Virus record (IMG/VR): IMGVR_UViG_3300020186_000013
Location: 1 to 64,000 of that record
DNA length: 64,000 nt
Reading direction: 5' to 3' (one strand)
Shown here: positions 1 through 64,000 of the stretch, one piece after another
Position numbering within the stretch: the first letter of the stretch is position 1
Layout: every line of letters begins with the position of its first letter
Made by a program: the position numbers and the translations under genes
Notes under the pieces: model-generated
The model's input: the letters and a program-made list of their open reading frames with translations, nothing else
The model's database searches: none
What the model was told of the DNA's origin: nothing

Positions 1-815
1 ACCTTACGTTCCTTAGCCACAGGTGGCCGGGCGACGCGGACCGGCGGGTGGGCCATGCCCGGCCGTGGCGGCGGGGCATTAGCCGCCATGTCCCGGAACT
101 CCTCGAACAGGTAGTGCGTCAGCCGGGCGTCGAACTCAGCCCGGTGGGCGTCCGTCATGTCGAGGTTGTACTTCTCTTTGAGCTTGTACTTTTCAACGCA
201 GTGCCGAGTCAGGTTGGAGTGCACACCCGCCCCGCCCAACCGGCCGAGACGCTTGAAGTAGTCCTTCATGGTCTCACCGACAATCGGCAACGCCTTGGCC
301 TGGTCGTAGATCTGGTTGCCCTTCTCGATCGCCGCCGTGTCGAACACGCGGTCGTCGGGCAGGACGAACTCCCGCTTGTAGAACCCGGCCATGTTGTACG
401 CGATCATCTCCTCGTCGAACGCGATGTTATGCCCGACGAAATAGAACCCGCTGTCGATGAGGCCCTGGAGGATCTCGTAGTACAGGTCAAACGCCCGGTC
501 GGGCTCGACACCCTCGTCGGCCATCCGCTCGTAGCTGGTGGTGTAGTGCTGGCCGGTCTTGGCCATGCTCTCCCGGACGTAGTCGAGCCGCTCGCGGAGC
601 CAATGGTCAGGCACCACCTTGTGGTTCCGCCAGTCGACCACGACGTTGTACCGGCTCGTGATCTTGCAGTCCTCGACGATGACGTGACCGAACTCGGTGA
701 TGACGTCAACACCCTTCTTGAACCCCGTCGTCTCGGTGTCGAAACAACAGTACGTGCGAGGCAACTTGCCGCCGTACTGGTCCGTGAACCATTTGGGCCA
801 CATCGGAACGATCAC
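1..815 (-). CDS. DEDDh 3'-5' exonuclease (DnaQ/Pol III epsilon-like), runs off window start
   Basis: Translated manually (not in ORF track): GTG at 815 after AAGGAG. ExoI YCCFDTETTGF, ExoII FVGHNIAFDEEM, ExoIII AHRAEFDARLT. No stop before position 1. Confidence 0.85.
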   Translation of the reverse strand, partial: MIVPMWPKWFTDQYGGKLPRTYCCFDTETTGFKKGVDVITEFGHVIVEDCKITSRYNVVVDWRNHKVVPDHWLRERLDYVRESMAKTGQHYTTSYERMADEGVEPDRAFDLYYEILQGLIDSGFYFVGHNIAFDEEMIAYNMAGFYKREFVLPDDRVFDTAAIEKGNQIYDQAKALPIVGETMKDYFKRLGRLGGAGVHSNLTRHCVEKYKLKEKYNLDMTDAHRAEFDARLTHYLFEEFRDMAANAPPPRPGMAHPPVRVARPPVAKERK

Positions 816-825
816 GCCGACTCCT

Positions 826-1338
826 TTACCGGCCTCGGAGGGCCTTCCAGGTTGCTTCGAGACGAAGTGTGAACCGAACCCAGCGTCGCTTCCACGGCCC
901 CATGGACAGCAACGCCTGGGCGTGGCTGCCGAAGGCCCGGAGGTCCTGGAAGGTCTGGCACGGCCCCTGACCGCCCAGGGTGGCCTCCCGGACTCCCGCG
1001 TAAAAGTACCCGAACATGACCGTACCAATCATCGCACACAGAGCCATCTGGGCCGGGGCTGGGACCTTCCACCACCCCGACCTCTCCAACGCCTCGTGCA
1101 TCTTCTCCTTGGGCAGCTCGGTCGCCGTCTGCACGAACGTGCAGGCTGCGGCACAGGCATCCCCGAGCTGATCCATCGTGATGCCCTCCTTGGTGAGGAT
1201 AGCATCGAGTTCCGGCCACCGCCGGTCCTCCAGGCGAGCCGCGACCTCACGCATCACATCGCCGAAGCAGTGAGCTACGTCTCGATAGGAGTTGTAGAGT
1301 CGCGGATCGTTTTCCGACAGGCGTGCTTGCAGGCTCAT
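826..1338 (-). CDS. hypothetical protein
   Basis: 170-aa ORF in operon-like tiling. Confidence 0.65.
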   Translation of the reverse strand: MSLQARLSENDPRLYNSYRDVAHCFGDVMREVAARLEDRRWPELDAILTKEGITMDQLGDACAAACTFVQTATELPKEKMHEALERSGWWKVPAPAQMALCAMIGTVMFGYFYAGVREATLGGQGPCQTFQDLRAFGSHAQALLSMGPWKRRWVRFTLRLEATWKALRGR

Positions 1339-1348
1339 GTTCAGGTCC

Positions 1349-1364
1349 TAGAAACTGGAATCTA
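1349..1364. promoter_or_regulatory. 16-bp palindromic operator-like site TAGAAACTGGAATCTA
   Basis: Intergenic; identical copy at 55980, variants elsewhere. Confidence 0.65.
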
Positions 1365-1366
1365 CA

Positions 1367-1798
1367 TCAGTACCGCTTGCCGTGCTTAACGGGGCGGGTG
1401 TGGTTGAACGCCATCTTGGCCACGATGGCCTGGCCCAACCGGAGCTTCAGGGCCGCACTCAGGTCCATGATGCGGATCACCGCGTCGGCCAACTCGATCT
1501 CGATGTTAGTGAACTGCGGGCACTTCTCGTCCGTCTCGTCGAAGCCGTGCTTGCGGTGGCTCTCCATCGCCTCAGACAACTCGCTAACCGTCAGCATCAG
1601 CTTCCCGGCGAAGTTCTGCTGCTCGGTCCCGGTGCCGCGACAGTCCGGGCACTTGACCGGGCTGCACTCGTCGCAGTGGACGTCGACGCCGGTTCCCTTG
1701 CACTCCGGGCAGTCCTTCCAGAACTCCTTACTCTTCGCCCACGCCAGAATCTTCTCGCCGTAAGTGTTGACGGCGTCGGCGAACAGTTCGTCACTCAT
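1367..1798 (-). CDS. MazG-like NTP pyrophosphohydrolase with inserted CxxCxGxG zinc finger
   Basis: KLMLTVSELSEAMES...EIELADAVIRIMDL...AKMAFNHTRP.KHGKRY; insert CPECKGTG...CPDCRGTG. Confidence 0.8.
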   Translation of the reverse strand: MSDELFADAVNTYGEKILAWAKSKEFWKDCPECKGTGVDVHCDECSPVKCPDCRGTGTEQQNFAGKLMLTVSELSEAMESHRKHGFDETDEKCPQFTNIEIELADAVIRIMDLSAALKLRLGQAIVAKMAFNHTRPVKHGKRY

Positions 1799-2067
1799 GC
1801 CTTCTTCTTTCCGACGGGCGGTTTCACACCCGGCTTCTTAGGTGGAGGGTTCTCCCAGGCGTCCACAATACGCTGGAAGCGTTCCTTGAACTTCTTCGTC
1901 ATTTTGCCGATCTGGTCGTCGACCTTCGTCTTCTTCGCGTCACTGACGCGGGACTCGAACATCTTGGCCAGTTCCTCGGTCGACTGGCCGTGGGCCACCT
2001 TGAGAGCGGCCAAGAGGACCTTGGCTGCCATGTATCGAGCGGACGGTGTGCGGCTTGCGTTTGCCAT
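1795..2067 (-). CDS. hypothetical basic protein
   Basis: ATG at 2067 with AAAGGGAG RBS; stop overlaps next start. Confidence 0.6.
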   Translation of the reverse strand: MANASRTPSARYMAAKVLLAALKVAHGQSTEELAKMFESRVSDAKKTKVDDQIGKMTKKFKERFQRIVDAWENPPPKKPGVKPPVGKKKA

Positions 2068-2151
2068 CGTAACTCCCTTTAGTGACACGACCGGGGACTC
2101 GGCCACGGTCGTGACGATCATCTCTTTCACGGCACGAAAGATCAAGAGGAG

Positions 2152-4269
2152 CTACGCCTTCAACGCGGCGTCCGCCCGCTTGGCCAGCTCGCCCTGGAGG
2201 GACTCGGTCGTCCAAAACTCCAGTGCCTTCGGGTCGCCCGCGTCGATGTCGTACGGGTTACTCTTCATCCCGTACACCCACAACAGATCGTCGACGATCT
2301 TGGTGCGGGACTTGTACCAGAGCGTGGGGAACTTCGCCCGTGTCAGGTTGAACACCTGCCCGAAGATGTCGCGGATCTCGGTCTCCGCGAACGGTGCGGT
2401 GCGGAGTTGGACGACGTGCCGCAGAGCCCGGATGTTCGCCGTCATGCCGATCTCGTTCGCCTGCCCGTTGGGGGCAATGCGACGGATAGCACTGGTGATG
2501 GCCTTCCGCTTGTCGAAGTTGAACGAGTCGTCCGGCACCCACTTCAAATCCTCGCGGAGCGTGCCTGCCGGGATGTTCGCCCACGCCGCCAGGCACTTCG
2601 ACTCGTTCGGCTTGGCCGTCAGACCCGCCTCGGCCGGGGCGTGCGGGAACTTCGGGTTCGGCTTACGCAGGCCGAGCTTGCACTCGGTCAGGTACACCAG
2701 GTCTTCGATGCACGACAGCCCTTCGAGCCACAGATCCTTCACGGGATTGAGCAGATTGCTCCAGACCAGGTCGATGCTGTCCAGGCGGCAGTACCGCCCC
2801 GACGTCTGCGAGTACGCCCACCCGGCCCGCTGACGCACCTGCTCGTGGGTGTTACCACACCAGAACGCAAGGCCGTGACAGCGAACATAGATAATCCCGT
2901 CCTGCGTCTTCGGACAGTACACCTTCCCGTGATAGTCCTCCTCCCAGAAGTGTTGGGTCTTGATGATCGACACCGACTTACGACTCACACTGACGACCCA
3001 ACTCGGCTTCGTGTGCCGGATGATGCCATCGCGGAAGTCTCGTGTGACGCCGGAGCGGTCGTCTTTTCGCACGTTGGCACACAGACCGAGTCGCCCTAAG
3101 AGAACCTGCCACTGACCGGCGGCGTGCTCCGTTTCGCAGTACAAGGCTTGGTGGCCGTTCGAGTGATGTACGGTCCCGTCACCAGACATTGCCGCAGCGA
3201 AGAAGCCACGAAGAAGTCGCCGACTCAGATTGAACAGATCAGTAACGAAATGCCGCTCCTTGTTGTTAGGCCCGATCATCTGTTTAGCCCACGCCGACAA
3301 CTCACCGTCCGAGATCGTGAAATACTCGATCCGGCTGTCAGAGTACGGGAAATACTCGATCCGGCTGTCAGAGTACGGGCCGTGGTGCCGCCACCGGCTC
3401 CCAAACAACTCGCTCATGAGCGAGTGCAGTGCCGGCAGGTTGCCGACCTTCGACTGGTTGATGACGCACTGGTTCGGACGCTCGACGGAAAAAGTACCGT
3501 CCGTTGCCATCCATCCCAACCACTCCATCAGGCGGTAAGCGTCGTAGGTGTGTTCACCGATCTGGAACTGCTCGCGGTCGTCTTCGGCCGCAAATGAAAC
3601 TTCGTGGTCGATGACGATGGGTTTGCGAAACACCTCCGAGATCGGCACCTTCTCGGAGTAAAGAGCCACGTTCTCGGCCAGCGACAGCCCACGAGCCCGA
3701 CGCGGATTGACGCGAGCCGCCCACAACAAGTGGTCGGGCGTCATGCCGGGCGACACCATCTGCCCGGTCTTCCAACCGAGTAACTTCCCGTCGTAGTCGA
3801 AGCTGTGGACGCTGGCAGGAGTCTGCCACTTAGCCTTCCTGGTGTCCGGGTTCAGCGTCAGGAGTTCATCAGCGACGGTCAAGTCTTCGATCTTCTTCCA
3901 ACCGCTGTTCGTGTAGACTTCCGTGCCCTGCTCGTAGCAGTAGACCCGCGAGCAGTCCGTCACGAGGAAGTTGATGTTGCAGTGCTCGAACACCGAGCCG
4001 TGGCCCGTGTCGAAACAGCTCTCCAGGTTGGCCTTCACCGACCGAACCTTGCTCACGTTCGCGTTCTTGCCCACCACCAGGCTCTTGTAGCACAGCTTGG
4101 CGTACATGGAGCACAGCGACTCGCCGCCGGAGATGCCCGCCACGCGGGCGGCCAGGTAGTCGTCCCAGAAGTCCATCTGCTTGGTCTTCTCCAGGTACGC
4201 CTTCACACCCGGCTCGTGGATCTCCGTGAACCCGGTCAGGAACACTTCCGGCTTAACGAGCTGACCCAT
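2152..4269 (-). CDS. thyX: flavin-dependent thymidylate synthase ThyX, intein-containing
   Basis: GHGSVFEH, spliced SRVY|THEQVRQRAGWAYSQTSGRY, ANIRALRHVVQLR, AETEIR. Confidence 0.9.
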   Translation of the reverse strand: MGQLVKPEVFLTGFTEIHEPGVKAYLEKTKQMDFWDDYLAARVAGISGGESLCSMYAKLCYKSLVVGKNANVSKVRSVKANLESCFDTGHGSVFEHCNINFLVTDCSRVYCYEQGTEVYTNSGWKKIEDLTVADELLTLNPDTRKAKWQTPASVHSFDYDGKLLGWKTGQMVSPGMTPDHLLWAARVNPRRARGLSLAENVALYSEKVPISEVFRKPIVIDHEVSFAAEDDREQFQIGEHTYDAYRLMEWLGWMATDGTFSVERPNQCVINQSKVGNLPALHSLMSELFGSRWRHHGPYSDSRIEYFPYSDSRIEYFTISDGELSAWAKQMIGPNNKERHFVTDLFNLSRRLLRGFFAAAMSGDGTVHHSNGHQALYCETEHAAGQWQVLLGRLGLCANVRKDDRSGVTRDFRDGIIRHTKPSWVVSVSRKSVSIIKTQHFWEEDYHGKVYCPKTQDGIIYVRCHGLAFWCGNTHEQVRQRAGWAYSQTSGRYCRLDSIDLVWSNLLNPVKDLWLEGLSCIEDLVYLTECKLGLRKPNPKFPHAPAEAGLTAKPNESKCLAAWANIPAGTLREDLKWVPDDSFNFDKRKAITSAIRRIAPNGQANEIGMTANIRALRHVVQLRTAPFAETEIRDIFGQVFNLTRAKFPTLWYKSRTKIVDDLLWVYGMKSNPYDIDAGDPKALEFWTTESLQGELAKRADAALKA
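2851..3939 (-). mobile_element. intein (363 aa) with in-frame LAGLIDADG endonuclease in ThyX
   Basis: Starts CYEQGTEVYT, block B TPDH, LAGLIDADG-like WLGWMATDG and FFAAAMSGDG, ends VYCPKT...FWCGN, +1 Thr. Confidence 0.9.
3319..3378. repeat. perfect 30-bp tandem duplication (PYSDSRIEYF x2)
   Basis: GAAATACTCGATCCGGCTGTCAGAGTACGG twice, 3319-3348 and 3349-3378. Confidence 0.95.
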
Positions 4270-4601
4270 TATTTGTTCTCACTGTATTCGGGAGTAGACA
4301 ACACATCCGCACTTGGAACGCACGTCCAACCTGCAACGTGCCATTCGAGCTGCTCTGGCCATTCAGCAACGGTACAAATGTTGCCGTCGCTGCTGTATAC
4401 CTGATCCTCCAACCAACAGACAATGGCTCCCTGCTCGTTGACGGTCACCGATTCAATGCTGGTCGGGTCAGAGTTACGGTCGACTGACACGCCCAAACCG
4501 ACAAAAGGAGCCAACGGCAGGCTCCGCTCTTTGGCATAGAACTTACAAGAACCCGGCACGCCATCGTGCCCAATCAAACGAATCAACCACACCTTATACA
4601 T
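4269..4601 (-). CDS. hypothetical protein
   Basis: 110-aa ORF; stop abuts thyX start. Confidence 0.55.
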   Translation of the reverse strand: MYKVWLIRLIGHDGVPGSCKFYAKERSLPLAPFVGLGVSVDRNSDPTSIESVTVNEQGAIVCWLEDQVYSSDGNICTVAEWPEQLEWHVAGWTCVPSADVLSTPEYSENK

Positions 4602-4625
4602 AGCTGTCTCCAGATCCGATACTCC

Positions 4626-4946
4626 TCAAATACAGTAATCGGGCGGGAACTCGGACACCTTCACAGCAGCCTCGACGGCTGCCCAGGTCGTGTCCGGCCC
4701 GCAGTGGAACTTCCTACCCTTGTAGTTGACACGGTACTGACCGAAGAACAAACCAGACACGTCACCGTCTTCCTCACCCGTATCATCGTCGATGTGCTCG
4801 GCGACATTGTCGATGAACCTGAACTGCGTGCAGGCCGACTCGAACATCGGCACCATCACGACCAACCCGCCCGGAACGTCGTTCTTCCGGGTCCGCTTCA
4901 CCGTCTTAACCATGGACGGCTCGTCGTGCTTGTCGAACACGCTCAC
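4626..4946 (-). CDS. hypothetical protein
   Basis: GTG start after AAGGAG. Confidence 0.6.
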   Translation of the reverse strand: MSVFDKHDEPSMVKTVKRTRKNDVPGGLVVMVPMFESACTQFRFIDNVAEHIDDDTGEEDGDVSGLFFGQYRVNYKGRKFHCGPDTTWAAVEAAVKVSEFPPDYCI

Positions 4947-4949
4947 CGG

Positions 4950-5921
4950 TCACTCCTTCTTGTTACTCTTCCAAGCGTTCTTCATGTAGCATCCCACACA
5001 CGCCGCCTTACTGCGGTCGACATCGAAAGGGACGTTGTCCTCACCGCACTCGTCGCAGTGCTGGAACACGTAGTCGCTGGCGTGCGTGCCGCCGCGACAC
5101 GAGTTGTACCCGTACTTGCACCTATGGCACGGCACCAGATGCGGCAGCTTGCCCATCTTGCACTGGTCGAGCATGGGTAGAGTCCGGTGCCGCAACCGCA
5201 CCTGGCCCAAGTTCCACGCCCGCAGGCTCGGGGGCACGTTCGTCTTGATAAACCCCGGCCGGCCCTCGTAACACGCCTTGGATTCGACGAGCACGTACAG
5301 CCGCATGGTCACGAGCTGCTCCAGGGAGTCGAACGTGCGGGCCGTCACACCCTCGCGGGCGTGGCGGGGAATGTGCTCGAAGCCGAAGGACTTCGTGGCC
5401 ATGTAGCGGCAGAGTTTGCTGCTCCAGAACTTGCGAATCAACAGCGACGCGGGCGTGCCCGCGATCACCTTGAACACAAACGTGGCCCCCGGCTCGCCTC
5501 GCTTATTGAGAGTACGGTTGCACGCCATGATCTGCACCGGCACCCACTCGGGGAACCGCTGCGTGGTCCACGTGCGAACTGGTCGGAGGGCTTTTAAGCG
5601 GGGCTGGTTGCCGGCCAAAAGGTGGCAGGTCATCCGGATGAGGTTCTCGTCCAGCTTGGTGCCGATCAGCGGCCGGAGCGACTCCCGGATGACATCCCGG
5701 AGTATTGACGGAGACAACTGCTCGGCGACCATGTCGACCATGGCCTCGAACCGATCACCCTCCGGGGTCTTCCCCAGGAACTCGTGCATCAGAACTTCGA
5801 CCAGGGAGTTGCGGAGGGTAATAATCGCCTGGATTGGGTAGTTCCATTCGATAGACCCTTCCGTCGGCAGCTGCCCGCTGCTCTGCTCTTCGGACTTTCC
5901 CTTTTTGTACTCGCTCGGCAT
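4950..5921 (-). CDS. hypothetical protein with Cys-rich C-terminus
   Basis: 323 aa; CHRC, CDEC, CVGC. Confidence 0.7.
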   Translation of the reverse strand: MPSEYKKGKSEEQSSGQLPTEGSIEWNYPIQAIITLRNSLVEVLMHEFLGKTPEGDRFEAMVDMVAEQLSPSILRDVIRESLRPLIGTKLDENLIRMTCHLLAGNQPRLKALRPVRTWTTQRFPEWVPVQIMACNRTLNKRGEPGATFVFKVIAGTPASLLIRKFWSSKLCRYMATKSFGFEHIPRHAREGVTARTFDSLEQLVTMRLYVLVESKACYEGRPGFIKTNVPPSLRAWNLGQVRLRHRTLPMLDQCKMGKLPHLVPCHRCKYGYNSCRGGTHASDYVFQHCDECGEDNVPFDVDRSKAACVGCYMKNAWKSNKKE

Positions 5922-6405
5922 GGCGTTCCTGTTGCTTGCGGATCTTCTTCAGCGACGTCTCGGCGTCGATGAACTGATCCTCGACCCACAGAACTGCGTC
6001 ACCGCTCTGATCGGTCGCCACGAACAGGTGTTCGTAGTCGCCGTTGTCGTTCACAACACCCTCGAAGTATTCCCATCCTGGGAACCACCGGTCACCGACA
6101 AGCCCACGGAGCGTCTTCAGGACGACGCCGAGGAGGTTGCCGTTGCCGCCGGTGTTGAAGTACCTGACGACGGACTGGAGTAGCAGCTCCAGCCTTGCAC
6201 AGTCCGCCCGGTCGGCCTGGGTGTGGTTCTCCCACTTCGCGAGCAGCACGGACTGATCCGTATCACCCTTGAAAAGAGGCTGTCGCTCGTCGAGTACCAC
6301 CAAGTAGAGGTACAAAGACAGCGACAGTTCTCCAAGCTCGACCCGCTCGACGCGGTAGCCGTCACGCGGGCTGAGCGGCTTAAAATCATATCGTTCTGTT
6401 GTCAT
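5755..6405 (-). CDS. hypothetical protein
   Basis: ATG at 6405 in ATGA overlap with upstream stop; 3' end overlaps next gene. Confidence 0.55.
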   Translation of the reverse strand: MTTERYDFKPLSPRDGYRVERVELGELSLSLYLYLVVLDERQPLFKGDTDQSVLLAKWENHTQADRADCARLELLLQSVVRYFNTGGNGNLLGVVLKTLRGLVGDRWFPGWEYFEGVVNDNGDYEHLFVATDQSGDAVLWVEDQFIDAETSLKKIRKQQERHAERVQKGKVRRAEQRAAADGRVYRMELPNPGDYYPPQLPGRSSDARVPGEDPGG

Positions 6406-6824
6406 GTTGCCTTCGGTTCCGGAACCGTCAGTGCCCCCTGCACGAGCTTGTACATCTCCTGGGCGTTCTTGATCAGACTGTCGATGGAGGCAAGCATCGT
6501 CTTGCCGTGTGCGTCGCACATGGGGGCAAGGATGTAGTTCAAGTAAGAGGGGTCGATTTCCTTGAGGTCGGACACGACGTCAATCATCTTGACGCCGTCG
6601 ACGGACGCCTTGTAGTGAAAGATCGGCAAGCCCTTGGCCCGCTCGCCGTCGGGGAGGGTGTCGTTGATGGTGTTGAGGGCTCCCGACAGGTAGTTGTACC
6701 CGGCAAGGCTCCGCTCCATCTTGAACAGGTCATCCGTCATGTTGTCGAGGATGTCACGCGGCGTGCGTGACGGGCGAGGTGGCGAGGTTCGCGGGGGAAC
6801 CGGCACGGTCGTGGCAGGGGTCAT
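6402..6824 (-). CDS. hypothetical protein
   Basis: ATGA-coupled ORF. Confidence 0.65.
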   Translation of the reverse strand: MTPATTVPVPPRTSPPRPSRTPRDILDNMTDDLFKMERSLAGYNYLSGALNTINDTLPDGERAKGLPIFHYKASVDGVKMIDVVSDLKEIDPSYLNYILAPMCDAHGKTMLASIDSLIKNAQEMYKLVQGALTVPEPKAT

Positions 6825-7258
6825 TGGTCCGTCCTAAAGGCCACCCCCACATAACAGCGGAAGGCGTCTTCCGGAGACAGGTCCGTACACTCGTGTCCCA
6901 ACACGAGGACCGCTGACTTGGGTGGCAGCGGGTCAATAGACCGTAAAGATTCCGCCGCCGCCAGACCAATCTGGATGCCCAGACCCCAGATCTCCGACAG
7001 TGACCGCCCTTTCGTGCGGTAGGCAAAGATCGGGATGCGGACATACTGATCCGAGTTCGTCACCCCCCACCTAATGTTCTCGATCAAGACCGGCGTCTGC
7101 GGGACCACGTACCGCCCGACGCGGCTCACCTCGGCGACGTTGAACACGCTGCCGTGCGGGTTCACGCCGTGGAGCAACTCACGCTCAATGACGTACGACG
7201 GCGGTACGCCGGTAATCAGGTTGGGCAGTACGTTGCACCACTGCACGTCGAACTTCAT
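6821..7258 (-). CDS. hypothetical protein
   Basis: ATG at 7258 coupled to GT2 stop. Confidence 0.65.
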   Translation of the reverse strand: MKFDVQWCNVLPNLITGVPPSYVIERELLHGVNPHGSVFNVAEVSRVGRYVVPQTPVLIENIRWGVTNSDQYVRIPIFAYRTKGRSLSEIWGLGIQIGLAAAESLRSIDPLPPKSAVLVLGHECTDLSPEDAFRCYVGVAFRTDQ

Positions 7259-8043
7259 GCCTTCCTCGTGATCTCGCAGTCGAACTTTTGGTGGGACAGG
7301 TCCGGCGGGCCGGGCCTGTAGTCCGCCCACAGTGCTTCAATTTTGCCGCTCTCGCCTCGGCGAGGGGCCTTGGACTCTCGGCCCGCATCGTCGGCGTTAA
7401 TGGCGATGCCCTGTCGATAGTTGACCAGGTGCCGCCCACGCTGTTCAAGCAGCTCGCCCAGGATGCGATCGCCTGCTGTGTGGTGCAGTTCAGGGAACGG
7501 GTAGTTCCACTCGTGCAAGAACGATGTCCGAGCCGCCCACCACGCCCCCTGCGGGAACGTGAAGACGTGGTGCCTATTCACGGGCGTCATGCACCAGGGC
7601 TGGGCGTTGATGCCCAGGTGCTGGTTGCCCATCAGCCCCATCGTGTACCGGGCACCCACGACCGTCGAGCCACCGCTGATGTGGTTCTTCGACAGATACG
7701 TCGACACCACCTCAAACACGTACTTGTTGGTGCCAAGCAGATAACTGTCGTCGTCGAACCACATCACGTTCTCGGCGACCGGGTTCGCCGTGTCGTAGAA
7801 CATCCGTCGCATCAGCGGGTACTTGCCGACGTTGCGATCGGGCGTGTACGTGATGAGCGGGCACAACTTCTTGATCGTCCCGCCCAGCAGGTCCACCGTG
7901 GTACAGGTCTCCTCGCCACAAGCGTTGAGGCCGATCCGCACGTCGGCAATGAACTTCCAGTTGGCGTGCTGAATGAGTGAAAGCAACACACGCCGAGCAA
8001 GATCGGCGTGCGAGCCGTACAGGAGTACGCAAACGGAGAACAT
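7255..8043 (-). CDS. GT-A fold (family 2-like) glycosyltransferase
   Basis: N-terminal FSVCVLLYG strand, NVG, DxD motif in MWFDDDSY, C-terminal GDRILG. Confidence 0.7.
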   Translation of the reverse strand: MFSVCVLLYGSHADLARRVLLSLIQHANWKFIADVRIGLNACGEETCTTVDLLGGTIKKLCPLITYTPDRNVGKYPLMRRMFYDTANPVAENVMWFDDDSYLLGTNKYVFEVVSTYLSKNHISGGSTVVGARYTMGLMGNQHLGINAQPWCMTPVNRHHVFTFPQGAWWAARTSFLHEWNYPFPELHHTAGDRILGELLEQRGRHLVNYRQGIAINADDAGRESKAPRRGESGKIEALWADYRPGPPDLSHQKFDCEITRKA

Positions 8044-8058
8044 CCCTGCTCCTGGTTA

Positions 8059-9036
8059 TCAGACCGCAGCGACAGGCTTGCCGGCCTTCTTCTTTTTCTT
8101 CTTGTCGCCCGTCGGCTTGCCGTTGGTTGCGACCGGCTTGCCGTTGGTTACTGGCTTGCCGTTGGCCGCAGCAGCCGGCTTGGTCTTCATCTTGGGGCTG
8201 GTCGCCCGAGCGGCCTCTTCGGCATCCTCGGCGTCCTTCGCTTCCTTGGCCTCGGCCTCAGCCTTCTCCTTCTCTTCGAGCACCGTCTCAACTCGCACGA
8301 TGTTCTTCGCGAGGTACTCCTTGAGGTCACCCAACTCGGTCTCGGTCTTGTCGATCTGGTCTCGCGTCGCGGTCAGCTTATCGAGCAGCGTCGAGGACAC
8401 GTCAGCCGGGGCCAACTCGTCGATGTTTGAGAACACCGACTCCGTGCACGCCTTACCGTAGTTCAGCAGGCCGAGGGCCAGGGAGCCGAGCTTCTGCAAC
8501 CCGGCCATCGGGCTCGCCGGCCGGCTGTGCGGGCGACCGCCGCTGCGGGCGTTCTTGCGGGTCATCGCACCGGACCGAACTTCCGCCTCCACCTGGTTCG
8601 CCGACAGGCCCTCCTTAATGGCCCGCTTCAGCAGCTTCTCGGCATCCGCCACCTTGTCCAACTGGGTGACCGCCAGCCAGTGCGACAGCGTCAGATGCTT
8701 CTGGTACGGCATCGGGCGATCCGTCCACTCCTGCACGTAGTCCTTGTCGAACTTGTCCACGAAGTTCTTCAGGCCGTACAGCGTCGCCGTCGTCTCGCCG
8801 AAGTACGCGGCCATCTGGGCCACCGCCCCGGTGCCGTACGTCGACTCCTTCTTCGGGTCCATCATGTCCCGGACCATCAACCCATCGTTGTACGCTATCA
8901 GCACCGTGCCCACGGCCCGCTTGGTGCTACTGGTCCTCCGGGCATCCACGACCGCCCGCGTCGCGGGTGTCATCGACTCGTACAACTTCGCCAGTTCCTT
9001 CTCCCTCGGTCCGGTCGTCGCCACTTCGCTCGCCAT
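8059..9036 (-). CDS. DUF1016 N-terminal (YhcG-like) helical protein with Lys-rich tail
   Basis: YG.GAV..MA..FG...LY..K.F...LTLSHW...AIKEGLS pattern; K-rich C-terminus. Confidence 0.45.
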   Translation of the reverse strand: MASEVATTGPREKELAKLYESMTPATRAVVDARRTSSTKRAVGTVLIAYNDGLMVRDMMDPKKESTYGTGAVAQMAAYFGETTATLYGLKNFVDKFDKDYVQEWTDRPMPYQKHLTLSHWLAVTQLDKVADAEKLLKRAIKEGLSANQVEAEVRSGAMTRKNARSGGRPHSRPASPMAGLQKLGSLALGLLNYGKACTESVFSNIDELAPADVSSTLLDKLTATRDQIDKTETELGDLKEYLAKNIVRVETVLEEKEKAEAEAKEAKDAEDAEEAARATSPKMKTKPAAAANGKPVTNGKPVATNGKPTGDKKKKKKAGKPVAAV

Positions 9037-9073
9037 CGTCAGTCTCCTAAGTAATGTTCAGACTCTGTGTCGA

Positions 9074-9676
9074 TCAGGCCATGTCCTGCGTGGGACGCCA
9101 GCCGTGACCGTTGTTGTGAATCGCACCCACCAGGGGTGCGAACGGCTGGACGTACAGGAGCTGGGGCTTTTCCTTAGTCCCGCCGAAGTACGTCCAGCGG
9201 AGGCCACGCACCCAATAGGCGTCCAGCCCCCCGTTGTGAATCAACAAACCTTGCTGCACCCCCTTGCGGGGGAAAATAAGCCCTATCGTCCGATCCAGGG
9301 CCTGCCCCGAAACCTGCTCGTAGAACTCCTCGTAGGCTTCAACCCACGGGGCATCCTGAAAGCGTCGGAACAACGCAGGGGTCGTGCACCGGAGATCGGT
9401 ATGCAGCTTCACTCCCCCTAGTCGGGAACAACCAAGAACAATCGGAAAGGTCGGAAACATCTCATTGAAGAGACTCACCGTCAGAAGGTTCTCACCGACA
9501 AGATCGCGAGACTTGCGGAGCATGTCCCACTTCTTGTTCGTGACGCCGAACCTCTTCAACAGGAACTGGACCTTCCCCTCCTCGAAGCGACGGGCCTCGG
9601 AGAGGTTCCACTCGGCCTTCTTGTCACGCCCCTTCTGCATGTCGCCGAAAGGGTGCGGTTTCTCTTTGTCGCTCAC
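9074..9676 (-). CDS. hypothetical protein downstream of recA
   Basis: 200-aa ORF coupled to recA stop. Confidence 0.65.
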   Translation of the reverse strand: MSDKEKPHPFGDMQKGRDKKAEWNLSEARRFEEGKVQFLLKRFGVTNKKWDMLRKSRDLVGENLLTVSLFNEMFPTFPIVLGCSRLGGVKLHTDLRCTTPALFRRFQDAPWVEAYEEFYEQVSGQALDRTIGLIFPRKGVQQGLLIHNGGLDAYWVRGLRWTYFGGTKEKPQLLYVQPFAPLVGAIHNNGHGWRPTQDMA

Positions 9677-11229
9677 GGCATGCCCTCACCCGCTGCCGCC
9701 ATGCTGGCAAGATAGTCGCCCTCAAGTTGCGGTAGTGACCGGATTCGCAGGGCACGCCGCAAGAGAGCCATCAGCTTCGGATCGTTCCGGAGTTTAGCAC
9801 CCATCTCGGAATAACTTAGCGGGTCCTTCTCAGAAACGCCAGCCGCCTTGCTCCACGCCTGACAGTCGACGTGACCGCCAGGATTCTTGAACCCCATGTC
9901 GAAGCCATCCTCCTTGAGGTACTTCCGGAGGCGGATGTTCTTCTCCTTATTGCCCTCCATAATGGACCAGAGAAGGCGTACCATCGCCCAGTCCCAGTCC
10001 CAGATCGTCTTCTGCTTGAACTCACCCGTCTCCTCATCCAGTTCCTCCCACCACAGCACGCGGGTCACGATGCTGCGGTGCGTAGGGCCGAACGAGTTCT
10101 TCGCACAGCTAATCTCGACCTGGAAGCCGTCCCACTCGGACGACTCAATCACCTTCGGGCCGACGCGACGCAGCTCCAACTCGAAACTCTCCTGGAACAG
10201 CGTCTGCTTGCCCCCGGCCATGTTGCGGACGTCCTGACCGGTGTCCGGGTTCTTGTCGAGCTTCAGGTGGTTGACCAGCACGACGCTGAACGGCCACCCG
10301 TCGAGCCACTGGGGCATGGTCTTCATGTACCGCGTGATCTTCAGGGCCTCCACCGGAAAGCCGCGACTCGCCGAGCCCTCCTTCCTGATCGACTCCTGAC
10401 TGTCGTCGCTCATCTTGCCCATGATCGAGTCGACGCCGAACAGGATCGGGAACGTCCGGCCAGGGCCGGGCTTGTCCTTCGTGCCGTCCATCATCTTCTT
10501 CTGGATCTTGACGCCGTCGGTCATGGCCTTCTGCCAATCCTCGACGCTGTTGCACCGCGTCAACACCATCCGCTCGAACGCCTCCTGCCCCATGATGCTC
10601 TCGTACCACGGGGGGTTGAACTTCGTCTCATTTTCTTTTAACTCAAAACCGCCACCAGCCAGATCGTGCCACCGGGCGATCTCAGCCAGCAGACCCGACT
10701 TGCCAGTGCCGTGCGTCGACACCAGGTGCCACACGAGACCCATCGGGAAGCCCTGATTAGCGATCACGAACTCGAACGCAAACGCCGGGACAGGGAACGA
10801 CACCACCAGCTGCTTGCTCTCCGACCCCAAGAATACGCCAGTGTGCCCCGACCCCAGTCGGGCCTGGTCGGCCACGCTCTTCATGTAATCGTCCATCTTG
10901 TGACCGCGTGCCGTACCGCCGCTTCGCCACCCCTTGAGGCTGTCCTGGGCCTTCCGGGTCAGCTTGCGGGGTTCCCCCAGACTGACCGTCTTCGGTCCGG
11001 TCTTCACGGCCTTACCCGCCGACGTCGTCACCGCCTTGGGGGGCGGCACCGGATCGGTGTTCGCTTCTTTCTCGTCATCATCACACGCAACGGTCGGCAG
11101 TTCGAGGGTCGTGACGTCGAAGAAGTCCGTCTCACCCTCTTCCTTGGCCGACACGCCGCCGATCGGTAATCCGTCCCCCTCCGATTTAGGGGCGACGGGC
11201 TTCAGGTAGTCTCTCTTGATCCGAGCCAT
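9673..11229 (-). CDS. recA: RecA/UvsX-like recombinase
   Basis: Walker A STHGTGKS, Walker B ILFGVDSI, VLVNHLK...AGGKQTLFQES.ELELRR, CAKNSFGP; start trimmed to MARIK at 11229. Confidence 0.8.
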   Translation of the reverse strand: MARIKRDYLKPVAPKSEGDGLPIGGVSAKEEGETDFFDVTTLELPTVACDDDEKEANTDPVPPPKAVTTSAGKAVKTGPKTVSLGEPRKLTRKAQDSLKGWRSGGTARGHKMDDYMKSVADQARLGSGHTGVFLGSESKQLVVSFPVPAFAFEFVIANQGFPMGLVWHLVSTHGTGKSGLLAEIARWHDLAGGGFELKENETKFNPPWYESIMGQEAFERMVLTRCNSVEDWQKAMTDGVKIQKKMMDGTKDKPGPGRTFPILFGVDSIMGKMSDDSQESIRKEGSASRGFPVEALKITRYMKTMPQWLDGWPFSVVLVNHLKLDKNPDTGQDVRNMAGGKQTLFQESFELELRRVGPKVIESSEWDGFQVEISCAKNSFGPTHRSIVTRVLWWEELDEETGEFKQKTIWDWDWAMVRLLWSIMEGNKEKNIRLRKYLKEDGFDMGFKNPGGHVDCQAWSKAAGVSEKDPLSYSEMGAKLRNDPKLMALLRRALRIRSLPQLEGDYLASMAAAGEGMP

Positions 11230-11254
11230 TGCAGCCCCTTGAAAGTCACTAGAC

Positions 11255-11286
11255 AAAAAGAAGCCAACCCCATGACTGGGGTTGGC
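11255..11286 (-). terminator. Rho-independent terminator
   Basis: Stem GCCAACCCCA/TGGGGTTGGC with 4-nt loop, then TTCTTTTT on minus strand, just after the SSB-like gene. Confidence 0.8.
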
Positions 11287-11292
11287 ACGACC

Positions 11293-11308
11293 TAGAAGCC
11301 GGTTTCTA
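11293..11308. promoter_or_regulatory. palindromic site TAGAAGCCGGTTTCTA
   Basis: Variant of recurrent 16-mer; overlaps upstream stop. Confidence 0.6.
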
Positions 11309-13384
11309 CTTCTTGTTCGCCTTGCCACCCGCCGCCGGCGGCGGGGTGGCGGCAGGATTCTTGCGAGCCGCAGCACGGGCAGCAGCGGCCTTGGCAGCCT
11401 GAAGCGTGTTCGCCATCTCGGCGTCCTTCTTCTTGGGCGACGCCACGGCCTCAGCCTCCTCGGTCTGCGTCCCCTTCTTACTCGCCGGCTTGGCAGCCGC
11501 AGCGGCCGGCTTCGCAACCGGCTTCGCGACAGGAGCTGCCGGTTTGGCCGCTGGCTTCGCGACCGGCTTGGCGGCGATCACCTCATCGAACACCTCGTCA
11601 CCGCTCGGCTTGGACTTGGGCTTGCCCGCCTTCGGCTTCACCGGGGCGACGACTGCTTCTTCCTCTTCTTCCTCGTCACCCTCCTCATCTACCTCCTCGT
11701 CGTCGTCTTCGTCACCCTCTTCAGCTTCCCCTTCGTCAGCGTCGCCTGCTTCAGGGTCGGCGTCGTCGGCCTCCTCATCGTCCTCAGCTTCGACGTCATC
11801 ATCGTCGTCAGCGTCGTCACCGTCGTCACCGTCGTCACCGTCATCGGCATCTTCGTCTTCGCCATCCTCGTCCTCCTCTTCCTCCTCGTCATCATCGTCG
11901 GCCGGTGGTGGTGGCGGGGGAGGCGTCTTGCCCTTCTTGGTCTTGACCGGTTCCTCTTCCTCAACCGGCGGGTCCTCGTCATCGTCGCCAGCGGTCGTGC
12001 CCGGCAGCGTCGGCTGGCTCACGTCCTTGCCCGCCTTCTTCTTTTTCTTCGGAGCGACCGGCAGCTCGTCATCGTCCGCACCGACCACCACAGTGCCGTC
12101 ATCGTCGTCATCGCCCGTGTCGGCAGGAATGACTGCCTCACCCGGATTCACAAACGACTTCGCGTTCACCAGGATCGGCTTGATCTGCTTGAGCCACTCG
12201 GGGTGATCGTTCAGACCGAAGATCAAAATGCCCGGCTCCTTGGCGAAACACCGAGCCATGACGTCGAGCTGCTCCTCGGGAGTCATAACGCGGACGAGGC
12301 CCTTCTGTATCACCTTGCCGGCGGCGTCGACCATATCGAACCACGGCATGCTCTTGTTGAAAATCTCGTCAACGGCGTCACCTTCGAGATCCGGCGTAAA
12401 CTCCTCGTCGTCGATCTTGACGGACTTGAGCAGGGCGACCTGGTACTTCCAGATGCCATTCTCGCCGCCCTCGGGGGACTTGCCGTCCCACGACGTGCAC
12501 CGGGCCATGCCCTCCTTCTCGGGGTGTAACTTCTTGTTGAACCGGGGATTGAAGACCGCGACGATCTTGCCCCCGACGATCTTGTTCTCCTTCGGGCGGT
12601 ACACGCCCAACGGATCGTGCAGGAACATCTTGCGGTACTCGCCGGGCTGAGCAGCCTCGGCGTCCTTACGCTTGATATTCATCAGGTCCTGCAACCCCTG
12701 GCCGGCCGACGCCGACAGCTCCAGGACCACGAGCGGGTCGCCGGGGTTGAGGCCGTACGGCACCTCACGCGGCTTGCCGTCCTTGATCATGTACGACGTC
12801 GGGCCGACCTTGTAGACGCCGCCCTGGGCCAAGTACATGTCCTTCGGCCACGAGATGCAAGAGCCCTTGTTCTTCGACCCCACCATGTACTTGTTCCACG
12901 ACAGCTTCCACCCATCCGTGCTCTCGCCCTTGATCGACGCCTTGTGGGCGTCGGAGCAGGCGTTAATGAACGGGAAGAACGGACTCAGCGGGCGGATCGC
13001 CTGGTCGATCGTCGGGTCGTGCAGAACGAAGCTCACCTTCGGGCAGTCGGGGTGCCCGAAGTATGCCGCCACAGCCGGCAGGTGACAGAAGAACGGCGTG
13101 AAGCCGGTCAACTTGTCCGACTTACGCCAGCTCCGCAACTGGGTCGTCGGGTTCTCCATGGACAACGCCGGAGCGAGGCGGCAGTACAGCGGCTCGCCGT
13201 CGTACTTGCCACGGATCACCTTGTACTTCGGGATGTTGTCGGAATCGTTGCTCACGTTGAGCACCATGGAGGAACCGCTGCCGCGATCCTCCTTGCCGCC
13301 GTGCTTCTCGTTGTCGTACGTCTCGGTCGTCATCGACGGCAGGTTCCGCTTGATGCGTCCGCGAGACTTATCAGACTCAGCCAT
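11306..13384 (-). CDS. large protein with long acidic tract and AKP-rich tail; candidate ssDNA-binding protein
   Basis: Adjacent to recA; D/E-rich low-complexity region followed by AAKPVAKP repeats; function inferred from context. Confidence 0.55.
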   Translation of the reverse strand: MAESDKSRGRIKRNLPSMTTETYDNEKHGGKEDRGSGSSMVLNVSNDSDNIPKYKVIRGKYDGEPLYCRLAPALSMENPTTQLRSWRKSDKLTGFTPFFCHLPAVAAYFGHPDCPKVSFVLHDPTIDQAIRPLSPFFPFINACSDAHKASIKGESTDGWKLSWNKYMVGSKNKGSCISWPKDMYLAQGGVYKVGPTSYMIKDGKPREVPYGLNPGDPLVVLELSASAGQGLQDLMNIKRKDAEAAQPGEYRKMFLHDPLGVYRPKENKIVGGKIVAVFNPRFNKKLHPEKEGMARCTSWDGKSPEGGENGIWKYQVALLKSVKIDDEEFTPDLEGDAVDEIFNKSMPWFDMVDAAGKVIQKGLVRVMTPEEQLDVMARCFAKEPGILIFGLNDHPEWLKQIKPILVNAKSFVNPGEAVIPADTGDDDDDGTVVVGADDDELPVAPKKKKKAGKDVSQPTLPGTTAGDDDEDPPVEEEEPVKTKKGKTPPPPPPPADDDDEEEEEDEDGEDEDADDGDDGDDGDDADDDDDVEAEDDEEADDADPEAGDADEGEAEEGDEDDDEEVDEEGDEEEEEEAVVAPVKPKAGKPKSKPSGDEVFDEVIAAKPVAKPAAKPAAPVAKPVAKPAAAAAKPASKKGTQTEEAEAVASPKKKDAEMANTLQAAKAAAARAAARKNPAATPPPAAGGKANKK

Positions 13385-13395
13385 GGTTATCCTTT

Positions 13396-14001
13396 TCACT
13401 TCTGTGTGGAGGTACAGAACAGGCCCGTCAGCTCAATGAGCTTGTCGAGCTTGCGGTAGAACTCCAGGTACGATCCATGATTCGAGATCATGAAATCACA
13501 GTCTTCCGCCGCGAACTCCACAGTGGGGTCCACGGCCGCTCGGGGGTTGGCAATCCAGATCGAGGCGTCAATGGTGTTGTCCTTGACCGCCCCGTGCAAT
13601 TCCTGCCGACCCCGAAGCCCGACGGCGAAGTCGCCGTCGCCGAGGATCATCCGGGCCAACAGGCTGAGGTCCTTGCCCCGCACCATGTGGCCGACGGTGA
13701 TCCAAAACTCGCGGTTCTGGTGCCGTTCGGCCCAGACCACGCTCTCTTCCCCTTCCGTCGCGTGTGCCACGAACTTGACCAAGTTGTTCGACGAACTGCC
13801 GCCGTACTTGAGACCCGTCGCGGCACAGATGTACTCTGCGGCCGTGTCCTTCCCGGACCGGCCCATACCGAGGATGGCAAACACCGGGATACCGTGTGTG
13901 GCACGCCACGCCTTACGCTGGCGGTAGTTCTCCTCTTTCTGCTCAATGAACGCCCGATGGACCGTCTTGGCCTCATCGACACGCTCTTGCAAACCGACCA
14001 T
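13396..14001 (-). CDS. deoxynucleoside monophosphate kinase-like P-loop protein
   Basis: ILGMGRSGKDTAAEYI, R..W...G, GLR..QE, CDFMISNHGS; start uncertain. Confidence 0.7.
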   Translation of the reverse strand: MVGLQERVDEAKTVHRAFIEQKEENYRQRKAWRATHGIPVFAILGMGRSGKDTAAEYICAATGLKYGGSSSNNLVKFVAHATEGEESVVWAERHQNREFWITVGHMVRGKDLSLLARMILGDGDFAVGLRGRQELHGAVKDNTIDASIWIANPRAAVDPTVEFAAEDCDFMISNHGSYLEFYRKLDKLIELTGLFCTSTQK

Positions 14002-14078
14002 GCTGTAGTTCACAGAAACACTCCGTTGCAGGAGGACGTATCCTACCCGACCGGCCCAAACCGGCCAAACTCGGTAGG

Positions 14079-17000
14079 TCAGATCTTCTCGCCCCACCAG
14101 GTACAGATCTCCTTGTCGGACCCCAGGTAGTACGGCCCCCGGCCCTCGATCGGCGTGCCGTTGAGGCGGGTCGGGTAGATGGGGACCTGGGTGAGGCTCC
14201 ACGGGATCAGCACGTTGTGGATGTAGTCGCGATACTTCTTCTTGTTGCGGATCAGCAGTGCGTCATGGATCTGCAACTGCCAGTAAAAAATGTACTCACC
14301 GAACTCGGGCAGCAGTCGCTCCCGAGCCTGGTGAAGTACGGACAACCAACGGTCGACGAAGTCCGCAATCATGGACTGGATCGGGAAGTTCATCGCCTGC
14401 CGCTCGAACTCACCCTCCAGCTTGGAGTCGGAGGTCGCCGGGAAGCGACGCATCCGACCAAAGCAGTTGCACAGCCACCCGACGTTGACGGCCCGGAAGC
14501 GGGCCTCCGCGAAGAAGTCTTGCAACTCCGGGTACATCGCGAACACCGCGTCGATGACCGCCTGAGCGTCGTCGACGGACACCTCGGGCTCGCCCGGCTT
14601 CCGCTGCTCCTTCGCCGCCAGTGCAATCGCCTTGGCCTGGCGACCATACGCGATGCCGAAAATCACCGTCTTGGCGATGTTACGCAGGTGAACCTTGCCG
14701 ATCGACGCCAAGCCCGGCTTCGACGGGTGGCACGACAGCTTGAACGCCATCTTGGCGACCGAGCTGTGGATATCGTGGAACTCCGGGTGCGGGTACGGGC
14801 ACGTCTTGCACTTCTTCAGGGGTGCCCCGGCCTCGCCGTGCGTGCACCGCATGCCGTCGATCGAGTACCCGTCCTCGGCGTACGTCAGTGCCCGAGCCGT
14901 GTGGTCGATCATGAGGGTCGAGTTCGACATGATGGCCATGCCCCGAAGCTCGGCCCCCATGAGGTCCCGCTCGCCCAACTCCCACTCGTCCTCGGCGGTC
15001 GTCGCCACCCAGCCCTCGACCTTCTTGCCGTCCTTCCAGAACGTCTGTGGTGTCAGGGTGCCGGGCGGCGGCGACCGGAAGATCGACCGCAGCTTGTGCT
15101 TGTACAGCGTCTTGCCGTCGTCCCCGACCAGCAGCCGCTCGTAGTCCGGGTCGCGGGTCTTGCTGATGTTCTGCAAGTTCGGCCGCGACGACTTCCAGCG
15201 GCCGGTTTCCGCCGTCGGGTACAGGTGGGTCCGGACCATACCGTCGTCGTCGATGCACCCAGCGATACCCTCCGTGAACTCGTACTCCTCCCCGCCCTCG
15301 TCGTCAAGCAAGATGTTGCCCTGCTCGTCCTTCTGGGTGATCCAGTTCTGGTTCGCATCCTCCTCGGGCGTACGGAGCAGGCTCTTGAGCACCTGATCCA
15401 GGAAGCGGTAATCGCGGATCATGTTGATCTGATCCGCCACCTCCGGGTTCTCCTGGGCCAAGATCGCCAGGACCGCTTTGCCCGTGCCCGGCGTGTGGTC
15501 GCGAGTCCGCCCCATGGCGACGATATCGCTCCACTTCTTGGGCGGCTTGTCAGTCGTCAGCAAGGGCTCCACCCGCAGGCACTTAGCACCCTTGGGCCGG
15601 AGGCGAATCGGCTCGCCGTCCTTAGTCACCTTGCCGTTGTACTCGACCCCGAACAGAACCTCCTTTACGTGTTGCACACTGCGGATGTTGAACTCCGGCC
15701 ACCCGAACTCGTCGACAATAGCCTGCTCCAGGCTCGCCCGTGCGGTCGAGAAGTCACGGGTCAACTTCTTCACCCGCTTGATGTCAACGAAGATGCCCTG
15801 CTGGTGGATCTCCAGGATGATCGGCAGCGTCAACATGCTGCCGCCGAACGGCTCCCACACGCAGTTGAACTCGTAGTCCTCGTCGAGGTAGCCCATCGCC
15901 GTGACCGCGATGCGGCGGGTGGCGTCGGCGTCATAGTTGCCATACGGCACCAGGATGTCGTCCGGAATCTTGCCGTACCCTTCGAGGGCCTTCCGCTTGA
16001 TCTTCAACTGCTTACACAGCTCGACGACCGAGTCCTCCAGGGCGATGTCATACCGGGGACAGGTGGTGTACCGCATCGCCACCGACTCCAGTCCCAGCAA
16101 CGCTGTCTCCTCGATCGAGTGAATCATCATGCCGGTATCGAGCCCGCCCTCGCCCTGCATACACCGAACCCAGAACGGCGTGCCGTCCTCGGCGTCCTCG
16201 GTCGGAATGAAGAAACCCTTGCGGAAGTCGAACCCGTGGTAGACGAGGTGCTCCAAGTCAGCCACGAAGAAGTGGCCCACGATCCGGTACTGGTTGACGA
16301 ACTTCGTGGTCGCCTTGGCCAGCCGAGCGGTGGCGTCCTTGCCGTTCTTGTCCTTGAAGCAGCACTTGCCCTCGGTATCGTTGAGGACGAAGCAGATCGC
16401 CTTCTTGTGCCCCCACGACATCTGGATGGTGCGGACGTACGAGTTAGAGTTGACCGGGTGGGTGCCCTCCCACTCGGCGTCGATGGCGATGATGTTCATG
16501 CCTGGCGGCTCGTTCGCCAGGTCGGCAGCCGCCTCCTCCTCCCACGCCAGGTACTCTTCCCACGACGTACACTTGCGGTGGTCGATGTCGGTCTCGGTTA
16601 GCCCCGTCTTGGCCTCCTTGAGCACGAACGCGAACCGGCCGCACCCGCGTTCCAACGTCCGGCGGGACGCAGGGTCACGGGCCACCTGAGCAGGGTGTAC
16701 GACCGTCATGCACATCGCCTGGTGGATGATGGGCTCGCTGTCCTCATCGAAGTGAACCGGGAACTCGAACGGGACCAGCCGCCCCTCCATGTATCCGACA
16801 CCAGCCTTGCTGCCCAGGAGGGCTTTCGAGGCATCGGCCCCAAGCAGGAGGATGTAGTCCGGCTTGACGATGCGGAGTTCCTGGTGGAGCAGCGGCATGC
16901 AGTCCGCGATCCACCCCGACTTGAGCGTGGTCTGGTCGTCGGGGGGCATGAACTTCACCAAGCTGGTGACGTACCAATGGGCCATCTCCTGGCGACTAAT

Positions 17001-17552
17001 GCGGGCCTCGATCATGGCCTCCAACAGGATCTCTCCCGTCGAACCAACCAGGTAGCGGCACTTCTCGCTCTCCTCCTTCCACGGCATCTTGCCAATGACC
17101 ATCACCTTCGCAGGGTGCGGGCCGTCGGTCACCGGTGGCTTTACGTACGGGTCCATCTCAGACTGGATGAACGCCGCCATGTGCTGACCCCAGATGTGTC
17201 CGGGGACAAACGTCACCTCCTTCGGTGGCTGACCAGGGCGGACCTCGACCCGCAACGGGAACAGGGGCTCCCGGAGTGCCCGGCGGTAAAGCGTGTCCAA
17301 CCGCTGGGACGGCCGGTAAATGAGCTTCCCGGTCTTCTTCTCCTTCATGAAGACAGTCTTCAGCTCGGGCGGGTCGTCCTTCTCCTCGTGGTCTGTGAGC
17401 CGCAGGAAGTTCGGCCCCGGCGGGGGCATGCCGGGGGCGTTCCAGTGGTACGCCCCCCGGTTCAACATCATCTTCCGCTGGGTACGGACGACCTTCTTCT
17501 GAAGTTCCGCACCCAGAGTCACGACCCGACGCTTGAGCCGTTCAATTTCCAT
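14079..17552 (-). CDS. polA: family A DNA polymerase with N-terminal uracil-DNA-glycosylase-like domain and 3'-5' exonuclease
   Basis: UDG-like VMVIG...LVG.TG..L...ELRIVKP.YILLLG...VHPA; exo IAIDAE; TGRWKSSRPNLQNI; motif A DLMGAELR, motif B RNIAKTVIFGIAYG, motif C LQIHDAL. Confidence 0.92.
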   Translation of the reverse strand: MEIERLKRRVVTLGAELQKKVVRTQRKMMLNRGAYHWNAPGMPPPGPNFLRLTDHEEKDDPPELKTVFMKEKKTGKLIYRPSQRLDTLYRRALREPLFPLRVEVRPGQPPKEVTFVPGHIWGQHMAAFIQSEMDPYVKPPVTDGPHPAKVMVIGKMPWKEESEKCRYLVGSTGEILLEAMIEARISRQEMAHWYVTSLVKFMPPDDQTTLKSGWIADCMPLLHQELRIVKPDYILLLGADASKALLGSKAGVGYMEGRLVPFEFPVHFDEDSEPIIHQAMCMTVVHPAQVARDPASRRTLERGCGRFAFVLKEAKTGLTETDIDHRKCTSWEEYLAWEEEAAADLANEPPGMNIIAIDAEWEGTHPVNSNSYVRTIQMSWGHKKAICFVLNDTEGKCCFKDKNGKDATARLAKATTKFVNQYRIVGHFFVADLEHLVYHGFDFRKGFFIPTEDAEDGTPFWVRCMQGEGGLDTGMMIHSIEETALLGLESVAMRYTTCPRYDIALEDSVVELCKQLKIKRKALEGYGKIPDDILVPYGNYDADATRRIAVTAMGYLDEDYEFNCVWEPFGGSMLTLPIILEIHQQGIFVDIKRVKKLTRDFSTARASLEQAIVDEFGWPEFNIRSVQHVKEVLFGVEYNGKVTKDGEPIRLRPKGAKCLRVEPLLTTDKPPKKWSDIVAMGRTRDHTPGTGKAVLAILAQENPEVADQINMIRDYRFLDQVLKSLLRTPEEDANQNWITQKDEQGNILLDDEGGEEYEFTEGIAGCIDDDGMVRTHLYPTAETGRWKSSRPNLQNISKTRDPDYERLLVGDDGKTLYKHKLRSIFRSPPPGTLTPQTFWKDGKKVEGWVATTAEDEWELGERDLMGAELRGMAIMSNSTLMIDHTARALTYAEDGYSIDGMRCTHGEAGAPLKKCKTCPYPHPEFHDIHSSVAKMAFKLSCHPSKPGLASIGKVHLRNIAKTVIFGIAYGRQAKAIALAAKEQRKPGEPEVSVDDAQAVIDAVFAMYPELQDFFAEARFRAVNVGWLCNCFGRMRRFPATSDSKLEGEFERQAMNFPIQSMIADFVDRWLSVLHQARERLLPEFGEYIFYWQLQIHDALLIRNKKKYRDYIHNVLIPWSLTQVPIYPTRLNGTPIEGRGPYYLGSDKEICTWWGEKI

Positions 17553-18663
17553 TTGTTGGCACCTTAGCGAACGACACCTCGACGCCCTGGTCTTCCGCCT
17601 CCGCGATCACGTACTCGCGAAGGAAGTCTCGGTCCAGGGAGCCGGGGTCCGTATTGGGGGGCAGCTTGACGACCGCGACGTGCTCCATCCTCGCCTTCAG
17701 CTTCCGGACCAAGTCCTTCGTGGCGACCGTGTCAAACTCCTCGGGGTCGAGGAGCACCACGCCCGCCCGCTTCTTGAACACAGCCACGAAGTCACGTTGC
17801 TGCTGGGACGACAGGGTCTTGCCCAACAGCGGCATGGCCATGGGACCAAACGCGAACACGTCAAACCAGCCCTCGACGAGTACGCCGGTATGGAACTCCC
17901 TGGCGTTGTCGAGGTTCGCCAGGAACGCACTCTTGGGCATATTCGGTTCGGTGAAATACTTCGGCGGGAGGTTACGCTTGTTCGGCCCCTTCCAGTCCAG
18001 CTCCCCGCAGTACCGGGCCTGCCAGCCCACCAACTTGCCCCGGTTACGCATCGGGACAATGATCCTCTTCCGGGCCAGGTAGTGGACGGACTCCTCGCAA
18101 TAACCCACCCCGTAAAACTTCGAGAGGACGACAGGGTCGAGCTTACGGCCCTTGATGTAGCTGTAGGCCGGATGGCCCTTATCCAGCTCATGTAGCGGCG
18201 TCACCACGCCCGGCAGCCTCGCCTTGAGTTTGGACAAGTCGACGACCTTGCCGACCCGGATCGTGGCACGGGCCAGCTTCAGGGTCGGCGAGTACAGCAT
18301 GTCACGTAGGGTCTTGCGGTTGTCCCCTTTCCCCATGCACGACTCGTTGTAGCAAATCGTCATGAAGTCCAAGCTGCGACCGGACTCCTTGTCCTTGGTG
18401 CCGTACCGATGGTTGATGTACAGCCGAAACGTGGTGTCGTTACAGAACGGGCAGCACACCCGGTAATACTCCCCGTCTTGCTTGATCACCATGTAGTCGC
18501 CGCCACGGCTCAGGACCTGACCGTCGCCCTGCACCTGACCGTCGACGGCGGGGGTGTAGCCCGGACGGGAGTACCCGTCAAAGGCTTGGCCCTTGTTGCT
18601 GATCTTAACCCCGCCGAACACCTCCTTCAGCCGGTCGTAAAGGACCTCGTTGAGAGCCGTCAT
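17542..18663 (-). CDS. DNA primase (Zn finger + TOPRIM)
   Basis: CPFCND..C...C, RIIVP...VGWQAR, PKY, LVEGWFD, LLDPE, DPG. Confidence 0.85.
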   Translation of the reverse strand: MTALNEVLYDRLKEVFGGVKISNKGQAFDGYSRPGYTPAVDGQVQGDGQVLSRGGDYMVIKQDGEYYRVCCPFCNDTTFRLYINHRYGTKDKESGRSLDFMTICYNESCMGKGDNRKTLRDMLYSPTLKLARATIRVGKVVDLSKLKARLPGVVTPLHELDKGHPAYSYIKGRKLDPVVLSKFYGVGYCEESVHYLARKRIIVPMRNRGKLVGWQARYCGELDWKGPNKRNLPPKYFTEPNMPKSAFLANLDNAREFHTGVLVEGWFDVFAFGPMAMPLLGKTLSSQQQRDFVAVFKKRAGVVLLDPEEFDTVATKDLVRKLKARMEHVAVVKLPPNTDPGSLDRDFLREYVIAEAEDQGVEVSFAKVPTNGN

Positions 18664-20444
18664 AGGCTCGCCTCCGTGCTCGTGTTGGAGAAGGGCGGTG
18701 CCGCCTTCTCTTTCTTCTTCGGTGCGGTGTTACCCTTCGGCGTGGCGGCAGCACTGTTGTTATCCTCTTCCGGCTCGTTGTCCTTGGCTACGCCGTTGGC
18801 CTCCGCGAGGGTCATGATGGTCGCACCCTGGATGCAGTACAGTTTCGACATGTTCTTAATGCGGTTGAACTCGCCCTCGATCTTGACGATCTTCCGCGAG
18901 TTCGGTGGCTTGCGGCGGTACTTGGTGACATCGAAGACGCAGAACTGATTTCCGTCCTTCGTCGCCGGGCCGGTGACGATGCAGAAGTCCGCGAACATGC
19001 CCACGGTCTTGCACTCGTCGCCGTCGGTGTGATGGAACTGGGCCGAGGGTCCCCGCTCGTTAGCCGACCCGGAGAACTGGTGGACGATCCACACCGGGCA
19101 GCCCAGAGGCACACCGATGAAATCGACGGCCTGCTTCGGGGCACGCTTGAGGATGTGCCGCTTGTTGTCGTCCGTGAACTTGTCGTCCGACCCGACCATG
19201 TTGTCGATCATGGCCGCGAGGTGGTCAATCCACACCACAGTAATCTGGCACTTGTCGAGAGCCGCTTGGGCCTTCAGTCGAGCGGCCAGCTCCAGCATGC
19301 CGCCGCACCCCTTCGGGTTGATCTCCGACCCGACGCTAGTCATGTCCAAGAAGATGCCGTGCTTACGGATCAGCTCGACCGCCGCTTCGACACGCTCCCA
19401 CTCGCCCATCAGCGACGCCGGGTCGACACCCTTCGCGATCTCCGTCGCGTACAACGTCTCCTCGTACTTCTGGAGGGGCAACTCGCCCGTCTTCCGAAGG
19501 TCCTGCATCGTGGCGACGCTGGCGACGCCGAGCATCCGGTCGCGTGAGATGTCGGCCAGGAATGCAAGGCACCGCTGGCGGACCTCGTTCTTCTTGGTCT
19601 CGTACGTGGCGTACACAGCCTTATACAGGACCCGCGTCTCACTGCCCGCCGCCTCGTACGCCGCGTTCTCGGTCACCGTCCGGTCGTGAGCGGCCTTGAC
19701 GCTGACACAGAACGCCTGGACGGCCAGGGTCGTCTTACAGGACGAGAACGGGCCGAAGAACAGGTAACACTCACCTGCCGTCTGCCCGCCAATGAACTCG
19801 TCGAGCACGCTGACGCCAGTGGACTCCAACTTGGGCTGCGTCTCGTGCTGCCAGCCGTCGTCGAACAGGGCGTCGGTCAGGGCGTTAGAGTCCTCAGCAG
19901 CCGACGCGATGGAAGCGACCTTGTCCTGGAGCACCTGCATCAGGTTGTTCGAGACGGTGCCATCGCGAATCAGAAGTGACAGATCCCCGGCCACCAACTC
20001 GTCCTTGAACTGGCGGACGACCTTGGTCGCCTCCTTGGCGTGCATCGTCGACGTGGTGACGTCATAGTCCTGCCAGGTGGCGGGCTCGAAGATGTAGCCC
20101 TTGATGAACTCCTCGCACTCGTCGATCTCGTCCTCGGTCAGGAGGGTCGGGTAGGCGATGAGTTCGTTGTTGACGTCGGTCAGGAGAATCTGTGCGTCGG
20201 GCAGCTGCTGCGTCTGCTTGTAACACTTACGGACGCACCGCCAGATGACGGCGTAGAACTCACCCATCTTCGCGACGTCGGCGTCCTTGAGCACCTTGTG
20301 AGCGAACTCGAACACCGTCGGGTTGCGGACGGCAACCGCGAACATGAGCTGCTTCTTGAGGAGCGACAGCATGCCCCGCCGGCCAATTTTGGCCAAGGGC
20401 TCGCCGTCCTCCGACAAGATCTTGGAGGTCTTATGCTTCGCCAT
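18660..20444 (-). CDS. DnaB-like replicative helicase
   Basis: TGVSVLDEFIGG, Walker A GPFSSCKTT, TYET, Walker B VWIDHL, IVHQ, TKYR; next to primase. Confidence 0.8.
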   Translation of the reverse strand: MAKHKTSKILSEDGEPLAKIGRRGMLSLLKKQLMFAVAVRNPTVFEFAHKVLKDADVAKMGEFYAVIWRCVRKCYKQTQQLPDAQILLTDVNNELIAYPTLLTEDEIDECEEFIKGYIFEPATWQDYDVTTSTMHAKEATKVVRQFKDELVAGDLSLLIRDGTVSNNLMQVLQDKVASIASAAEDSNALTDALFDDGWQHETQPKLESTGVSVLDEFIGGQTAGECYLFFGPFSSCKTTLAVQAFCVSVKAAHDRTVTENAAYEAAGSETRVLYKAVYATYETKKNEVRQRCLAFLADISRDRMLGVASVATMQDLRKTGELPLQKYEETLYATEIAKGVDPASLMGEWERVEAAVELIRKHGIFLDMTSVGSEINPKGCGGMLELAARLKAQAALDKCQITVVWIDHLAAMIDNMVGSDDKFTDDNKRHILKRAPKQAVDFIGVPLGCPVWIVHQFSGSANERGPSAQFHHTDGDECKTVGMFADFCIVTGPATKDGNQFCVFDVTKYRRKPPNSRKIVKIEGEFNRIKNMSKLYCIQGATIMTLAEANGVAKDNEPEEDNNSAAATPKGNTAPKKKEKAAPPFSNTSTEASL

Positions 20445-20463
20445 TCTGTTTCACGCTCCTAGT

Positions 20464-21300
20464 TTACGTTCCTTTACCGAACGTCTCCGTGTAAAGACCG
20501 CGAGCATTGGCCACGAAGTCATCAGGCAAGAGACGACGCCAGTGCTTGAGGTATTGGGTTCTCTTTGACCAGAACTGAATGACCGCCCCTCGTTCGTGCA
20601 GGTTGGCAATCCTGTCGAATTCCGAGTTCTGTTCACTCAGCTCACGAGCAAGGCAATAACGAAACAGTGCGGACAGTTCCAGCTGCGGGTTAAGGAGGAC
20701 CAGGTACTGCGAGTTAAGCATCGTTTGCTTACCGCAGAGGTGCAGGAAGTTGATCTCCCGCATCGCCGTACTGGCTTGGTTCAGCAACGCATTCTTAACC
20801 AACACCCCGTTGGCGTCCGACAGCTCACACTCCCGGTAATAGTTCAGCCACGTTTTCGACAACAGCTGGTTAGGCTCCGGCGGGCAGTGGTCACCAAAGG
20901 CAGTCTTGGCGTGGTTGTCCGACGCATAGCCGAACACGCAGTGCGTGTACTCGACTGGGTCGATCTCCAGGGCTATGAACTTTCTCGCCAACTTCGGCCA
21001 CAAGGGGGCGGCGTTCTTCCCCTCCACGACAACGCCTTCAACCTCCACGGCACCGCCGCCCCGGTCGTAAAGCTGCGGCACCGTGTATCGGGTCAGTGTA
21101 CCGTTCAAGTATGTGTCGAAGGCACTCCGAGCATCAACATACGCTTCCCGCAGACGCAGGCCAATAGCCTCCTCTGCGGCGGTGACCTCCGCAACCGGCG
21201 GGGCCTTCTTCCTCTTGCGTGGCGACGGCTGATCGTCCGTGACGAGCCGACTCCGGGAATGGTCATTTTGCATGGTATTAACCCCACAACATTTTTTCAC
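20464..21300 (-). CDS. hypothetical protein between helicases
   Basis: 278-aa ORF in replication operon. Confidence 0.65.
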   Translation of the reverse strand: MKKCCGVNTMQNDHSRSRLVTDDQPSPRKRKKAPPVAEVTAAEEAIGLRLREAYVDARSAFDTYLNGTLTRYTVPQLYDRGGGAVEVEGVVVEGKNAAPLWPKLARKFIALEIDPVEYTHCVFGYASDNHAKTAFGDHCPPEPNQLLSKTWLNYYRECELSDANGVLVKNALLNQASTAMREINFLHLCGKQTMLNSQYLVLLNPQLELSALFRYCLARELSEQNSEFDRIANLHERGAVIQFWSKRTQYLKHWRRLLPDDFVANARGLYTETFGKGT

Positions 21301-22813
21301 GGAGCGATCCGGGCAACGGAGTATCGAGAGTCTTGATCTTCCACCGCAGAGCCTTGTAACTCTCCTTCCGACCGTCGGACTTCATATTCATCCCACGATT
21401 GAACTTGTCGACGTAGTCGTGAATGATCGCGAACTCCTTGTCCTCGTGCGTACGGCTGGTCCGACCAGGGACCTGGCTGTCGGCGATCCGGCTACCGCCT
21501 GCGTCGCCCCGCACCAACACACTCAGCCGCTTCGAGCTGAACCCGACGCCGAGCACGTCCGTCGAGATGAAGATCGGTATCTCGGCATCCCTGGCCTGCC
21601 GCGTCAGCATCACCCGTCTATCCACTGTCATCTCAGGCAGGTCGTCGATCGGCAGATTCCACCCGCGTAACTTGTTCACGAATGCCGGCGGCAGCTCCCG
21701 CTCCGAGTAGATCAGCGGCGGGTTGACGCCCTTCTTCTGGAACCGGATGAGCAACCGCAGGGCGTGTTCGAGCGTCTTGACATACACCATGACCGGGTCG
21801 TCTGGGTACGACGTCGCGTCCTTGACGATCAGGTCGTTTCGGTAGTCGTTGGACCAGACGCCGTGCCGCAGTTTGTCGGTGCCGATGCGGTCTCCGCAAG
21901 GGTCGACGTCCAGGATCACCTTGCGGAACCGGACCTCGATCGGAGCAACGCCACCGGCGGCGACAGCCTCCTGGTAGTGAACCTTCATCCGCACCGGCCC
22001 AAACATCCCCTCAACCCGCATGTCCTTCCCATCCATCCGCATGTCCATGGTCGCCGACAGGCCGTACATGCGGGGCTGACCGGGGATGAGGCCCATCTGG
22101 GTCGCGTAGTAGTCGGACCCGGCTTCGTGGCACTCGTCGAAGACGATGATGTCGTACGGGTCGTCGGCGACGAGGTGGGGGAGGCAGCCGGCACTGAAGC
22201 ACATGACCCGCTTACCACGGTCACGCTTGCCCGAGCAGACGAGGCCGACGGACGGGAGGTTGAGTCGCAACTCCGGGTAGATCTGGTCCCGGAGAATGGC
22301 GAGCCGCTTGCTCACAATCGCGATGCGGGCCGTCGGGAGCAGCTTGCAGATGCACCGAAGCAGGAAGCTCTTGCCCCACCCCGTCGGGCAATCGAACCGC
22401 CCGTTGTCGTACGTGACCAGCTTGGCCAGAAACTCGTCCTGGCGTTCCTTGAGCACCACGCCACTGTCGAACAGGTGGTCCCACAGCGGCTCGAACACCT
22501 TGGGGTTCTTGTGAGGCGTCAGGTTCTTCTCACGGACGGTGTAGCCCGCCTTCTTGAGCAGGACCGTCAAGCGGTCGGAGAACCCGTACGACGTGGCGAT
22601 CCGCCCCTTGTGGTCGTCCACGAAGCACTCCCATAGATTCTCCTCGAACGGGAGACGACCATTACGCTTCGCGTCGTACAGGTCCTTACCGTACAGGAAC
22701 TCCTTCTCCAAGAACGTCAGGGCCGGCTCGACGATTTGTCGGATGGCCGGCGTGGTCGGCTCAACCACGATCCGGTTCTGGGACCGGAGTAGCATTACTT
22801 CCGGCATTTTCAT
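21278..22813 (-). CDS. superfamily 2 helicase (UvsW/Hef-like)
   Basis: PTGWGKS, DECH, SAT, STDVLGVGF, QVPGRTSR. Confidence 0.9.
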   Translation of the reverse strand: MKMPEVMLLRSQNRIVVEPTTPAIRQIVEPALTFLEKEFLYGKDLYDAKRNGRLPFEENLWECFVDDHKGRIATSYGFSDRLTVLLKKAGYTVREKNLTPHKNPKVFEPLWDHLFDSGVVLKERQDEFLAKLVTYDNGRFDCPTGWGKSFLLRCICKLLPTARIAIVSKRLAILRDQIYPELRLNLPSVGLVCSGKRDRGKRVMCFSAGCLPHLVADDPYDIIVFDECHEAGSDYYATQMGLIPGQPRMYGLSATMDMRMDGKDMRVEGMFGPVRMKVHYQEAVAAGGVAPIEVRFRKVILDVDPCGDRIGTDKLRHGVWSNDYRNDLIVKDATSYPDDPVMVYVKTLEHALRLLIRFQKKGVNPPLIYSERELPPAFVNKLRGWNLPIDDLPEMTVDRRVMLTRQARDAEIPIFISTDVLGVGFSSKRLSVLVRGDAGGSRIADSQVPGRTSRTHEDKEFAIIHDYVDKFNRGMNMKSDGRKESYKALRWKIKTLDTPLPGSLREKMLWG

Positions 22814-22866
22814 CCTTTCAGTTGTGCGGAGCGTTGAAACGGCGTGAGACGACAGCTAGAATTGGC

Positions 22867-23487
22867 TCAGGCAAGCTCGTCTGTTTCACACGAGAATGAG
22901 CCGTCGAGTTGGCAACTCGGCGGCTCGTTCTGTTTCTCCGGACCGCCGGATTCCATGTCTTGTTCGTGCTGCCTCCGTCGCGGACGCAACCCCTCTACCC
23001 CGAAGAAACCGTACTCCCCTGGCTTCCAAGGCGACAAGCCTCGGTACTGCCCAGAGAGTGCCATCAGACGCCAAAAGTCGTCGTCCGTTATTGTACTGGG
23101 GACGACGCAATTCAGCCCCACCACCTGACCGGCCAGAAACGCCTCATGTACGACGTACCGACGCTTCCCGTTGGACGCCCAGTAATACCGCCTATACCAG
23201 CCGTCGCCCTGCGGCAGGCCATCCACGTTGATGTCCCAAAGGATTTTGCCGACCTCGTCCTGATGCTTGCCCAGGAGCTGAGCGGCGAACCGCATATTGG
23301 CATGGTGCCAGCTCGCCAGGAACGTGACAGTCCCCGACGGGCTACGCGGCAGGGTGAAGGAGGCATCCTTCGCCCGACTCTTCACGCTACCCAGGCAATG
23401 CTTGGTGAAACTGATCCGGACCGTGAGTTCTCGCATGGCATCCTGCCCCAGTGTGTCCAATCTACCCGGACATGTCGCACGGCTCAA
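22867..23487 (-). CDS. RAMP (Cas7/Csm3-like) fold candidate
   Basis: N-terminal strand VRISFTKHCLG, FLASW..ANMR, E.F.AG..V.L, C-terminal Gly-rich loop GQYRGLSPWKPGEYGFF. Confidence 0.5.
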   Translation of the reverse strand: MSRATCPGRLDTLGQDAMRELTVRISFTKHCLGSVKSRAKDASFTLPRSPSGTVTFLASWHHANMRFAAQLLGKHQDEVGKILWDINVDGLPQGDGWYRRYYWASNGKRRYVVHEAFLAGQVVGLNCVVPSTITDDDFWRLMALSGQYRGLSPWKPGEYGFFGVEGLRPRRRQHEQDMESGGPEKQNEPPSCQLDGSFSCETDELA

Positions 23488-24470
23488 ACTGCGTTGTCGA
23501 GCGTCCGGAGGTGTACCGAGTAAGCGTCAACCTCTTCCGCACTCTTGAAGAACGACGACGGCAAGAAACCGCCCTCGGGGCGTGGGGCAGCGACTTCGCC
23601 GGACCACACCTCGTACAAGAACCGAACATACCGTCGCGTAGCTGCCATGGTCCCCTTGTGTGCCCCGCCAGCTGCCGCGTGTGCCCGCCACAGGAAGTGC
23701 TGCGGCCGAGTCCTATCCGTAACGCCGGTCCGCCCCAGCCACGACCGCATCAGCACCGTCAACCAATCGAAGTTCCGATCCCTGTCGTTGAAGTTCGTCA
23801 TCCAAGCGTGCATATTCTTGGGCGTCAGTCCCAGGTGCACATACAGCCGGCTCAGCCGGTGGGGCCGGGTCGGGTGCCGGAACCACCTCGGGTCGACGAT
23901 GCGGGCGGCAAGGAGGCACGCCGCGTCGTGGTCGCCCGACGGAATGAACGACACCGCCGGCCACAGCGGGTGGTAGCGGAAGATCCGCCGCACCTGCTCG
24001 TCGACCTCACCCTTGTTGTCTTTCAACGCCGCGATGATGGCGTACGTCGTGTAGTCCTTGTCACTCAGGTCGTGCCAGCACCCCGATGGCAGGACGGCGT
24101 ACTGCTGCCACAGGTGTGACAGCACGCGGGCCGGGCTGCCCCGGTCCTCGGCCGTGGGGCACACCATGGGGCTGCCCAGGACAACCCGCTGCCCGCGAGA
24201 CAGCGACTTGTTACGCACCCGCATATGGTGCAGGTACACGATCAACTCTGCGTTCGACGGCACCCCGAGGAGTCGGATCAGTCGAACCGACCCCAAGTTC
24301 ACGCCCAGCCACTTCAGCTTGTCGAAAAAGACGGCGACGGTACAGCGGGAGTTCTCCCCCACCGCACCGTCGTGCCCGTACCAGACGTGGCCCTGGTCGT
24401 CCGTGTGCAACCGCAGCAAGTCCACGACCGACGCGACGTCTTCTTCAAGCGGGACAAGGGGCATGGTCAC
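23484..24470 (-). CDS. Nop/IS110 C-terminal-domain protein (Tas-like)
   Basis: HPLWPAVSFIP.GD..AACLLAARIVDPRWF...SRLYVHLGLTP and H.G..AA.RR.VRFLYEVW; no DEDD RuvC recognised. Confidence 0.55.
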   Translation of the reverse strand: MTMPLVPLEEDVASVVDLLRLHTDDQGHVWYGHDGAVGENSRCTVAVFFDKLKWLGVNLGSVRLIRLLGVPSNAELIVYLHHMRVRNKSLSRGQRVVLGSPMVCPTAEDRGSPARVLSHLWQQYAVLPSGCWHDLSDKDYTTYAIIAALKDNKGEVDEQVRRIFRYHPLWPAVSFIPSGDHDAACLLAARIVDPRWFRHPTRPHRLSRLYVHLGLTPKNMHAWMTNFNDRDRNFDWLTVLMRSWLGRTGVTDRTRPQHFLWRAHAAAGGAHKGTMAATRRYVRFLYEVWSGEVAAPRPEGGFLPSSFFKSAEEVDAYSVHLRTLDNAV

Positions 24471-26599
24471 GCCTTCAGTTGGATCACCCGGTCGAACGCG
24501 GCCTTCAGCCCCTCGGCGTGGGTGATCACAATGAGTTGCTGCTTGCCCTTCACCTTCTTCGAGAAGTAGGTGATTGCCTGGGCAAGGAACTTGATGTTCT
24601 CGTCGTCCAAGTTGGCCGTCGGTTCGTCAAGCACGAGCATACCAAGACCCGACCGGTAGAGCGAGTTCACTGTGATCCAGAAGGCCACCGAAAGCACGCC
24701 CTTCTGCCCGCCCGACAGGGCCTCGGCCCGGTGCGGCGGGTCGCCCGGCTTGTGCACCAGGAAACTCAGTTCGGTGTCGGTCTCAACCCAGAACGGTGCC
24801 CCGAACAACTCCAACCCCTTGTTGACGTCCCCCTCCATCCGAGTCAGGTTGGCCTGGGCCACGGCCTGGGGCAGGGCCTGTTTGTGGAAGATGTCGCGGG
24901 TCAGTTGCAGGACCTTGGTCATCTCCTTCAGCTTGCGGCTCCGCTTCATGCGGGCCTTGGCCTGCTCGTACTGCGTCTTCTTGGCGGCGATCTGCGTGTT
25001 GATGCCGACCAGCTGGCCCTCCAGGTTGGCGATCTCCAGCTCGGCCGTGCGATGCTCCTTCAAGCGGATTTTGGCCTTCACCAACACCTCGTCGAGTACC
25101 TGGTTCTCGGACGCCGTCGTCAACAACTCGCGGATGTGACTGTCAACCGCAGCGAGCTGGGCCTCCTTCCGCGTCACCAACTTGGTCAGCCCCTCCCACT
25201 GCTTCTTCGCCCCCTCGGTCACCTCGGCGTTCTTCTCGTAGACCCGGATCGTCTCGGCCAGCTCCTCCTTGTCGCCGTCCGGGTACTGGAGGTCCTTGAT
25301 CGCCGCAAGGGCCTCCTCGTTCTCCTTGACCGCTGCGTCGTTGGTCGCCTTCCACTCGTTGTACTTGGCAAGGCTGGACTCGTACTCCTTCCAATGGGAG
25401 ATCAAAGATTGCAACTCGCTGATCTGGCCGGGGCGGTCGTTGTTGATGCCCCGTAGGTGCTTCAAGTGCGACTCAATCGCCGCGATCTCGGTGCTGCACG
25501 TCGGGCAATACATCATGCCCTTCTGGGAGAACAACGCGAGCGTCTTCTTGGCCTCCATCAGCTCCTGCGAGTACGCCGCCAGCTTCTGCTCGGCGTTGAC
25601 CGGCGGGGCCTTGGGCTTGAACGGCGGCTCCTTCTTCACCGTCAACAGCTTCTTACGTTCGAGCAACTTCTGCTTGCGGGCCTGCTGCTTCTCGCACTGC
25701 TCGAACGCCGCCAAGGCCGAGCGGGCCATGGTGGCGGGCTGGGCCATCGCGTCCGTCGCCTTCTTCAACCCCTCGTACGCCTTCTCCTGCTTCTTCGCGT
25801 TGGTGGTGACGCCACGCAACTCCTCACCTAGCGTGTCCGACTCCAGCTTAAGCGGCCCGAGGCGGGTCAGAGCCGCCGCCTGGCGTTCCGCCCGACGCAG
25901 GATCTCCTCGGCGTTCTCCTTGCGGGTCGGTTCGAGCTGCTTCTCCTTCTCCAAGGTGATCCGCAGGTTGATGTCGTCCCTCTGGTCCTTCAGCTCGCCG
26001 ATCTCGTGCGTCAACTCGTCCGTGTTGTCGACGGCCTGGTCGATGGCCTCGCGGTCCTTGGCGATCACCGACGCGAGCACGTCCTGCACCGTCTCGCAGT
26101 GCTCGGTGCCGTTCAAGGCCATGTACGCCTTGGCCCGGATGGCCGGCGTCGTGTGCAGGAAGTCGTCGAGGGCACCATCGACGGTCCCCGGCTGTCGCTT
26201 GAACACGGCGAAGTCAAGGATCTTCTTGTCGATGCCCAGACGCCGCAGCCGCTCCGTGCCTTCCTTGTCCGACGTGATGAGCTTCTCGTCGTTGACCTTC
26301 AGCTCGTACTTCGCCGGCCGCAGGGACCGTTTGATCGCGATGGTAGCGTCGTCGTGAACGATGGTCACCCGGATCGCCGACTCGTCGTCCTTGGTCGAGC
26401 GGTTGTTGATGACGTCCGTCCGGACGCCGTCGAACCGGCTAAAGTCGTTCGTGATGGCCGCGTAGATGGCGTCCACCAGGGTCGACTTGCCGGCCCCGTT
26501 GTCGGCCAAGATCACGTTGGCCCCGCGATCGAACTCGAAATCGTGCCGCCCGTAGAACGGCCCGATGTTCGTCAACGCCGCCTTTGTGATGTACATCAC
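24467..26599 (-). CDS. Rad50/SbcC-like SMC ATPase
   Basis: DNGAGKST, coiled coil with CPTC zinc hook, LSGGQ, LVLDEPT, ITH. Confidence 0.92.
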   Translation of the reverse strand: MMYITKAALTNIGPFYGRHDFEFDRGANVILADNGAGKSTLVDAIYAAITNDFSRFDGVRTDVINNRSTKDDESAIRVTIVHDDATIAIKRSLRPAKYELKVNDEKLITSDKEGTERLRRLGIDKKILDFAVFKRQPGTVDGALDDFLHTTPAIRAKAYMALNGTEHCETVQDVLASVIAKDREAIDQAVDNTDELTHEIGELKDQRDDINLRITLEKEKQLEPTRKENAEEILRRAERQAAALTRLGPLKLESDTLGEELRGVTTNAKKQEKAYEGLKKATDAMAQPATMARSALAAFEQCEKQQARKQKLLERKKLLTVKKEPPFKPKAPPVNAEQKLAAYSQELMEAKKTLALFSQKGMMYCPTCSTEIAAIESHLKHLRGINNDRPGQISELQSLISHWKEYESSLAKYNEWKATNDAAVKENEEALAAIKDLQYPDGDKEELAETIRVYEKNAEVTEGAKKQWEGLTKLVTRKEAQLAAVDSHIRELLTTASENQVLDEVLVKAKIRLKEHRTAELEIANLEGQLVGINTQIAAKKTQYEQAKARMKRSRKLKEMTKVLQLTRDIFHKQALPQAVAQANLTRMEGDVNKGLELFGAPFWVETDTELSFLVHKPGDPPHRAEALSGGQKGVLSVAFWITVNSLYRSGLGMLVLDEPTANLDDENIKFLAQAITYFSKKVKGKQQLIVITHAEGLKAAFDRVIQLKA

Positions 26600-27780
26600 C
26601 CCTCCAGTTGTTTAACACGCCAAGCCTCGATCTCGCGACGGACCTCTTCGGCACTCGTCTTGTTGATTAGAAGCTCGACCAGTTCTGTCACCTCGACCGT
26701 CAACCCCGACATGCCGTTGTCGACCAGGAACTGCTCGACGTACGGCCGGAACGTGTTCTCCAGGGACGCCACGCGGCCCTTGACGTCGACGACCGTGCTC
26801 TTGCCGTCGACCTTCTCCGGGCGTACCTCGCTCGGGAACAGGTGCACCCGGTCGCCGACCGCCTTCTGGATGCGTCGCCACGCCCCAGTCACCGACGCCG
26901 AGTACGCTACCCGCATGAGCGGCCGGAGCATGTCCTCCGGCAGGTTCGCGTTGGCACCCCGAGCGTACGCCTCGTCGATGAACCGCTCGATCTCTTCCAG
27001 GAACTCGGTCATGTCCTCCTCGGATAAGACCGACGCCGTGAGCATCTGCCGGGTGACCAGCGGGATACGGCGGAACGACCCGTCACTGCGGAAGGCGACG
27101 AAGAACTTGTCCTGGGGCTCGATGATGCTCTGGACCGACATCGACCCCGGATTGGTCACCAGGATCTTCTGCCCGTCCTTGCCGATCAACGTCTTGACGA
27201 TGGACTCGCCGTGGTAATCGCCGGTTGCCACGCGAACGATCGGCAGCGGGATGTCTGCGGCCGACATCTGGGGCGACGCGATGCTCCCCATGAAGTCCCC
27301 CCAGCACTGGTGCAGGAACAGCCCAGTCGCCTCACCGGGGATCTCGTTGGTCAGCCAGTCCTGGATTTCCGCCGCCGGGGCGTAGTCGTGGCCGGCCCAC
27401 ACAAAGTCGCCGATGGTGACGACCTTCTTGTGGACGTGCTGCACCATCGCGTCGTTGTCGAACAGCCACGGCAGCACGCCAGGACCGGCGTGGTCGTGGT
27501 TGCCCTGGATGAACAGGAAGTTGACGCCCCCGCCCGCCAGCTCCTTGAGCTTCATGCGGAGGGGGGTGACCGCCATGCTCAGGTTGCGGGCACGGTCCAG
27601 GGAGTCGCCGAGGTCGACGACCGTCTGGACAGTGGGGCTGTTGGTCGCGTAGTCGATGACCTGCTGCAATGCGTGCAGCGAGTCGTCAATGCCGCGACTC
27701 GGGTAGCCGCCCCCGCAGTGGAGGTCGGCGTAGAGCACGGCGATGTCTTTCGGCTCGGTGGTAGCCTTCGTCTTTGCCAT
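26596..27780 (-). CDS. Mre11/SbcD-like metallophosphoesterase nuclease
   Basis: ADLH, GDSLD, GNHD, LHQ, GDYH, NPGS. Confidence 0.9.
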   Translation of the reverse strand: MAKTKATTEPKDIAVLYADLHCGGGYPSRGIDDSLHALQQVIDYATNSPTVQTVVDLGDSLDRARNLSMAVTPLRMKLKELAGGGVNFLFIQGNHDHAGPGVLPWLFDNDAMVQHVHKKVVTIGDFVWAGHDYAPAAEIQDWLTNEIPGEATGLFLHQCWGDFMGSIASPQMSAADIPLPIVRVATGDYHGESIVKTLIGKDGQKILVTNPGSMSVQSIIEPQDKFFVAFRSDGSFRRIPLVTRQMLTASVLSEEDMTEFLEEIERFIDEAYARGANANLPEDMLRPLMRVAYSASVTGAWRRIQKAVGDRVHLFPSEVRPEKVDGKSTVVDVKGRVASLENTFRPYVEQFLVDNGMSGLTVEVTELVELLINKTSAEEVRREIEAWRVKQLEG

Positions 27781-27785
27781 GAATC

Positions 27786-27801
27786 TAGAATCCAGTTATT
27801 A
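27786..27801. promoter_or_regulatory. degenerate palindromic site TAGAATCCAGTTATTA
   Basis: Gene junction; variant of recurrent 16-mer. Confidence 0.45.
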
Positions 27802-28332
27802 GGTCCTGATCTTCTTCACGATCTCTGTCGTACTCATGCCGTCGAGCATCGGGGCGAACAGCACGCACCCGCCGTTCTTGATGACGAAGTCCTCGCCGAC
27901 GATGTCCTCGTCGTCGTAGTAGCCGCCGCCCTTGATGAGCAGGTCGGGCCTAATCGTCTCGATCAGCTGGAGAGGCGTCGACTCCTCGAAGCCCGTCACC
28001 CAGTCCACGCCCTTGACCTGCCGCACAGCCTCGGCCCGCTGCTTGAACGCGACGATCGGTCGGCCCTCGCCCTTGAGCTGCCTCACCGAGTGGTCGGAGT
28101 TCAACGCGACCACGAGCATCATCTTCTCGGGGTCGAGCCACGTCCGCGTCTTGGCGTACCGCAGCACGGCGAGGTGCCCGGCGTGAAGTAGGTCGAAGCA
28201 CCCGTTGACGACGACGACGAAACCATCCATCGCCTTCCATTCCTTCACCCGGTTCTTGAGCGGCCCGTCCTGGTGCCACATGCAGACATTCTCGTCCCTC
28301 AGCATCTCACAGTAACGACTACCCGTGGTCAT
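27799..28332 (-). CDS. rfaE2: D-glycero-beta-D-manno-heptose 1-phosphate adenylyltransferase (HldE domain II)
   Basis: NGCFDLLHAGH, VVALNSD.SVRQLKGEGRP, RPDLLIKGG, STTEIV. Confidence 0.85.
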   Translation of the reverse strand: MTTGSRYCEMLRDENVCMWHQDGPLKNRVKEWKAMDGFVVVVNGCFDLLHAGHLAVLRYAKTRTWLDPEKMMLVVALNSDHSVRQLKGEGRPIVAFKQRAEAVRQVKGVDWVTGFEESTPLQLIETIRPDLLIKGGGYYDDEDIVGEDFVIKNGGCVLFAPMLDGMSTTEIVKKIRT

Positions 28333-29369
28333 CTCTTCTCCTGGTAAGCCTTCCCGAGATCTTCCGTCGTGAGTTTGTAAACCCCCTGATAGGCCACCGC
28401 CAGCGACGCAGCCAAGTTAGCCCGCTTCACGGCACCGTCAATATCATCGCGGTCCGACTCGGACGCCCCCACGAACCAGTCCGCCATCGCCGCCAGGAAC
28501 GTGTCCCCGGCCCCCGTCGTGTCGAGAAGGACTCGGGGGGTCGTCGGCGGCATTCGGGTCAGTAACCCGGTGTCCGTTCCGAAGATGGCACCGTACTGCC
28601 CGAGCGTGATGATCACGTACTCGAACGAAATGTCCGCGTCCTTGGCCATCTTCCGGTATAGGGTGTCAAACAACTGGAAGTGGGACTCCTCGATGTCGAC
28701 CGGCCTATACCGCCGCAACTCTTTGGCCAGCTTGGTGCCCTCCAAGCCACTGAATGCGATCGCCTCATCCAGGTTGCACTTGAAGATCGCCCGGTTGTGA
28801 CTGTACTTATGCCACCCCCGAGGGTCTCGCGGCGGGTCGATCAAGACGGTCAGGTGGTAGAGGCGGGCAAACGACAGCACGGCCCGAACGAACCGTTCCG
28901 ATAGGAAGCCCTTGTTGTAGTCCGAGAACACGATCACAGGTCGACAGCTCTCGACGGCGACGGTCACCTGCGTTAATGCCTCGTCGAACCAGTTGTCGGC
29001 CGGGCTGACGAGCATCTCGCGATCCAGCCGCATGAGTTGCCCGGACCTGGTGACAAATCGGTGCTTTACCGTCGTGACGTGCTCCGGCCAGGCGGCCAGC
29101 CAAGCGTCGATCTTGTTATCCGCACACAACTGCTGCACGATCTTCCCGTGCGTATCGTCGCCAACGAGTCCGAACAGCATCACCCGCCGGTCGAGACCCG
29201 CCAAGTTCGCCGCGACGTTGGCCGCACCGCCCAGGTTGTACGTCGTGCCCTCGTCCTTGAGGACGAGGACGTGATCATGCTCGGGCGACACCCCGCTCAC
29301 CGTGCCGCTAGTCGTAACGTCGAGCATCACGTCACCGATGACGATGACGTGCGGCTTCTCAGAACCCAT
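28329..29369 (-). CDS. rfaE1: heptose-7-phosphate kinase (HldE domain I, PfkB family)
   Basis: VIGDVMLD, LGGAANVAANL, TTVKHR, SDYNKG, DTTGAGDTF. Confidence 0.85.
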   Translation of the reverse strand: MGSEKPHVIVIGDVMLDVTTSGTVSGVSPEHDHVLVLKDEGTTYNLGGAANVAANLAGLDRRVMLFGLVGDDTHGKIVQQLCADNKIDAWLAAWPEHVTTVKHRFVTRSGQLMRLDREMLVSPADNWFDEALTQVTVAVESCRPVIVFSDYNKGFLSERFVRAVLSFARLYHLTVLIDPPRDPRGWHKYSHNRAIFKCNLDEAIAFSGLEGTKLAKELRRYRPVDIEESHFQLFDTLYRKMAKDADISFEYVIITLGQYGAIFGTDTGLLTRMPPTTPRVLLDTTGAGDTFLAAMADWFVGASESDRDDIDGAVKRANLAASLAVAYQGVYKLTTEDLGKAYQEKR

Positions 29370-29380
29370 GCTTACTCCTG

Positions 29381-29614
29381 CTATGTTGAGTCGTTGAAGT
29401 ATCTTCGGATGGCGTTGCGGACGTCGGACATCCTGGCCACCCGCGTCGCGGAGGCGTCCTCGCCCCGCTTACAGCGGTCGCACCGGCGTATCCTCTCCCG
29501 GTCGGGGGAGAGGAACTCTCGGCCGCACTTCATACAGTTACGCTTTCCCGGAACAGAAGCGTGGGGCATCTTGCCCGCACTGCCTTGACCGGGGTCGGGT
29601 CCTTCCGTGACCAT
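29381..29614 (-). CDS. small zinc-ribbon protein
   Basis: RNCMKCGREF.S....RRCDRC. Confidence 0.55.
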   Translation of the reverse strand: MVTEGPDPGQGSAGKMPHASVPGKRNCMKCGREFLSPDRERIRRCDRCKRGEDASATRVARMSDVRNAIRRYFNDST

Positions 29615-29654
29615 ACCCTGGCACCTCCTTGTGCCGGGTATTGTGACCGAACCG

Positions 29655-30536
29655 TCACGCGGGGTCTACTTCTCCTTCGGACTCGTCAACCGGCTTGGGC
29701 CGGCGGATGATCCGCTTCTTCCTCTCGTACACGATCCCATGGGCCTGCTTGCCGACGCTGGGCTTCTTAAACCGCTCCTGCGGGGGCTTGGTCGCCTCCA
29801 GAAAGTAGCCCACCAACCAGCGTTCGGTATCACTCAGGTCGTAGTCGAGCAGGTTGGCGGCGGTGACCATGTCCCGCATCACCTCGACCTGCCGCCGGCC
29901 GTTGTAGTAGTCGCCCTCCAGCGTCACGACGTGGTCCCAGCTGCCGGGACCCGCATCGAGCGTCTCCATGATGCTCTCCAGCAACGCCTTGACGCCGTAG
30001 TTGGTCAGCGTGCAGTACAGCGGACGGCTACACGCCTCACACGTGAGCGGGCTGTCGACCTCGGACGGCATCGCTTCGGGCTCGACGCCGTCCGGGGCAC
30101 AGTCCTCGCAGTAGTTGGCCGCGTTGCACGCATACTCCCTCGACAGAACCGTCCCGGTAGGCACCTTGCTCTCCTCCCCGGCGTACCTCGGCACGAACCG
30201 AGTGTGTTCCCCGCCGCACTTGCAGTGCTGACGGGCGATCTCGCCGTACTTCCCCTTCACCACGCACCGCCTCGTGTCGAAGGACCGCCCATGGGCGGAC
30301 CTGACGCGGGCGTGCTTGCCGAACAGTGCGTGCGTCGACGCCACCGGGTTGGCGTAGCACGGGTGGCAGGACACCGGGGCGGCACGACCGCCCCGGTACT
30401 GCACCCACGCGACGCCGTTGACCTTGTCGCGGAGGATCAGGTAGTCGTCGCTAGTGTCGTCGACGACCTCGATCCGCTTTCCGAGACTGCCGTCGTCGGC
30501 CTTGTTGAACAAGCACCACCTCCCAACGAAAGCCAT
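29655..30536 (-). CDS. hypothetical Cys-rich protein
   Basis: Several CxxC pairs; start set at MAFVG, uncertain. Confidence 0.5.
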   Translation of the reverse strand: MAFVGRWCLFNKADDGSLGKRIEVVDDTSDDYLILRDKVNGVAWVQYRGGRAAPVSCHPCYANPVASTHALFGKHARVRSAHGRSFDTRRCVVKGKYGEIARQHCKCGGEHTRFVPRYAGEESKVPTGTVLSREYACNAANYCEDCAPDGVEPEAMPSEVDSPLTCEACSRPLYCTLTNYGVKALLESIMETLDAGPGSWDHVVTLEGDYYNGRRQVEVMRDMVTAANLLDYDLSDTERWLVGYFLEATKPPQERFKKPSVGKQAHGIVYERKKRIIRRPKPVDESEGEVDPA

Positions 30537-30805
30537 GGCGGTCTCTCCCCGCACCCACGCCAGCACAACTCGATCGTACACCCGCAGTCGCCGGCGTGCT
30601 CGACGAGCTTGGCCTTGACGCGGTCCTCGAAGCAGTGGGCACAGAAGTGCATGACGGTGCGTCGCTTGGCCCGGATGTACTCGAACCACCAGTAGTACGG
30701 CCCGCCGTCGGGGTGCTTTACGCCACAAGTCGGGCAGGACTTGCGTCCGCCCAGTCGAACGCCCTCAAAATACTCGTTGTGATTTCGGACCTTGGTCTTT
30801 GCCAT
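30437..30805 (-). CDS. hypothetical zinc-finger protein
   Basis: CPTC...CAHC; coupled to upstream stop. Confidence 0.55.
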   Translation of the reverse strand: MAKTKVRNHNEYFEGVRLGGRKSCPTCGVKHPDGGPYYWWFEYIRAKRRTVMHFCAHCFEDRVKAKLVEHAGDCGCTIELCWRGCGERPPWLSLGGGACSTRPTTAVSESGSRSSTTLATTT

Positions 30806-31260
30806 TATGAGAAGAACTCGTCGAAGTTCTGGTCGAGCGGGCTGTCGCTCGAACCAGTTATCTCGTAGCCCAGCAACGTCAACATCTCACCCCAGGCGTC
30901 GGCCTGGGTCTCCAGCGACACCGACGGGTCGCTGTTGTACTCCCAGATCGCCAGCGGCTGCCCCGCCCGGCGGGCGATGACCGCGAGGATGCAGCAGAAG
31001 GCGATCTTGCCGACAGGGTCGCCGGCCGGGCGACCCTCGTCGAACGTCAACTCGAACCACTCCGACAGGGGACGCTTGCGACCCGACTTCTTCCCCTCAC
31101 GGCAGATGTCTGCCGCGACGAGACTCGGCACGTCCGCAGGCCAGTCCAACTTCTTGAAGCCCTCGGAGTCGGGCAGGGGCATGCCGTGGGGCCAGTAACT
31201 CGCCCCCCACGGATTACTCTTCGTCGTCGTCTTCTTCGTCATCATCATCCTCGTCCTCAT
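30805..31260 (-). CDS. hypothetical protein
   Basis: Tiling ORF. Confidence 0.55.
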   Translation of the reverse strand: MRTRMMMTKKTTTKSNPWGASYWPHGMPLPDSEGFKKLDWPADVPSLVAADICREGKKSGRKRPLSEWFELTFDEGRPAGDPVGKIAFCCILAVIARRAGQPLAIWEYNSDPSVSLETQADAWGEMLTLLGYEITGSSDSPLDQNFDEFFS

Positions 31261-31759
31261 CGTCCGACGGCCCCTGGCCGAAGGGGTTGTGGTCTCCGAG
31301 ATTGAAGAACTTCGTCAGCGGCCCGAAGAGGGTCTGCTTGATGGCCTCAGCCTGGGCCGTGCTCTGCCTCGCTTCCAGCTGCTCATCAGGCAGGTGGACG
31401 GTGTCGAGTATGTCGGCCACGCGGTGGAGCACGATGTGGCGGTCCTCGTGTGCCCGTGGCGACTCCCAACAGTTCTCGAAGTTGCGGACGACCAGATCCC
31501 AGCCCTCGCGAACCACCCGCATCCCTTGAGCCAGGCAAGCCAGGCGGTGCAAGGAGCACGCGGTGTGGATGTCGAGACTGGCCAGGGGGCGGGGCTGCTT
31601 GACGCACTCCGCACTCTTCCCCACCATCTTGTTCGAGCCGGCCCGGTAGTATTCGAGGAACTTCCCCAACTCCTCCAGGTGGCCGTAGAGTTGCACGGCG
31701 TTCACCGTCATCGACGGGAACGGCGGGCTCTGCACTTCCAATTCAGAATCCTTGCTCAT
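31214..31759 (-). CDS. hypothetical protein with acidic tail
   Basis: Tiling ORF. Confidence 0.6.
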   Translation of the reverse strand: MSKDSELEVQSPPFPSMTVNAVQLYGHLEELGKFLEYYRAGSNKMVGKSAECVKQPRPLASLDIHTACSLHRLACLAQGMRVVREGWDLVVRNFENCWESPRAHEDRHIVLHRVADILDTVHLPDEQLEARQSTAQAEAIKQTLFGPLTKFFNLGDHNPFGQGPSDDEDEDDDDEEDDDEE

Positions 31760-31762
31760 CGG

Positions 31763-32128
31763 TTAAGACTCCAGGTCCGGGTATTCACCGGCATCAAAAT
31801 TTGCGACGAACTTACGAACGGGCTCGGGCAACTCCACGGTCCCGACGGCCCTAAACACACGCGGACGCGGCTCTTCGCAGATCGTGACCTTGTCGCAGCC
31901 GACCATGAATGCGTACAAGTAGTTACCGTCGTCGTCCGTGCTCAGCATCGACTCCAGCCAACGGGCGGCGGGGCAGGTAAGCTCACACTCGGTCTCGCCC
32001 GTGTAACCGTACGCCGTCAGAGTATCGACGACAGCTGTTTCCGTGTCACCAAGCTCCCTCAACTTCTCCTCAACGAGTTTACGCATCTCCTCGTTGATTA
32101 TTCCCTGCTCACAGGGGTTCGCAGGCAT
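31763..32128 (-). CDS. hypothetical protein
   Basis: AGGAGGAG RBS + ATG. Confidence 0.65.
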   Translation of the reverse strand: MPANPCEQGIINEEMRKLVEEKLRELGDTETAVVDTLTAYGYTGETECELTCPAARWLESMLSTDDDGNYLYAFMVGCDKVTICEEPRPRVFRAVGTVELPEPVRKFVANFDAGEYPDLES

Positions 32129-32136
32129 AGCTCCTC

Positions 32137-32694
32137 CTAGAGGTCAGCTGGGTGCACCGAACAGATCGGGCACCCGTTGACCTTACCACAATGCTTGCAC
32201 ACGTCCGGCTCGGGTGGCGGCGGCGGGACAGGTGCGATCACCATATCCTCGATCGTCGTCATGAACCGGAGGATCTCATCACACACGTGTACCTTGCCCT
32301 CGCAGTAGTCTCCGAGGTCCGTGTTACGCTCAGACTTTTCGGCCACCTTCGCCCCGGCTCGAATCGCCTGAATGTGCTTGTAGAGCACGTCGTACAGGCA
32401 CGGTGATGATATGGTCCCAGGCATTACAGTCCTCCGGTGATCAACAAAGGGTTCACCATCTCCGTCTACGGCCCAGCGTGGATTGATGCCTGGGATCGTG
32501 CCGAGGCGAGCCATCAGGTCCTTGGTGGGCGGCTGCACTTTACGGGAAACGATGCTAACGAGAGCCCGGTGCACGCCGAGAGCCCTCGCCAGCTCACTCT
32601 GGTTCCCTTGGAACTTCCGATCTAAGACCAAGCAAACCCGCTTTCGAGCTGCCTCCTGCCATGCAACCCGGCAGGCATTCGGCTTCTTCACCAT
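32137..32694 (-). CDS. XRE/CI-like helix-turn-helix protein
   Basis: NQSELARALGVHRALVS...INPRWAVDGDGEPF. Confidence 0.7.
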   Translation of the reverse strand: MVKKPNACRVAWQEAARKRVCLVLDRKFQGNQSELARALGVHRALVSIVSRKVQPPTKDLMARLGTIPGINPRWAVDGDGEPFVDHRRTVMPGTISSPCLYDVLYKHIQAIRAGAKVAEKSERNTDLGDYCEGKVHVCDEILRFMTTIEDMVIAPVPPPPPEPDVCKHCGKVNGCPICSVHPADL

Positions 32695-32695
32695 G

Positions 32696-32983
32696 TCACC
32701 TCCTCACAGCAACTTGGACGTTGTAACCGATCCTCTTCAGCTCCCTGAGTAGCGGAGCGTACTGCTTGGGAGCGGCCGGGAACGACGTCGTAATGCAGTG
32801 CTCGTAGTCGGCGGCAACGTGACCGCCCACCATGACGTAGCACAAGCACAACCCGTTGTGGGTCGCAGGGTCGTCAGGGAAGAGGGCGTAGACGCCCTCG
32901 CGGTCGGCACGGAACACGACACGCTTACCTAGCTTCTTCTTCGTCTTCGTCTTCGTCTTCGTCTTCGTTGTTTTGTTGGTCAC
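32696..32983 (-). CDS. hypothetical protein
   Basis: VVFR..VYALFP...CY..VGGH...YAPLLRELKRIGY. Confidence 0.6.
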   Translation of the reverse strand: MTNKTTKTKTKTKTKKKLGKRVVFRADREGVYALFPDDPATHNGLCLCYVMVGGHVAADYEHCITTSFPAAPKQYAPLLRELKRIGYNVQVAVRR

Positions 32984-33893
32984 AGAAATACGACTCCATT
33001 CCCCTGTTCAATATCAGGTCCAGCACCCAACAACCGTGAACGTGCGGCCCGTGCCTCCGAGCGTGGGCACCCATCCTCGGGTCCGCCCCGGCGTCGTCCA
33101 GCATGTCCGCCAAAACGGGCATGTCGTGGAAGTCGCCTTTGGCGTACAGACTTTCCGCCATGCCCTTGATAGCCCCGCCGTGCCACAGCAGCAACGACGG
33201 GTCGAACACGGGGGCCGGATCGGGACCTCCATAGTGTTCGCCAAAGATGTCACGCAGCAAGGCAGACTGATAGCGACTGTAACACATCATACCACTAATG
33301 GGGGCGTCGTCCCGCCAGTACCCCCGTGCCGTTTCCTCGTCCACATGGGCCAGGTAACAAAGGGCAGCCGTCACTCTGGTAGCTTCTACCACACGGCGAC
33401 CGTCATACCAATCGCCCGCCAAAGACGTGAAGCCGAGCCGCCACCTCCGCATGTCGATAACGGGTGACGCGACTCGTGTGTGCACGACGTCCATCCGTAT
33501 ACACGATCTGATGCGAGGTCCCACGTACGCTAGGCCGAGAACGGGGGAACAGTCCGACGACTCGAACACGTACTCCGAGTCGTCCATCTCGTCGATGAAT
33601 TCGACCTGCTCCTTAATCCACTTCTCGCACCCCGCCATCGAGCGGTCGAGCAAGCGGCAATAGCACGCGAGCGAGAACAACCGCAACGGACGCAAGCTGG
33701 ACTTATGACGACTGACCACGCCGAGCATCGACTTCACATCCGAGTTCGCACCCCACCGGTCCTGATGCTTAACAAGGGCTTCGACGCGGCTCACCTCGGC
33801 CACGTACCGGTCGGGGTCGTTCGCGTACACGTCCATCGTCCGACGGAACGCGGCGACCTCCGCATCGGACAACTTCGTCGGTTTGGGAGGCAT
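32925..33893 (-). CDS. protein with Gemmata-type C-terminal domain
   Basis: LLRDIFG...DPSLLLWHGG...MPVLADMLDDAG...HGPHVHGCWVLDLIL. Confidence 0.7.
   Translation of the reverse strand: MPPKPTKLSDAEVAAFRRTMDVYANDPDRYVAEVSRVEALVKHQDRWGANSDVKSMLGVVSRHKSSLRPLRLFSLACYCRLLDRSMAGCEKWIKEQVEFIDEMDDSEYVFESSDCSPVLGLAYVGPRIRSCIRMDVVHTRVASPVIDMRRWRLGFTSLAGDWYDGRRVVEATRVTAALCYLAHVDEETARGYWRDDAPISGMMCYSRYQSALLRDIFGEHYGGPDPAPVFDPSLLLWHGGAIKGMAESLYAKGDFHDMPVLADMLDDAGADPRMGAHARRHGPHVHGCWVLDLILNRGMESYFCDQQNNEDEDEDEDEEEAR
32939..32968. repeat. (CTTCGT)5 microsatellite in a gene overlap
   Basis: Reads EDEDED in one minus frame and TKTKTK in the other. Confidence 0.85.
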
Positions 33894-33894
33894 G

Positions 33895-34896
33895 TCATTC
33901 CCTCTTGTTGAGTAACGTATCCAACAGCCAACACCCCCGGTGGTGGTAGCCGCCGTGCCGGGCGTGCTCGACGAAGACCGGCTCGGCGTCGGCCTCTTCG
34001 AGCATGTCGGCCAAGATGGGCATCACCTGGAAGTCGCGGTTGTCGTAGATGTGCTGGGCCATCTGCGGAATCGCACCGCCGTGCCACAATAGCAGGTCGG
34101 GCTTGACCGGTGGGTACATCCGGTAAGGGTTACCCAACGTATCACGGATGACATGGCAAAGTTTGTCAGTGACGCCGTTGTCGTAGGGCGTGCCGTCGCC
34201 ACGATTGAGCACGTTGATCGCCATGGACGCGAGCTTCTTCGAGATGCCCGTCGCCATCACGTGCCGCAGAGTCTGTGACGCTGCGTACTTGGGGTTGTAG
34301 AGGCAAGCAGACCACGCCGCCCGCTCGCAGTACATCCGCCGCCACAGCTTCATGTCCTCCTTGGCCATGTCCCGCTCGAACGACGAGACGCCGCCCGAAA
34401 TCGGTTCGCGACTGATGTAGTAGTCGTCCGAAGAGATCGGACTCGGAACCGGACTGGGCGTATTGCCGATGTTGTAGGCGACGCTGAACGCCCCCAGCAC
34501 ACGCCTGTCGCGACGCATCACCGACTGCCGATGGTTCTCCAACAGAGGCTCCACAAACTCGTAGGGATACTCATCCTCGGCGACGATCTCGGCGACCTGC
34601 ACCAACCTGCGGTGGACTGTGTCGAGCCGCGTCCACGTCAGGCGGCAAAAGGCGACGGCCATCAGACGGTACAGCCGGTCAGGCAGGTTGTCGACGCAGG
34701 CGAGGAGGTTGCACGGGTTGTACACCTCCAACCAAGCCCGCTCGTCGTGTTCGAGGACACGGTCAGTGACCTCGGAGATGCTCCTCGCGGAAGTATAGAT
34801 GTTGTCCACCCGCCGACTATACCGGTTGTAGACCAGAGGCAACTTGAAAGTCAGCAAGTCCTCGTCGTACCGCTCACTCATCATTAGCGTCGACAT
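33895..34896 (-). CDS. paralogue with Gemmata-type C-terminal domain
   Basis: IRDTLGNPY...LLLWHGG.IPQMAQHIYD.RDFQVMPILADMLEEA...HHRGCWLLDTLL; start uncertain. Confidence 0.7.
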   Translation of the reverse strand: MSTLMMSERYDEDLLTFKLPLVYNRYSRRVDNIYTSARSISEVTDRVLEHDERAWLEVYNPCNLLACVDNLPDRLYRLMAVAFCRLTWTRLDTVHRRLVQVAEIVAEDEYPYEFVEPLLENHRQSVMRRDRRVLGAFSVAYNIGNTPSPVPSPISSDDYYISREPISGGVSSFERDMAKEDMKLWRRMYCERAAWSACLYNPKYAASQTLRHVMATGISKKLASMAINVLNRGDGTPYDNGVTDKLCHVIRDTLGNPYRMYPPVKPDLLLWHGGAIPQMAQHIYDNRDFQVMPILADMLEEADAEPVFVEHARHGGYHHRGCWLLDTLLNKRE

Positions 34897-35152
34897 AAAA
34901 GTTCTCCTCGGACTCGGGGCACTCCTCCCGGAGTGTCGCCAGTCCTCGCTTGATTGACTTGTCTCCCACCCCGAACACTTCGACTTCATGGTCGCACCGT
35001 CCGCACTGGACGCAGACCGCGTCTTGCTCGACGCCACGATCGTTCTCCTTCTTGATCTCGGTCACTTCGCACTCGACCTTCATGGCTCTCTCCTTAGCAC
35101 CAGCCGGGCAGGTGGGCGTTGCACACCTGGTACACCCTCTGGTACGAAACAC
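34874..35152 (-). CDS. hypothetical small Zn-binding protein
   Basis: CGRC...ECP; GGAG RBS. Confidence 0.6.
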   Translation of the reverse strand: MFRTRGCTRCATPTCPAGAKERAMKVECEVTEIKKENDRGVEQDAVCVQCGRCDHEVEVFGVGDKSIKRGLATLREECPESEENFYVDANDE

Positions 35153-35375
35153 CGACCTTCCGGGCGATCTCGCGGAGGCTCATCTCCGGGTTATCAGCCT
35201 TGAGCTTCACGATCAACGGCACACGGCTCAACATGCCGTTGTACTTCACCCAACCAGGTAACTTCGAGTTGAGGACCTTGTACACCCGATGCGGGTGCAC
35301 CCCAACCTTGGCGGCGATGACCTTCACCGCCATCTTTGGGTTTTTCTTCTTCAGACTAACGATCTTGTCATCCAT
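35094..35375 (-). CDS. tandem HTH protein
   Basis: IAAKVGVHPHRVYKVL and LREIARKVGVSYQRVYQV. Confidence 0.7.
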   Translation of the reverse strand: MDDKIVSLKKKNPKMAVKVIAAKVGVHPHRVYKVLNSKLPGWVKYNGMLSRVPLIVKLKADNPEMSLREIARKVGVSYQRVYQVCNAHLPGWC

Positions 35376-36313
35376 CAGGCACTCCTCAGTTTGCCGTACG
35401 TCGACATCATCCGCACGCCGTGCACGGCATTCAAATAGTCGATCACCTGAGACGGCTCCGCTCGCCGAATCCAGCCGCCGGGGTACGGGGCCACCCGCAC
35501 CAGAGCGTACAGCAGCTGGGTACGACTCAGTTCCGTCGATCGGCCCCGGAGGTACTTGGTTTTAACGGTCTCCAGCGGGCTCTCGGCGTCCTCGTGGACC
35601 ACGAACAGCCCGCCACGGTAGCGGAGGGGCTGCTCCTTCGAGAAGTCGATCGACTGAATGACCACGCCACCTAGAAACTGGCTTTTAGGGATGTCAACTA
35701 ACTCGCCCTGCCGCTGGCTGACAACGCTGGCGGTCGCGAGACGCAGCTTGTCCCGAAACACCTCGCCGACCGTCATCGCCTCGTGGTAGGGCTTGGCCGT
35801 CACGAAGTCCTGCCGCATCGTCGAGATCAACTTGACCGGCGGCAGGTCGGGCTTCAGCCCCTTGTCAGAGAAGAACGCCTTCTCCATCCGCTTGAATGGT
35901 TCCAAGACGTTGTTCCGGACCCAACAGAACGGGCAGATGTGGTCGAATCGGCACGACTGCCCAGACGCCTTCTTGGTCCGCACTCCCACGGGCGGGCAGT
36001 TCCGGACGAACTGGAACTTCTTGTCGTCGGCCAGCTTGTCCCAGCCCTCATTCCGGAGGTTGGTCAGGAGCATGCGGTACAGTCCCGACGTCCTGACCGC
36101 GAGTCGATCACTGGCGGCGGTCCGCTCCTTGACGTCCATCCCGTCGTAGAGGCGGCGGATCAGACACAGGCGACACGCCGTCTGGCGGTACGACTTGGGC
36201 GTGAAGTTCAACTCCCACTTGATGTCGGTCGGGGATGCGGTGGACACAAGCAACTCCAACTTTAGGTAGTTATAACGAACCAAAGTTTTTTTCCGGTGCC
36301 GAGTACCCCCCAA
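35375..36313 (-). CDS. hypothetical protein with C..C..ICPFC motif
   Basis: 312-aa ORF; start uncertain. Confidence 0.6.
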   Translation of the reverse strand: MGGTRHRKKTLVRYNYLKLELLVSTASPTDIKWELNFTPKSYRQTACRLCLIRRLYDGMDVKERTAASDRLAVRTSGLYRMLLTNLRNEGWDKLADDKKFQFVRNCPPVGVRTKKASGQSCRFDHICPFCWVRNNVLEPFKRMEKAFFSDKGLKPDLPPVKLISTMRQDFVTAKPYHEAMTVGEVFRDKLRLATASVVSQRQGELVDIPKSQFLGGVVIQSIDFSKEQPLRYRGGLFVVHEDAESPLETVKTKYLRGRSTELSRTQLLYALVRVAPYPGGWIRRAEPSQVIDYLNAVHGVRMMSTYGKLRSA

Positions 36314-36570
36314 AACAGGGGGGCATACGAACTAAAGTTTGGTTCGTTAGTAGAATACTACTAAGCTCCCATGGCTCCTGCTCTTCGTTTGGAGCCCAGG
36401 AGGACTTGCAGAAGATAACGACCCTTCGACATGTCGACACCAACAGGGTTGTACGCTTCCTTACTACCATGCTGATGTCGACAGTAACCGCTCCGCACGT
36501 CGACAAAACGGTGGTGGCCCGCGACACAAGACCGGTCTGTACCCACGCACGTTAGACACTGCACCCTCCG

Positions 36571-37317
36571 CTACGCCCACCCACCGACCTGCTCGTCGAG
36601 CGTGTTGAGCATGCCCACCAGGGGATAGATGCCGGGGAACTCGGGGTGCTCGCTGGTCCAATGGAACGAGTAGTTGATACCCGCCGTGGCGTCTTCCAGT
36701 TCCGTGTAGCTGCAACTCTTGTAACGACCCTCCGAGATTGGTACGGGCTCGTTCAAGACCTCGACGATCCGCTTCACGAGGGCCTCGACGTCGCCGTCCG
36801 CCTCGCTACAGCGAACCTCGCACACCCAGTTATCTACGCTGTTCGCGATCTGACGGGGAGCGAAGCTGGGGGATGTCCACGGCTTACTTGCAGTCGCAGT
36901 CCTTCTTGGCAATTCGCCAGAGACCGTCGTTCTTGACCCGACAGGCGTGACACCAGTACCGGACCTTCTGATCGAAGACTCGACCTTTTTCTTTGGCGTG
37001 GATGCCAAAGAGTCGCCGGACTTGGATGGGGCGGACGAAATAGTCAACGTGTCCGCAGGCGTCGCACTTGGGGACGGTTCGTTCTCTGGCCACTTCTCCT
37101 CCTCTCGGTCGCCCTTCTTGATCTCCTTGCGGCGATCCTTGGCGACCTTGCAGTTGTTGTCGATCAGCTCGTGGAGGTTGTTAGCCTCGGTGGGGCTGAG
37201 TTTGAACACTACGGTCTTCACCCCTGTGGCGTCCTCCTTGTGGGCGATGAGGGTGATGAACGTCCCCTCGTTGTTGGTGGACGCCGTGAAGGTAAACCCG
37301 TTAATCGACGTGGCCAT
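36571..37317 (-). CDS. hypothetical protein (possibly two genes)
   Basis: GAGGA RBS + ATG at 37317; middle overlaps alternative ORF 36884..37093. Confidence 0.4.
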   Translation of the reverse strand: MATSINGFTFTASTNNEGTFITLIAHKEDATGVKTVVFKLSPTEANNLHELIDNNCKVAKDRRKEIKKGDREEEKWPENEPSPSATPADTLTISSAPSKSGDSLASTPKKKVESSIRRSGTGVTPVGSRTTVSGELPRRTATASKPWTSPSFAPRQIANSVDNWVCEVRCSEADGDVEALVKRIVEVLNEPVPISEGRYKSCSYTELEDATAGINYSFHWTSEHPEFPGIYPLVGMLNTLDEQVGGWA

Positions 37318-37327
37318 GTAGTCCTCG

Positions 37328-37705
37328 TTAGACGGTTGCTGTGGTCTCGGGGTGCGGTTTCGGCATGTGGCCCGAGTGCCGCTTGCACACGACGTAGTAC
37401 GCCCCCGGCCGCTCGATGCTGTCCGCGATGAGTACCGCCGGGTTGCCGCAGTAGATGGGTCCCGATTGGGGGTAATCGTCACCGATCTGCCGGGCACAAC
37501 GCATGCCGGGCGGTGCTGCCCGGACGTTGGTCATGTCCTCCTTACCCCCGCAGTAGAAGGTCGCCTTGGGGATGTAGTCGCCGTGGAGGAAGTCGTAGAG
37601 GAGTTTGTTGACCCGTGCGAGGGTCTCGGCTTTATTGTCTTTCAAGAGGCCCTGGTTGAATAACAGGGCGGCTGCACCGAGGCACTGTTCTTTGCTGGCA
37701 CCCAA
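37328..37705 (-). CDS. hypothetical protein
   Basis: GGAGG RBS. Confidence 0.55.
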   Translation of the reverse strand: MGASKEQCLGAAALLFNQGLLKDNKAETLARVNKLLYDFLHGDYIPKATFYCGGKEDMTNVRAAPPGMRCARQIGDDYPQSGPIYCGNPAVLIADSIERPGAYYVVCKRHSGHMPKPHPETTATV

Positions 37706-37717
37706 TGGGCACCTCCG

Positions 37718-37945
37718 TTAGTCGTGTCGGTCTTCAAACGCTCTCGCACCGTTCTCGTCGCTGGGGCTCGGGTCGAACCTATCGGGCTGATTCCAGGAGT
37801 CATCGACGTACCGCATGGGCTTCTTATTCGGAACGTGCACGGGGATTCGGCACTGCGGGCACGTCTCGAACGCACTGTCCGCAGAGAACAGGCGGTCGCA
37901 CTTACCGCTGTTGCACTTCTTCATTCCAGGCGGAAGCGGGTCCAT
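37718..37945 (-). CDS. small zinc-ribbon protein
   Basis: C...C...CPQC. Confidence 0.5.
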   Translation of the reverse strand: MDPLPPGMKKCNSGKCDRLFSADSAFETCPQCRIPVHVPNKKPMRYVDDSWNQPDRFDPSPSDENGARAFEDRHD

Positions 37946-37948
37946 GGT

Positions 37949-38290
37949 TCACTTCCTCCGTTTCTTGGGTTCCGTGACCCACCCGACGGGCGGGCTCAGA
38001 CCGAGTTCTCGCAAGGCCGCATTGATCTCGACGAGGGTCTTCTCGCCGAAGTTGGTCATCCCCATGAGGGCCTCGACGGACTGCTCGACGAGGTTGCCCA
38101 CGAGGATGACCCCGTGGTTCTCCAGCGTGTTGACAATCCGCACAGGGATGTTGAGTTCTGCGATGGGCGTCCGCAAGAGTTGGTTGACCCTGTAGACGTC
38201 CCGCTGCTGTTGCGTCCATCCCGCCATGACCTCGTCAGATGGTCCCTTCTCGCGACCTGGGGTGCGGCGGCGTCTGTTCGGCGGGGGCAT
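37949..38290 (-). CDS. stand-alone RNA polymerase alpha C-terminal domain protein
   Basis: LRTPIAELNIPVRIVNTLENHGV..VGNLV...L.GMTNFGEKTL.EI..AL.ELGL. Confidence 0.85.
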   Translation of the reverse strand: MPPPNRRRRTPGREKGPSDEVMAGWTQQQRDVYRVNQLLRTPIAELNIPVRIVNTLENHGVILVGNLVEQSVEALMGMTNFGEKTLVEINAALRELGLSPPVGWVTEPKKRRK

Positions 38291-38796
38291 TACTTGTCCT
38301 CGGCCTGTTCGTCGCCCTCGCCCACCTTGTAGAGGGGTGGAATGTCGGGGTGCGGGGTCGTGTGGATGACGATAGCGAACGGCCGACCGTTCTTCCTGAA
38401 GCCGGAGATGCGGACATGCGGTATCCTGACATCGTCCTCCTCCCGATAGGATGACAGGTCCACCGAAACATAGATGTCGTAGTAGTTCTTCGATTGGAGC
38501 CAGCTCACGAAGCCGCTCAGGCAGAACTCGAACCCCTTGTAGATCAACTCCCCGTCGCGGTGCCCGCCGACCCGCTCACCAGCGGCCTCGCAGAACTGGA
38601 TGGCCCACGCACTCATCGGGTCGGCCGGGTCGGTGTCCTTCCGCAACGCGGCCGAGTACGCGAGCACCGTGTTCTCGGGCACGGTCACGAACTTGAGGAA
38701 CGTCTTGGCGAGCCGTGTTAGCCACTTCCGTGTCTTCGCGTCGCAGTTGGATGGGAACGGGTTGCCGTTGCCGTCGTTGAACTCTGTCTCGTCCAC
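38290..38796 (-). CDS. hypothetical protein
   Basis: Tiling ORF. Confidence 0.6.
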   Translation of the reverse strand: MDETEFNDGNGNPFPSNCDAKTRKWLTRLAKTFLKFVTVPENTVLAYSAALRKDTDPADPMSAWAIQFCEAAGERVGGHRDGELIYKGFEFCLSGFVSWLQSKNYYDIYVSVDLSSYREEDDVRIPHVRISGFRKNGRPFAIVIHTTPHPDIPPLYKVGEGDEQAEDK

Positions 38797-38798
38797 GG

Positions 38799-39128
38799 TT
38801 AGTTCCTACTGTGGTCTCGGAGTTCCGAGATGGTGGAGACCTGTGCCGCTCTGAGTTCGCCTTGGCTGTAGCCCAGCCAGCGATGGGCCTTACCAATGTC
38901 CTGCCCCGGACCCTCCGGGATGAAGGCGTCCAGGCAGCGGCGGCACATCCACGCGAGGTGTGCCGCCAAGCTCCCGACGTCGATGTAGTTGTACCCGTAC
39001 TCGGTCTCGTCCAACTGCTTGGCGGTAACCGGGAACTCTTTGATGAACCGCCCGCAGAACGGTTGGTCGAGCGACGTGAGTGCGTCGTAATAGAACCGCA
39101 ATGTCGACTTCAACTTCTCGTTCGTCAT
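38799..39128 (-). CDS. hypothetical protein
   Basis: ATGA-coupled to dcd stop; GKAHRWLGYSQG. Confidence 0.6.
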   Translation of the reverse strand: MTNEKLKSTLRFYYDALTSLDQPFCGRFIKEFPVTAKQLDETEYGYNYIDVGSLAAHLAWMCRRCLDAFIPEGPGQDIGKAHRWLGYSQGELRAAQVSTISELRDHSRN

Positions 39129-39775
39129 GCCGCGTCCTTTTTTATGAACTCCTTCCAGAAGCCGGAAGGTTTGGGGCCACGCTGCCCGCTGTACTTGCCA
39201 ACGTACGGGCGGCGGGCACCTTCGAGTGTGGAGTAAGCAATCTGACACACAGGGACGTTAGCGTACACCCGCAGCGGGTGCACAACGGTGATCTCCAGCG
39301 TCCACGTCCCGCAGAACCCGTCGTCGCCGAAGCCCGCCGTGATGTGGATGCACATACCCAGGCGACCCACCGACGAGCGGCCCTCGATACACGGCACGAA
39401 GCCGTGCGTCTCGGTGTACTCGTTGGTCGCCGCCAGGTAGAGCGTGCCGGGGAACAGCATGGCCCCGTGCTCGGGGATGATGAGCTGCTGGGTCGGGTTG
39501 TCCTTCTTCATGTCGAGAGCCACGCTCTCCCAGTACCACACGCCCTCTGCTCGGCTGTCGAACGCGGGCGGCGTCGACGCACTCTGCGTCCAGTCGTTCT
39601 GGAAGAGCAGCAGTTGATCGTCGCGGGTGACCAACGGGGCCTTGTACGCCAGCAGCTGCGGCGACATGGTGAGGTTATAGCTGTTCGGGTTCAGCCTCGC
39701 CTCATCGAACGGGTCGATGACGATGTTGCCCTTCTCTATCTGCCTGACGATCTCCGGCCCGCTGAGCAGTCCCAT
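39125..39775 (-). CDS. dcd: dCTP deaminase
   Basis: IDPF....LNPNSYNL, EGRSSVGRLG, TAGFGDDGFCG.WTLEI, Y.GKY.GQ. Confidence 0.9.
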   Translation of the reverse strand: MGLLSGPEIVRQIEKGNIVIDPFDEARLNPNSYNLTMSPQLLAYKAPLVTRDDQLLLFQNDWTQSASTPPAFDSRAEGVWYWESVALDMKKDNPTQQLIIPEHGAMLFPGTLYLAATNEYTETHGFVPCIEGRSSVGRLGMCIHITAGFGDDGFCGTWTLEITVVHPLRVYANVPVCQIAYSTLEGARRPYVGKYSGQRGPKPSGFWKEFIKKDAA

Positions 39776-39965
39776 AGGTATCCTCCAAGACGTTCATCAG
39801 CCCGGTGGGGAAGACTTCCAAGACCTCCCCCGAGCTGAGTTTGGGAGGGTCCCTGTCGATCCAGTAGACGCCATTGTAGATAAACACGAACCGAGGTTTA
39901 CCGTCGGTTCGTGCGTTGGCCAGAGCCTGGTTCAGGGCCTTCTTTTTGTCGTTGCCTGCGTTCAT
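39702..39965 (-). CDS. hypothetical protein
   Basis: Coupled ORF. Confidence 0.45.
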   Translation of the reverse strand: MNAGNDKKKALNQALANARTDGKPRFVFIYNGVYWIDRDPPKLSSGEVLEVFPTGLMNVLEDTYGTAQRAGDRQADREGQHRHRPVR

Positions 39966-40717
39966 CGGTCACGCTTCCGTTCGGATGGGGCTTTGTGGTA
40001 GTCGGCGACACGCCCAACATACTTGCAGGTGTGCGTCTTCAAGTCGACGCCACAGTACGGGCAGAGGCCCTTCCGCAGGTCCTCGTTGCGACGGTCGATC
40101 TCGGTCTTCATGGCGACGGTCGAGACGTCGTCGAGATCTTTATGGTAGCCCACGGTGGTCTCCTTGAATTCTTCCTCGACGTCGAGGATCTCGATCTTTT
40201 CGGGCACGATGAACTCGGCCTCGGCCCTTGCGGGGGCGATCACGGCGTTCTCGGCCAAAGGCGAGCGAGTTGGTTCGATCTGAGACGAGGAGATCTCCTT
40301 GGTCTCCCAGTCGAGGTACAGCTCCATCTCGCCTTCCTGAAGCTCCTTGTTGACGTACTCTATAGCCGCCGGGCCGTTGGCTGCCTGGATGTCCACTTCA
40401 GCGGTGTCGAGGTAGCTGTTGGTTCGCTTCTCCTCCCTCGACACGTGTACGCGGTACACGGGCATAGCTACTCCATGATGGTGACGTTCTTCATCTGGTA
40501 CACGGCGATCCACTCCAGGCAGCAGGCACTGCATAGACTCCCTGTTTCGCAGGGACTGCAAGATCATGTCGGCGATCTCTTCCACCGTCACCTCGGCGGC
40601 GATGGTATCGTAGTCCTCGTCCTCGGTGCCGAGGACGTGCCACAGGTCCTTCATCCGGACCTTCTTGTACGGGCCGTGCATCCGGAACGGCTCGCTCAGC
40701 TTGTGCGGCTTGCTCAT
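39962..40717 (-). CDS. hypothetical protein (internal RBS+ATG at MPVYRV suggests possibly two units)
   Basis: Tiling ORF; C-terminal CPYC. Confidence 0.5.
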   Translation of the reverse strand: MSKPHKLSEPFRMHGPYKKVRMKDLWHVLGTEDEDYDTIAAEVTVEEIADMILQSLRNRESMQCLLPGVDRRVPDEERHHHGVAMPVYRVHVSREEKRTNSYLDTAEVDIQAANGPAAIEYVNKELQEGEMELYLDWETKEISSSQIEPTRSPLAENAVIAPARAEAEFIVPEKIEILDVEEEFKETTVGYHKDLDDVSTVAMKTEIDRRNEDLRKGLCPYCGVDLKTHTCKYVGRVADYHKAPSERKRDR

Positions 40718-40917
40718 TAGAGTGCCTCGTAGGGGTAGTCCTTATCGTCGTTCTTCGTGACCTCGTCCTCGTTGTCTTTGTCGAGATCGTCCCAGTCCCG
40801 CACCTCGACCTCGACGTTCGGCTTGTTCGACAGGACCGTTTGGACGACGCCGCCCTCGACGACGACCAGGATTTTGATCGGCTTCGGTGCCGGTGTCGGT
40901 GCTACTTCGTCAGCCAT
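40717..40917 (-). CDS. small hypothetical protein
   Basis: ILVVVEGGVVQ.V.....VEV.DWD phage-type motif. Confidence 0.6.
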   Translation of the reverse strand: MADEVAPTPAPKPIKILVVVEGGVVQTVLSNKPNVEVEVRDWDDLDKDNEDEVTKNDDKDYPYEAL

Positions 40918-41600
40918 GCTCGGTACTCCTTGGGGGTCTTGAACCCTAGGTTGTGGGCGATCTGCCAACGCAGGCGATCCTGCGTCACTTCAGGGGCCGT
41001 GTAGTCGATCGTGTTGACGATGTCGTAACCCAGACGCTTCAGCTGGCAGGCCACGTCCTGGGCGATCTGGATGCGTTCCTCGTCGTTCGCGTAGGCGTAG
41101 TCGTCGATGCCCCACACGGAGGCTTCGGCGTCGAGGTACTCACACTTGACGCCCCAGTATTCCCAGCCGTCCCTGTACCACTTCACCAGTTGCTCGTACG
41201 TCCGGCGAAGGTTCTCGGCCTCCATCTGCCGGGCGACCTGCGTGGCGTACCCCCGGTGGTGGAAGTACGCGAAGTTGCCGCACGTCTTCTCCCACTTGTC
41301 CTTGTCGATCACGACCAGGTGGCGGCGTCTGTTGAACCAGACCGTGTGCCCCTGGTTGTACTGCGGCTCCTCGTCCTCGACGTTACGCAGCGTGTGCTCG
41401 TACCCGTCGCAGTCCTCCCATGGGGGCTCGCTGCGGTGCTCGTCGACTACGATCTCGCAAGCCTCCAGGATGTCGTTGAAGTCTATGATCGCGTCCGTGG
41501 TGGTCTGGACGAGCGTGGTGATGATCATCTTGTCGCCCTTCCTCTCACGCCGCACCTTCCGCTTGGTCTCTCTCCGGTACTCTTTCTTACGCTTGGCCAT
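40902..41600 (-). CDS. hypothetical protein
   Basis: GAGGAG RBS + ATG at 41600; W.YWGV...ASVWGI. Confidence 0.65.
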   Translation of the reverse strand: MAKRKKEYRRETKRKVRRERKGDKMIITTLVQTTTDAIIDFNDILEACEIVVDEHRSEPPWEDCDGYEHTLRNVEDEEPQYNQGHTVWFNRRRHLVVIDKDKWEKTCGNFAYFHHRGYATQVARQMEAENLRRTYEQLVKWYRDGWEYWGVKCEYLDAEASVWGIDDYAYANDEERIQIAQDVACQLKRLGYDIVNTIDYTAPEVTQDRLRWQIAHNLGFKTPKEYRAWLTK

Positions 41601-41679
41601 GACTCCTCTAGTGTGAACGCGAAGGCCACCCAGATCTGGGTGGCCTTCGCGTATTGAGTAGGGCGGTCCGTCAAGCACG

Positions 41680-42216
41680 TCACGGGACGAGCTTAGCGGC
41701 CTCAACAGCTTCGCGACGACGACGACTAAGGTCCGGTCGGGTAAACCGGAACCAGTAGGCATCCGAGCCGTCCTCGTAGAAACCACGGTCGGTCTCCACG
41801 CAGCTGAACCCCAGGATCTTCCTGGTGAAGAACAATTGAGCCGCCAGGTTGTGTTCACGCACGCGGGCGGTGTACACACGACGACGGTTCGGGCTCTGAG
41901 GTCCTACCAGAGTCCGTACAACGTGGCTTCCAATGCCCTGCCGTTGGAATTCCGGTAGAATAGCAATGCGGGCGATCCTGACCTCATCGGCACTCATCCG
42001 GTAAAGGAAGGAGCCGATGATCTCTTCATCCATGAACACGGCTTTGACGATCTGCCCGGACTTGTTGGCGAACTCTCGGAAGTCCGCCTTAGTCCATCCT
42101 TCCGTGGGGAAGCAAATTCGGTGCACGTGCTCAAGGGCGGCGAGTGCACGGCGGTCATACCACCGCACGTCGACGAACCCTTTCTTAGTCAGCACGGTCT
42201 GCCTCCTTTGTGTCAA
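41680..42216 (-). CDS. GNAT (RimI-like) acetyltransferase
   Basis: RIAILPEFQRQGIGS, VREHNLAAQLFF, GF, FYEDGSDAY. Confidence 0.85.
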   Translation of the reverse strand: MTQRRQTVLTKKGFVDVRWYDRRALAALEHVHRICFPTEGWTKADFREFANKSGQIVKAVFMDEEIIGSFLYRMSADEVRIARIAILPEFQRQGIGSHVVRTLVGPQSPNRRRVYTARVREHNLAAQLFFTRKILGFSCVETDRGFYEDGSDAYWFRFTRPDLSRRRREAVEAAKLVP

Positions 42217-42857
42217 CCGTCGGGGTTGACATCATAGACGGTGCCCGCTTCGGATCGGTTCGCGGGCACACGCTCTTGGAGATTATACTTCCGAAATTCA
42301 CGCCTGGCGAGCTTCGAGAGTTCATCGGCGTATGAATTGAGAGCAACTTCATCCCTTCTTAACCAGTGCCAGTTCAGGATCAGCCCCCGTCTTGCGAGGC
42401 TGTCGAACCTCTCCCACAGAGTCCCATTCTTCTCGACGAGGGGGTTGTTCACCTCCCCCGTCCCTTGCACGTACTGACTGTCCGTCACCACGTGGATCTG
42501 GAGGGCACGTCGGCGGTTCTTGCCCGCCTTGACCCTCTCCTGCTCGCGGTTGGCCAGCCACTCCAGGGGGAGCAGGTAAGCCATTACCTCGGCGACGTTT
42601 ACCGATCCCCGGTTGGCGAACCCCCACCACACCAGCCGCTCACCCGTCTGCCGCTCGACGCTGACCGATCCCCAGCCGCACTCCCGGTTCCAGTTGGAGC
42701 CCGAGCCGTCGCCGAAGATCAGCCAGTCCCAGTCGGTGATACCCATCCGGGCGACGAAGTCATCCAGGGTTTCGTTGGACGTCGGGGGCGTCGTCCCTTT
42801 TGCCTTGGATGGCGGCTTCGAGTCGCTGAAGCTCGGTAGTTTTTTCTTGGATGTCAT
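42213..42857 (-). CDS. ribonuclease HI
   Basis: IFGDGSGS, NVAEVMA, VVTDSQYV, WHW, NSYADELSK. Confidence 0.85.
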   Translation of the reverse strand: MTSKKKLPSFSDSKPPSKAKGTTPPTSNETLDDFVARMGITDWDWLIFGDGSGSNWNRECGWGSVSVERQTGERLVWWGFANRGSVNVAEVMAYLLPLEWLANREQERVKAGKNRRRALQIHVVTDSQYVQGTGEVNNPLVEKNGTLWERFDSLARRGLILNWHWLRRDEVALNSYADELSKLARREFRKYNLQERVPANRSEAGTVYDVNPDG

Positions 42858-43197
42858 TGTGAAGCCTTACGCTTTCTATGGTCATGACCTCGACACTCTC
42901 TCGCAGGTGGGCACCGTAGTCAATGGCCCGTGCGAACTGCTCCTGCAACAGACGCAGGGTCTGGAACATGGAGCCGAAGATGGCATCGGCGGACGACACC
43001 GGACCCTTGTCCGACATCCAGACGCCCTTCTGCACCTGGGCGTCGTTTAACGCCCCGTAGTAGTCAAACGTGACGCCAATGCTCCGCAGCATCGGGAACT
43101 GTTGGAACAACGCCAGGGCCAGTTCCTTCTGGGCGTTACACAGGTGCTCATCGAACTGCACCTTCTCGGTCTCCGGCTGCTCGGGAACATCGCTCAC
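42760..43197 (-). CDS. hypothetical protein
   Basis: Tiling ORF; coiled-coil C-terminus. Confidence 0.6.
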   Translation of the reverse strand: MSDVPEQPETEKVQFDEHLCNAQKELALALFQQFPMLRSIGVTFDYYGALNDAQVQKGVWMSDKGPVSSADAIFGSMFQTLRLLQEQFARAIDYGAHLRESVEVMTIESVRLHNDIQEKTTELQRLEAAIQGKRDDAPDVQRNPG

Positions 43198-43208
43198 GGG
43201 TTGCCCTC

Positions 43209-43224
43209 TAAATTCCAGTTTCTA
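43209..43224. promoter_or_regulatory. palindromic site (reverse complement TAGAAACTGGAATTTA)
   Basis: Gene junction; one mismatch to the 1349/55980 copies. Confidence 0.6.
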
Positions 43225-43566
43225 AGTTTCCACGTCCGGAAGGGTATTCGCTTTGGGCGTCCGGCACCAGTCGTGTCCGGCGTCGTTCATGGCGTTAGCC
43301 AGGCGGCTAACCGCCAGGGCGACGACGAACAGCCAGAACCCGGACCCGGCGTAATAGAACAGGGTTAGGGCGAACCCCGCCCACACCGATGTGCACCAGG
43401 GGCAGCCCAGCATGTCGCCGAGCCACCCCCCGAGCCTCCCGGACCACACCTGGGTGCGTGCCCGCCATCCGGCCGTCAGGATGCTGTGGTGCCAGACCTC
43501 GACGGTCTGCCACACGGCGAGCCCGATGACGACAATTGCCGCCAGTGTGTCACTTCCGCTTTCCAC
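43222..43566 (-). CDS. DUF1360-like membrane protein
   Basis: Hydrophobic helices with LGCPWCTSVWAG. Confidence 0.6.
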   Translation of the reverse strand: MESGSDTLAAIVVIGLAVWQTVEVWHHSILTAGWRARTQVWSGRLGGWLGDMLGCPWCTSVWAGFALTLFYYAGSGFWLFVVALAVSRLANAMNDAGHDWCRTPKANTLPDVET

Positions 43567-43756
43567 GTCGCTTGTCCTTTGCCATCGGCTCGCTGTAGAC
43601 TGCCTTCGCGGCCAGCATGCCCATGCCGATCGCGAGGCCGATCGGCAAGAAGTGAACGAACGCCCCGGTGAGGAGCGTCCAGCCGACCGCAACCACTACC
43701 GCACCGCCGCCGATCATGGTGACCACGGCCAGCGGACCTTTATCGTGAGGCATCAA
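43550..43756 (-). CDS. small membrane protein
   Basis: Two hydrophobic segments, basic tail. Confidence 0.55.
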   Translation of the reverse strand: MMPHDKGPLAVVTMIGGGAVVVAVGWTLLTGAFVHFLPIGLAIGMGMLAAKAVYSEPMAKDKRRGKRK

Positions 43757-43765
43757 AACTCCAGG

Positions 43766-43978
43766 TCACTGGTCGGCCCACGGGTGGGTGATGCCTCGAT
43801 CTGGCGGTGGCTCTCCCTCGTACTTGATCAAGATCTCCTGTAGAGGCCCAGGCGGGCTCGCCAAGGGGATCTTATGAATGAGGAGGTCACCTACCGCCAA
43901 CCGCGAGTTCGGCGGAATGGTGGCCCGCAGGAGGCCGACCCGTTCAAGGAACTCGCGGGGGGATCGAGACACGGCCAT
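43766..43978 (-). CDS. hypothetical protein
   Basis: GGAGG RBS. Confidence 0.5.
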   Translation of the reverse strand: MAVSRSPREFLERVGLLRATIPPNSRLAVGDLLIHKIPLASPPGPLQEILIKYEGEPPPDRGITHPWADQ

Positions 43979-44012
43979 CCGTAGTCCTCCAGCTTGTAAG
44001 GAAAGTTGGGTA

Positions 44013-44204
44013 CTAGTTCTTTTTCTTCTTGGCGTCTTCTGTCGACGTCGAGTATTTTAACAGCTTCCAGGCGATCGCAGCAATGCCGCTGACGAACGCC
44101 CACGTGGCCCCGACAAGGACGAGCATGGCGTTGACCGCCCAGTCGATGGACGAGTCGGTACTGGGGTCCTTGTAGAGATCGAATTTCTTCTTACGACGAG
44201 ACAC
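44013..44204 (-). CDS. small membrane protein
   Basis: One hydrophobic segment flanked by Lys runs. Confidence 0.45.
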   Translation of the reverse strand: MSRRKKKFDLYKDPSTDSSIDWAVNAMLVLVGATWAFVSGIAAIAWKLLKYSTSTEDAKKKKN

Positions 44205-44206
44205 GG

Positions 44207-47200
44207 ATGTCTACCTCCAAAAAGTTGACGATCGCGGAACAGCTGAAGATCAAGAAGAAGAAACAGCAGTCGGCGTTCCTCCAGACGGCGTCCCTCTCCA
44301 AGAAGGAGATGGGCCTGACGGGCTTCGAGGACGAGTGGACCAAGCGACTGATCATTGCCCAGCACTACCTGAAGAAGAGTAACGTCGCCAGCCTGCGGCC
44401 CATCTTGCCCGCCCTCCTCCAGCTCAAGGGCAAGCCGTACCACCTCAACGATCACTTCCCGTTCGAGCCCTTCTTCCGCACCCGCATGCCCTACATGACC
44501 CTCCTCAAGACGGGCCGGCAGGTGTCGAAGTCGACGAGTCTCTCGTCCCAGGGCATCATCTTTAGCAACGCCATCCCGTACTTCTCGACGCTGTACGTCA
44601 CACCGCTGTACGAGATGATCCGGCGGTTCAGCCACAACTACGTCCGGCAGTTCATCGAGACGTCGCCCGTGAAGCGACTGTTCATGAACTCCAAGACGAT
44701 CAACTCCGTCCTCCAGCGGTCGTTCCGCAACGGTTCGACCATGTACTTCAGCTTCGCGTACCTCGACGCCGAGCGTACCCGAGGTATCCCCGCCGACAAA
44801 GTTGTCATTGACGAGAGCGTAAGACTCGGTACAATGATCAGTACCCACACCGGCTCACGCCCGATCGAGACGTTCTCGCCCGGCGACGCGGTCCTGGGGT
44901 TCGACGAGGCTGGTCATGTCCGAAAAGATGAAGTCGTCAAGTGCTCCGACCACGGGGTCCGCGACTGCTACAGGTTCGAGTTCTCCGGCGGGTCGGCGGT
45001 CGAAGCTACTAGCGATTCTTGGCTCGCCACCACCGCCGGATGGAAACGGGTCGAAGCTGTCATCACTGACCTCAGCACAAGAGCAGATGATGCTGGGTTC
45101 GATGTTGGGCGACGGGTATCTGCGGAACACCGGCAAGCATTCGGCGTTCACGAGTCGTCACGGCTGGAAGCAGCACGCCTACAACTGCCGAAAGTTCCAG
45201 GTGTTATCCGAGTTCGTACGCACGCCTCCCAGGAAAGTGAAGAACTACGGCTACGGCGAGTGGTCGAGTCTGTGGCAGACTCGACAATCGGAGGCTTTGC
45301 AGGATATCGCTTCCTTGTGTCTCCGGGACGGCAAGAAGCGTGTGACGTCGGAGTGGCTCGACAGGATGACGTGGGAAGCGGTCGCGTGGTGGTACATGGA
45401 CGACGGCTCGCTCCAACTGCGGACGGCCGTGTTCAACACGCAGGGTTTCACGTCGGCGGAAGTGAAACTCCTGGCGAACTGGTTGACGGTTCGCGGGGTG
45501 GACGCGAAAGCCGCGAGAATCACGTCGCGGCACAACCCGACTGCGAGCTACTGGATCGTGCGACTGTCGGTCGACTCGACGCGTACGCTGGCGGCACTGA
45601 TCCGACCGTACGTGTTCCCGGAGATGACTTACAAACTGGACCTGCCTGCGAAGGCCGAGGCCCTGACCTGTCACTGGTGCTCGAAGGCGTTCGTTCCGGC
45701 TACGAACGGGCAACGGGTGTACGGCACGGGCGAGCAGAAACCGTGCTGCCGCTCGTCAACGTGCAAGGCCGAGCGGCACAAAGAACTCAACGAAACGCTG
45801 ATGGCGAAACCCGGCAAGCGGGGCGAGAAGAACGCCAAGCAGCGGGAGGGCTATGCGACGGACTTGGATACCCGTCGCAAGTACGAGCGGGAGAAGGCAG
45901 CACGCCTGTACGCGAAGAACCGGGAGAAGAGACTGGCGTACAAGAGGGCGTGGCGTGCCTCCAAGAAGTCGATCTCGTCCGGGTGACGTGGACGGGTAAG
46001 CACCGCGTTTTCGATCTCGAAACCAAAAACCACAACACGTTCCTGGCCGGCGGCGTCGCGGTACACAACTGCCAGGAGATGAACTACGACTTCTTGTCGA
46101 TCATCCACGAGACCTTGTCGGGCTCCCCGTTCGGCCTCAAGCAGTACGCGGGCACGCCCAAGTCGCTTGAGAACACGATCGAGAAGCTGTGGACCGACAG
46201 CAGCCAGGCCGAGTTCGCCATCAAGTGCCACCACGGTGGGTGCAACTACTGGAACGTCCCCGCCCTGTCCCACGACCTCGTGAAGATGATCGGGCCATGG
46301 CACTCGGGCATCTCCGAGCAGTGCCCCGGTATCGTCTGTGCCAAGTGTCGCAAGCCGATCGACCCTCGCCGCAACGGCCGGTGGATTCACGCCCAGCCCA
46401 ACGTGCGGTGGTCATTCGCCGGTTACCACATCCCGCAGATCATCATGCCGATGCACTACGCCACCCCCAAGAAGTGGGACATGCTGGTCGGCAAGATGCA
46501 GGGGCGGGGCAACACGCCCATGAACGTCTTCTTCAACGAGGTGTGCGGCGAGAGCTACGACGTGGGGTCGAAGCTGGTGACGGTCACGGAGCTTCAGGCG
46601 GCAGCCTGCCTGCCGTGGGAGAACAAGATCGAGCAGGCCGAGAAGCACCTGGACCAGTACCTGTACAAGATCCTGGCGGTCGACTGGGGTGGGGGTGGCG
46701 GCAAGCTGCGGAACTCGGCTGCCAAGCCCGGCAGCGAGCAGCGGGAGCGGACGAGCTACACCGTCCTGGTGGTCATGGGCATGCGGCCCGACGGGAAGAT
46801 CGACGTGATCTGGGGCCTCCGGTCGCTGCGGACGCACGCCCACGTCCACGAGGCCGAGCTGTGCATCGCCGCCATCCAGCGGTTCAAGTGCAGTCACTTC
46901 GTGCACGACTTCAATGGGGCGGGGGCGATCCGTGAGACCTTGGTGCGTCAGGCGGGCTTCCCGATGGGCAATATCATCCCGATCGCGTACCACGCCTCGG
47001 CCAAGAAAAACATCATGGTACACAAGCCGCCGACCGACGACCTGCCGCGTGACTGGTGGACGGTCGACAAGAGCCGATCGCTCCAGCTCACGTGTGAGTT
47101 GATCAAGTCCGGCCAGCTGCGGTTCTTCAAGGACGACTACCGCAGCTCCGACGACGCCGGGCTGATCCGTGACTTCCTGGCACTCATTGAGGAGAAGACG

Positions 47201-47416
47201 GAGAGGCCATCCGGCGGCGACGTGTACTGCATTACCCGCAACCCGACCGCCTCGGACGACTTCGCCCAGGGGGTCAACATCGGGTGTTGTGCGTTGTTCC
47301 AGTTGAGCGGTCAGTGGCCCGACGTGGCGGCGGCGAACCACCTGATCCTGCCGCTCGACGTCCTGTCCCATGTCCACCCGCAGCACCAGCCGGACTGGGA
47401 CGACGCGGGGAGCTAG
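44207..47416 (+). CDS. terminase large subunit (GpA-like), intein-containing
   Basis: LKTGRQVSKST Walker A, RGIPADKVVIDE|CQE Walker B after splicing, AGTPK, Zn site C..C/CAKCRK, nuclease LAVDWGGGG, DDFAQ. Confidence 0.85.
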   Translation: MSTSKKLTIAEQLKIKKKKQQSAFLQTASLSKKEMGLTGFEDEWTKRLIIAQHYLKKSNVASLRPILPALLQLKGKPYHLNDHFPFEPFFRTRMPYMTLLKTGRQVSKSTSLSSQGIIFSNAIPYFSTLYVTPLYEMIRRFSHNYVRQFIETSPVKRLFMNSKTINSVLQRSFRNGSTMYFSFAYLDAERTRGIPADKVVIDESVRLGTMISTHTGSRPIETFSPGDAVLGFDEAGHVRKDEVVKCSDHGVRDCYRFEFSGGSAVEATSDSWLATTAGWKRVEAVITDLSTRADDAGFDVGRRVSAEHRQAFGVHESSRLEAARLQLPKVPGVIRVRTHASQESEELRLRRVVESVADSTIGGFAGYRFLVSPGRQEACDVGVARQDDVGSGRVVVHGRRLAPTADGRVQHAGFHVGGSETPGELVDGSRGGRESRENHVAAQPDCELLDRATVGRLDAYAGGTDPTVRVPGDDLQTGPACEGRGPDLSLVLEGVRSGYERATGVRHGRAETVLPLVNVQGRAAQRTQRNADGETRQAGREERQAAGGLCDGLGYPSQVRAGEGSTPVREEPGEETGVQEGVACLQEVDLVRVTWTGKHRVFDLETKNHNTFLAGGVAVHNCQEMNYDFLSIIHETLSGSPFGLKQYAGTPKSLENTIEKLWTDSSQAEFAIKCHHGGCNYWNVPALSHDLVKMIGPWHSGISEQCPGIVCAKCRKPIDPRRNGRWIHAQPNVRWSFAGYHIPQIIMPMHYATPKKWDMLVGKMQGRGNTPMNVFFNEVCGESYDVGSKLVTVTELQAAACLPWENKIEQAEKHLDQYLYKILAVDWGGGGGKLRNSAAKPGSEQRERTSYTVLVVMGMRPDGKIDVIWGLRSLRTHAHVHEAELCIAAIQRFKCSHFVHDFNGAGAIRETLVRQAGFPMGNIIPIAYHASAKKNIMVHKPPTDDLPRDWWTVDKSRSLQLTCELIKSGQLRFFKDDYRSSDDAGLIRDFLALIEEKTERPSGGDVYCITRNPTASDDFAQGVNIGCCALFQLSGQWPDVAAANHLILPLDVLSHVHPQHQPDWDDAGS
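44816..46069 (+). mobile_element. intein (418 aa) in terminase Walker B
   Basis: Starts SVRLGTMIST..G.RPIE, ends VFDLETKNHNTFLAGGVAVHN, +1 Cys. Confidence 0.88.
45087..45986 (+). CDS. LAGLIDADG homing endonuclease encoded in +1 frame inside the intein
   Basis: MMLGSMLGDGYL and AVAWWYMDDGSL, FNTQGFT, LIRPYV...MTYKL, C-terminal CHWC/CCRS..C and basic tail; frame open from 44916. Confidence 0.85.
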   Translation: MMLGSMLGDGYLRNTGKHSAFTSRHGWKQHAYNCRKFQVLSEFVRTPPRKVKNYGYGEWSSLWQTRQSEALQDIASLCLRDGKKRVTSEWLDRMTWEAVAWWYMDDGSLQLRTAVFNTQGFTSAEVKLLANWLTVRGVDAKAARITSRHNPTASYWIVRLSVDSTRTLAALIRPYVFPEMTYKLDLPAKAEALTCHWCSKAFVPATNGQRVYGTGEQKPCCRSSTCKAERHKELNETLMAKPGKRGEKNAKQREGYATDLDTRRKYEREKAARLYAKNREKRLAYKRAWRASKKSISSG

Positions 47417-48318
47417 ATTGGTTTTGGCATCGGGTTATCGGGGTAGTATCGAATGGACACGTTACGGTCCTTCTGCCAGGCATTCCAAGCGGAAATGCAA
47501 CAGAACAAGAACTCACGAGGCTTCTTGCTCTTCCCGCCGTTCTTGCTCTTGATGACGGTGACACCCAGCCACTTCGCCAGTTGGCGGGTGGTGACGGTTG
47601 CCGGAGCACCGCTCTCCTCGCGAACTTCAGTCCAGAACTTCGTAGCTCTATTGGCGTCTACCTTGTAACTGCCGAACATCGCGGCGACCACCGGAGCACG
47701 CCGCAGGAAGCGAGCCTTGGTGCTGTTCAGGATGTCCACGCACCACAAGCAGAACGGGACAAAGTGTTGCAGAAGTTGAGCCCGTCTTGGGGCATCACGA
47801 GTACACAGTGTAAGGTTCTCCAGGCCCTCCGGTTCGCATTTGTACGTCGAAACGTACGTGTACAACCCGGACACCAGCAGATCGACCGTCTTGCCGTCGA
47901 GGCTGCACAGTTCCGGGATGATGCTGGCGTACATGCGGTTGATGTCGTTGAACTTACGGACGGATACGGTTGAGTCGAACGTCCCGTAGAGGGCTGCGAC
48001 GTCCTGCATCGTATCGCATTCGTAGTCTTGGACGGTGGCGTAGACCCGCTTGCGACCTTTGGTACTGCACTTCGACAGTGCAGTTGACGTGTGTTTGCCG
48101 TTGAGCCGGTAGATTAACCCTGTCTCGCGACAGAGAACACGTGCCCACTCGACAGCTCGTAACATTCCGGTGGCGACGTTATCCTCGTGAGTTTCGAGCC
48201 GAACGGCATCCTTATCGCGGTCGACTCCTGCCGCCAACATTTGAGACCACTCAGTTGCGACCTCTTGTGTGATGAGCACAATTTCTGGTTTGCCGTTGTT
48301 GAGAGCCCACCAAGCCAT
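47413..48318 (-). CDS. ParB/Srx-like N-terminal-domain protein
   Basis: ITQEVA.EW...DR, LNGKHTSTAL (cf. DGQHR..A), FD....R; GGAGG RBS; visibly lower GC than flanks. Confidence 0.5.
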   Translation of the reverse strand: MAWWALNNGKPEIVLITQEVATEWSQMLAAGVDRDKDAVRLETHEDNVATGMLRAVEWARVLCRETGLIYRLNGKHTSTALSKCSTKGRKRVYATVQDYECDTMQDVAALYGTFDSTVSVRKFNDINRMYASIIPELCSLDGKTVDLLVSGLYTYVSTYKCEPEGLENLTLCTRDAPRRAQLLQHFVPFCLWCVDILNSTKARFLRRAPVVAAMFGSYKVDANRATKFWTEVREESGAPATVTTRQLAKWLGVTVIKSKNGGKSKKPREFLFCCISAWNAWQKDRNVSIRYYPDNPMPKPI

Positions 48319-48344
48319 GTTGCACCTCCGGTGTTTGTGAGCGG

Positions 48345-48399
48345 TGCGAGTGCGGCGTATAACACCGCACTCGCGACGCTGTCATATGCCGCACTCGCA
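48345..48399. promoter_or_regulatory. three GCGAGTGCGG boxes (one forward, two inverted) upstream of ParB-like gene
   Basis: 48346-48355, 48365-48374 (rc), 48389-48398 (rc). Confidence 0.6.
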
Positions 48400-48507
48400 G
48401 CGATGTACGCACAGAGAGACTAGCCAGTCTGTGCACTAATCAGCAAGGTCAGTAGTGACAAAATGATGCTTTTGCGGCAGGACTGTAAACCGTCGTAAAT
48501 ACTGGAA

Positions 48508-48810
48508 TTAGACACATCTGGCTGACACCGTGTCCGACGGCTTGTAGAGCGGGATGCCGACGCACCCGCACGTGAACGTCCACGTAGGGCTCAGGCCGTC
48601 CTTGGTCAGTACGACGGAACCGTGCTGGGCGTCCTTGCACTGCTCGCAGTCGTCGTTGAAGTCTGTGTGGAACGGGCCGGGCCGACCGTTCATCGACTCG
48701 TGGGCCACGCACATCCCCTGGCAGGCGGGCCAGGAGTACGCACACACCGGGCAGTCGTCGTCGACCCCCAGCTGGCAGGTCAGGTCCTTGAAGTCATCCA
48801 TCGTTGCCAT
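48508..48810 (-). CDS. Cys-rich hypothetical protein
   Basis: Multiple CxxC. Confidence 0.5.
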   Translation of the reverse strand: MATMDDFKDLTCQLGVDDDCPVCAYSWPACQGMCVAHESMNGRPGPFHTDFNDDCEQCKDAQHGSVVLTKDGLSPTWTFTCGCVGIPLYKPSDTVSARCV

Positions 48811-49003
48811 CGGAATCCTCTTTCTCGGCGGGCGTGGCGGTCTTGAGTTCGACCGCCAGCCGCCAGTTCTCGGCCTTCACAACGAACTCGTACTCGTCGT
48901 ACGGCAGGGGTGTCACCTCAAACCACTGACTTGCCTCGACGAGACCAACGGCCATACGGTTGGCCTCGGTTGTGTTGTTAGCGATGATCTTGTACAGCTT
49001 CAT
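48794..49003 (-). CDS. small hypothetical protein
   Basis: GGAG RBS + ATG at 49003. Confidence 0.5.
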   Translation of the reverse strand: MKLYKIIANNTTEANRMAVGLVEASQWFEVTPLPYDEYEFVVKAENWRLAVELKTATPAEKEDSDGNDG

Positions 49004-49017
49004 GTTGTCTCCCGAGT

Positions 49018-49617
49018 TCAGTGCTTTCTTCTTCTCTTCTTGGTCCTCTGCCGCATCTCGGCCCGCGTCTCGTTTAGCGACATTTCGACGACGTGCGGCG
49101 GGATCTTGTTGTAGACGTCGATGACCGAGTGGTGGAACTGTTTGTCCTTGCCGTCGTTGATCTCCTTGCCCCACCGGAACCAGTCGACGACCGAGACGAA
49201 GTACGCGGCCTCCGCGTGATATCCAACTTCCGCTACGATGCCCTCCAGCTCCGTCTTAATGGGGACGATGTCGATGCCTTGGAACTCGTTGCAGTCGGGT
49301 TCGAGAGCGTCTGCGACCATGGCAAGGGTGATGTTCAGAAGCTCGACACCTTGCTGGTTGTAGACGTTGCCCGACTCCTTGTCGAAGATGCCCCCGGTGC
49401 GGACGAGTACGACCATGAGCACCCGTTTCAGGTCCCACGACAGTTTCTCGGCGTACAGCATCAAGTAGCGTTTGTAGATCTTGTGGAGTTCCACCCCGAG
49501 CGGGATCGGGTAGCGGTGCTCGGCGGCTTTCTTGATCTTCACCGCAGCCTCTTCAACGTCATCCCAGATCTGTTCTTTGACCACTCTCCATGCCGATGCG
49601 TGCTCTCGCGAATCCAC
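49018..49617 (-). CDS. hypothetical protein, paralogue of 49649..50125
   Basis: WDLKRVLMVV...YFVSVVDW. Confidence 0.65.
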   Translation of the reverse strand: MDSREHASAWRVVKEQIWDDVEEAAVKIKKAAEHRYPIPLGVELHKIYKRYLMLYAEKLSWDLKRVLMVVLVRTGGIFDKESGNVYNQQGVELLNITLAMVADALEPDCNEFQGIDIVPIKTELEGIVAEVGYHAEAAYFVSVVDWFRWGKEINDGKDKQFHHSVIDVYNKIPPHVVEMSLNETRAEMRQRTKKRRRKH

Positions 49618-49636
49618 GTCTGTACCCCTTGTGATG

Positions 49637-49652
49637 TAGAAACTGGCTTTAA
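49637..49652. promoter_or_regulatory. degenerate palindromic site TAGAAACTGGCTTTAA
   Basis: Gene junction. Confidence 0.45.
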
Positions 49653-50125
49653 GGTCTCGGCTGGTCCAGCAGCCTCTCCATTGCTGCCGCGAAGGGAGGA
49701 TGGAACGACGCCCAATCGTCCAGCGTCAGAAAGTACACGACGTCCGCCCCGATGCCGTTCTTCTTAATGAGCTCGTCCAACTCTTCGGCGATCTCCTTGA
49801 TGTTCGCTTGGAAGCCCGGAAACAACTCGGTGTCGGAGTCGCTCGCGTCCATGACCGTGCCCAGCGTCGTCTTCGACGACCGCGACCAGCACTCCTCTTG
49901 GTCCATGGCGGGGTCGAAGCGAGCTTCGTTGTCGCGGATGACGACCATGAGGAGCCGTTTGAGGTTCCACGTCATACCGAAGTTTTGCAGGATGCTGTTG
50001 AACATCTGCAACGACCGGATGGACTTGTGCAGTTCCTTTTGGTTGCGGTTGTGTGCGGCCCTCCGCAGAGTGCCCGCCTCGTTTTCGATCTCCCGCCAGG
50101 CGTTCGCTATCATTCGCTGGTCCAC
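49649..50125 (-). CDS. hypothetical protein, paralogue of 49018..49617
   Basis: WNLKRLLMVV...YFLTLDDW. Confidence 0.65.
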   Translation of the reverse strand: MDQRMIANAWREIENEAGTLRRAAHNRNQKELHKSIRSLQMFNSILQNFGMTWNLKRLLMVVIRDNEARFDPAMDQEECWSRSSKTTLGTVMDASDSDTELFPGFQANIKEIAEELDELIKKNGIGADVVYFLTLDDWASFHPPFAAAMERLLDQPRP

Positions 50126-50660
50126 AGTATGTTCCTCCGTTATCGGTTGAGGGGGTCGCTAAAGTAGTGCACGCCGACGATGGCGTGCACCAGGTTGCTG
50201 ATGCCCCGAACTCAAACAACTCGCGGGCAACCTCTTCGACGGACGCGGCAGTCGGCCTCCACCGGACGTACGTCACCATCTTGCCACGCTGTGTTCGCCG
50301 TGCGACTCGTGTCGGGGTTCTTCTCCCCCACCCGCCGCTGTTGTAACTGTGCAAGTAGTACGGCAGCCAGCTACTGATGTACTGGCGACCGACCCGTATA
50401 GCCACGAACGAGTGTGCGGGCAGGTAGAGCATGATTTTGTTCGCGATCCTTTGCGTCGTCGGCTGGTGGATAGTCGAGTCAAGTAGGGCGTGCAGTGGGT
50501 CGGGCTTGTCGTTCAGGTACAAGAGCAACGCATCGGCCCACGGGTCGTCGCTGTGGACGCTCTCCTTCAAGTGGTCGGCGAACGAGAACAACGCCGTCCG
50601 TTCGAGCGGCTGAGTCATGGCCGCAATGCCGTGCGTCAACAACTCCTGGTCAAGGACCAT
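49764..50660 (-). CDS. hypothetical protein with TIGR02996-like N-terminus; 3' extent doubtful
   Basis: IAAMTQPLERTALFSFADHLKE; C-terminal part overlaps the next gene and looks non-protein-like. Confidence 0.4.
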   Translation of the reverse strand: MVLDQELLTHGIAAMTQPLERTALFSFADHLKESVHSDDPWADALLLYLNDKPDPLHALLDSTIHQPTTQRIANKIMLYLPAHSFVAIRVGRQYISSWLPYYLHSYNSGGWGRRTPTRVARRTQRGKMVTYVRWRPTAASVEEVARELFEFGASATWCTPSSACTTLATPSTDNGGTYCGPANDSERLAGDRKRGGHSAEGRTQPQPKGTAQVHPVVADVQQHPAKLRYDVEPQTAPHGRHPRQRSSLRPRHGPRGVLVAVVEDDAGHGHGRERLRHRVVSGLPSEHQGDRRRVGRAH

Positions 50661-50676
50661 CAGGTTCCTTTCTGCC

Positions 50677-51201
50677 TTATTGCTGAACCAGCAAAGCCGT
50701 GACGTGCATCTCGTCGATGACGTTGCCTTCTTGCAATTGTTGGACGATGTACAGCAATGCTTTTTTCTGCCCGCATCCGGTGGGTAGACTTTTACCTACA
50801 TGTGCGATCGCCAGTAGCAGTTGTGCGATCTGTTGCTTATGTCCTGGACCGTTGTTGCCTCCGATTTTGCCTGCGATCGTCGGCTGTGTGATCACAAACC
50901 AGGGCACCATTCTTCGGTCTTTACGTACGGTGCAGGATCGGATTACTCCTTGTCGCACGTACCCAGCGTGGTGCAGGTCGGTCAGGCGTCGACGCACCTC
51001 TTGTAATTCACGCAGCTCTTTCTGCTGCTTAGCCGTTGCCTTGGTCCACAGTTCGACGGCGGTGCAACCCGGCCTAGCTGCGACCATGCTCAGAACCATG
51101 ATGGCGTGTTTGGCCTGAGCACCGGATGTGACGTGAGCGTGTGCCGCGTCGGAACTTGAACTCGGATCTCCAGTATGGAACAGGGGGTTGTCAAGATCCA
51201 C
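50677..51201 (-). CDS. winged-HTH phage protein
   Basis: DP.SS.DAA...PGCTAVEL...VRRRLTDL...GYV....R.C.V. Confidence 0.6.
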   Translation of the reverse strand: MDLDNPLFHTGDPSSSSDAAHAHVTSGAQAKHAIMVLSMVAARPGCTAVELWTKATAKQQKELRELQEVRRRLTDLHHAGYVRQGVIRSCTVRKDRRMVPWFVITQPTIAGKIGGNNGPGHKQQIAQLLLAIAHVGKSLPTGCGQKKALLYIVQQLQEGNVIDEMHVTALLVQQ

Positions 51202-51204
51202 GTG

Positions 51205-51749
51205 TTATCCTTTCTTTGTTTTCTCCGCAACGAACTCATTCACAGCGTTGAGAGCGTCCGTGCAGTTGCAAGCGTAGCCGTACGTGCCGTCGGGGCGGAA
51301 GACGATCTGCTGGCTGGCCCGGCACTTGTCACACCGCCCAGCACTAAGCCCGCCGAGCATGTACTCGATCTCGGCCGCTGTCGGCTTGCGACCGAACAGC
51401 CGCTTGAACAGGCTTGCGAAGCTCTGCTCCTCCCGCGTGGTCGCCGTCGCGGTCTGCTGGTTGGCTGCGTGCGACGTGGCCATGCAGCAGCTCCGCAGGC
51501 CGTGGAGGATTGAGCTGTAGGCGGCACACACCGTCGCGGGCGTCGATGCTGCCGCCGACCCTTTGCCGACCCGCACGTTCAGCTTCTTCAACCACACCGC
51601 CCGAGTGACGTTGCCGGGGAACTCGACCACGCCCACCCAGTAGGAGTGACCGAACCCGCCCGACACCTTGCGGCGTTCCCGCAAGATCCCGGTCTCGTTC
51701 GTTGTCGTGTCGAACACTTCCTTGCCCTTGTTCTCGTCGGCTGCGTCAT
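51205..51749 (-). CDS. hypothetical protein (possible frameshift at start)
   Basis: RBS+ATG at 51749 is out of frame with the coding-like body. Confidence 0.4.
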
Positions 51750-51751
51750 GC

Positions 51752-51988
51752 CTACTCCTTACCTGTGAGTCCACGATCCTTGCACTCTCTGGCCAGATCC
51801 AGGGCGTCTTCCGGGGTCTCGCCGCGTCCGAGGAAGAACCCGAACGCGACGTCAATCAGGTCCATCATGTAGTCGTCGGCCTTGTCCTTGATTATGTCGT
51901 GGCGTTCACGCCACGCCTCGACGTGGACCTTGACCCACGCAGCGACATCGAAACCTTCTTGACCGAGTTCATTGGCTCGCTTGCTCAT
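51752..51988 (-). CDS. small hypothetical protein
   Basis: GGAGG RBS, ATGA overlap. Confidence 0.6.
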   Translation of the reverse strand: MSKRANELGQEGFDVAAWVKVHVEAWRERHDIIKDKADDYMMDLIDVAFGFFLGRGETPEDALDLARECKDRGLTGKE

Positions 51989-52260
51989 AGATCCTCCCAG
52001 TTGATCTCGGGCAGGCACTTCCACCCGAGCTTCTTCAGGATGTAGTGATTGTGATGGTGGTGAAACATGACTTCGGGGCTGGCGTCCCAGTCCGGACTCA
52101 CCAGCGTGAACGTCCCTCGTCCAGGCAAGATCACGTACGACTGGCCCGTGCGGGGGATGCACCAGATGCCACGTTCGTTTACGTTGCGGATCAGCATGCG
52201 GAAGAACTCCATGTCCTTCTTCGTCGGTTCGTACGGTTTGAGCTTCTTCGTGTCGGCCAT
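51985..52260 (-). CDS. small hypothetical protein
   Basis: AGGAG RBS; first gene after non-coding region. Confidence 0.65.
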   Translation of the reverse strand: MADTKKLKPYEPTKKDMEFFRMLIRNVNERGIWCIPRTGQSYVILPGRGTFTLVSPDWDASPEVMFHHHHNHYILKKLGWKCLPEINWEDL

Positions 52261-52268
52261 ACTGTCTC

Positions 52269-52831
52269 CTAAGTTCGATGGGGATAAAGGTTGACGTACC
52301 TTGATGGCGTTGTCAGAATCTTTCAGTCCTAAGTTCTGTGCGTGCGTGAGCTTACCGCTGAGTTCGATTTGCCCAGTTAAGCACCCGGCGTATCGTGTCA
52401 GGGATTTGCGAGATTTTGTAAGAAAGACGACGGCTAAGTTCGACGTGCGGAGAGTCCCTGATACTCGCGTTGCACATTTCCTGACCGGATAAACTTGGTT
52501 TGAACGTCCGCCCTAAGTTCGATTTCAGACGTATACACCAACACGTACGACTTTCCGATGAACTTCGGGTCAGCATTAAGTTCGAGGCCGATCCGACTGA
52601 GTTCCGACTCCCGGTCTGTTATGGCAGACCCACGACAAAATCTGTCACACGTTCGACAGCTACCTAACTCCTTACACCGCCGCTACTTCTGCCAAGTTCG
52701 AGGGCGGTGTCGGTTTTCCCCGGAGCCTAAGTTCGATGTGCCGGAAATAATGTTTGAAAACCTTCTCTGGATTATTTCCGCCTCGAAGATCCCCCAGCGG
52801 TCGCACGGTGCGACCGCCGGATCGAACTTAG
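52269..52831. repeat. cluster of ~11 CTAAGTTCGA(T)-like boxes plus hairpins; candidate replication origin or major regulatory region
   Basis: Boxes near 52269, 52329, 52358, 52434, 52513, 52576, 52597, 52648, 52692, 52727 and inverted 52821; largest non-coding stretch in window. Confidence 0.7.
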
Positions 52832-52876
52832 AGGAGCCCATCATTCGCTCCAGGATCGCGTTTACGGGGCATTCAC

Positions 52877-54550
52877 CTACGAGTCGCCTTCTGCCCCGCC
52901 CGTGTCGTGGATCGGCTGCTGGAAGCCCAGGGCGGCGGTCATGAGGTGACCGCTGCCGAAGTTGGCCTGGACGTAGAGGATCGCCCCGTTCTGCCGGGCG
53001 ACCTTAACCAGGTACGCGGGCAGGTCATTCTCGACACTGGTTGAGGGTGCCTCGAAGCGGATCTCCTTACCCGCCATTAGCAGCCGCCCGTGGTACTTCG
53101 TGCGGCCGTCTCGCAGGACGATACGGTCGAACCGGAGGTAGGCGTTCATGATCGGCCGCAGGCGGGTCTTGTGGTTCGGACTGTGGTAGTACAGGTTGCC
53201 GCCCTCCTCGACGTACGCGGCGTTGGCCCTCGGGGCCGGGGTCACCCGCCGCTCCTTCGCCGGCTCACACAACCTGTTGGCGATGGCAGCGGCGTCCGAG
53301 GTCAACTCCTTACGGAGGTCACTGATGTCGACCTTCTCCCGTTTGAGCCCCAACAGCAGCCCTTCAGCCTGGTGGTCCTCGGCCCCCGTCAGGAAGGCCG
53401 ACACCGCCACCCGCCACGGCCTCGCTTGCCTGACGATCTTCTGGAACATCTGCCCGGCGTCGCAAGACCGCAGGTAGTGGTCGACGCTCCGCGAGGACAG
53501 GTCCTCGGGTGAGGCGAGGGAGATGTGGCCGTTCACCTTCATGGCGTGCAGCACGGTCGCGGCGTCCATACGCCAACTCCACAGCACCACCTTGCGGCCC
53601 GCCAGGAGCTGCCACGCCCGGTGCGTCCACTGCGTCTCCCCGTGGTGGTAGGCGACCATGGGGAGCGGGTTCATGCTGTTCTTGGCGTTACGGACCTGGA
53701 TGCGGGCCAAGAGCATCGGGCTGTTGACGGCGATGACCGTAGCGTTGGAGGCGTCGGACGGCATGACGCAGTCGAGGCCCGCGAGCCCGACTTCGTCACG
53801 GCCTCGGAGTCCGCCCTTCATGGACTCGATCGACTTGACCACCATGTCCTCCTTCGAGCCGCGTCGGCCTACGAAGAAGAACGCACTGAGACGGTCGGGC
53901 AGGTCGTAGTACGGCACGACGAGGATCTCGTTCCAGCCCCTCCCCCGGAACAGCGGGGTGCCGCTGTGCCGGAGCATGCGGTTCACACCCGGCACGGTCG
54001 TTCGGGGACAAAAGGCTTTGGACGCCAGCCCCGCCAGCGACGCCCCCAAGATCTTGCCAGGGCCACGCCGCCACAGCTCGGGGCTCAGGTTGATCGTCAG
54101 GTGGAACCGGGTAAGGAGAAAGTTGTGGCCGGGGGTCCGCGAGTGGGACTCCAGGTTACGCTGAGCGTTCGCCCATAACCCACGCATCGTGTCGCGGCGG
54201 GCAACGATCTCGTCGACGTGCTTGCGGATGCGTTCGTCGGTGAACGTGCCGTCCGGGACTGCGATCTGGCTCTCGGTAATCTTGAGCAGCGTCTCGGGGA
54301 GTGGTAGTTTCCAGACGCTGGCGGCGAGGTCGATCATGTCGCCCGACGACCCGCAGCCGAAGCAGTTGCACCAGACGGCCTTCCGGATCGGGTCGTCGTA
54401 AACGTGAAACCGATCTCCTCCGCACAGCGGACATACGGTACGCTGGGGAAGTGCCTGACCGTTAGTGGGAATGCCAAGAACGGCAAACACCTCCGTCCAC
54501 CGAAGGTGAACGTCCAGGGATAATCTTAAAGGAGCCCCCATCCATGCCAC
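52877..54550 (-). CDS. primase-like protein (N-terminal Zn-binding domain, degenerate TOPRIM)
   Basis: CPLCGG....CNCFGCGSSGDMIDL, LVVPYYD; no EG.xD catalytic motif seen. Confidence 0.6.
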   Translation of the reverse strand: MAWMGAPLRLSLDVHLRWTEVFAVLGIPTNGQALPQRTVCPLCGGDRFHVYDDPIRKAVWCNCFGCGSSGDMIDLAASVWKLPLPETLLKITESQIAVPDGTFTDERIRKHVDEIVARRDTMRGLWANAQRNLESHSRTPGHNFLLTRFHLTINLSPELWRRGPGKILGASLAGLASKAFCPRTTVPGVNRMLRHSGTPLFRGRGWNEILVVPYYDLPDRLSAFFFVGRRGSKEDMVVKSIESMKGGLRGRDEVGLAGLDCVMPSDASNATVIAVNSPMLLARIQVRNAKNSMNPLPMVAYHHGETQWTHRAWQLLAGRKVVLWSWRMDAATVLHAMKVNGHISLASPEDLSSRSVDHYLRSCDAGQMFQKIVRQARPWRVAVSAFLTGAEDHQAEGLLLGLKREKVDISDLRKELTSDAAAIANRLCEPAKERRVTPAPRANAAYVEEGGNLYYHSPNHKTRLRPIMNAYLRFDRIVLRDGRTKYHGRLLMAGKEIRFEAPSTSVENDLPAYLVKVARQNGAILYVQANFGSGHLMTAALGFQQPIHDTGGAEGDS

Positions 54551-55716
54551 CTCTGTCAGACCACGTCTCCGACGTGAACGGTGAGGAACTGTCCAGGCTG
54601 AGTAAGCTGTACGAGTTCCCCGACTTCGTAAAAAAAGCCAACATGGACCAGGTGTTCAGGCCGAACGACCTGGCCGTCACGGTCTATGCCGACCCCATCC
54701 GCAAGCAGTTCCCCTGCCACAACGCCGCCTCAACCTGGCTGAGCACGGTCTACTTCACCGAGAAGAAGGCCGAGTTCCACCCCAAGGACCAGGTCCGCAT
54801 CAAGCAGCGGCTCGACCACTACGTCGGGTACTGGCGGATCAAGGAGTCGGTCGACAAATATATGGTCAAGCACGCAGAGTATAACAAGGACGCCGAAGCA
54901 GGTCTGCCCGACTCGTCATACGCCTTCGTCTGGACCGACAACGAGACCGGGCGGAAGGACCGTCACCTGCGGATGGTCAACGCCCGTGAGGTCAAGGCGG
55001 CAGCTGATTACCTGCACGAGTACGCCGACCGGTTCACCTTCCGCGATCGTAACACGATTGCCAAGAAGATTCTCACCAAGGCCGCGAGCTTCGGTGCCGC
55101 CGTCGGTAACCGGATCGAGTTCCTGGAGAAGCAGGCCGGGCACGGCGTGTGCGACCCCGACGAGGTCGTCGCTATGCTCACCGACCGGGCCAAGCTGGCC
55201 ACCCTGCCGGCCTTGAAAGACCAGATCCTCAAGCTGGCCCACATCGTCAAGACCCAGCCACGCCAGGCCCTCACGCCCGACATGATGGTCAAGCTGGCTG
55301 AGACCGTCGACCAGATCGACCGGACGATCGGCCTGGCCGGCAAGTACACCGACAAACTGCCCCGCCCCGAAGACGTGATCTTCAAGGCGACCTTCAGCAA
55401 GGCAGCGTCCGACATCGCCGAGCACTGTGCCCTGACCTCGGGCAACATCTACAAGAAGGCCGACTTCGCCAAGATCGCCCTCGACGATGTGCGGTCCCTG
55501 TTCGGGACAGACTTCGCTGAGGAGGTCAAGGCCGGGTTGGACAAGGTCGACCCAGAGAAGATGGCCGAACTGGTCCACACCCTGCCGCGACCCGACGCCG
55601 AGCTGTTCGACCGGCTCATGTCGGACAGCGGCGTGTTCCCGCAGATGAACAAGGCCGCGAGTGCTAAGCAGGGCTTCTCGGCCCAGGAGCTTGCGGCACT
55701 CGCGGCAGGCTACTAA
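54544..55716 (+). CDS. hypothetical protein rich in KxA motifs, possible virion/head-internal protein
   Basis: 390 aa, AAGGAG upstream, strong codon bias, 15 KxA tripeptides. Confidence 0.7.
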   Translation: MPPLSDHVSDVNGEELSRLSKLYEFPDFVKKANMDQVFRPNDLAVTVYADPIRKQFPCHNAASTWLSTVYFTEKKAEFHPKDQVRIKQRLDHYVGYWRIKESVDKYMVKHAEYNKDAEAGLPDSSYAFVWTDNETGRKDRHLRMVNAREVKAAADYLHEYADRFTFRDRNTIAKKILTKAASFGAAVGNRIEFLEKQAGHGVCDPDEVVAMLTDRAKLATLPALKDQILKLAHIVKTQPRQALTPDMMVKLAETVDQIDRTIGLAGKYTDKLPRPEDVIFKATFSKAASDIAEHCALTSGNIYKKADFAKIALDDVRSLFGTDFAEEVKAGLDKVDPEKMAELVHTLPRPDAELFDRLMSDSGVFPQMNKAASAKQGFSAQELAALAAGY

Positions 55717-55970
55717 AGGTGCTGCGGACACTCGCCAAACGCGGCCGGCAGGGCACTAACCTGCCGGCCATCGTCACTTCGCCACATCTCTACGAAACTC
55801 TTCTTCAATCTGGCACCGACCGCACCGACGAACTCACCGTATCGACAGGTAAGGACACGGTCGACCGGAGGCGTCACCGTTGTCACGCCTCCGAAATCGA
55901 CCTTCTCACTTCCGCTCTCCCAACCTCGCGGCGTCAGGTGCCACTCAGTCCACTCGTTAGATAGACTCAC
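55713..55970 (-). CDS. small hypothetical protein
   Basis: EWTEWHLTPRGW. Confidence 0.55.
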   Translation of the reverse strand: MSLSNEWTEWHLTPRGWESGSEKVDFGGVTTVTPPVDRVLTCRYGEFVGAVGARLKKSFVEMWRSDDGRQVSALPAAFGECPQHL

Positions 55971-55979
55971 GGCATCCCC

Positions 55980-55995
55980 TAGAAACTGGAATCTA
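55980..55995. promoter_or_regulatory. palindromic site TAGAAACTGGAATCTA
   Basis: Identical to 1349 copy; gene junction. Confidence 0.65.
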
Positions 55996-56490
55996 CGTCA
56001 CACGACCGCTCATCTGGTGCTGGTTGCGGTCCTTGTGCTCGCCGTAGCAGAACTTGCGGGCGTACATGCCCTCCTTCGCCAGGGCGTCCAGCCACTCCGT
56101 CTCGCCCACCATGCTGTCGCCGTGCTCAAACCCGTACGCCGCCGTGGGGCTGAACATGAACCAGCCCCGCTTCTCCTTCTTCGACTCCTCGGTCAGGCAC
56201 GGCACGTACACGATACGGCAACCACATTCCAGCAGGCCGTAGATGCCGATCGCCATGTACAGGTCCGGGGCCAGCATGATGCTGCCGACGTGGGCCTCGC
56301 CACGGGTAGAGCTGTTCCACGCCTCGGCCAGCTTGAAGTCGGGGATGCCGAACGCCCGCTCCAGGCACTTCTTCCCTTTGGCACTGACGTCACACAGGAC
56401 GCGGTAACCGGTCTTGTCAGCCTCGCCCGTCAGGATGAAGATCCCGAGCTGTTCGAGGTCACGCAGGCAACTGACGACTTTCATGGTCAC
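55993..56490 (-). CDS. hypothetical protein
   Basis: LTGEAD..G.RVLCD phage-type motif. Confidence 0.65.
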   Translation of the reverse strand: MTMKVVSCLRDLEQLGIFILTGEADKTGYRVLCDVSAKGKKCLERAFGIPDFKLAEAWNSSTRGEAHVGSIMLAPDLYMAIGIYGLLECGCRIVYVPCLTEESKKEKRGWFMFSPTAAYGFEHGDSMVGETEWLDALAKEGMYARKFCYGEHKDRNQHQMSGRVT

Positions 56491-56996
56491 TCCTTCTTTG
56501 GCTTCTTACCCTTGCGGGCCTTCTTCACGTCGTCGCAAAACACAGTCGTCGACACCACGTCGTCGATATCGGGGTGATAGCACATACATGCTAGCCGATT
56601 GCCGTGGTAGTCAAGGAGGACTTCACCGAGCTGGTGCCCAGTGTCATCCAACGCGACCACGGAGATGCCGTACGTTTCCTGGGTCACCTTGAACGGGAGG
56701 GACGGTGCCGACGGGTTCCCCTCGTCCGTCATATGGCCACCCGCGAGCGGCTTCGTCTCTCGATCCGTCTTAGTCGGACTCGTCGGCGGGTTGGCACTGC
56801 TCCAACGGAGCAACTCCTTCGGCATCTCCGCCAGGTCGATGGACTCGACGCTCTGCATCATGATCGACATCGACCCGTCTTGGTCGTCGTGCGGGGTCAT
56901 CTCGAAACGGGTGTTACACTCAACGCAGTCCGCGATCTCCAGCTCAGGGAGGTCTTCCACGAACTGGATCGGCTTGCCACAGTTCATACAGAACAT
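56487..56996 (-). CDS. hypothetical protein, N-terminal zinc ribbon
   Basis: CMNC...CVEC. Confidence 0.55.
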   Translation of the reverse strand: MFCMNCGKPIQFVEDLPELEIADCVECNTRFEMTPHDDQDGSMSIMMQSVESIDLAEMPKELLRWSSANPPTSPTKTDRETKPLAGGHMTDEGNPSAPSLPFKVTQETYGISVVALDDTGHQLGEVLLDYHGNRLACMCYHPDIDDVVSTTVFCDDVKKARKGKKPKKE

Positions 56997-57005
56997 GTCA
57001 GACTC

Positions 57006-58175
57006 CTACTTGAAGAACGACGCCATTGCGGCGATATCGAGACCCTTCGTGATCTCCTTCTCTGCCGTTTGCAGCCGGATCAACTCGGCCTTGCTGTCTT
57101 CGATGGCCTTCACGGCCTTGGCCTGGTTCGTGCGGTTGGTCATGAGCTGATCAACCGTCTTGGACATCTCGGCGAACTTCTTCTGGTTCGCGATCAAAAT
57201 CGCGACCGGGTCGGACGCTGCTGGCGGGGTCGCTGCTGCGACGGCGGGTGTCGCAGACGGAACCACGGGCAGCACCGTGGGGACGGGGGGCGGCGGCTGG
57301 ACGACGGCACGGGGGATGGCCGCACGGGCGGCAGCTACCCGGTCGACAGCGGCCTGGTCGGAAACACCGAAATGGCTGGATGGCTTGTACGCGGGGGTGG
57401 TGCTGCGGTGCCCGTTGCCGTTGGCGTGTGGGGCGGGCGTCACTGGAACGATTACCTCCTCGGGGTCAGGCTCTTCGGTCTCTTCAGGCTCCTCCATCTC
57501 TTCGGACACCCGGCAGTCCTGTTCGCTGTCGTCGGCGTGAGCGACAAACTCCAGACCCTTCTGGGTGACCGCGTAATGAGTCTTCTCATCCTTGAGCAGA
57601 CCCAAGCACACTGCATGCTCCAGCACCTCCAACCAATGGGACACGTCGACGTCTTCTTTGGTCATCCGGCGAGCGACCTTATCGACGAACGTGTTCATGA
57701 ACTGGAACCTGCCCTCCGTAACGACCTCGTCGACAGCCTCCAGCAAGAGGACCAAGGTCAGATCGTCGACATCAAGGTCGATGTGGTCGACGCACCGCGA
57801 CTCGGCCGTCTGTGCTCGTTCCTGCTTGAGCTTCTCGTCGAGGAGTTTATACACGTCCTCCGGGGTCTTGTTCTTGTCTTTGGTGACGAGCAGGACGCCC
57901 TTCAACCCTGACCCGTTGTCGCCCGGCTTCAGCCAGAGGGATACACCGTTGACCACCGGTCTCCGGACTTGGATCGGCGGCGTCTTGCCACTGACCCGGA
58001 ACGGCTCCTGGATGCGGAACACCCAGTTGCCGTAGTCGAGACCGGCCTCCTGCAAGAACGTCGTCAGCATATTCGGGCCGTGATTTGTGTAGAACTTGTT
58101 CCGGGCAATGATGCTGCCCGAGGAACCGACTACACAGTCGACATGGAACGGAGCCTTGGGCATGACAGTAGCCAC
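57006..58175 (-). CDS. hypothetical protein with Pro/Ala linker and coiled-coil end
   Basis: 389 aa, GAGGAG RBS. Confidence 0.65.
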   Translation of the reverse strand: MATVMPKAPFHVDCVVGSSGSIIARNKFYTNHGPNMLTTFLQEAGLDYGNWVFRIQEPFRVSGKTPPIQVRRPVVNGVSLWLKPGDNGSGLKGVLLVTKDKNKTPEDVYKLLDEKLKQERAQTAESRCVDHIDLDVDDLTLVLLLEAVDEVVTEGRFQFMNTFVDKVARRMTKEDVDVSHWLEVLEHAVCLGLLKDEKTHYAVTQKGLEFVAHADDSEQDCRVSEEMEEPEETEEPDPEEVIVPVTPAPHANGNGHRSTTPAYKPSSHFGVSDQAAVDRVAAARAAIPRAVVQPPPPVPTVLPVVPSATPAVAAATPPAASDPVAILIANQKKFAEMSKTVDQLMTNRTNQAKAVKAIEDSKAELIRLQTAEKEITKGLDIAAMASFFK

Positions 58176-58227
58176 GGTGATCTCCTCGAAAGTGCCCGGA
58201 GCGGATGCTCCGGGCGGGGATTGGAAC

Positions 58228-58797
58228 CTACACCAGCGACGCGGTCAGAGCAGCTTCCTGCTCGACGGACCAACAAGCATAACCTGGCGTGTCCTTCGGG
58301 AAGAAGGAACGCGGGGCCACCTTCTCGCACCAGTTCTCGTGCTCGCCTTCGAGCACCCACGCATAGAAGCCCTGGAAGGCACCCTGCGTGTACTCGCTGT
58401 CGTAGTCCATCCGGCGTTCGAGGCCCTTCCGCAGGAAGTACCGGCCTCCCTCCTTGCACTCGCGGTTGAAGGACCACACGTCGGCGGCGACGGCGTACTT
58501 GTCGAGCACATCGTTCAGGCCGTCGTTGAAGCCCACCCAATCGGCACCCTCCAGCCAGCTGCCGCACCGGTGCTTCTTCTGCACGAACGGGTTGGCGATG
58601 CAGGCGTTGGGGTGCTGACCGCAGTAGTCCTTCTTCTTCTTGAGCCGCACCGTGTCAATTCGGACGATCGCCTTCCACCGGGGGTGGTACTCAGTCTCCA
58701 CCTTCGCTCGGAACCGGCTCGTCTCCAGAGCCTTGTTGATCAGCCACGCCAGGTCCCCCGGCGACCTCTTCTCCGTCTTGCTCGGCTTAATAAACAT
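58228..58797 (-). CDS. hypothetical protein
   Basis: YCGQHP..C, LEG.DWVGFND. Confidence 0.65.
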   Translation of the reverse strand: MFIKPSKTEKRSPGDLAWLINKALETSRFRAKVETEYHPRWKAIVRIDTVRLKKKKDYCGQHPNACIANPFVQKKHRCGSWLEGADWVGFNDGLNDVLDKYAVAADVWSFNRECKEGGRYFLRKGLERRMDYDSEYTQGAFQGFYAWVLEGEHENWCEKVAPRSFFPKDTPGYACWSVEQEAALTASLV

Positions 58798-59284
58798 TCG
58801 TCTTCTCCTTGGCCGCTCCTCGCGGCAGACCCAACTTGTCCCACACTTCGTCCAGGATGAACGCCGTCCGGCACTTCAGCAGGTGGTCGACCAACTCTTG
58901 CGGCTGCATCACGCGAGTGATGTACTGCTCACTAACCAGCACCCATCCGCCCGTGCGGTGGGGATTCTGCAAGTACGGGCGGAACGGCTTGTTGCCGTAT
59001 CGCATGCTGAGGTAGTGACTCTTCTCGCGTTCGTACGCCACACGGTCACGCTTGTCATCTTCCTCCGCGTTGTTCGACACTGAGATGAGGATGACCCCAC
59101 GCTTCATGTAGCCTTCGCACTTGTCGCACGGATAGTCGTCGAAGACTGTGTTGCGGGGGGCCTCCCGGTCGCCCTTCAACTCGCCCATCAGGATCAGCTC
59201 GTTCTTGGGCTCGTTGCAGAAGTAGCACAGCGGGATGCACGGGTTGACGCCGTGCTGTTTACTTATTCGGATGCTTCCGCTCAC
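58787..59284 (-). CDS. hypothetical Zn-binding protein
   Basis: GAGGAGG + GTG; HGVNP...CYFC...PCDKC. Confidence 0.65.
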   Translation of the reverse strand: MSGSIRISKQHGVNPCIPLCYFCNEPKNELILMGELKGDREAPRNTVFDDYPCDKCEGYMKRGVILISVSNNAEEDDKRDRVAYEREKSHYLSMRYGNKPFRPYLQNPHRTGGWVLVSEQYITRVMQPQELVDHLLKCRTAFILDEVWDKLGLPRGAAKEKTNVY

Positions 59285-59666
59285 GTGGCCTCCTCTTCGG
59301 TTTGTGTGGCCCCTCGTCCGGGGTGGCGGAGTTGAACCATAGGTCACTGTCGTCTTCGGGGAGGGCCGCAGCCGGGGCGTCCTTCGCCGGTTCTGGTTCT
59401 TTCTTCTTCGGTGTCGTCTTGACCTTCACGGGATAGATCTCGATCAGCCCGACGTTCGGCCCCTGCGAGACGTGCTCCAACTCAATGTCGCACGTCTCGC
59501 AGGTCCCGGAGAAGCATGCGTAGCCCTTGCCTCTCATTTGCACCACACCCCGACACTTCGGACACGGCAGGGTCAGCGTCTCGCCTCGTTTGCGTTTCGC
59601 CGCGTCCTGCTTATTGTCCGTCTGCTTGGGGAGTTTGTTCTGACCCCTTCTCCTTGGTTGGGCCAT
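59259..59666 (-). CDS. hypothetical zinc-ribbon protein
   Basis: CPKC...CETC. Confidence 0.5.
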   Translation of the reverse strand: MAQPRRRGQNKLPKQTDNKQDAAKRKRGETLTLPCPKCRGVVQMRGKGYACFSGTCETCDIELEHVSQGPNVGLIEIYPVKVKTTPKKKEPEPAKDAPAAALPEDDSDLWFNSATPDEGPHKPKRRPRERKHPNK

Positions 59667-60057
59667 TGAGTTTTTTCCGTTTAGCGTAGTGCAGGTTCTT
59701 GTACTCCGGGCGGCTTTGTAGCTCTTCCCGACACTCCTTTTGCACGGCATAGCGAGCCGCCTTGAGAAGCGGGAAGCGTGCCCTCCCGTCGTCGAGAGTG
59801 TCTATGTGCAGCGGCCCCAGTGTGCACATGTTTGCCAGCAAGGCACACGGGTACTTGGCCCACCGCAGGACTACCAGGGCGTTGTCGTCGTCGCCGTTGA
59901 GGCACCACGACGTGTCGACGCACGCATGCAGATGGCTAAGAGCCTTCAGATGGCTCCTGACGTGTCCGTTGCGGATGTCCTCGACGACCCCGTCGACGAG
60001 CTTCTGGACCTCCTCCTGGTAGAGGCCCTGCTCCTCCTGCTCTTTCAGGTCGCTCAC
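59611..60057 (-). CDS. hypothetical protein
   Basis: GTGA overlap with sigma gene stop. Confidence 0.55.
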   Translation of the reverse strand: MSDLKEQEEQGLYQEEVQKLVDGVVEDIRNGHVRSHLKALSHLHACVDTSWCLNGDDDNALVVLRWAKYPCALLANMCTLGPLHIDTLDDGRARFPLLKAARYAVQKECREELQSRPEYKNLHYAKRKKLNGPTKEKGSEQTPQADGQ

Positions 60058-60650
60058 TTGTACTCCTCCCACAGCTCGCGTGTGTGTAAGTGCATGTACT
60101 GCTCGCACTTCCGAAGTGCGTTCACGATCCTCTGTCGCACTACCTCCTTGGAGACCGGGATCGGAAACGTATTGCCGATCTCGCCGAGAGTGAGTTCATT
60201 CCAAAACCGCTCGTGGATGACGTGGCGATGCTTGGCGATCAGGTGTCGCAGCATCGTAGCGACATGGTCACGACGTTCCTCGTCCGCCAGGTGCTGCTCT
60301 CCCTCGTTGTCAACGGTCGCAAAAACGGGGGCCGTGCCGAGTACGTACGAGTTTCCTAGCTCACTGAACAATGCGACATACGGCCGACGGTAAATCCGTC
60401 CCCTGCGACGTCGTATCGTGGCGAACCAATGCTGCTCGGCCCGCCACGACAGTATCTCGAAGTACATGCACTTGACGCAGTACGTGCTGAACTTCCCCGG
60501 ACCGGGTTTTTAGTTGTTGACCGCGTGCATGTACCCGATGCCGGCCGGTCCCATTAAGTCTAAGGCAGACTCCCCCGCTCTTTTGAACCGGGTCACGGCC
60601 CAGAAGAGCAGCGGGAGGTGCTTCTCGGAGTCAATCGGTGCCGCCGTCAC
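60054..60650 (-). pseudogene. sigma70-family factor with in-frame TAA at 60510-60512
   Basis: Region 2 HLPLLFWAV...DLMG..GIG...AVNN*KPG.GKFSTY is in frame with region 4 LTLGEIG...VSKEVVRQ; GTG start coupled to upstream stop. Confidence 0.75.
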
Positions 60651-61432
60651 TTGACCACCGAGTCACCCCACCCCCACACGTGCGGCAGGCGGTCCTTGAG
60701 TTTCTGGAACGTCTTGTCGTCGACGGCGTCGCCATACGACGGCCAGATGTCCAGAAGGTAGCGGGTCTCGTCCTGGTCGGTGTCTACCGCCATGAACTCT
60801 AGTACGTCACCCGCCACGTACTTGACCTTGGTCGTGGCCGGGTACGTCTTCTCGATCCGGGGCCGCAGCCAGTCCATCAGGTGGGTGCTGCGTTCGACGA
60901 CGACGACCTCAGTCACGGACGGCTTCTCGCAGACCTTGTTGAGGAACCACCCCATGCCGAGCCCGCCGATGACCACTCGCCCCGTGGCCAGCATGAGCCC
61001 ACGCCGCTGCGTCAGGATTTCGGCCGGCGTCAGGCTCATCCACACCTTAGGCTTGTCCGACCGACTGTTGACCTCGGCCAGCACGGGGATCGTCACGTCG
61101 CCCGTGAAGAACACCCGGCCCCGTCGCCGACCCTGGCGAATGGGCAGAGCCTCGCCACGTGGCAAGATCCGGTTGCAGTACAAGAACTTGCCGCACGGAC
61201 TGTTGACCCCTTGCTTGGGGTCGACGATGTACTCCTTGGGCTTCACGGCCGGCGTGTCAAACAGCCGCTCGGGCTTAAAGGTCTTAGCCTTCAGGCACAG
61301 AGAGTCACGGAACTTCGTCTTGTCCTCGTCCCAGGCTTCCGCGTTGGGTACGAGGGTGTTCTCGAAGAAATCCTTCTCCTGCCGTTCGATCGCGTCAGCC
61401 ATTCCCTGGGACAGCAGAAACATCGGAATCAT
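60647..61432 (-). CDS. class I SAM-dependent methyltransferase-like / spermidine-synthase-like protein
   Basis: WMSLTPAE, VIGGLGMG, VVVVERS, VAGDV, LDIW. Confidence 0.7.
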   Translation of the reverse strand: MIPMFLLSQGMADAIERQEKDFFENTLVPNAEAWDEDKTKFRDSLCLKAKTFKPERLFDTPAVKPKEYIVDPKQGVNSPCGKFLYCNRILPRGEALPIRQGRRRGRVFFTGDVTIPVLAEVNSRSDKPKVWMSLTPAEILTQRRGLMLATGRVVIGGLGMGWFLNKVCEKPSVTEVVVVERSTHLMDWLRPRIEKTYPATTKVKYVAGDVLEFMAVDTDQDETRYLLDIWPSYGDAVDDKTFQKLKDRLPHVWGWGDSVVK

Positions 61433-61582
61433 CCTTCGCCTCCAAGATCGGGACCAAGCTCCTCGGGGAGCTGGTCGTTAGTTGTATCTTCATCGCACGG
61501 CGTGGCGGCTCGGGCCAGGGTCTGTTCCGAGCACGCCTCGCACCGCCCCTGGCAACATGCCTGGGGCGGGATCTCGTTCTGA

Positions 61583-61960
61583 TCACTCAACGACTAACTC
61601 CTTTTTCAGCCGCTCGACCGTCGCCAAGGCGTCGGCGAGCTGCTCCTGTTTGGTCTTAACCACCGCTTCCTTGGCGATGACCAGGTGGTTCATATGTTCC
61701 AACGTCGCGTCGACGTCTCGGCCGATCACGTCCATGATGGTGTTGGCGAAGTCCTGGGCGTAGTCCCACGTCATCTCGGATGTGCCTCCCTCGCACTCCA
61801 AGCCGCACTCTCTGAACGTGTTGTTAATCAGGGAGTGAACGGCGTCGGCAAACCAGCCGTTCATCCTAGACCGGTCGCCCACAGATGCCAGCTTCGGGCT
61901 GACTTGGACCTTGCCGCCTGGCACAACGGACAGGTAGATCGGTTTCGTCGCGTTACTCAT
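61583..61960 (-). CDS. hypothetical protein
   Basis: ATGA-coupled. Confidence 0.55.
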   Translation of the reverse strand: MSNATKPIYLSVVPGGKVQVSPKLASVGDRSRMNGWFADAVHSLINNTFRECGLECEGGTSEMTWDYAQDFANTIMDVIGRDVDATLEHMNHLVIAKEAVVKTKQEQLADALATVERLKKELVVE

Positions 61961-62244
61961 TCCTTTTGATCCTCCTCCACCCAGACGACCGGGCTGATGT
62001 GGTCCCACCCGATCTTCCGGAGGGCGTCAATCAGGTCGTCGTAGCCCCAGCTGTTGGGGCTGCTCTTCTTCACCTTGGCCAGCGTCCGGTTGATGTCGGA
62101 TATGGCCCTCGCCTTCGTCCGCACGGCAGGCGGGGCTACCGCGATGCCGTGCGGATACGTGTCGTCACCCGACTCGTCGTAGAGGGTGACGTAAATCCGC
62201 CCCTGGAAAGGCTTAGATTTGGTGTCCTTGTTCAGGAGCATCAC
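61957..62244 (-). CDS. hypothetical protein
   Basis: GGAG + GTG/ATG. Confidence 0.55.
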   Translation of the reverse strand: MMLLNKDTKSKPFQGRIYVTLYDESGDDTYPHGIAVAPPAVRTKARAISDINRTLAKVKKSSPNSWGYDDLIDALRKIGWDHISPVVWVEEDQKE

Positions 62245-62708
62245 GTCTCCTGCGTGGGGTCGTGCTCGTAGTCGTCGTCTTCCTGGTTGGCCAGCGAGTC
62301 CTTCACGAACTCCGGGTCGGCCAGGCCGATGTTCATCTCGACCGTGGCCACCCAGTAACGATCGTCGCCCTCGACGCGGAACAGCACGGTGGGGTGCATC
62401 CCCGAGCCGTCGAGCATCCGCCCGCCCGCCATGAGCACCTCCGCGATGGTGCCGCCGGGCGTGATCGACAACTCGTCGTCGTCGAGGATGACCTCGCGGA
62501 CCACGGCCGTCTTGGACAACTCGTCCGAGACCGAGTTGCCGTAGTTGATCTTCTCGCACAAGACGTCGATGTCGGACGCCGAAGGAGGGTCGACATCGTA
62601 GAAGTGGTCGCTGTCCTTCATGGCGAGCATCAGGTCTTGGTTGAAGCTCTCTTGAAGGCGTCGGAGGGCGAACAGCACGGCGGCTGTTTCCTGCTTGTTG
62701 AGTGTCAT
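62241..62708 (-). CDS. hypothetical protein
   Basis: ETAAVLFALRRLQ...IDVLCEKIN phage-type motif. Confidence 0.6.
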   Translation of the reverse strand: MTLNKQETAAVLFALRRLQESFNQDLMLAMKDSDHFYDVDPPSASDIDVLCEKINYGNSVSDELSKTAVVREVILDDDELSITPGGTIAEVLMAGGRMLDGSGMHPTVLFRVEGDDRYWVATVEMNIGLADPEFVKDSLANQEDDDYEHDPTQET

Positions 62709-62923
62709 CACAACCTTTCGGTTTGGTCCTTGTCCGCCTTGACGGACTCGGTCTCGCTGTCTTCGACGATCCACGCCTTGGCGGGGAAGCGACCCGACAG
62801 GGCTGCCTGCACGGCGTTGTGCTCGGCCTCCTGCTGCGTCGCCCCCTCGACGGTGATGTCCATCGTCGAGTCAACCTGCTCACGCCGGAGGAGGGTTACC
62901 CGCCACCGCTTTTTCTTTGCCAC
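62708..62923 (-). CDS. small hypothetical protein
   Basis: ITVEGATQQEAE motif. Confidence 0.55.
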   Translation of the reverse strand: MAKKKRWRVTLLRREQVDSTMDITVEGATQQEAEHNAVQAALSGRFPAKAWIVEDSETESVKADKDQTERL

Positions 62924-63116
62924 TGTCCTTCTCCTTGGTGTCGACCAGGAGCCACACGCGGACCCAGACCTGCTCGGTGCCCAGCGACACGTGGTCGGGC
63001 ACGTCGTGCTTGATGCCCTTCTCGGCGAGCATCTTCACGGTCGCGTCGACGTACTGCTGCTTGGTGGCCTCGCGTTGCTCGGGCGTCAACTTTTCGGGGT
63101 CGTATACGATAGGCAC
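62880..63116 (-). CDS. small hypothetical protein
   Basis: VS.G..VWVRVW motif. Confidence 0.5.
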   Translation of the reverse strand: MPIVYDPEKLTPEQREATKQQYVDATVKMLAEKGIKHDVPDHVSLGTEQVWVRVWLLVDTKEKDSGKEKAVAGNPPPA

Positions 63117-63134
63117 GTTTGGTCTCCGGGAATA

Positions 63135-63218
63135 GGGTCATGGTTTTGGAATTCCATGACCCCATAAAAAATCGAACTTAGGGTCGAGTTAGAAACCGGA
63201 TTCTATGTCGAACTTAAG
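63135..63218. promoter_or_regulatory. composite site: hairpin + TCGAACTTA box + TAGAAACCGGATTCTA palindrome + TCGAACTTA box
   Basis: GGGTCATGG/CCATGACCC stem; ATCGAACTTAG at 63171; palindrome 63190-63205; GTCGAACTTAA at 63207. Confidence 0.65.
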
Positions 63219-63720
63219 CCGGCAGCGTTTCGTCTTCGTCCTTCTCGCGGAGTTCGAGCACCCGCTTTATGGCGTCTATGTGGTCGGTTTGCTCGACGCT
63301 GCGACTACCGGCGTCCGGGAAAGCCGCCTCCCTAACAGAGAGTTCTTCCCGAAGTTCCGGGGTGGTTATCAGCTTGTACACACGGATCAACGTGTTGTCG
63401 AACTCCTCCTCTTCTTCTTCCTCGGGGTTCTCACCGAATTGCTCCGTTGCTTCGTAGCGGAGCGTATCCCAGTTGACGCCCTGCTCAGCGTCGTGGTTAC
63501 GGTTCGCCTCCCGCAGCACCTCCATGGCCTGCTCGTCGGTCAGACCGGCGTAAATGCTGTGCACGTCCCTGACGTCCCACGTGATGGCGATTTTATCTTT
63601 CCAGTAGTCCTGAAGGAGTGCCAGGACTGCCTTATTGATCGCCTTCTTGGTCTTGAGCGGCTTCGCGGTCAGCTTCGCTGCGACCAGCTCGGCCATCTTC
63701 TCCAATTGGTGGCTGTACAT
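63214..63720 (-). CDS. hypothetical protein
   Basis: IAITW...DV...LTDEQA.EVL.....HDA..GVNWD phage-type motif. Confidence 0.65.
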   Translation of the reverse strand: MYSHQLEKMAELVAAKLTAKPLKTKKAINKAVLALLQDYWKDKIAITWDVRDVHSIYAGLTDEQAMEVLREANRNHDAEQGVNWDTLRYEATEQFGENPEEEEEEEFDNTLIRVYKLITTPELREELSVREAAFPDAGSRSVEQTDHIDAIKRVLELREKDEDETLPA

Positions 63721-64000
63721 CGTCTCTCCGTTGGATGTAGTTGGCCGTCAGCCAGACGACCTCCGCTTCCTTCGCCACGCCCTCGCGGTCGAACGTGTGT
63801 GTCAGGCAGACCCGGTACTTCTCGTCGCCCGTGGCGTCAGCCAGGTGGCTGAAGTCCACGTAGAACCGACCGGCGTTCGGGCCGTCCTCCACCGTATTGA
63901 TGATGGACGCCCGCCGCCGGCTGGCGGCAAAGTCCGGTCCAAACGCCTTCTCCCATGGGAAGTTGTCGTCGTGGATTGCCCGGACCTTGCCGCCTGGTGA
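63632..64000 (-). CDS. hypothetical protein, 5'-partial
   Basis: Frame open to window end (VRAIHDD...RRAS...). Confidence 0.5.
   Translation of the reverse strand, partial: SPGGKVRAIHDDNFPWEKAFGPDFAASRRRASIINTVEDGPNAGRFYVDFSHLADATGDEKYRVCLTHTFDREGVAKEAEVVWLTANYIQRRDDVQPPIGEDGRAGRSEADREAAQDQEGDQ

What the first reader, a model, noticed from the sequence alone, without database searches (positions are those of the whole stretch)
1349..63205. Window-wide 16-bp palindrome (idealised TAGAAACCGGTTTCTA) at gene junctions
Seen: copies at 1349 and 55980 (identical), 11293, 27786, 43209, 49637, 63190, plus one intragenic copy at 35672. The motif is AT-rich in a GC-rich genome, and seven of eight copies lie between or on a stop codon and the next RBS, in either orientation. 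Inference: operators of a phage-encoded dimeric regulator (candidates: XRE 32137, tandem HTH 35094), or parS-like / nucleoid-organising sites for the ParB-like protein.
Basis: partly seen in the sequence, partly recalled or inferred. Interest (0 to 1): 0.7.

Follow-up and report, generated by a model that had tools for sequence, protein, structure and literature searches.

The report
Evenly spaced palindrome array, jumbo phage
A 16-bp AT-rich near-palindrome recurs about every 8 kb along a 208-kb uncultured jumbo phage genome, at places that are conserved in distant relatives, which marks it as a chromosome-wide set of protein recognition sites of a kind that has not been described for phages.

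Summary
The window is the first 64 kb of a 208-kb metagenomic jumbo phage that has its own multisubunit RNA polymerase and nearly all genes on one strand. The whole genome carries 26 copies of an asymmetric near-palindrome, cTAGAAAC-YGG-MWTCTAg. Eighteen lie outside coding sequence, often supplying the TAG stop of the upstream gene.

Three further results:
- **Even spacing.** The copies are evenly spaced (gap CV 0.35 against about 1 for random placement).
- **Conservation across relatives.** Relatives with 40-60% protein identity carry lineage-specific variants (core AAAnCCrnTTT) in the same gene junctions, and even inside the same genes. These arrays are also regular.
- **Orientation.** Orientation is not conserved and does not follow gene direction.

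This argues against promoters, terminators, RNA hairpins and gene-specific operators. It points to chromosome-scale recognition sites for a phage protein.

The XRE and tandem-HTH genes are not conserved with the array, and no ParB domain is present. The best candidate I found is a Rep_1-fold zinc-ribbon protein (35375-36247), which suggests dispersed origin-like loading or nicking sites. That step is inferred and weak.

The parts
1349..1364 (.). Array copy (TAGAAACTGGAATCTA), in the 28-nt spacer between genes 1367-1798 and 826-1338.
   Evidence: The same junction holds a site in relatives G003 and G006 (slot 73|74).
11293..11308 (.). Array copy. Its TAG is the stop of gene 11306-13384, and an intrinsic-terminator-like hairpin follows.
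27786..27801 (.). Array copy (4 mismatches to the ideal). Its TAA is the stop of gene 27799-28332, and the next start is 5 nt away.
   Evidence: The slot is shared with G003 (60|61).
35672..35687 (.). Array copy inside gene 35375-36247, where it encodes PKSQFL. This is a 3-codon insertion relative to the homologues in G003 and G006.
   Evidence: Slot 59|60 is occupied in G003 and G006 at other exact places.
43209..43224 (.). Array copy. Its TAG is the stop of gene 43222-43566, and the JGI-called next gene starts 11 nt after it.
   Evidence: The slot is shared with G003 and G006 (57|58).
49637..49652 (.). Array copy (4 mismatches), overlapping the stop of gene 49649-50125.
55980..55995 (.). Array copy identical to 1349. 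Its TAG is the stop of gene 55993-56484, at a convergent junction with the plus-strand gene 54544-55716.
   Evidence: Logan contigs span it without a consistent break.
63190..63205 (.). Array copy between genes 63214-63720 and 62880-63116, flanked by two copies of the CTAAGTTCGA repeat.
35375..36247 (-). Candidate trans-acting factor (inferred): a 290-aa basic protein with a Cys4 ribbon and a Rep_1 (rolling-circle initiator) fold. Tyr255 is invariant, and the HUH histidines are not conserved.
   Evidence: for the fold. for co-occurrence with dense arrays. for a site inside or within 560 bp of the gene in four genomes.

Best explanation
The eight copies belong to a genome-wide array of 26 in this 208-kb phage. 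The array consists of evenly spaced, orientation-free recognition sites for a phage-encoded, sequence-specific DNA-binding protein. That protein acts on the chromosome as a whole rather than on individual genes. I put this general layer at about 0.75.

The mechanism I think most likely is this. The sites are dispersed origin-like sites recognised by the Rep_1-fold zinc-ribbon protein encoded at 35375-36247. The protein binds the near-palindrome and nicks or opens the AT-rich arms. DNA synthesis by the phage's family-A polymerase, or torsional relief, can then start at many points. Even spacing keeps the longest unserved stretch short.

What is shown:
- the array is real and far beyond chance;
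- it is regular;
- it prefers non-coding DNA;
- site positions are conserved across relatives while the motif sequence co-varies by lineage;
- orientation carries no constraint;
- the candidate protein has the Rep_1 fold.

What is inferred:
- that a protein binds the sites;
- that it is this protein;
- that it nicks or loads anything.
For: **Reality and regularity.**
- There are 26 sites at 18 bits or more against 0 in simulated genomes.
- The gap CV is 0.35, and 0 of 50000 random placements were as regular. Intergenic regions themselves are clumped, with CV 1.4.

**Clade-wide occurrence.**
- L078 (beta' 71% identical) has the same motif at four syntenic places.
- G006 has 37 sites (CV 0.34), G003 has 37 (CV 0.40), and G004 has 22 or more (P 0.005). 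G008, G009 and G010 have about 26 each.
- Occupied slots between or inside adjacent core genes are shared far above chance. G000 and G003 share 15 against 3.2 expected (P 6e-11). G003 and G006 share 14 against 3.4 expected (P 7e-9).
- The motif variant is uniform within a genome and differs between genomes. That is the signature of co-evolution with one trans-acting factor.

**DNA-level, non-directional function.**
- Orientation is 17:9 on a one-strand genome. It agrees at only 5 of 11 shared slots between G000 and G003 (my count by eye from the sequences).
- Intragenic sites are kept while the encoded peptide changes (slot in:19).
- Within slot 59|60 the exact place moves.
- The 24-mer folds more weakly than random genomic 24-mers.

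**Candidate protein.**
- It has a Rep_1 fold.
- Only 9 G000 genes are present in all three dense-array genomes tested (G003, G004, G006) and in neither of the two sparse-array genomes (G005, G007). This gene is one of them.
- A site lies inside or within 560 bp of the gene in four genomes.
- No topoisomerase IA or II domain was found in six genomes.
Against: - The two metal-binding histidines of the HUH motif are not conserved in the family. The Pfam Rep_1 model does not match. Nuclease activity is therefore doubtful.
- G005 is a complete genome without the Rep-like gene. It still has a recognisable and somewhat regular array (CV 0.54, P 0.004).
- The gene profile rests on what may be a single loss event.
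- A separate iteron-like cluster at 52261-52876 looks like a conventional origin.
- No read-level data exist to show nicks or replication starts.
- Sites at stop-RBS junctions would suit a transcriptional roadblock equally well.
Confidence: 0.33

Rival explanations
1. The sites bind an unidentified dimeric phage protein that nucleates there and spreads, slides or blocks RNA polymerase. This would make it a genome-wide silencer, insulator or partition adaptor, like KorB on OB sites, ParB on parS, or the L5 repressor on stoperators. Even spacing would reflect the limited range of each site.
For: - The sites are near-palindromes with symmetric flanks.
- 18 of 26 lie in short junctions, often on the stop codon and 3-25 nt before the next start.
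- About 8 of 18 intergenic sites sit next to a terminator-like hairpin, judged by eye.
- The genome encodes a TubZ/RepX-like tubulin of the plasmid-partition type.
- The co-evolution and orientation evidence is the same as for the best explanation.
Against: - No ParB_N domain was found here.
- The HTH candidates are not conserved.
- The alpha-CTD-like protein is missing from G006. The tubulin has no hit in G005 and is not among the 9 genes shared by all three dense-array genomes.
- Intragenic copies conserved in place are odd for a roadblock on a one-way gene train.
- No candidate binder was found.
Confidence: 0.3
2. The motif is the promoter recognised by the phage's own multisubunit RNA polymerase. 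This would match the AT-rich, highly conserved early-promoter motifs of other RNAP-encoding jumbo phages.
For: - The phage encodes beta, beta'N and beta'C subunits.
- Such phages carry 30-40 copies of an over-represented AT-rich motif that proved to be early promoters (PMC7598289; PMC5312081).
- The copy number and the AT-richness in a 62% GC genome fit.
- Concerted change of all sites between lineages also occurs with phage RNAP promoters (own knowledge of the T7 group).
Against: - Orientation is mixed on a one-strand genome and is not conserved between relatives.
- In G006 the site is often a near-perfect 20-24-bp palindrome.
- Six copies lie upstream of a terminator-like hairpin rather than after it.
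- Several copies leave only 3-12 nt before the start codon.
- Sites are spread evenly over all modules, and none precedes the most conserved structural gene.
- Only one RNAP set is present.
Confidence: 0.1
3. The motif acts in RNA. It would be a hairpin for processing, antitermination (nut-like), mRNA export or translational control between cistrons.
For: The motif lies between stop codon and RBS in polycistronic units. It precedes terminator hairpins at several places, as nut sites do. A palindrome would give a hairpin in either orientation.
Against: - The mean MFE of the 24-mer is about -2.3 to -2.8 kcal/mol in both senses. That is weaker than random genomic 24-mers at -4.1 to -4.8.
- The commonest orientation puts a C-A mismatch at the centre in the sense strand.
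- Conserved intragenic copies and even spacing have no RNA rationale.
Confidence: 0.04
4. The sites are bound by a host factor, such as a LacI-family or nucleoid protein. The lineage-specific variants would track different hosts.
For: The 12-bp core GAAACCGGTTTC equals that of the Pseudomonas PtxS operator TGAAACCGGTTTCA (papers listed). Variants differ between relatives with GC content from 44 to 71%.
Against: Positions are conserved across phages that presumably infect very different hosts. I know of no host factor with such regular site demands. The host is unknown, so the idea cannot be tested here.
Confidence: 0.07

Closest known systems
Stoperators of mycobacteriophage L5 and other Cluster A phages (own knowledge: Brown et al. 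1997, EMBO J)
   Same: Dozens of copies of one short conserved site are scattered over the whole phage genome. They sit in very short intergenic spaces, often overlapping stop codons, and are bound by one phage protein.
   Different: Stoperators are 13-bp asymmetric sites whose orientation follows the direction of transcription. They are not reported as evenly spaced or as conserved inside genes. The binder is the lysogeny repressor of a temperate phage.
KorB-OB sites of plasmid RK2, ParB-parS, and the dispersed centromere sites of phage-plasmid N15 (own knowledge)
   Same: These are 13-16-bp palindromes dispersed over a replicon. A dimer that acts at a distance recognises them, and some sites lie away from promoters.
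   Different: No ParB_N domain is present in this phage. These systems have 4-12 sites, which are not regularly spaced.
Early-promoter motifs of RNAP-encoding jumbo phages such as phiKZ and AR9 (PMC7598289, PMC5312081)
   Same: An AT-rich, highly conserved motif is detectable by over-representation at 30-40 copies per genome. The phage has its own multisubunit RNAP.
   Different: Those motifs are directional, centred near -10 of mapped starts, and placed before early operons. Here orientation is free, some sites are intragenic, and spacing is regular.
Localized nick sites of T5, phiKMV-like and tf/LUZ24-like phages (PMC3517423)
   Same: A short consensus recurs along a phage genome, and its biological role is unknown.
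   Different: Known nick consensuses are asymmetric, and all copies lie on one strand (14 in tf). No nick has been shown here.
Double-strand origins of rolling-circle replicons with Rep_1 (pC194/pUB110-type) initiators, and baculovirus hr palindromes (own knowledge)
   Same: A Rep_1-fold protein occurs together with an inverted-repeat recognition site. Baculovirus hr elements are imperfect palindromes dispersed around a large viral genome that serve as origins and enhancers.
   Different: Rolling-circle replicons have one origin. The HUH histidines are not conserved here. Baculovirus hr elements are clusters of 30-bp palindromes at about 8 loci.
REP/BIME extragenic palindromes of enterobacteria (own knowledge)
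   Same: These are repeated palindromes just after stop codons in operons.
   Different: REPs are GC-rich, form stable hairpins, are mobilised by RAYT transposases, and are neither evenly spaced nor positionally conserved across distant relatives.

Membership tests
ParB-parS / KorB-OB | A ParB_N (CTPase) domain protein is encoded by the replicon. | tested here: not met
   PF02195 was not found in G000. Among four relatives it passes the family cut-off only in G003; G006 has a weak match below it.
ParB-parS / KorB-OB | A roughly 16-bp palindromic site is present in several copies. | tested here: met
Stoperator (L5-type) | Site orientation is tied to the direction of transcription. | tested here: not met
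   Orientation is 17:9 on a genome with 227 of 235 genes on one strand. It is not conserved at shared slots.
Stoperator (L5-type) | Sites lie in short intergenic spaces at stop codons. | tested here: met
   18 of 26 sites are outside CDS (P 8e-17). The motif's TAG or TAA serves as the stop at 9 or more sites.
Jumbo-phage RNAP early promoter | The motif is directional and lies upstream of operons, with a start site at a fixed distance. | tested here: not met
   Orientation is free, some copies are intragenic, and some copies precede terminator hairpins. Start sites themselves are not testable because no RNA runs hold this phage.
Jumbo-phage RNAP early promoter | There are two RNAP sets, one of them virion-borne. 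| tested here: not met
   There is a single match each for Rpb2_6 and Rpb1_2.
Intrinsic terminator / structured RNA element | The sequence forms a stable hairpin. | tested here: not met
   The 24-mer's MFE is weaker than that of random genomic 24-mers.
Rolling-circle origin with Rep_1 initiator | The initiator has the Rep_1 / HUH-endonuclease fold. | tested here: met
   The model has pLDDT 90. It matches Rep_1 clusters at TM 0.60-0.61, and AFDB 'Replication protein' clusters at E 3e-6 and weaker. Atlas features score 0.96.
Rolling-circle origin with Rep_1 initiator | The HUH metal-binding motif and the catalytic tyrosine are present. | tested here: inconclusive
   Tyr255 is invariant, but no conserved histidines appear in the 12-sequence alignment. 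The Pfam Rep_1 HMM is silent.
Rolling-circle origin with Rep_1 initiator | A site-specific nick occurs at the repeat. | not testable with these tools
   Only assembled contigs of the source runs are available.
Localized phage nick sites (T5, tf, phiKMV type) | All sites lie on one strand and have an asymmetric consensus. | tested here: not met
   The site is a near-palindrome and occurs in both orientations. Compare PMC3517423.
LacI-family operator | A LacI-type HTH protein co-occurs with the sites. | tested here: not met
   The only match is a 12-bit hit in the non-conserved tandem-HTH gene. None was found in seven relatives.

The most novel reading that the evidence does not exclude
A widespread, uncultured clade of roughly 170-235-kb one-strand jumbo phages maintains a previously undescribed chromosome-scale cis-element system. 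It consists of 25-40 evenly spaced near-palindromes served by a domesticated rolling-circle-type (Rep_1-fold, HUH-less) protein. The sites would work as distributed replication-start or swivel sites. Selection would act on coverage of the genome rather than on the exact position of each site.
Probability: 0.25. Interest if true: 0.85.

Novelty: new variant of a known kind. Interest (0 to 1): 0.74.

Why it matters
Dispersed binding-site arrays are known from stoperators, OB and parS sites, and baculovirus hr elements. Here the spacing itself appears to be under selection. Sites are regular in every genome examined. They are conserved by neighbourhood rather than by exact place or orientation, and they are tolerated inside genes.

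That pattern points to a process with a limited reach along DNA, such as replication start, torsional relief, clamp loading or spreading. Such a process would act in a very large and environmentally widespread phage group that has no cultured member. The beta' subunit alone has over 600 relatives in public data.

If the Rep-like link holds, it would be a new use of a rolling-circle initiator fold inside a large double-stranded DNA phage. It would also give a direct handle on how jumbo phages copy or manage 200 kb of DNA. The motif is a practical marker for this clade as well.

Tried and rejected
**Artefact explanations**
- Long repeat or circular-permutation artefact for the identical copies at 1349 and 55980: the flanks are unrelated.

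**Looking for relatives and read-level data**
- A close cultured relative: none in INPHARED by DNA or protein.
- G001 looked at first like an independent relative with the motif. It is the same phage, with identical gaps.
- RNA data: no run holds this phage, only relatives' conserved genes.
- Contig breaks at site 55980 as a proxy for nicks: no consistent break. One contig of the same phage (G001) ends 47 bp from site 35672, which is anecdotal.

**Candidate binders**
- ParB: absent.
- Tandem-HTH and XRE-like proteins: not conserved in relatives.
- Alpha-CTD-like protein: absent from G006.
- LacI-type HTH, a lead from the PtxS operator: absent from relatives.
- TubZ-like tubulin with a neighbouring adaptor: the neighbours have no domain hits, and the tubulin is missing from G005 and from the gene set shared by the three dense-array genomes.
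- Pfam and PHROG scans of 30 small core proteins gave nothing useful.
- Complex prediction with the HTH protein and site DNA was not folded by the tool and gives no evidence either way.

**Other checks that led nowhere**
- My genome-wide terminator predictor was not specific: antisense hits equalled or exceeded sense hits. Terminator adjacency therefore rests on inspection.
- ECF-sigma promoter reading (GAAAC as a -35 element): there is no conserved -10 element downstream, and the information content ends about 12 bp from the centre.
- Foldseek against PDB for the Rep-like model: no significant match.
Full report
**What the sequence is.** The window is bases 1-64000 of a 208,145-bp IMG/VR virus record with 62.5% GC, estimated 93% complete by CheckV. 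It comes from a microbial-mat metagenome, and only assembled contigs of the source runs are available.
- By a codon-usage gene caller of my own, 227 of 235 genes lie on the minus strand and 94% of the DNA is coding. JGI gene calls for three stretches agree.
- The phage encodes one multisubunit RNA polymerase: beta at 142656-145772, beta'N at 140507-142255 and beta'C at 134565-138422.
- It also encodes a family-A DNA polymerase with an N-terminal UDG-like domain, an SbcC/Rad50-like ATPase, ThyX, a ribonucleotide reductase and a baseplate-J protein. A tubulin is present whose best solved relative is the plasmid protein RepX/TubZ.
- There is no close cultured relative. DNA search finds nothing, and the beta'C protein reaches only 26% identity in INPHARED.

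**The observation.** All eight copies exist at the stated coordinates.
- Five match the idealised palindrome with up to 3 mismatches against 0.06 expected. The other three differ at 4 positions.
- An iterated weight matrix finds 26 sites of 18 bits or more in the whole genome. Markov-simulated genomes gave none at that score.
- The true consensus is asymmetric. One half is almost invariably TAGAAAC. The other half is TAGAWKC or TAAAAGC, and the perfect palindrome never occurs. Flanking C and G extend the symmetry to 18 bp.
- Eighteen of 26 cores lie outside coding sequence against 5.9% expected (binomial 8e-17).
- At nine or more sites the motif's own TAG or TAA is the stop codon of the upstream gene. 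The next start often follows within 3-25 nt.

**Even spacing.** Successive sites are 4.3-10.6 kb apart, apart from one 550-bp pair that involves a weak site and one 16.5-kb gap.
- The coefficient of variation of the gaps is 0.35, against about 0.97 for random placement. None of 20000 to 50000 random sets was as regular, whether drawn uniformly or from gene junctions.
- Intergenic regions of 45 nt or more are clumped (CV 1.4). The regularity therefore belongs to the motif and not to operon layout.
- The eight intragenic sites fall in register with the rest.

**Conservation in relatives.** The beta'C subunit has more than 600 relatives in public data. The flanking gene order is the same in the contigs examined.
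- A contig whose beta'C is 71% identical carries the same motif at four syntenic places. Two of these are inside genes.
- I fetched whole IMG/VR relatives with 40-60% protein identity. All are one-strand and collinear, with 77 shared genes.
- Each carries its own variant around a shared core AAAnCCrnTTT:

| Genome | GC | Motif variant | Sites | Gap CV |
|---|---|---|---|---|
| G006 | 69% | gATCyMAAAACCGGTTTTKrGATc | 37 | 0.34 |
| G003 | 62% | TCTAAAAGCCAcTTTTTGGA | 37 | 0.40 |
| G004 | 50% | TCTAAAAAACGTTTTTTAGA | 22 or more | 0.59 |
| G008-G010 | 44% | TAAAWTCCRGAWTTTA | about 26 each | not computed |

- I defined a slot as the space between, or the inside of, adjacent shared genes. G000 and G003 share 15 occupied slots against 3.2 expected (P 6e-11). 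G003 and G006 share 14 against 3.4 (P 7e-9). G000 and G006 share 8 against 2.6 (P 8e-4).
- The array is therefore old, kept in place, and changes its sequence in concert within each lineage. That is what co-evolution with one trans-acting factor predicts.

**What kind of function the anatomy allows.** Orientation relative to the single direction of transcription is 17:9 here. By my inspection of the sequences, it agrees at only 5 of 11 slots shared with G003.
- In G006 the site is often a near-perfect 20-24-bp palindrome.
- Within a slot the exact place can move. In slot 59|60 the site sits inside gene 35375-36247 here, through a 3-codon insertion. It sits in the C-terminal tail of the homologue in G003 and is intergenic in G006.
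- At the intragenic slot in:19 the DNA follows each lineage's motif while the encoded peptide differs.
- Information content ends about 12 bp from the centre, and there is no conserved flanking element.
- As RNA or single-stranded DNA, the 24-mer folds more weakly than random genomic 24-mers.
- Where intergenic regions are long, the site may sit at either end. By eye, six sites precede a terminator-like hairpin and two follow one.
- Taken together, these points argue against a promoter, a terminator, a nut- or ops-like element, a strand-specific nick site, a translational operator and a gene-specific operator. They favour a symmetric DNA site whose job depends on being present once per 6-8 kb.

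**Who binds.**
- The tandem-HTH protein (35094-35375) has many PHROG HTH hits and a LacI-like recognition helix. The XRE-like protein (32137-32694) has one weak repressor hit. Neither has a homologue in G003, G005 or G006.
- No ParB_N domain was found here. Among relatives, only G003 has one above the cut-off.
- A stand-alone alpha-CTD-like protein (37949-38290) is shared with G003 and G005 but not with G006.
- The 12-bp core equals that of the PtxS operator, but LacI-type domains are absent from relatives.
- The one lead that survived is gene 35375-36247, which encodes a 290-aa basic protein with a Cys4 ribbon.
  - Protein-language features place it with Rep_1 clusters at a score of 0.96.
  - A confident model (pLDDT 90, pTM 0.88) matches Rep_1 clusters at TM 0.60-0.61 and AFDB 'Replication protein' clusters at E 3e-6 and weaker.
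  - Foldseek against PDB and the Pfam Rep_1 HMM are both silent.
  - Tyr255 is invariant, but the HUH histidines are not conserved.
  - Homologues occur in seven of nine relatives. The two without one are G005, whose array is degenerate, mostly intragenic and not slot-conserved, and G007, which has only about 7 strong sites.
  - Only nine genes of this phage are present in all three dense-array genomes tested and in neither sparse-array genome. This gene is the only one of the nine with a DNA-related fold prediction; five were not scanned at all.
  - A site lies inside or within 560 bp of the gene in four genomes.
  - These are weak and partly non-independent lines of evidence.

**Mechanism.** I am fairly confident, at about 0.75, that the copies are chromosome-scale recognition sites for a phage protein.
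- My preferred mechanism, at about 0.33, is that the Rep_1-fold protein recognises them as dispersed origin-like sites. It would nick or open them so that synthesis or torsional relief can begin at many points. Even spacing then minimises the longest unserved stretch, and orientation and coding context do not matter.
- No type IA or type II topoisomerase domain was detected in six genomes. That would give torsional relief a rationale.
- Against this stand four points: the missing HUH histidines, the array that persists in G005 without the gene, the separate iteron-like cluster at 52261-52876 that looks like a conventional origin, and the absence of any read-level data.
- An almost equally likely rival, at about 0.30, is a spreading, sliding or roadblocking regulator or partition adaptor of the KorB, ParB or stoperator type, with an unidentified binder.
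- The promoter reading has a literature precedent (PMC7598289, PMC5312081). I rate it at about 0.10 because the sites are not directional.

**Comparison and novelty.** The nearest known systems are listed under Closest known systems and tested feature by feature under Membership tests.
- None combines near-palindromic sites, free orientation, tolerance of coding sequence, conservation by neighbourhood and regular spacing.
- Full-text searches for such arrays in phages, and for the motif strings themselves, found nothing relevant.
- I therefore file it as a new variant of a known kind, namely dispersed protein-site arrays on viral or plasmid genomes. A fair chance remains that the mechanism is new.

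Noticed in passing
window 52261-52876: A 616-bp non-coding region holds six or more copies of CTAAGTTCGA(T) on the plus strand and one on the minus strand. It lies next to the divergent core genes 52877-54490 and 54544-55716. It looks like an iteron-type replication origin or control region. Further copies flank the array site at 63190 and lie near the site at 71680.
   Followed up: partly
window 60054-60650: There are sigma-factor pieces here. A Sigma70_r2 match at 60426-60626 contains a TAA. Sigma70_r4 lies in the 137-aa gene 60054-60467, which also has PHROG sigma hits. This may be a split or broken sigma gene. It has no homologue in G003, G005 or G006.
   Followed up: partly
window 37949-38290: A stand-alone 113-aa protein with an RNA polymerase alpha C-terminal domain (PF03118) and basic tails. 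It is shared with G003 and G005 but not with G006.
   Followed up: partly
window 35094-35375: A 93-aa protein made of two tandem HTH repeats. Its recognition helix (GVSYQRVYQV) resembles that of LacI. It is lineage-specific.
   Followed up: yes
window 2152-4269: A ThyX gene of 705 aa with a LAGLIDADG_3 domain in the middle, which looks like an intein or homing-endonuclease insertion.
   Followed up: no
window 44207-47416: A 1069-aa gene on the plus strand with a faint terminase-ATPase match, in an otherwise minus-strand genome. In another sample's contig (L146:544-2873) the same region is called as a 299-aa LAGLIDADG_2 protein plus a 477-aa protein.
   Followed up: no
L076:16425-17840 (genome 200425-201840): A tubulin/FtsZ-family protein whose best solved relative is the plasmid protein RepX/TubZ (4ei7, E 1.8e-10). 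PhuZ does not appear among the matches. It is present in G003 and G006 but not in G005.
   Followed up: partly
L072:16895-17833 (genome 120895-121833): A 312-aa protein that is 81-89% identical across relatives whose other proteins are 30-60% identical. It has no domain assignment. It may be the major capsid or a tail-tube protein. Pieces of it occur in soil, plant, wastewater and sediment RNA and DNA runs.
   Followed up: no
L072 (genome 117299, 117580, 118055, 119423) and genome 165043: A recurring arrangement of hairpin, T-run, then (A/T)CC(C/T)A(T/C)(C/T) (ACCCATC in the clearest copy), 20-50 nt before the start of structural-region genes. There are 7 on the gene strand against 1 on the other. 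It may be a late promoter or leader motif distinct from the palindrome.
   Followed up: partly
L075:2077-2226 (genome 166077-166226): Two adjacent tRNA genes, Arg-TCT and Met-CAT, lie just downstream of array site 166340.
   Followed up: no
G001 (IMGVR_UViG_3300020596_000027), its end corresponding to window 35734: A 59.8-kb contig of the same phage from another sample ends 47 bp from the intragenic array site at 35672. Its other end is not near a site. This is anecdotal.
   Followed up: partly
genome 72810-76317, 201873-203611 and 204394-205206: There are at least five glycosyltransferase-domain genes (GT9, GT2 twice, GT1/GT4 and TOD1-like). This may point to glycosylation of DNA or of virion proteins.
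   Followed up: no

What the first reader, a model, noticed from the sequence alone, without database searches (positions are those of the whole stretch)
22867..23487. Solo Cas7/Csm3-like RAMP candidate without CRISPR
Seen: the motif order matches RAMPs: first strand 'VRISFTKHCLG', 'TFLASW..NMR' helix, 'HEAFLAGQ' strand and 'L..SGQYRGLSPW..GEYGFF.V' G-loop. Inference: a minimal viral RAMP, possibly filament-forming on RNA, or a Cas7-mimic anti-CRISPR.
Basis: inference. Interest (0 to 1): 0.65.

Follow-up and report, generated by a model that had tools for sequence, protein, structure and literature searches.

The report
Guide-less Vipr-like RAMP in phage replisome
A small protein in an uncultivated 208-kb phage is predicted to fold like the Cas7/Vipr RNA-binding proteins of CRISPR and VIPR systems, yet it sits among DNA-replication genes and no guide-RNA repeats were found in the genome, so it may show what such proteins do without guides.

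Summary
The ORF is real, but it starts at Met18. The gene is 22867..23436 (-) and encodes 189 aa.

The protein belongs to a conserved, unannotated viral family: at least 168 homologs and 156 clusters at 50% identity. No Pfam, PHROG, NCBIfam or PADLOC model hits it.

The closest sequence relative is the newly described phage Vipr protein of VIPR systems (hhalign Prob 95%, E 3e-8), over the helix-2/G-loop/last-strand region only.

It differs from VIPR in four ways:
- No YNNGG repeat RNA, and no array of period 4, 5 or 7, in this genome or in five near-complete relatives. Positive controls worked.
- Intergenic flanks are only about 50 nt.
- The GG-reading residues are not conserved.
- The helical-bundle insert is absent.

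The gene has a fixed place in the replication/recombination module: SbcCD, a TasR/IS110-like RuvC-fold protein, the RAMP, an SF2 helicase, a DnaB-like helicase, primase and PolA. It is better conserved than its neighbours, yet it was gained or lost at least 8 times.

Best reading (inferred): a single-stranded nucleic-acid-binding RAMP that needs no guide array and assists recombination or replication. I class it as a new variant of a known kind.

The parts
22867..23436 (-). Gene for the Vipr-like solo RAMP (189 aa, P0002), stop codon included. The true start is the ATG at 23436.
   Evidence: Homologs all start at MRELTV. AGGA lies 4 nt before the ATG, and the upstream gene's stop is at 23484-23486. 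AlphaFold2 pLDDT is 86.9. Top structural matches are Cas7-type RAMPs. hhalign to Vipr gives Prob 95%.
22972..23436 (-). Basic RAMP core, residues 1-155. Order of elements: beta1, short insert, helix-1, beta2, beta-hairpin (thumb position), beta3, helix-2, G-loop, beta4.
   Evidence: Secondary structure of the model: E2-10, H41-55, E66-72, E80-86, E92-100, E105-112, H118-131, E145-152. Across the family the core has median charge +8 and pI 9.85.
23008..23052 (-). Glycine-rich loop, residues 129-143 (GQYRGLSPWKPGEYG). It holds the invariant residues G129, Y131, G133, S135, P136, P139 and G143.
   Evidence: Alignment A1. This is the segment that aligns to the Vipr G-loop AGxxxGxGDWRPRFGRF.
22870..22971 (-). 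Disordered, acidic, poorly conserved C-terminal tail, residues 156-189.
   Evidence: pLDDT is below 50 over residues 157-167 and 179-181. The tail is net negative in 156 of 208 family members, with a median length of 20 aa.
22898..22926 (-). Stem-loop of 12 pairs in two six-pair runs separated by a one-base bulge, within the tail-coding region near the 3' end of the gene. It encodes the PPSCQLDG peptide seen in P0002 and P0003, with a close variant (PPSCELGG) in P0019.
   Evidence: Fold of 22815-22940 (-): -42.9 kcal/mol, z = -2.74. A hairpin with compensatory changes follows the stop codon in a related subclade. That hairpin occurs once per genome.
23437..23483 (-). 47-nt spacer between the upstream gene and the RAMP gene, containing the ribosome-binding site.
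   Evidence: The spacer is too short for a vrRNA. In relatives this gap is often 2 nt, or the genes overlap by 4 nt.
23484..24470 (-). Upstream neighbour (328 aa): RuvC/RNase-H-like N-terminal domain plus a helical C-terminal domain, the architecture of TIGR-TasR and IS110 bridge recombinases. The canonical DEDD acidic residues are not evident.
21278..22813 (-). Downstream neighbour: SF2 DNA helicase (511 aa).
   Evidence: phrog_16 DNA helicase E 9e-36. Weak matches to ResIII and Helicase_C. It directly follows the RAMP in all 34 distinct RAMP-anchored relatives.
24467..27780 (-). SbcC-like (24467..26599) and SbcD-like (26596..27780) nuclease pair.
   Evidence: SMC_N E 2e-20, phrog_77 E 3e-40, Metallophos E 2.5e-5.
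14079..21300 (-). Rest of the conserved replisome block: unknown 278-aa protein (20464..21300), DnaB-like helicase (18660..20444), primase (17542..18663), and family-A DNA polymerase with an N-terminal UDG domain (14079..17552).
   Evidence: Gene order is conserved in the related loci.

Best explanation
The gene encodes a minimal single-RRM RAMP of the Vipr/Cas7 kind. It appears fixed as a component of the recombination/replication module in a clade of uncultivated jumbo phages, and it seems to work without an array of guide RNAs.

Shown:
- The predicted fold.
- The distant relationship to Vipr.
- The basic core with an acidic disordered tail.
- The fixed gene position, and frequent translational coupling to the RuvC/TasR-like neighbour.
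- Conservation stronger than the neighbouring genes.
- The absence of repeat RNAs.

Inferred:
- It binds single-stranded nucleic acid (RNA or ssDNA) through helix-1, the G-loop and the thumb hairpin, as Cas7 and Vipr do, and probably coats it as an oligomer.
- Binding is without the GGY specificity of Vipr.
- It acts on R-loop, D-loop or resected-end intermediates together with SbcCD, the RuvC-fold protein and the SF2 helicase.
- It is helpful but replaceable, because it has been lost or displaced several times.
For: Fold:
- AlphaFold2 pLDDT 86.9.
- All of the Foldseek PDB top 50 are Cas7-type RAMPs, E down to 1e-5.
- The nearest annotated ESM Atlas neighbour is a PF03787 cluster, TM 0.60.

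Kinship to Vipr:
- PDB sequence hit to SUSP1 Vipr.
- hhalign Prob 94.5-95.2%, E 8e-8 to 3e-8.
- A collinear full-length alignment starting at Met1, sharing the T-x-P-x-L motif after beta1.

No guide array:
- No run of 4 or more YNNGG units in 208 kb. NNNGG runs are at chance level and there is no period-5 GG signal.
- No array of period 4, 5 or 7 with any conserved motif. TRF finds essentially only repeats with periods that are multiples of 3.
- None in 34 related loci or in five genomes that are 90-100% complete.
- The same scan finds the arrays in SUSP1 and in a related jumbo phage.

Module membership:
- Identical gene order in all RAMP-anchored relatives. The RAMP is 33-65% identical, against 24-44% for SbcC, the helicase and the DnaB-like protein, and 34-52% for PolA.
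- Gaps to the upstream gene of 2 nt, or overlaps of 4 nt, in many loci.

Physical chemistry:
- Core median charge +8, pI 9.85. Tail acidic in 156 of 208 members.

Missing functions in the genome:
- No recognisable SSB, gp32, gp2.5-type protein or RecA/UvsX.

Displacement:
- An unrelated ORF occupies the RAMP slot in L069.
Against: - Nucleic-acid binding is not shown, and the oligomer prediction gave no answer.
- The gene is not universal. Only 47 of 80 helicase-anchored loci have it, and at least 8 gains or losses are needed on the helicase tree.
- A 100% complete 226-kb relative lacks it entirely. It therefore cannot be an indispensable SSB.
- The G-loop keeps its own invariant residues (Y131, S135, P136). 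That could mean a specific ligand rather than backbone-only binding.
- A guide RNA with no tandem periodicity, or one supplied by another element, cannot be excluded.
- An OB-fold SSB too divergent for Pfam may exist elsewhere in the genome.
Confidence: 0.38

Rival explanations
1. It is the effector of a true but non-canonical VIPR system. It would load a guide RNA that lacks the YNNGG pentamer periodicity, or one encoded elsewhere (another element or the host), and silence or mark target DNA. The adjacent helicase and RuvC-fold protein would act as vap-like accessory enzymes.
For: - Homology to Vipr.
- Published VIPR types III-V are described as having nuclease or helicase accessory genes, and some types use degenerate repeats such as NNNGG, YNNNG or NNNNG (bioRxiv 10.64898/2026.04.26.720920).
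- Patchy presence with repeated loss resembles an accessory conflict gene. SUSP1 relatives likewise lost vipr-vap1 (10.64898/2026.10.15.759431).
- Orphan vrRNAs and vipr genes can be separated between elements.
- The neighbour has the fold of the RNA-guided TasR/IS110 proteins.
Against: - No array of period 4, 5 or 7 of any motif in six near-complete genomes.
- Flanking spacers are about 50 nt, with no room for an RNA gene.
- The Vipr residues that read the GG bases (H17, D177) are not conserved, and the helical bundle with K33 that holds the target strand is absent.
- The helicase and the RuvC-fold gene persist in RAMP-minus genomes, so they are not dedicated accessory genes.
- The protein evolves more slowly than the polymerase.
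Confidence: 0.25
2. It is a decoy. As a Cas7/Vipr mimic it would soak up crRNAs or vrRNAs of the host or of rival phages, or poison their Cas7/Vipr filaments (anti-CRISPR or anti-VIPR).
For: - A solo RAMP with no guides of its own.
- Repeated loss on the helicase tree.
- Some relatives lacking it carry a canonical VIPR locus, so VIPR conflict exists in this phage group.
- From my own knowledge, phage-encoded Cas homologues acting as anti-CRISPRs have been reported. This was not checked here.
Against: - A fixed position inside the replisome operon, and conservation higher than the neighbours, are unlike fast-evolving anti-defence genes.
- The GG-reading residues of Vipr are absent, so binding of GGY repeats is not expected.
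- No anti-CRISPR-associated regulator lies nearby.
Confidence: 0.12
3. It is a Cas6-like hairpin-binding RNA endonuclease or autoregulator. It would recognise the stem-loop at the 3' end of its own gene and process or stabilise the operon transcript.
For: - A hairpin with 9 compensatory pairs directly follows the stop codon in a subclade.
- A stem-loop of 12 pairs lies at the 3' end of the gene in the window.
- H97 and Y131 are invariant and K19 is nearly invariant. From my own knowledge these recall the Cas6 Tyr-His-Lys triad.
Against: - The hairpin is single-copy, preceded by an A-run, and looks like an ordinary terminator or 3' stabiliser.
- The placement of H97, Y131 and K19 in one site was not tested.
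Confidence: 0.1

Closest known systems
Vipr protein of VIPR systems (Escherichia phage SUSP1 type II; bioRxiv 10.64898/2026.04.26.720920 and 10.64898/2026.04.26.720927; PDB 36pp)
   Same: - Phage-encoded, about 20 kDa, single-RRM RAMP with no CRISPR array.
- Collinear alignment from Met1, sharing T-x-P-x-L after beta1.
- Matching helix-2, G-loop and beta4: AG-x3-G-x3-W-+-P...G-x-F-x-V, hhalign Prob 95%.
- A beta-hairpin with conserved arginines in the thumb position.
   Different: - No YNNGG vrRNA arrays and no long intergenic flanks.
- H17 and D177, which read the GG bases, are replaced. The family has an invariant Ser-Pro where Vipr has Gly-Asp.
- The ~30-aa helical bundle carrying K33 is absent.
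- It is embedded in the replisome module rather than a two-gene vipr-vap cassette.
- Cross-family HMM scores are only 13-27 bits.
- A canonical Vipr in a related phage is a separate gene at another locus.
Cas7-family backbone subunits (type VII Cas7, Csm3 of type III-A, Cmr4 of type III-B, Cas7 domains of gRAMP/Cas7-11)
   Different: - Sequence identity is 8-15%, and no Pfam RAMP profile hit occurs in 99 members.
- No crRNA, CRISPR array, Cas5, Cas10 or Cas11 partners.
- The catalytic Asp of Csm3/Cmr4 could not be mapped.
Phage single-stranded DNA-binding proteins (T4 gp32, T7 gp2.5, bacterial SSB)
   Same: - A basic nucleic-acid-binding core followed by a disordered acidic C-terminal tail.
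- Location in the replication/recombination module.
- The genome has no recognisable member of those SSB families.
   Different: - A different fold: RRM/RAMP, not OB.
- Not universally present in the clade.
- ssDNA binding is untested.

Membership tests
RAMP superfamily (fold level) | RRM/ferredoxin-like beta-alpha-beta-beta-alpha-beta core | tested here: met
RAMP superfamily (fold level) | Glycine-rich loop between helix-2 and the last strand | tested here: met
   G129, G133 and G143 are invariant, lying between H118-131 and E145-152. G133 and G143 remain invariant, and G129 nearly so, across 99 diverse members.
RAMP superfamily (fold level) | Thumb beta-hairpin inserted between beta2 and beta3 | tested here: inconclusive
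   A hairpin (E80-86, E92-100) with conserved R83 and R93 sits in the right place. No residue-level superposition on a solved thumb could be made.
RAMP superfamily (Pfam PF03787 and other Cas RAMP profiles) | Match to a curated sequence profile | tested here: not met
   No RAMP or Cas family at E <= 1 for the protein or for any of 99 members. PF03787 finds nothing in the genome. NCBIfam and PADLOC are negative.
CRISPR Cas7/Csm3 | Encoded with a CRISPR array and other cas genes (Cas5, Cas10 or Cas8, Cas11) | tested here: not met
   No CRISPR-like array in 208 kb. The neighbours are replication and recombination genes.
CRISPR Cas7/Csm3 | Catalytic Asp in the loop after beta1 (target RNA cleavage) | not tested
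   No invariant Asp in residues 11-40 of alignment A1. Structural equivalence could not be checked with these tools.
VIPR system | Vipr protein: solo single-RRM RAMP homologous to SUSP1 Vipr | tested here: inconclusive
   hhalign Prob 94.5-95.2%, E about 3e-8, but confidently aligned over only 40-41 columns. Reciprocal HMM hits score 13-27 bits. The protein is a relative, but it is not shown to fall inside the described Vipr clade.
VIPR system | vrRNA: 9-16 tandem YNNGG (or related pentamer) units with a 3' tail, in intergenic flanks of vipr | tested here: not met
   Zero runs of 4 or more units in the genome, no period-5 signal, and no array of period 4, 5 or 7. None in the related loci or in five complete relatives. 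Positive controls were found in SUSP1 and in L122. Flanks are 47 and 53 nt.
VIPR system | Residues that read the GGY motif (SUSP1 H17, R138, D177, W178, R179) and the bundle residue K33 | tested here: not met
   H17 aligns to a variable position. D177 aligns to the invariant P136. The bundle segment containing K33 falls in an alignment gap. W178 aligns to W137, which is variable in the family. R179 aligns to K138.
VIPR system | Dedicated accessory gene (vap) co-inherited with vipr | tested here: inconclusive
   The RuvC-fold gene and the helicase flank the RAMP, but they persist in genomes without it: unk328 in 61 and the RAMP in 47 of 80 loci.
OB-fold SSB, gp32 and gp2.5 families | OB fold or family profile | tested here: not met
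   The fold is RRM/RAMP. PF00436, PF08804 and PF10991 are absent from the genome.

The most novel reading that the evidence does not exclude
This family may show RAMPs working without a guide array. In that reading a Vipr/Cas7-like filament protein coats ssDNA or RNA in phage recombination-dependent replication, paired with a TasR/IS110-like RuvC-fold protein. It would be either the ancestral, pre-guide job of RAMPs or a secondary domestication of VIPR into the replisome. A bolder variant is that the RAMP and the TasR-like neighbour form a new two-protein RNA-guided module whose guide is not a tandem repeat.
Probability: 0.25. Interest if true: 0.85.

Novelty: new variant of a known kind. Interest (0 to 1): 0.66.

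Why it matters
VIPR was proposed in 2026 preprints as the viral ancestor of CRISPR RAMP effectors. Every described type uses pentamer-repeat guide RNAs.

This family is abundant in metagenomes, highly conserved and related to Vipr. It has no detectable guide array, it has lost the GG-reading residues and the target-strand bundle, and it is wired into a replication/recombination operon.

That bears directly on what RAMPs did before, or apart from, RNA guidance. It also offers a compact (about 155 aa) candidate single-stranded nucleic-acid binder for biochemistry.

The adjacent TasR/IS110-like protein places folds from two families of RNA-guided proteins side by side in a replisome. That pairing is unexpected and can be tested.

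Tried and rejected
- **Phage records:** megablast and tblastn against 50,697 records found no relatives of the locus or the protein. The polymerase has only distant hits, about 24-30% identity, so there is no cultivated relative.
- **Profile libraries:** Pfam, PHROGs, NCBIfam and PADLOC were negative for the RAMP.
- **PDB by sequence:** the first, narrower profile gave only a chance hit.
- **Homo-oligomer prediction:** three copies of the core gave 'no answer' (score 0.32, mark 0.42). This is not evidence either way.
- **ESM Atlas for the upstream neighbour:** its own model was poor and the hits were meaningless.
- **Repeat RNAs:** the CRISPR-like array scan, YNNGG/NNNGG scans, period-5 GG(Y) scans, the unbiased period 4-7 scan and TRF were all negative.
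- **Rfam on the window:** negative.
- **Hairpin after the gene as a repeated RNA handle:** rejected. The covariance model finds it once per genome.
- **The RAMP as the clade's indispensable SSB:** rejected, because complete relatives lack it.
- **RNA-seq evidence:** only DNA runs of microbial-mat metagenomes hold the locus.
- **Supplementary tables of the VIPR paper:** not held. I could not check whether this family is among its 670 Vipr proteins.

Full report
**1. The observation**

The real gene is shorter. All homologs begin at MRELTV. The ATG at 23436 has an AGGA four bases upstream, and the preceding gene stops at 23484-23486. The gene is therefore 22867..23436 (-), 189 aa (P0002).

The window is the first 64 kb of a 208,145-bp IMG/VR virus record estimated at 93% complete. 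The record was assembled from microbial-mat metagenomes, and only DNA runs hold it.

**2. A real, conserved, unannotated family**

A word-indexed search found at least 168 homologs at 50-85% identity, all 140-200 aa and none with a Pfam domain. Some lie on contigs of up to 235 kb. An exhaustive HMMER scan of 1.8 billion representatives found 156 clusters, all stand-alone proteins.

In 32 sequences, 21 residues are invariant. In 99 diverse members, G133 and G143 stay invariant. F10, L15, G16, R83, H97, E98, G103, P113, G129, S135, P136 and F145 stay nearly invariant.

Pfam, PHROGs, NCBIfam and PADLOC give nothing for the protein. No Pfam RAMP or Cas model hits any of the 99 members.

**3. Fold**

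AlphaFold2 with the family alignment gives pLDDT 86.9 and pTM 0.76. The order of elements is beta1, short insert, helix-1, beta2, beta-hairpin, beta3, helix-2, glycine loop, beta4, followed by a disordered tail.

- All of the Foldseek top 50 against the PDB are Cas7-type RAMPs: type VII Cas7, Csm3, Cmr4, Csf2 and gRAMP, with E down to 1.3e-5 and TM about 0.55.
- In BFVD the best hit is a phage protein annotated as a RAMP.
- In the ESM Atlas, after three viral clusters of the family itself, the next neighbour is a PF03787 cluster at TM 0.60.

**4. Closest family: Vipr**

A broader family profile hit one PDB sequence, 'SUSP1 Vipr protein' (36pp), across helix-2, the G-loop and beta4. This led to three 2026 preprints on VIPR systems.

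- **What VIPR is.** A solo phage RAMP (Vipr, about 20 kDa) polymerises on a vrRNA made of 9-16 YNNGG repeats plus a 3' tail. The vrRNAs are encoded in long intergenic flanks, and there is usually one accessory gene, vap. Seven types are described, and types III-V carry nuclease or helicase accessory genes.
- **Structural detail.** The cryo-EM paper names H17, R138, D177, W178 and R179 as the GGY-reading residues. It names K33, in a helical bundle, as the residue holding the target strand.
- **Control locus.** I fetched the SUSP1 locus (L040) and built a type II Vipr alignment (A3).
- **Profile-profile result.** Comparison with the jumbo-phage family gives Prob 94.5-95.2% and E 8e-8 to 3e-8. 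It is confident over 40-41 columns. With a permissive setting the alignment is collinear from Met1 to the last strand. Both consensus sequences carry T-x-P-x-L at positions 11-15.
- **Profile-sequence result.** Reciprocal HMM hits are marginal, at 13-27 bits.

I read this as distant homology to Vipr. Membership in the described Vipr clade is not demonstrated.

**5. How it differs from VIPR**

(a) Guide arrays.
- A regular-expression scan finds no run of 4 or more YNNGG units on either strand of the 208-kb genome, against 1.75 expected by chance. NNNGG runs are at chance level (24 observed, 23 expected).
- No window has GG in phase in 7 of 10 pentamers.
- An unbiased scan for any array of period 4, 5 or 7 with conserved phases finds none. 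The period-6 hits are coding Asp/Glu repeats.
- TRF reports almost only periods that are multiples of three.
- The 34 RAMP-anchored related loci have none. Five relatives that are 90-100% complete have no five-unit run.
- The same scan finds a 12-unit run upstream and three runs downstream of SUSP1 vipr. It also finds a dense array next to a canonical Vipr in a related jumbo phage. The method therefore works, including on GC-rich DNA.

(b) Flanks. The spacers are 47 and 53 nt here. In relatives they are usually 2-135 nt, and the RAMP gene often overlaps the upstream gene.

(c) Residues. H17 aligns to a variable position. D177 aligns to the invariant P136, so the family has Ser-Pro where Vipr has Gly-Asp. 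The ~30-residue bundle containing K33 is simply missing.

(d) Context: see section 6.

**6. Genomic context**

In every RAMP-anchored relative (34 distinct viral contigs plus metagenome contigs) the gene order is the same:

1. SbcD
2. SbcC
3. 328-aa unknown protein
4. RAMP
5. SF2 helicase
6. 278-aa unknown protein
7. DnaB-like helicase
8. primase
9. PolA-UDG

This order is shown. The RAMP is the best-conserved gene of the block at 33-65% identity. SbcC is 24-43%, the helicase 30-44%, the DnaB-like protein 23-31% and PolA 34-52%.

The core is basic (median net charge +8, pI 9.85). The short C-terminal tail is acidic in 156 of 208 members. That layout recalls single-stranded DNA-binding proteins.

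The genome has no recognisable SSB, gp32, gp2.5-type protein or RecA/UvsX. The only RecA-like signal is in the DnaB-like helicase.

**7. The upstream neighbour**

Folded with 23 orthologs from the related loci, the 328-aa protein gives pLDDT 91.5.

- Foldseek agrees weakly, with IS621 at E 0.011 and TasR at E 0.021.
- The weak HMM hits to NF052498 and to a PHROG transposase family point the same way.
- The usual acidic catalytic residues are not evident. H22, N73, H167 and D193-P-R-W are the conserved positions. Nuclease activity is therefore uncertain.

**8. Not indispensable**

Anchoring on the helicase instead of the RAMP returned 80 loci. Of these, 47 have the RAMP and 61 have the 328-aa gene.

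On a maximum-likelihood helicase tree the RAMP label needs 11 changes, and well-supported branches force at least 8. RAMP-minus rows are nested within RAMP-plus clades.

Nineteen RAMP-minus records were searched whole, and none has the family elsewhere. They include a 100% complete 226-kb genome and a 93% complete one. In L069 an unrelated ORF fills the slot, and in L077 the slot is empty.

The RAMP is therefore a stable, strongly constrained module component that can nevertheless be lost or displaced.

**9. RNA structure at the gene's 3' end**

In one subclade an 11-bp hairpin follows the stop codon, and 9 of its pairs show compensatory changes. A covariance model finds it exactly once per genome. 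It is therefore not a dispersed handle or repeat. It looks like a terminator or a 3' stabiliser.

In the window a stem-loop of 12 pairs lies inside the tail-coding region at 22898..22926 (z = -2.74 for the surrounding 126 nt). This explains why the peptide PPSCQLDG recurs, exactly or as a close variant, in tails that otherwise vary.

**10. Interpretation**

The fold and the kinship rest on computed results, and so does the lack of arrays. Everything about function is inferred.

I judge the most likely function to be guide-array-independent binding of single-stranded nucleic acid, through the same surface Cas7 and Vipr use. The protein would act with SbcCD, the RuvC-fold protein and the SF2 helicase on recombination or replication intermediates (confidence about 0.38).

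The rivals are:
- A non-canonical VIPR whose guide is not a tandem repeat or is supplied in trans (0.25).
- A Cas7/Vipr decoy (0.12).
- A Cas6-like hairpin binder or processor (0.10).

The homo-oligomer prediction gave no answer and is not used as evidence.

**11. Novelty**

Solo phage RAMPs are now known as Vipr proteins, so the class is not new. This family departs from all described VIPR types in four ways: its context, the lack of vrRNA, the loss of the GG-reading residues and the loss of the bundle. I rate it a new variant of a known kind.

I could not check whether the published set of 670 Vipr proteins already includes it, because the supplements are not held.

Noticed in passing
window 23484..24470 (-): The gene upstream of the RAMP is predicted (pLDDT 91.5) to have the RuvC-plus-helical-domain architecture of TIGR-TasR and IS110 bridge recombinases, both RNA-guided families. 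The usual DEDD residues are not evident. It is a conserved member of the replisome block even in phages without the RAMP.
   Followed up: partly
L122 889-2750 (record G014; also G015): A related jumbo phage that lacks the replisome RAMP carries a canonical VIPR locus elsewhere. It has a 249-aa Vipr (hhalign to type II Vipr Prob 97.9%, E 3.6e-13) and a 167-aa neighbouring gene. A roughly 450-nt tract dense in YNNGG units follows them. The region upstream also shows GTCTWGG-like hexamer repeats.
   Followed up: partly
L015-L026 and L035, just after the RAMP stop codon (e.g. L015 6500-6535): A conserved 11-bp hairpin with 9 compensatory pairs, preceded by an A-run. In several loci a second conserved stem beginning GTGTAGCGG follows it. 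It is single-copy per genome.
   Followed up: yes
L069 2624-3136; L077 3079-3408: In close relatives the RAMP slot is filled by an unrelated ORF of about 130-170 aa (L069) or is an empty 330-nt gap (L077).
   Followed up: partly
window 2152..4269 (-): A ThyX (Thy1) thymidylate synthase gene interrupted by an intein-like insert with Hint and LAGLIDADG domains.
   Followed up: no
window 14079..17552 (-): A family-A DNA polymerase of 1157 aa with an N-terminal uracil-DNA-glycosylase-superfamily domain. The fusion is conserved in relatives.
   Followed up: no
window 27799..29593: A cytidylyltransferase-like gene (27799..28332) and a PfkB sugar kinase (28329..29369) sit next to the SbcCD genes, followed by tRNA-Arg(TCT) at 29496..29593 (-). 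This may be a nucleotide-sugar pathway, for example for DNA or surface modification.
   Followed up: no
window 35672 and 49637 (+); five more copies in the genome: A 17-nt near-palindromic motif, TAGAAACTGGCTTYTAG, occurs seven times in the 208-kb genome. It may be a phage promoter or regulatory site.
   Followed up: no
window 11647..11906: A long acidic (Asp/Glu) repeat tract inside the 697-aa ORF 11306..13399 (-). It is the main source of the period-6 and period-9 tandem-repeat signals.
   Followed up: no

What the first reader, a model, noticed from the sequence alone, without database searches (positions are those of the whole stretch)
22867..24470. Coupled Nop/IS110-like and RAMP (Cas7-like) genes inside the replication operon: candidate RNA-guided module
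Seen: two translationally coupled ORFs sit between Rad50 and the SF2 helicase, with no transposon ends, cas genes or CRISPR array nearby. One has the Nop/IS110 RNA-binding signature and the other a RAMP-like Gly-rich C-terminal loop. Established: both folds bind guide RNAs (IS110 bridge RNA, box C/D Nop, TIGR-Tas; class 1 CRISPR Cas7). From memory, and to be verified, phage RAMP proteins with GGY/NN repeat RNAs have also been reported. Inference: the pair could be a domesticated two-component RNP for transcription control, recombination or phage-phage competition, with guides encoded elsewhere.
Basis: inference. Interest (0 to 1): 0.82.

Follow-up and report, generated by a model that had tools for sequence, protein, structure and literature searches.

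The report
Array-less Vipr RAMP with dead IS110/Tas partner
Two genes in the DNA-replication block of an uncultured 208-kb phage descend from two different RNA-guided families (a Vipr/Cas7-like RAMP and a nuclease-dead IS110/TIGR-Tas-like protein), yet no guide-RNA array was found near them, which suggests RNA-guided machinery was turned into a core phage function.

Summary

- **geneB (22867-23436, -)** models confidently as a minimal RAMP. All 50 best PDB matches are Cas7-type subunits. Profile comparison places it in the recently described phage Vipr family (hhalign 94%, E 9e-8).
- **geneA (23484-24464, -)** has a RuvC/RNase-H-like N-terminal domain and a Nop/Tnp-like helical domain. Its best structural match is the IS621 bridge recombinase, and 78 of 134 family members weakly hit the TIGR-Tas model. 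It lacks the DEDD acidic residues and any conserved serine.
- **Synteny:** the order SbcD-SbcC-geneA-geneB-helicase is kept in about 95% of some 80 related metagenomic phage loci. Four loci have geneB without geneA.
- **Conservation:** geneB is the most conserved protein of the module, ahead of the DNA polymerase.
- **Guides:** no GGY/NN, other 5-nt-periodic or TIGR-like array was found in the window, in about 60 kb more of this genome, or within 10 kb in about 100 relatives. The one array found belongs to a separate canonical VIPR.
- **Coupling:** geneB starts at an ATG 47 nt after geneA, so that pair is not translationally coupled.

Verdict: an array-less variant of a known kind. Its ligand and function are unresolved.

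The parts
23484..24464 (-). geneA: 326-aa nuclease-dead IS110/TasR-like protein. The alternative GTG start at 24470 overlaps the SbcC stop.
   Evidence: ORF. The family has 946 representatives at 50% identity. AF2 model pLDDT 94.4, pTM 0.92. Top Foldseek hit is the IS621 recombinase 8wt6_A over 338 columns, prob 0.98, TM 0.37-0.39.
24015..24425 (-). geneA N-terminal RNase-H/RuvC-like domain (aa ~14-150), without a DEDD catalytic set
   Evidence: The strand-helix order of the model fits an RNase-H-like fold. Fold hits include YeaZ and retroviral integrase cores. Only one acidic column (D137) is conserved at 70% or more in this domain across 134 sequences, and no serine column reaches 80% anywhere in the protein.
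23817..24041 (-). geneA Nop/Tnp-like helix-hairpin-helix region (aa ~142-216; motif IVDPRWFRHPxRPxRLSRLxxxLGLTPxN)
   Evidence: NCBIfam NF052498 TIGR_Tas_endo is hit by 78 of 134 members, best E 3.8e-6. PHROG 4285 'transposase' is hit by 67 of 134, best E 8.3e-6. The nearest named Atlas clusters carry Transposase_20, a weak lead only. The motif is visible in the alignment.
22867..23436 (-). geneB: 189-aa Vipr-family minimal RAMP (Cas7-like). The true start is the ATG at 23436.
   Evidence: AF2 model pLDDT 89.3. All 50 top PDB hits are Cas7-type RAMPs, best E 7.5e-6. BFVD top hits are small viral RAMPs. A profile of array-adjacent Viprs plus SUSP1 Vipr against the geneB family gives hhalign Prob 94.4%, E 9.2e-8 over 151 columns. 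HMM hits are reciprocal.
22999..23052 (-). geneB G-loop (aa 129-146, GQYRGLSPWKPGEYGFFG)
   Evidence: G129, Y131, G133, S135, P136 and G143 are invariant. The loop aligns to the SUSP1 Vipr G-loop GNLCGVGDWRPRFGRF, with D177->P136, W178->W137 and R179->K138.
23137..23199 (-). geneB beta-hairpin (aa 80-100), the putative thumb, carrying conserved K91, R93 and H97
   Evidence: Strands 80-86 and 92-100 in the model. Conserved basic columns. H97 aligns with SUSP1 R138, but that part of the alignment has low confidence.
23437..23483 (-). 47-nt spacer between geneA and geneB, with a Shine-Dalgarno sequence (23441-23449) and a TAGATT element (23459-23464)
   Evidence: Sequence. TAGAAT/TAAAAT-like elements recur in the equivalent spacers of some relatives (L002, L005, L008). 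The simple sigma-70 scan does not call a promoter here.
24467..27780 (-). SbcC/Rad50-like (24467-26599) and SbcD/Mre11-like (26596-27780) genes. geneA and geneB end this gene string.
   Evidence: Pfam SMC_N and AAA_23, PHROG 77 SbcC-like. Metallophos is recorded for the SbcD-position gene in relatives. Overlapping junctions. Conserved order. Terminator-like hairpins follow geneB in the L014-L026 subgroup.
21278..22813 (-). SF2 DNA helicase immediately downstream (53-nt gap), followed by the DnaB-like helicase, primase and PolA genes
   Evidence: PHROG 16 DNA helicase, E 9e-36. PHROG 19, 47 and 17 for the next genes.

Best explanation
**What is shown.** geneB is a divergent member of the Vipr family, the minimal Cas7-like RAMPs of phages. 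geneA is a catalytically inactive relative of the IS110 recombinase / TasR group: a RuvC-like fold plus a Nop/Tnp helical domain. They lie together at the end of the SbcD-SbcC gene string in the replication module of a large, uncultivated clade of roughly 200-kb phages, and no guide array is linked to them.

**What is inferred.**
- geneB still forms a filament on a single-stranded nucleic acid. It would use helix-1, the G-loop and the thumb, which are its best-conserved parts.
- This clade has fixed geneB as a core, array-independent factor of its own DNA replication or recombination, working beside SbcCD. It may hold or pair single strands, R-loops or triplex-like intermediates.
- geneA would be a usually present but dispensable nucleic-acid-binding adaptor.
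For: Identity:
- RAMP fold: all 50 best PDB hits are Cas7-type RAMPs; BFVD hits agree.
- Vipr homology. The SUSP1 Vipr was located and its named residues checked.
- IS110/Tas relation of geneA.
- Loss of catalytic residues in geneA.

Core rather than arms-race character:
- geneB has median identity 48.5% to its orthologues. PolA has 41.9%, primase 39.8%, SF2 helicase 39.7%, SbcC 33% and DnaB 27.8%.
- Its position after SbcC is fixed in about 100 loci from marine, freshwater, saline and soil metagenomes.
- Junctions with SbcC are tight, and terminators follow geneB in one subgroup.

Array independence:
- My period-5 detector finds 117 of 120 canonical VIPR loci and SUSP1.
- It finds nothing in the window, in contig positions 64-106 kb, in about 19 kb on the other side, or within +-10 kb of relatives.
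- D177, which SUSP1 Vipr needs for silencing, is an invariant Pro here.
- geneB persists next to SbcC where geneA is absent.
Against: - No experiment or co-fold links geneB to SbcCD. Adjacency may only reflect shared timing of expression.
- Both proteins come from families whose only known role is RNA-guided DNA targeting.
- The strongly conserved G-loop and helix-1 would fit recognition of a specific repeated RNA motif equally well.
- About 76-93 kb of this genome (roughly 106/113 to 189/199 kb) was not scanned.
- A single short or degenerate guide, or one with a periodicity my detectors do not model, could have been missed.
- The phage's SSB and recombinase genes were not inventoried.
Confidence: 0.42

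Rival explanations
1. It is a working VIPR-like RNA-guided DNA-binding system whose guides are unlinked or non-canonical. geneB would polymerise on a repeat RNA encoded more than 10 kb away, or supplied in trans. geneA would be its accessory (Vap-like) protein. The complex would silence genes of competitors, of the host, or of the phage's own temporal programme.
For: - geneB is homologous to Vipr, with a conserved G-loop, helix-1 and thumb basic residues.
- Dead TasR proteins are RNA-guided repressors (bioRxiv 10.64898/2026.09.09.750476).
- VIPR loci normally pair vipr with one accessory gene.
- Non-GGY repeat units exist, and vrRNAs can be separated from vipr as orphans.
- SUSP1's own VIPR lies among replication genes.
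- Roughly 40% of this genome is unscanned.
Against: - About 100 loci have no array within 10 kb, whereas 115 of the 120 array-selected IMG/VR loci carry a Vipr ORF (jackhmmer hits in 115 loci). The single apparent exception (L014) has its own canonical vipr.
- No 5-nt periodicity of any motif was found in about 125 kb of this phage or a near-identical sister contig.
- D177 is replaced by an invariant Pro, and H17, E71 and M72 are not conserved.
- Conservation higher than the polymerase is atypical for conflict genes.
Confidence: 0.3
2. The two genes are neighbours only. geneA and geneB have separate functions and do not form a complex. They stay adjacent through operon inheritance.
For: - geneB is found without geneA in L019, L250/L251 and L287.
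- Their conservation differs widely, 34% against 48.5%.
- geneB has its own ribosome-binding site, and the spacer varies from 0 to 384 nt.
- geneA's HMM finds nothing in 120 canonical VIPR loci.
Against: - Adjacency holds in about 95% of loci across very divergent phages.
- It would be a striking coincidence for both to derive from guide-RNA-binding families.
Confidence: 0.12
3. geneB is a decoy or counter-measure. An orphan Vipr would capture the vrRNAs of competing VIPR-carrying elements (or host crRNAs), or would be armed by vrRNAs supplied by other elements.
For: - VIPR conflicts include redirection of Vipr by foreign orphan vrRNAs.
- A relative (L014) carries a canonical VIPR in addition to geneB. 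This shows that these phages live with VIPR systems.
Against: - The GGY-reading residues are not conserved.
- The universal, fixed, highly conserved position in the replication operon does not look like an accessory counter-defence gene.
Confidence: 0.08
4. The resemblances are fold convergence or noise, and neither protein is related to RNA-guided systems.
For: - There is no Pfam hit and no PDB sequence hit.
- geneA's TM-score to IS621 is only 0.37-0.39.
Against: - Sequence-profile evidence independent of the fold supports both relationships: for geneA, and for geneB.
- The fold hits for geneB are unanimous.
Confidence: 0.04

Closest known systems
VIPR systems (Vipr + Vap + vrRNA; bioRxiv 10.64898/2026.04.26.720920, .720927 and 2026.10.15.759431)
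   Same: - geneB is a ~20-kDa single-RRM RAMP with G-loop and thumb.
- It is phage-encoded, homologous to Vipr by profile comparison, and paired with one accessory gene.
- The G-loop motif G-x-x-x-G-[VL]-[GS]-x-W-[RK]-P...[FY]G-x-F is shared with SUSP1 Vipr.
   Different: - There is no adjacent GGY/NN or other 5-nt repeat array.
- D177 is replaced by an invariant Pro, and H17, E71 and M72 are not kept.
- The accessory protein is IS110/Tas-like. Described Vaps are WH/HTH binders, HNH nucleases or helicases.
- The gene is a fixed, highly conserved member of a replication/recombination operon, not a variable conflict locus.
TIGR-Tas, especially TasR with an inactivated RuvC domain (PMC12045711; bioRxiv 10.64898/2026.09.09.750476)
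   Same: - geneA combines a RuvC-like N-terminal fold lacking catalytic residues with a Nop-type helical domain.
- Most family members weakly match the NCBIfam Tas model.
- It is phage-borne.
   Different: - Scores are far below the family cut-off (about 15 bits for the window protein against 100).
- No TIGR array is adjacent or found anywhere scanned.
- No Tas protein has been reported next to a RAMP.
IS110-family bridge recombinases (IS621, PDB 8wt6/8wt9)
   Same: The two-domain architecture is shared, and IS621 is the best structural match over the full length. The Tnp-like motif (IPG..A..L.A.I.D..RF.....L..Y.GL.P) is recognisable.
   Different: - No DEDD residues and no catalytic serine.
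- No Pfam PF01548 or PF02371 hit.
- No transposon ends or bridge-RNA region.
- Syntenic rather than mobile.
Class 1 CRISPR Cas7 backbone subunits (Csm3, Cmr4, type IV Csf2, type VII Cas7)
   Same: RAMP fold with thumb and G-loop. These are the best solved-structure matches (TM about 0.55).
   Different: - No cas genes and no CRISPR array.
- A single minimal RRM.
- Sequence affinity is to Vipr, not to any Cas7 family.

Membership tests
VIPR (Vipr protein) | RAMP fold: RRM core, glycine-rich loop and thumb hairpin | tested here: met
   AF2 model pLDDT 89.3 with beta-alpha-beta-beta-alpha-beta order, an inserted hairpin at aa 80-100 and a G-loop at aa 129-146. All 50 top PDB hits are Cas7-type RAMPs.
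VIPR (Vipr protein) | Sequence homology to the Vipr family | tested here: met
   A profile of 70 array-adjacent Viprs plus SUSP1 Vipr against the geneB family gives hhalign Prob 94.4%, E 9.2e-8. The same profile without SUSP1 finds SUSP1 Vipr at E 3.9e-48. Hits are reciprocal: E 1.2e-5, 5e-12 to 1e-8 and 8e-4.
VIPR (system) | vrRNA genes (tandem GGY/NN or related 5-nt repeats plus tail) flanking vipr | tested here: not met
   The best run in the window is 5 of 8 units, which equals the shuffle level. Period-5 power peaks at 11.9, below the 12.5 threshold that detects 117 of 120 true loci. The any-motif scan scores 21 of 30 against 26 for a true array. About 100 related loci are negative. The unscanned 106-199 kb of the genome leaves a distant array possible.
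VIPR (Vipr protein) | GGY-reading residues of SUSP1 Vipr (H17, R138, D177, W178, R179; E71/M72) | tested here: not met
   The alignment gives D177->P136 (invariant), W178->W137, R179->K138, R138->H97 (low-confidence region), H17->S17 and E71/M72->A41/S42. D177A abolishes silencing in SUSP1.
VIPR (system) | One adjacent accessory (vap) gene of the described kinds (WH/HTH binder, HNH nuclease, helicase) | tested here: inconclusive
   geneA is adjacent in about 95% of loci. It is IS110/Tas-like, and its HMM hits nothing in 120 canonical VIPR loci.
TIGR-Tas | Nop-type RNA-binding domain reaching the family model's cut-off | tested here: not met
   The window protein scores 14.9 bits against NF052498, whose cut-off is 100. 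78 of 134 relatives hit it weakly, best E 3.8e-6. This indicates remote homology, not membership.
TIGR-Tas | Adjacent TIGR array (36-nt units with edge and loop repeats, or stem-loop units) | tested here: not met
   TRF finds nothing of that kind. Lag 14-80 autocorrelation finds only coding repeats at multiples of 3. The flanks of geneA are coding.
IS110 bridge recombinase | DEDD RuvC-like catalytic residues and the catalytic serine in the Tnp domain | tested here: not met
   One conserved acidic column (D137) in aa 14-150, and no serine column at 80% or more across 134 sequences.
IS110 bridge recombinase | Pfam DEDD_Tnp_IS110 + Transposase_20 domains; a mobile unit with ends and a bridge RNA | tested here: not met
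   0 of 134 members hit either Pfam model at E<=1. NF033542 is hit by 2 of 134. Fixed synteny in about 100 loci.
IS110 bridge recombinase | Overall two-domain fold | tested here: inconclusive
   8wt6_A is the top hit over 338 columns with prob 0.98, but E is 0.015 and TM 0.37-0.39. A domain-wise superposition could not be run.
Class 1 CRISPR-Cas (Cas7) | cas operon and CRISPR array | tested here: not met
   No arrays, no PADLOC hit, and the neighbours are replication genes.

The most novel reading that the evidence does not exclude
A Vipr-derived RAMP filament has been recruited into phage DNA metabolism. It would coat single strands made by SbcCD, or a conserved phage transcript, and use Vipr's triplex / strand-handoff chemistry for homology search, annealing, or R-loop opening of an origin. 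The dead IS110/Tas-like protein would act as loader or DNA clamp. That would be an RNA-guided-system fold working as a replication or recombination enzyme, and a first link between the Vipr and Nop/IS110 lineages.
Probability: 0.15. Interest if true: 0.95.

Novelty: new variant of a known kind. Interest (0 to 1): 0.72.

Why it matters
VIPR, TIGR-Tas and IS110 bridge systems are the newest families of RNA-guided DNA-targeting machinery. Each is defined by a protein plus a linked guide locus.

This locus differs in three ways:
- A Vipr homologue and an IS110/Tas-like protein are paired with each other, a combination not mentioned in the papers I could search.
- They have no detectable array.
- They are among the most conserved genes of the replication module in a globally distributed clade of giant phages.

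If the pair still uses RNA, it is a new system type with unlinked or unrecognised guides and a new accessory protein. If it does not, it is a clear case of RNA-guided hardware being taken over for core DNA metabolism. That bears on the proposed origin of RAMPs in viruses. Either outcome can be tested with two small proteins.

Tried and rejected
1. **The 13-unit GGY/NN array in relative L014 (2230-3203).** It first looked like geneB's missing guides. I rejected this because the ORF just upstream (L014:1508-2200) is a canonical Vipr and the ORF just downstream is a Vap-like gene found next to Viprs elsewhere. Its tail motif occurs as an array in no other IMG/VR contig.
3. **Contig walking with the look-up of encoding contigs.** It reached 106 kb with DNA, about 113 kb as a gene map only, and about 19 kb on the other side through a sister contig.
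4. **Sequence searches.** No Pfam hits, only chance-level PDB sequence matches at E of 0.19 or higher and none for the deep geneA profile, no Rfam family reaching its gathering threshold, and no PADLOC hits.
5. **Cultured phages.** Megablast and tblastn against 50,697 records found no relative of either protein. PolA is at most about 30% identical over partial length.
6. **Species genomes.** Only 2 hits, both MAG contigs, so no host clue.
7. **RNA sequencing runs.** None was listed.
8. **A sigma-70 promoter in the geneA-geneB spacer.** The scan does not call one.
9. **The strong hairpin inside geneA as a conserved RNA element.** It is not positionally conserved in orthologues.
Full report
**1. 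The observation**

Two minus-strand ORFs fill 22867-24470. They lie between an SbcC/Rad50-like gene (24467-26599) and an SF2 helicase (21278-22813). SbcD lies further upstream, and the DnaB-like helicase, primase and PolA genes lie downstream.

geneA abuts the SbcC stop codon, either as a GTGA overlap or as an ATG 2 nt later.

geneB does not overlap geneA in reality. Every homologue begins MRELTV, and M1, R2 and E3 are invariant or nearly so. The start is therefore the ATG at 23436, behind a GGGGCAGGA Shine-Dalgarno sequence and 47 nt after geneA's stop. In relatives this spacer varies from 0 to 384 nt.

The window has no tandem array other than coding repeats, no Rfam match, and one doubtful tRNA call.

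**2. geneB is a Vipr-family RAMP**

- With 64 homologues, AlphaFold gives pLDDT 89.3. The model has a ferredoxin/RRM core, an inserted beta-hairpin (aa 80-100) and a glycine-rich loop before the last strand.
- All 50 best Foldseek matches in the PDB are Cas7-type subunits: Csm3, type VII Cas7, Cmr4, Csf2 and gRAMP. The best E is 7.5e-6 and TM is about 0.55.
- The best matches among viral models are small phage RAMPs.
That system has a ~20-kDa Vipr RAMP, an accessory Vap, and vrRNAs of 9-16 YNNGG repeats plus a tail. It silences competing elements through gapped pairing.

I collected 120 IMG/VR loci with GGYNN arrays. The ORFs next to those arrays form one family.

- A profile of 70 of them finds SUSP1 Vipr at E 3.9e-48.
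- With SUSP1 added, the profile aligns to the geneB family with hhalign probability 94.4% and E 9.2e-8 over 151 columns.
- The reverse searches agree.

I located SUSP1 Vipr at KT454805 28474-29061. Eight of the nine residues named in the cryo-EM preprint match that sequence.

The G-loops align (GNLCGVGDWRPRFGRF against GQYRGLSPWKPGEYGFF). However, D177, which reads the first G and is essential for silencing, is an invariant proline in the geneB family. H17, E71 and M72 are not kept either. W178 and R179 correspond to W137 and K138.

**3. geneA is a nuclease-dead IS110/TasR-like protein**

- The exhaustive search shows a large family, with 946 representatives at 50% identity.
- With 134 sequences the model reaches pLDDT 94.4 and pTM 0.92. 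It shows an RNase-H/RuvC-like N-terminal domain followed by a helical domain.
- The best PDB match is the IS621 bridge recombinase over the full length (338 columns, probability 0.98). TM is only 0.37-0.39, as might be expected if the two domains are oriented differently; I could not test this. RNase-H-fold proteins follow in the list.
- Independently of the fold, 78 of 134 family members hit NCBIfam TIGR_Tas_endo (best E 3.8e-6) and 67 of 134 hit PHROG 4285 'transposase' (best E 8.3e-6). Both hits cover aa ~142-216, where the motif IVDPRWFRHPxRPxRLSRLxxxLGLTPxN resembles the IS110 Tnp / Nop helix-hairpin-helix.
- No member hits the Pfam IS110 models.
- Only one acidic column is conserved in the N-terminal domain, and no serine column is conserved anywhere. 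Neither RuvC-type cleavage nor IS110-type serine chemistry is therefore expected.
- Dead TasR proteins are known RNA-guided repressors, but those have arrays.

**4. Context and distribution**

The order SbcD-SbcC-geneA-geneB-helicase-...-DnaB-primase-PolA is kept in all long contigs examined.

- geneA lies directly upstream of geneB in 30 of 31 IMG/VR loci, and in 48 of 51 metagenome loci with enough DNA.
- In L019, L250/L251 and L287, geneB follows SbcC directly.
- geneB is the most conserved protein of the module. Its median identity to orthologues is 48.5%, against 41.9% for PolA, about 40% for primase and helicase, 34% for geneA, 33% for SbcC and 28% for DnaB.
- Neither protein has a homologue in any cultured phage record. 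The 185,579 species genomes give only two MAG contigs.
- The contigs come from many kinds of environment.
- The window is positions 1-64000 of a 208,145-bp JGI contig.

**5. The search for guides**

The window has no GGY/NN run above shuffle level, no period-5 G signal, and no 5-nt periodicity of any motif. Periodicities at 4-12 nt or 14-80 nt appear only in coding repeats.

The period-5 detector finds 117 of 120 true VIPR loci and SUSP1, and flags 2 of 78 random viral loci.

| Region scanned | Result |
|---|---|
| Same contig, 66.3-106.4 kb | negative |
| 64-66 kb, from a near-identical contig | negative |
| Gene map to about 113 kb (no DNA) | no gap over 130 nt |
| About 19 kb beyond the window's start, sister contig | negative |
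| 31 + 76 related loci | negative |

The single exception among relatives is L014, whose 13-unit array belongs to a complete canonical VIPR inserted nearby.

Roughly 76-93 kb of this genome remains unscanned. No RNA run was listed.

**6. Interpretation**

The homology statements are well supported. The function is inferred.

Three things argue that this clade uses a Vipr-type nucleic-acid filament protein as a core factor tied to SbcCD and replication, rather than as a variable weapon:
- conservation higher than the polymerase;
- an invariant place at the end of the SbcCD string;
- persistence of geneB without geneA, together with the lack of a linked array and the loss of a key GGY-reading residue.

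The main rival is a true RNA-guided system with distant or unrecognised guides. It is favoured by the ancestry of both proteins and by the conserved G-loop. I rate the two readings 0.42 and 0.30.

**7. Novelty**

The VIPR and TIGR-Tas papers I could search mention no IS110/Nop-type accessory, no RAMP-Tas pairing and no array-less Vipr. Only the converse, orphan vrRNAs, is described. The supplementary tables of the VIPR preprint were not available. I therefore cannot exclude that this clade sits inside one of its seven types. I file the locus as a new variant of a known kind.

Noticed in passing
L014:1508-3764 (IMGVR_UViG_3300016667_000797): A complete canonical VIPR system sits about 1.3 kb upstream of SbcD (about 6 kb upstream of geneB) in a relative. 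It has a 230-aa Vipr, 13 vrRNA units of GGY/NN repeats each ending in a GGCCGNAAGGCTAG hairpin (GNRA loop), and a 176-aa Vap-like gene. This phage therefore carries both a canonical Vipr and the geneB-type Vipr.
   Followed up: yes
window 24325-24372 (-): A 16-17-bp hairpin followed by UUUUU lies inside geneA (codons ~32-48). Its energy is -36.7 kcal/mol with z -5.05, and 0 of 200 shuffles fold as well. It looks like a terminator or attenuator, but it is not at a conserved position in orthologues.
   Followed up: partly
L019:9981-10001; L250:5691-5794; L287:9807-10001: In four loci (L019, L250, L251, L287) geneB follows SbcC directly, with no geneA between them.
   Followed up: partly
intergenic region after geneB in e.g. 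L012, L026, L270, L273-L276: The motif GGTTCCGGTGTG(T)T recurs just after a hairpin downstream of geneB, ahead of the helicase gene. It may be a phage promoter. It is absent from the window's 53-nt gap.
   Followed up: no
window 2152-4269 (-): A 705-aa ORF of the Thy1/ThyX family is about twice the usual length, which suggests an inserted element such as an intein.
   Followed up: no
window 29496-29593 (-): ARAGORN calls a 98-nt tRNA-Arg(TCT). It lies inside a small Cys-rich (zinc-ribbon-like) ORF (29381-29614); ORFs of similar size occupy the same place in relatives (L001, L005), though I did not compare their sequences. The tRNA call is doubtful.
   Followed up: partly
L315:17008-18423 (sister contig Ga0163144_10000211): A 471-aa tubulin-family (PhuZ-like) gene lies in the region that precedes the window's start in a closely related contig.
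   Followed up: no
window 14079-17552 (-): The family-A DNA polymerase carries an N-terminal uracil-DNA-glycosylase-like domain, as recorded for its orthologues in relatives.
   Followed up: no
window 27799-29369 (-): A PfkB-type sugar kinase and a cytidylyltransferase-like gene (an RfaE-like pair) sit directly next to SbcD, and glycosyltransferases lie further along the contig. This may be a nucleotide-sugar or DNA-modification pathway.
   Followed up: no
window position 1: The 208-kb and 215-kb assemblies of this phage both end within about 170 bp of window position 1. That points to a real genome end or a terminal repeat.
   Followed up: no
window 11640-11900 (-): Acidic 9/12/27-nt coding repeats lie inside a 697-aa ORF of unknown function. 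They are the source of all the strong tandem-repeat signals in the window.
   Followed up: no
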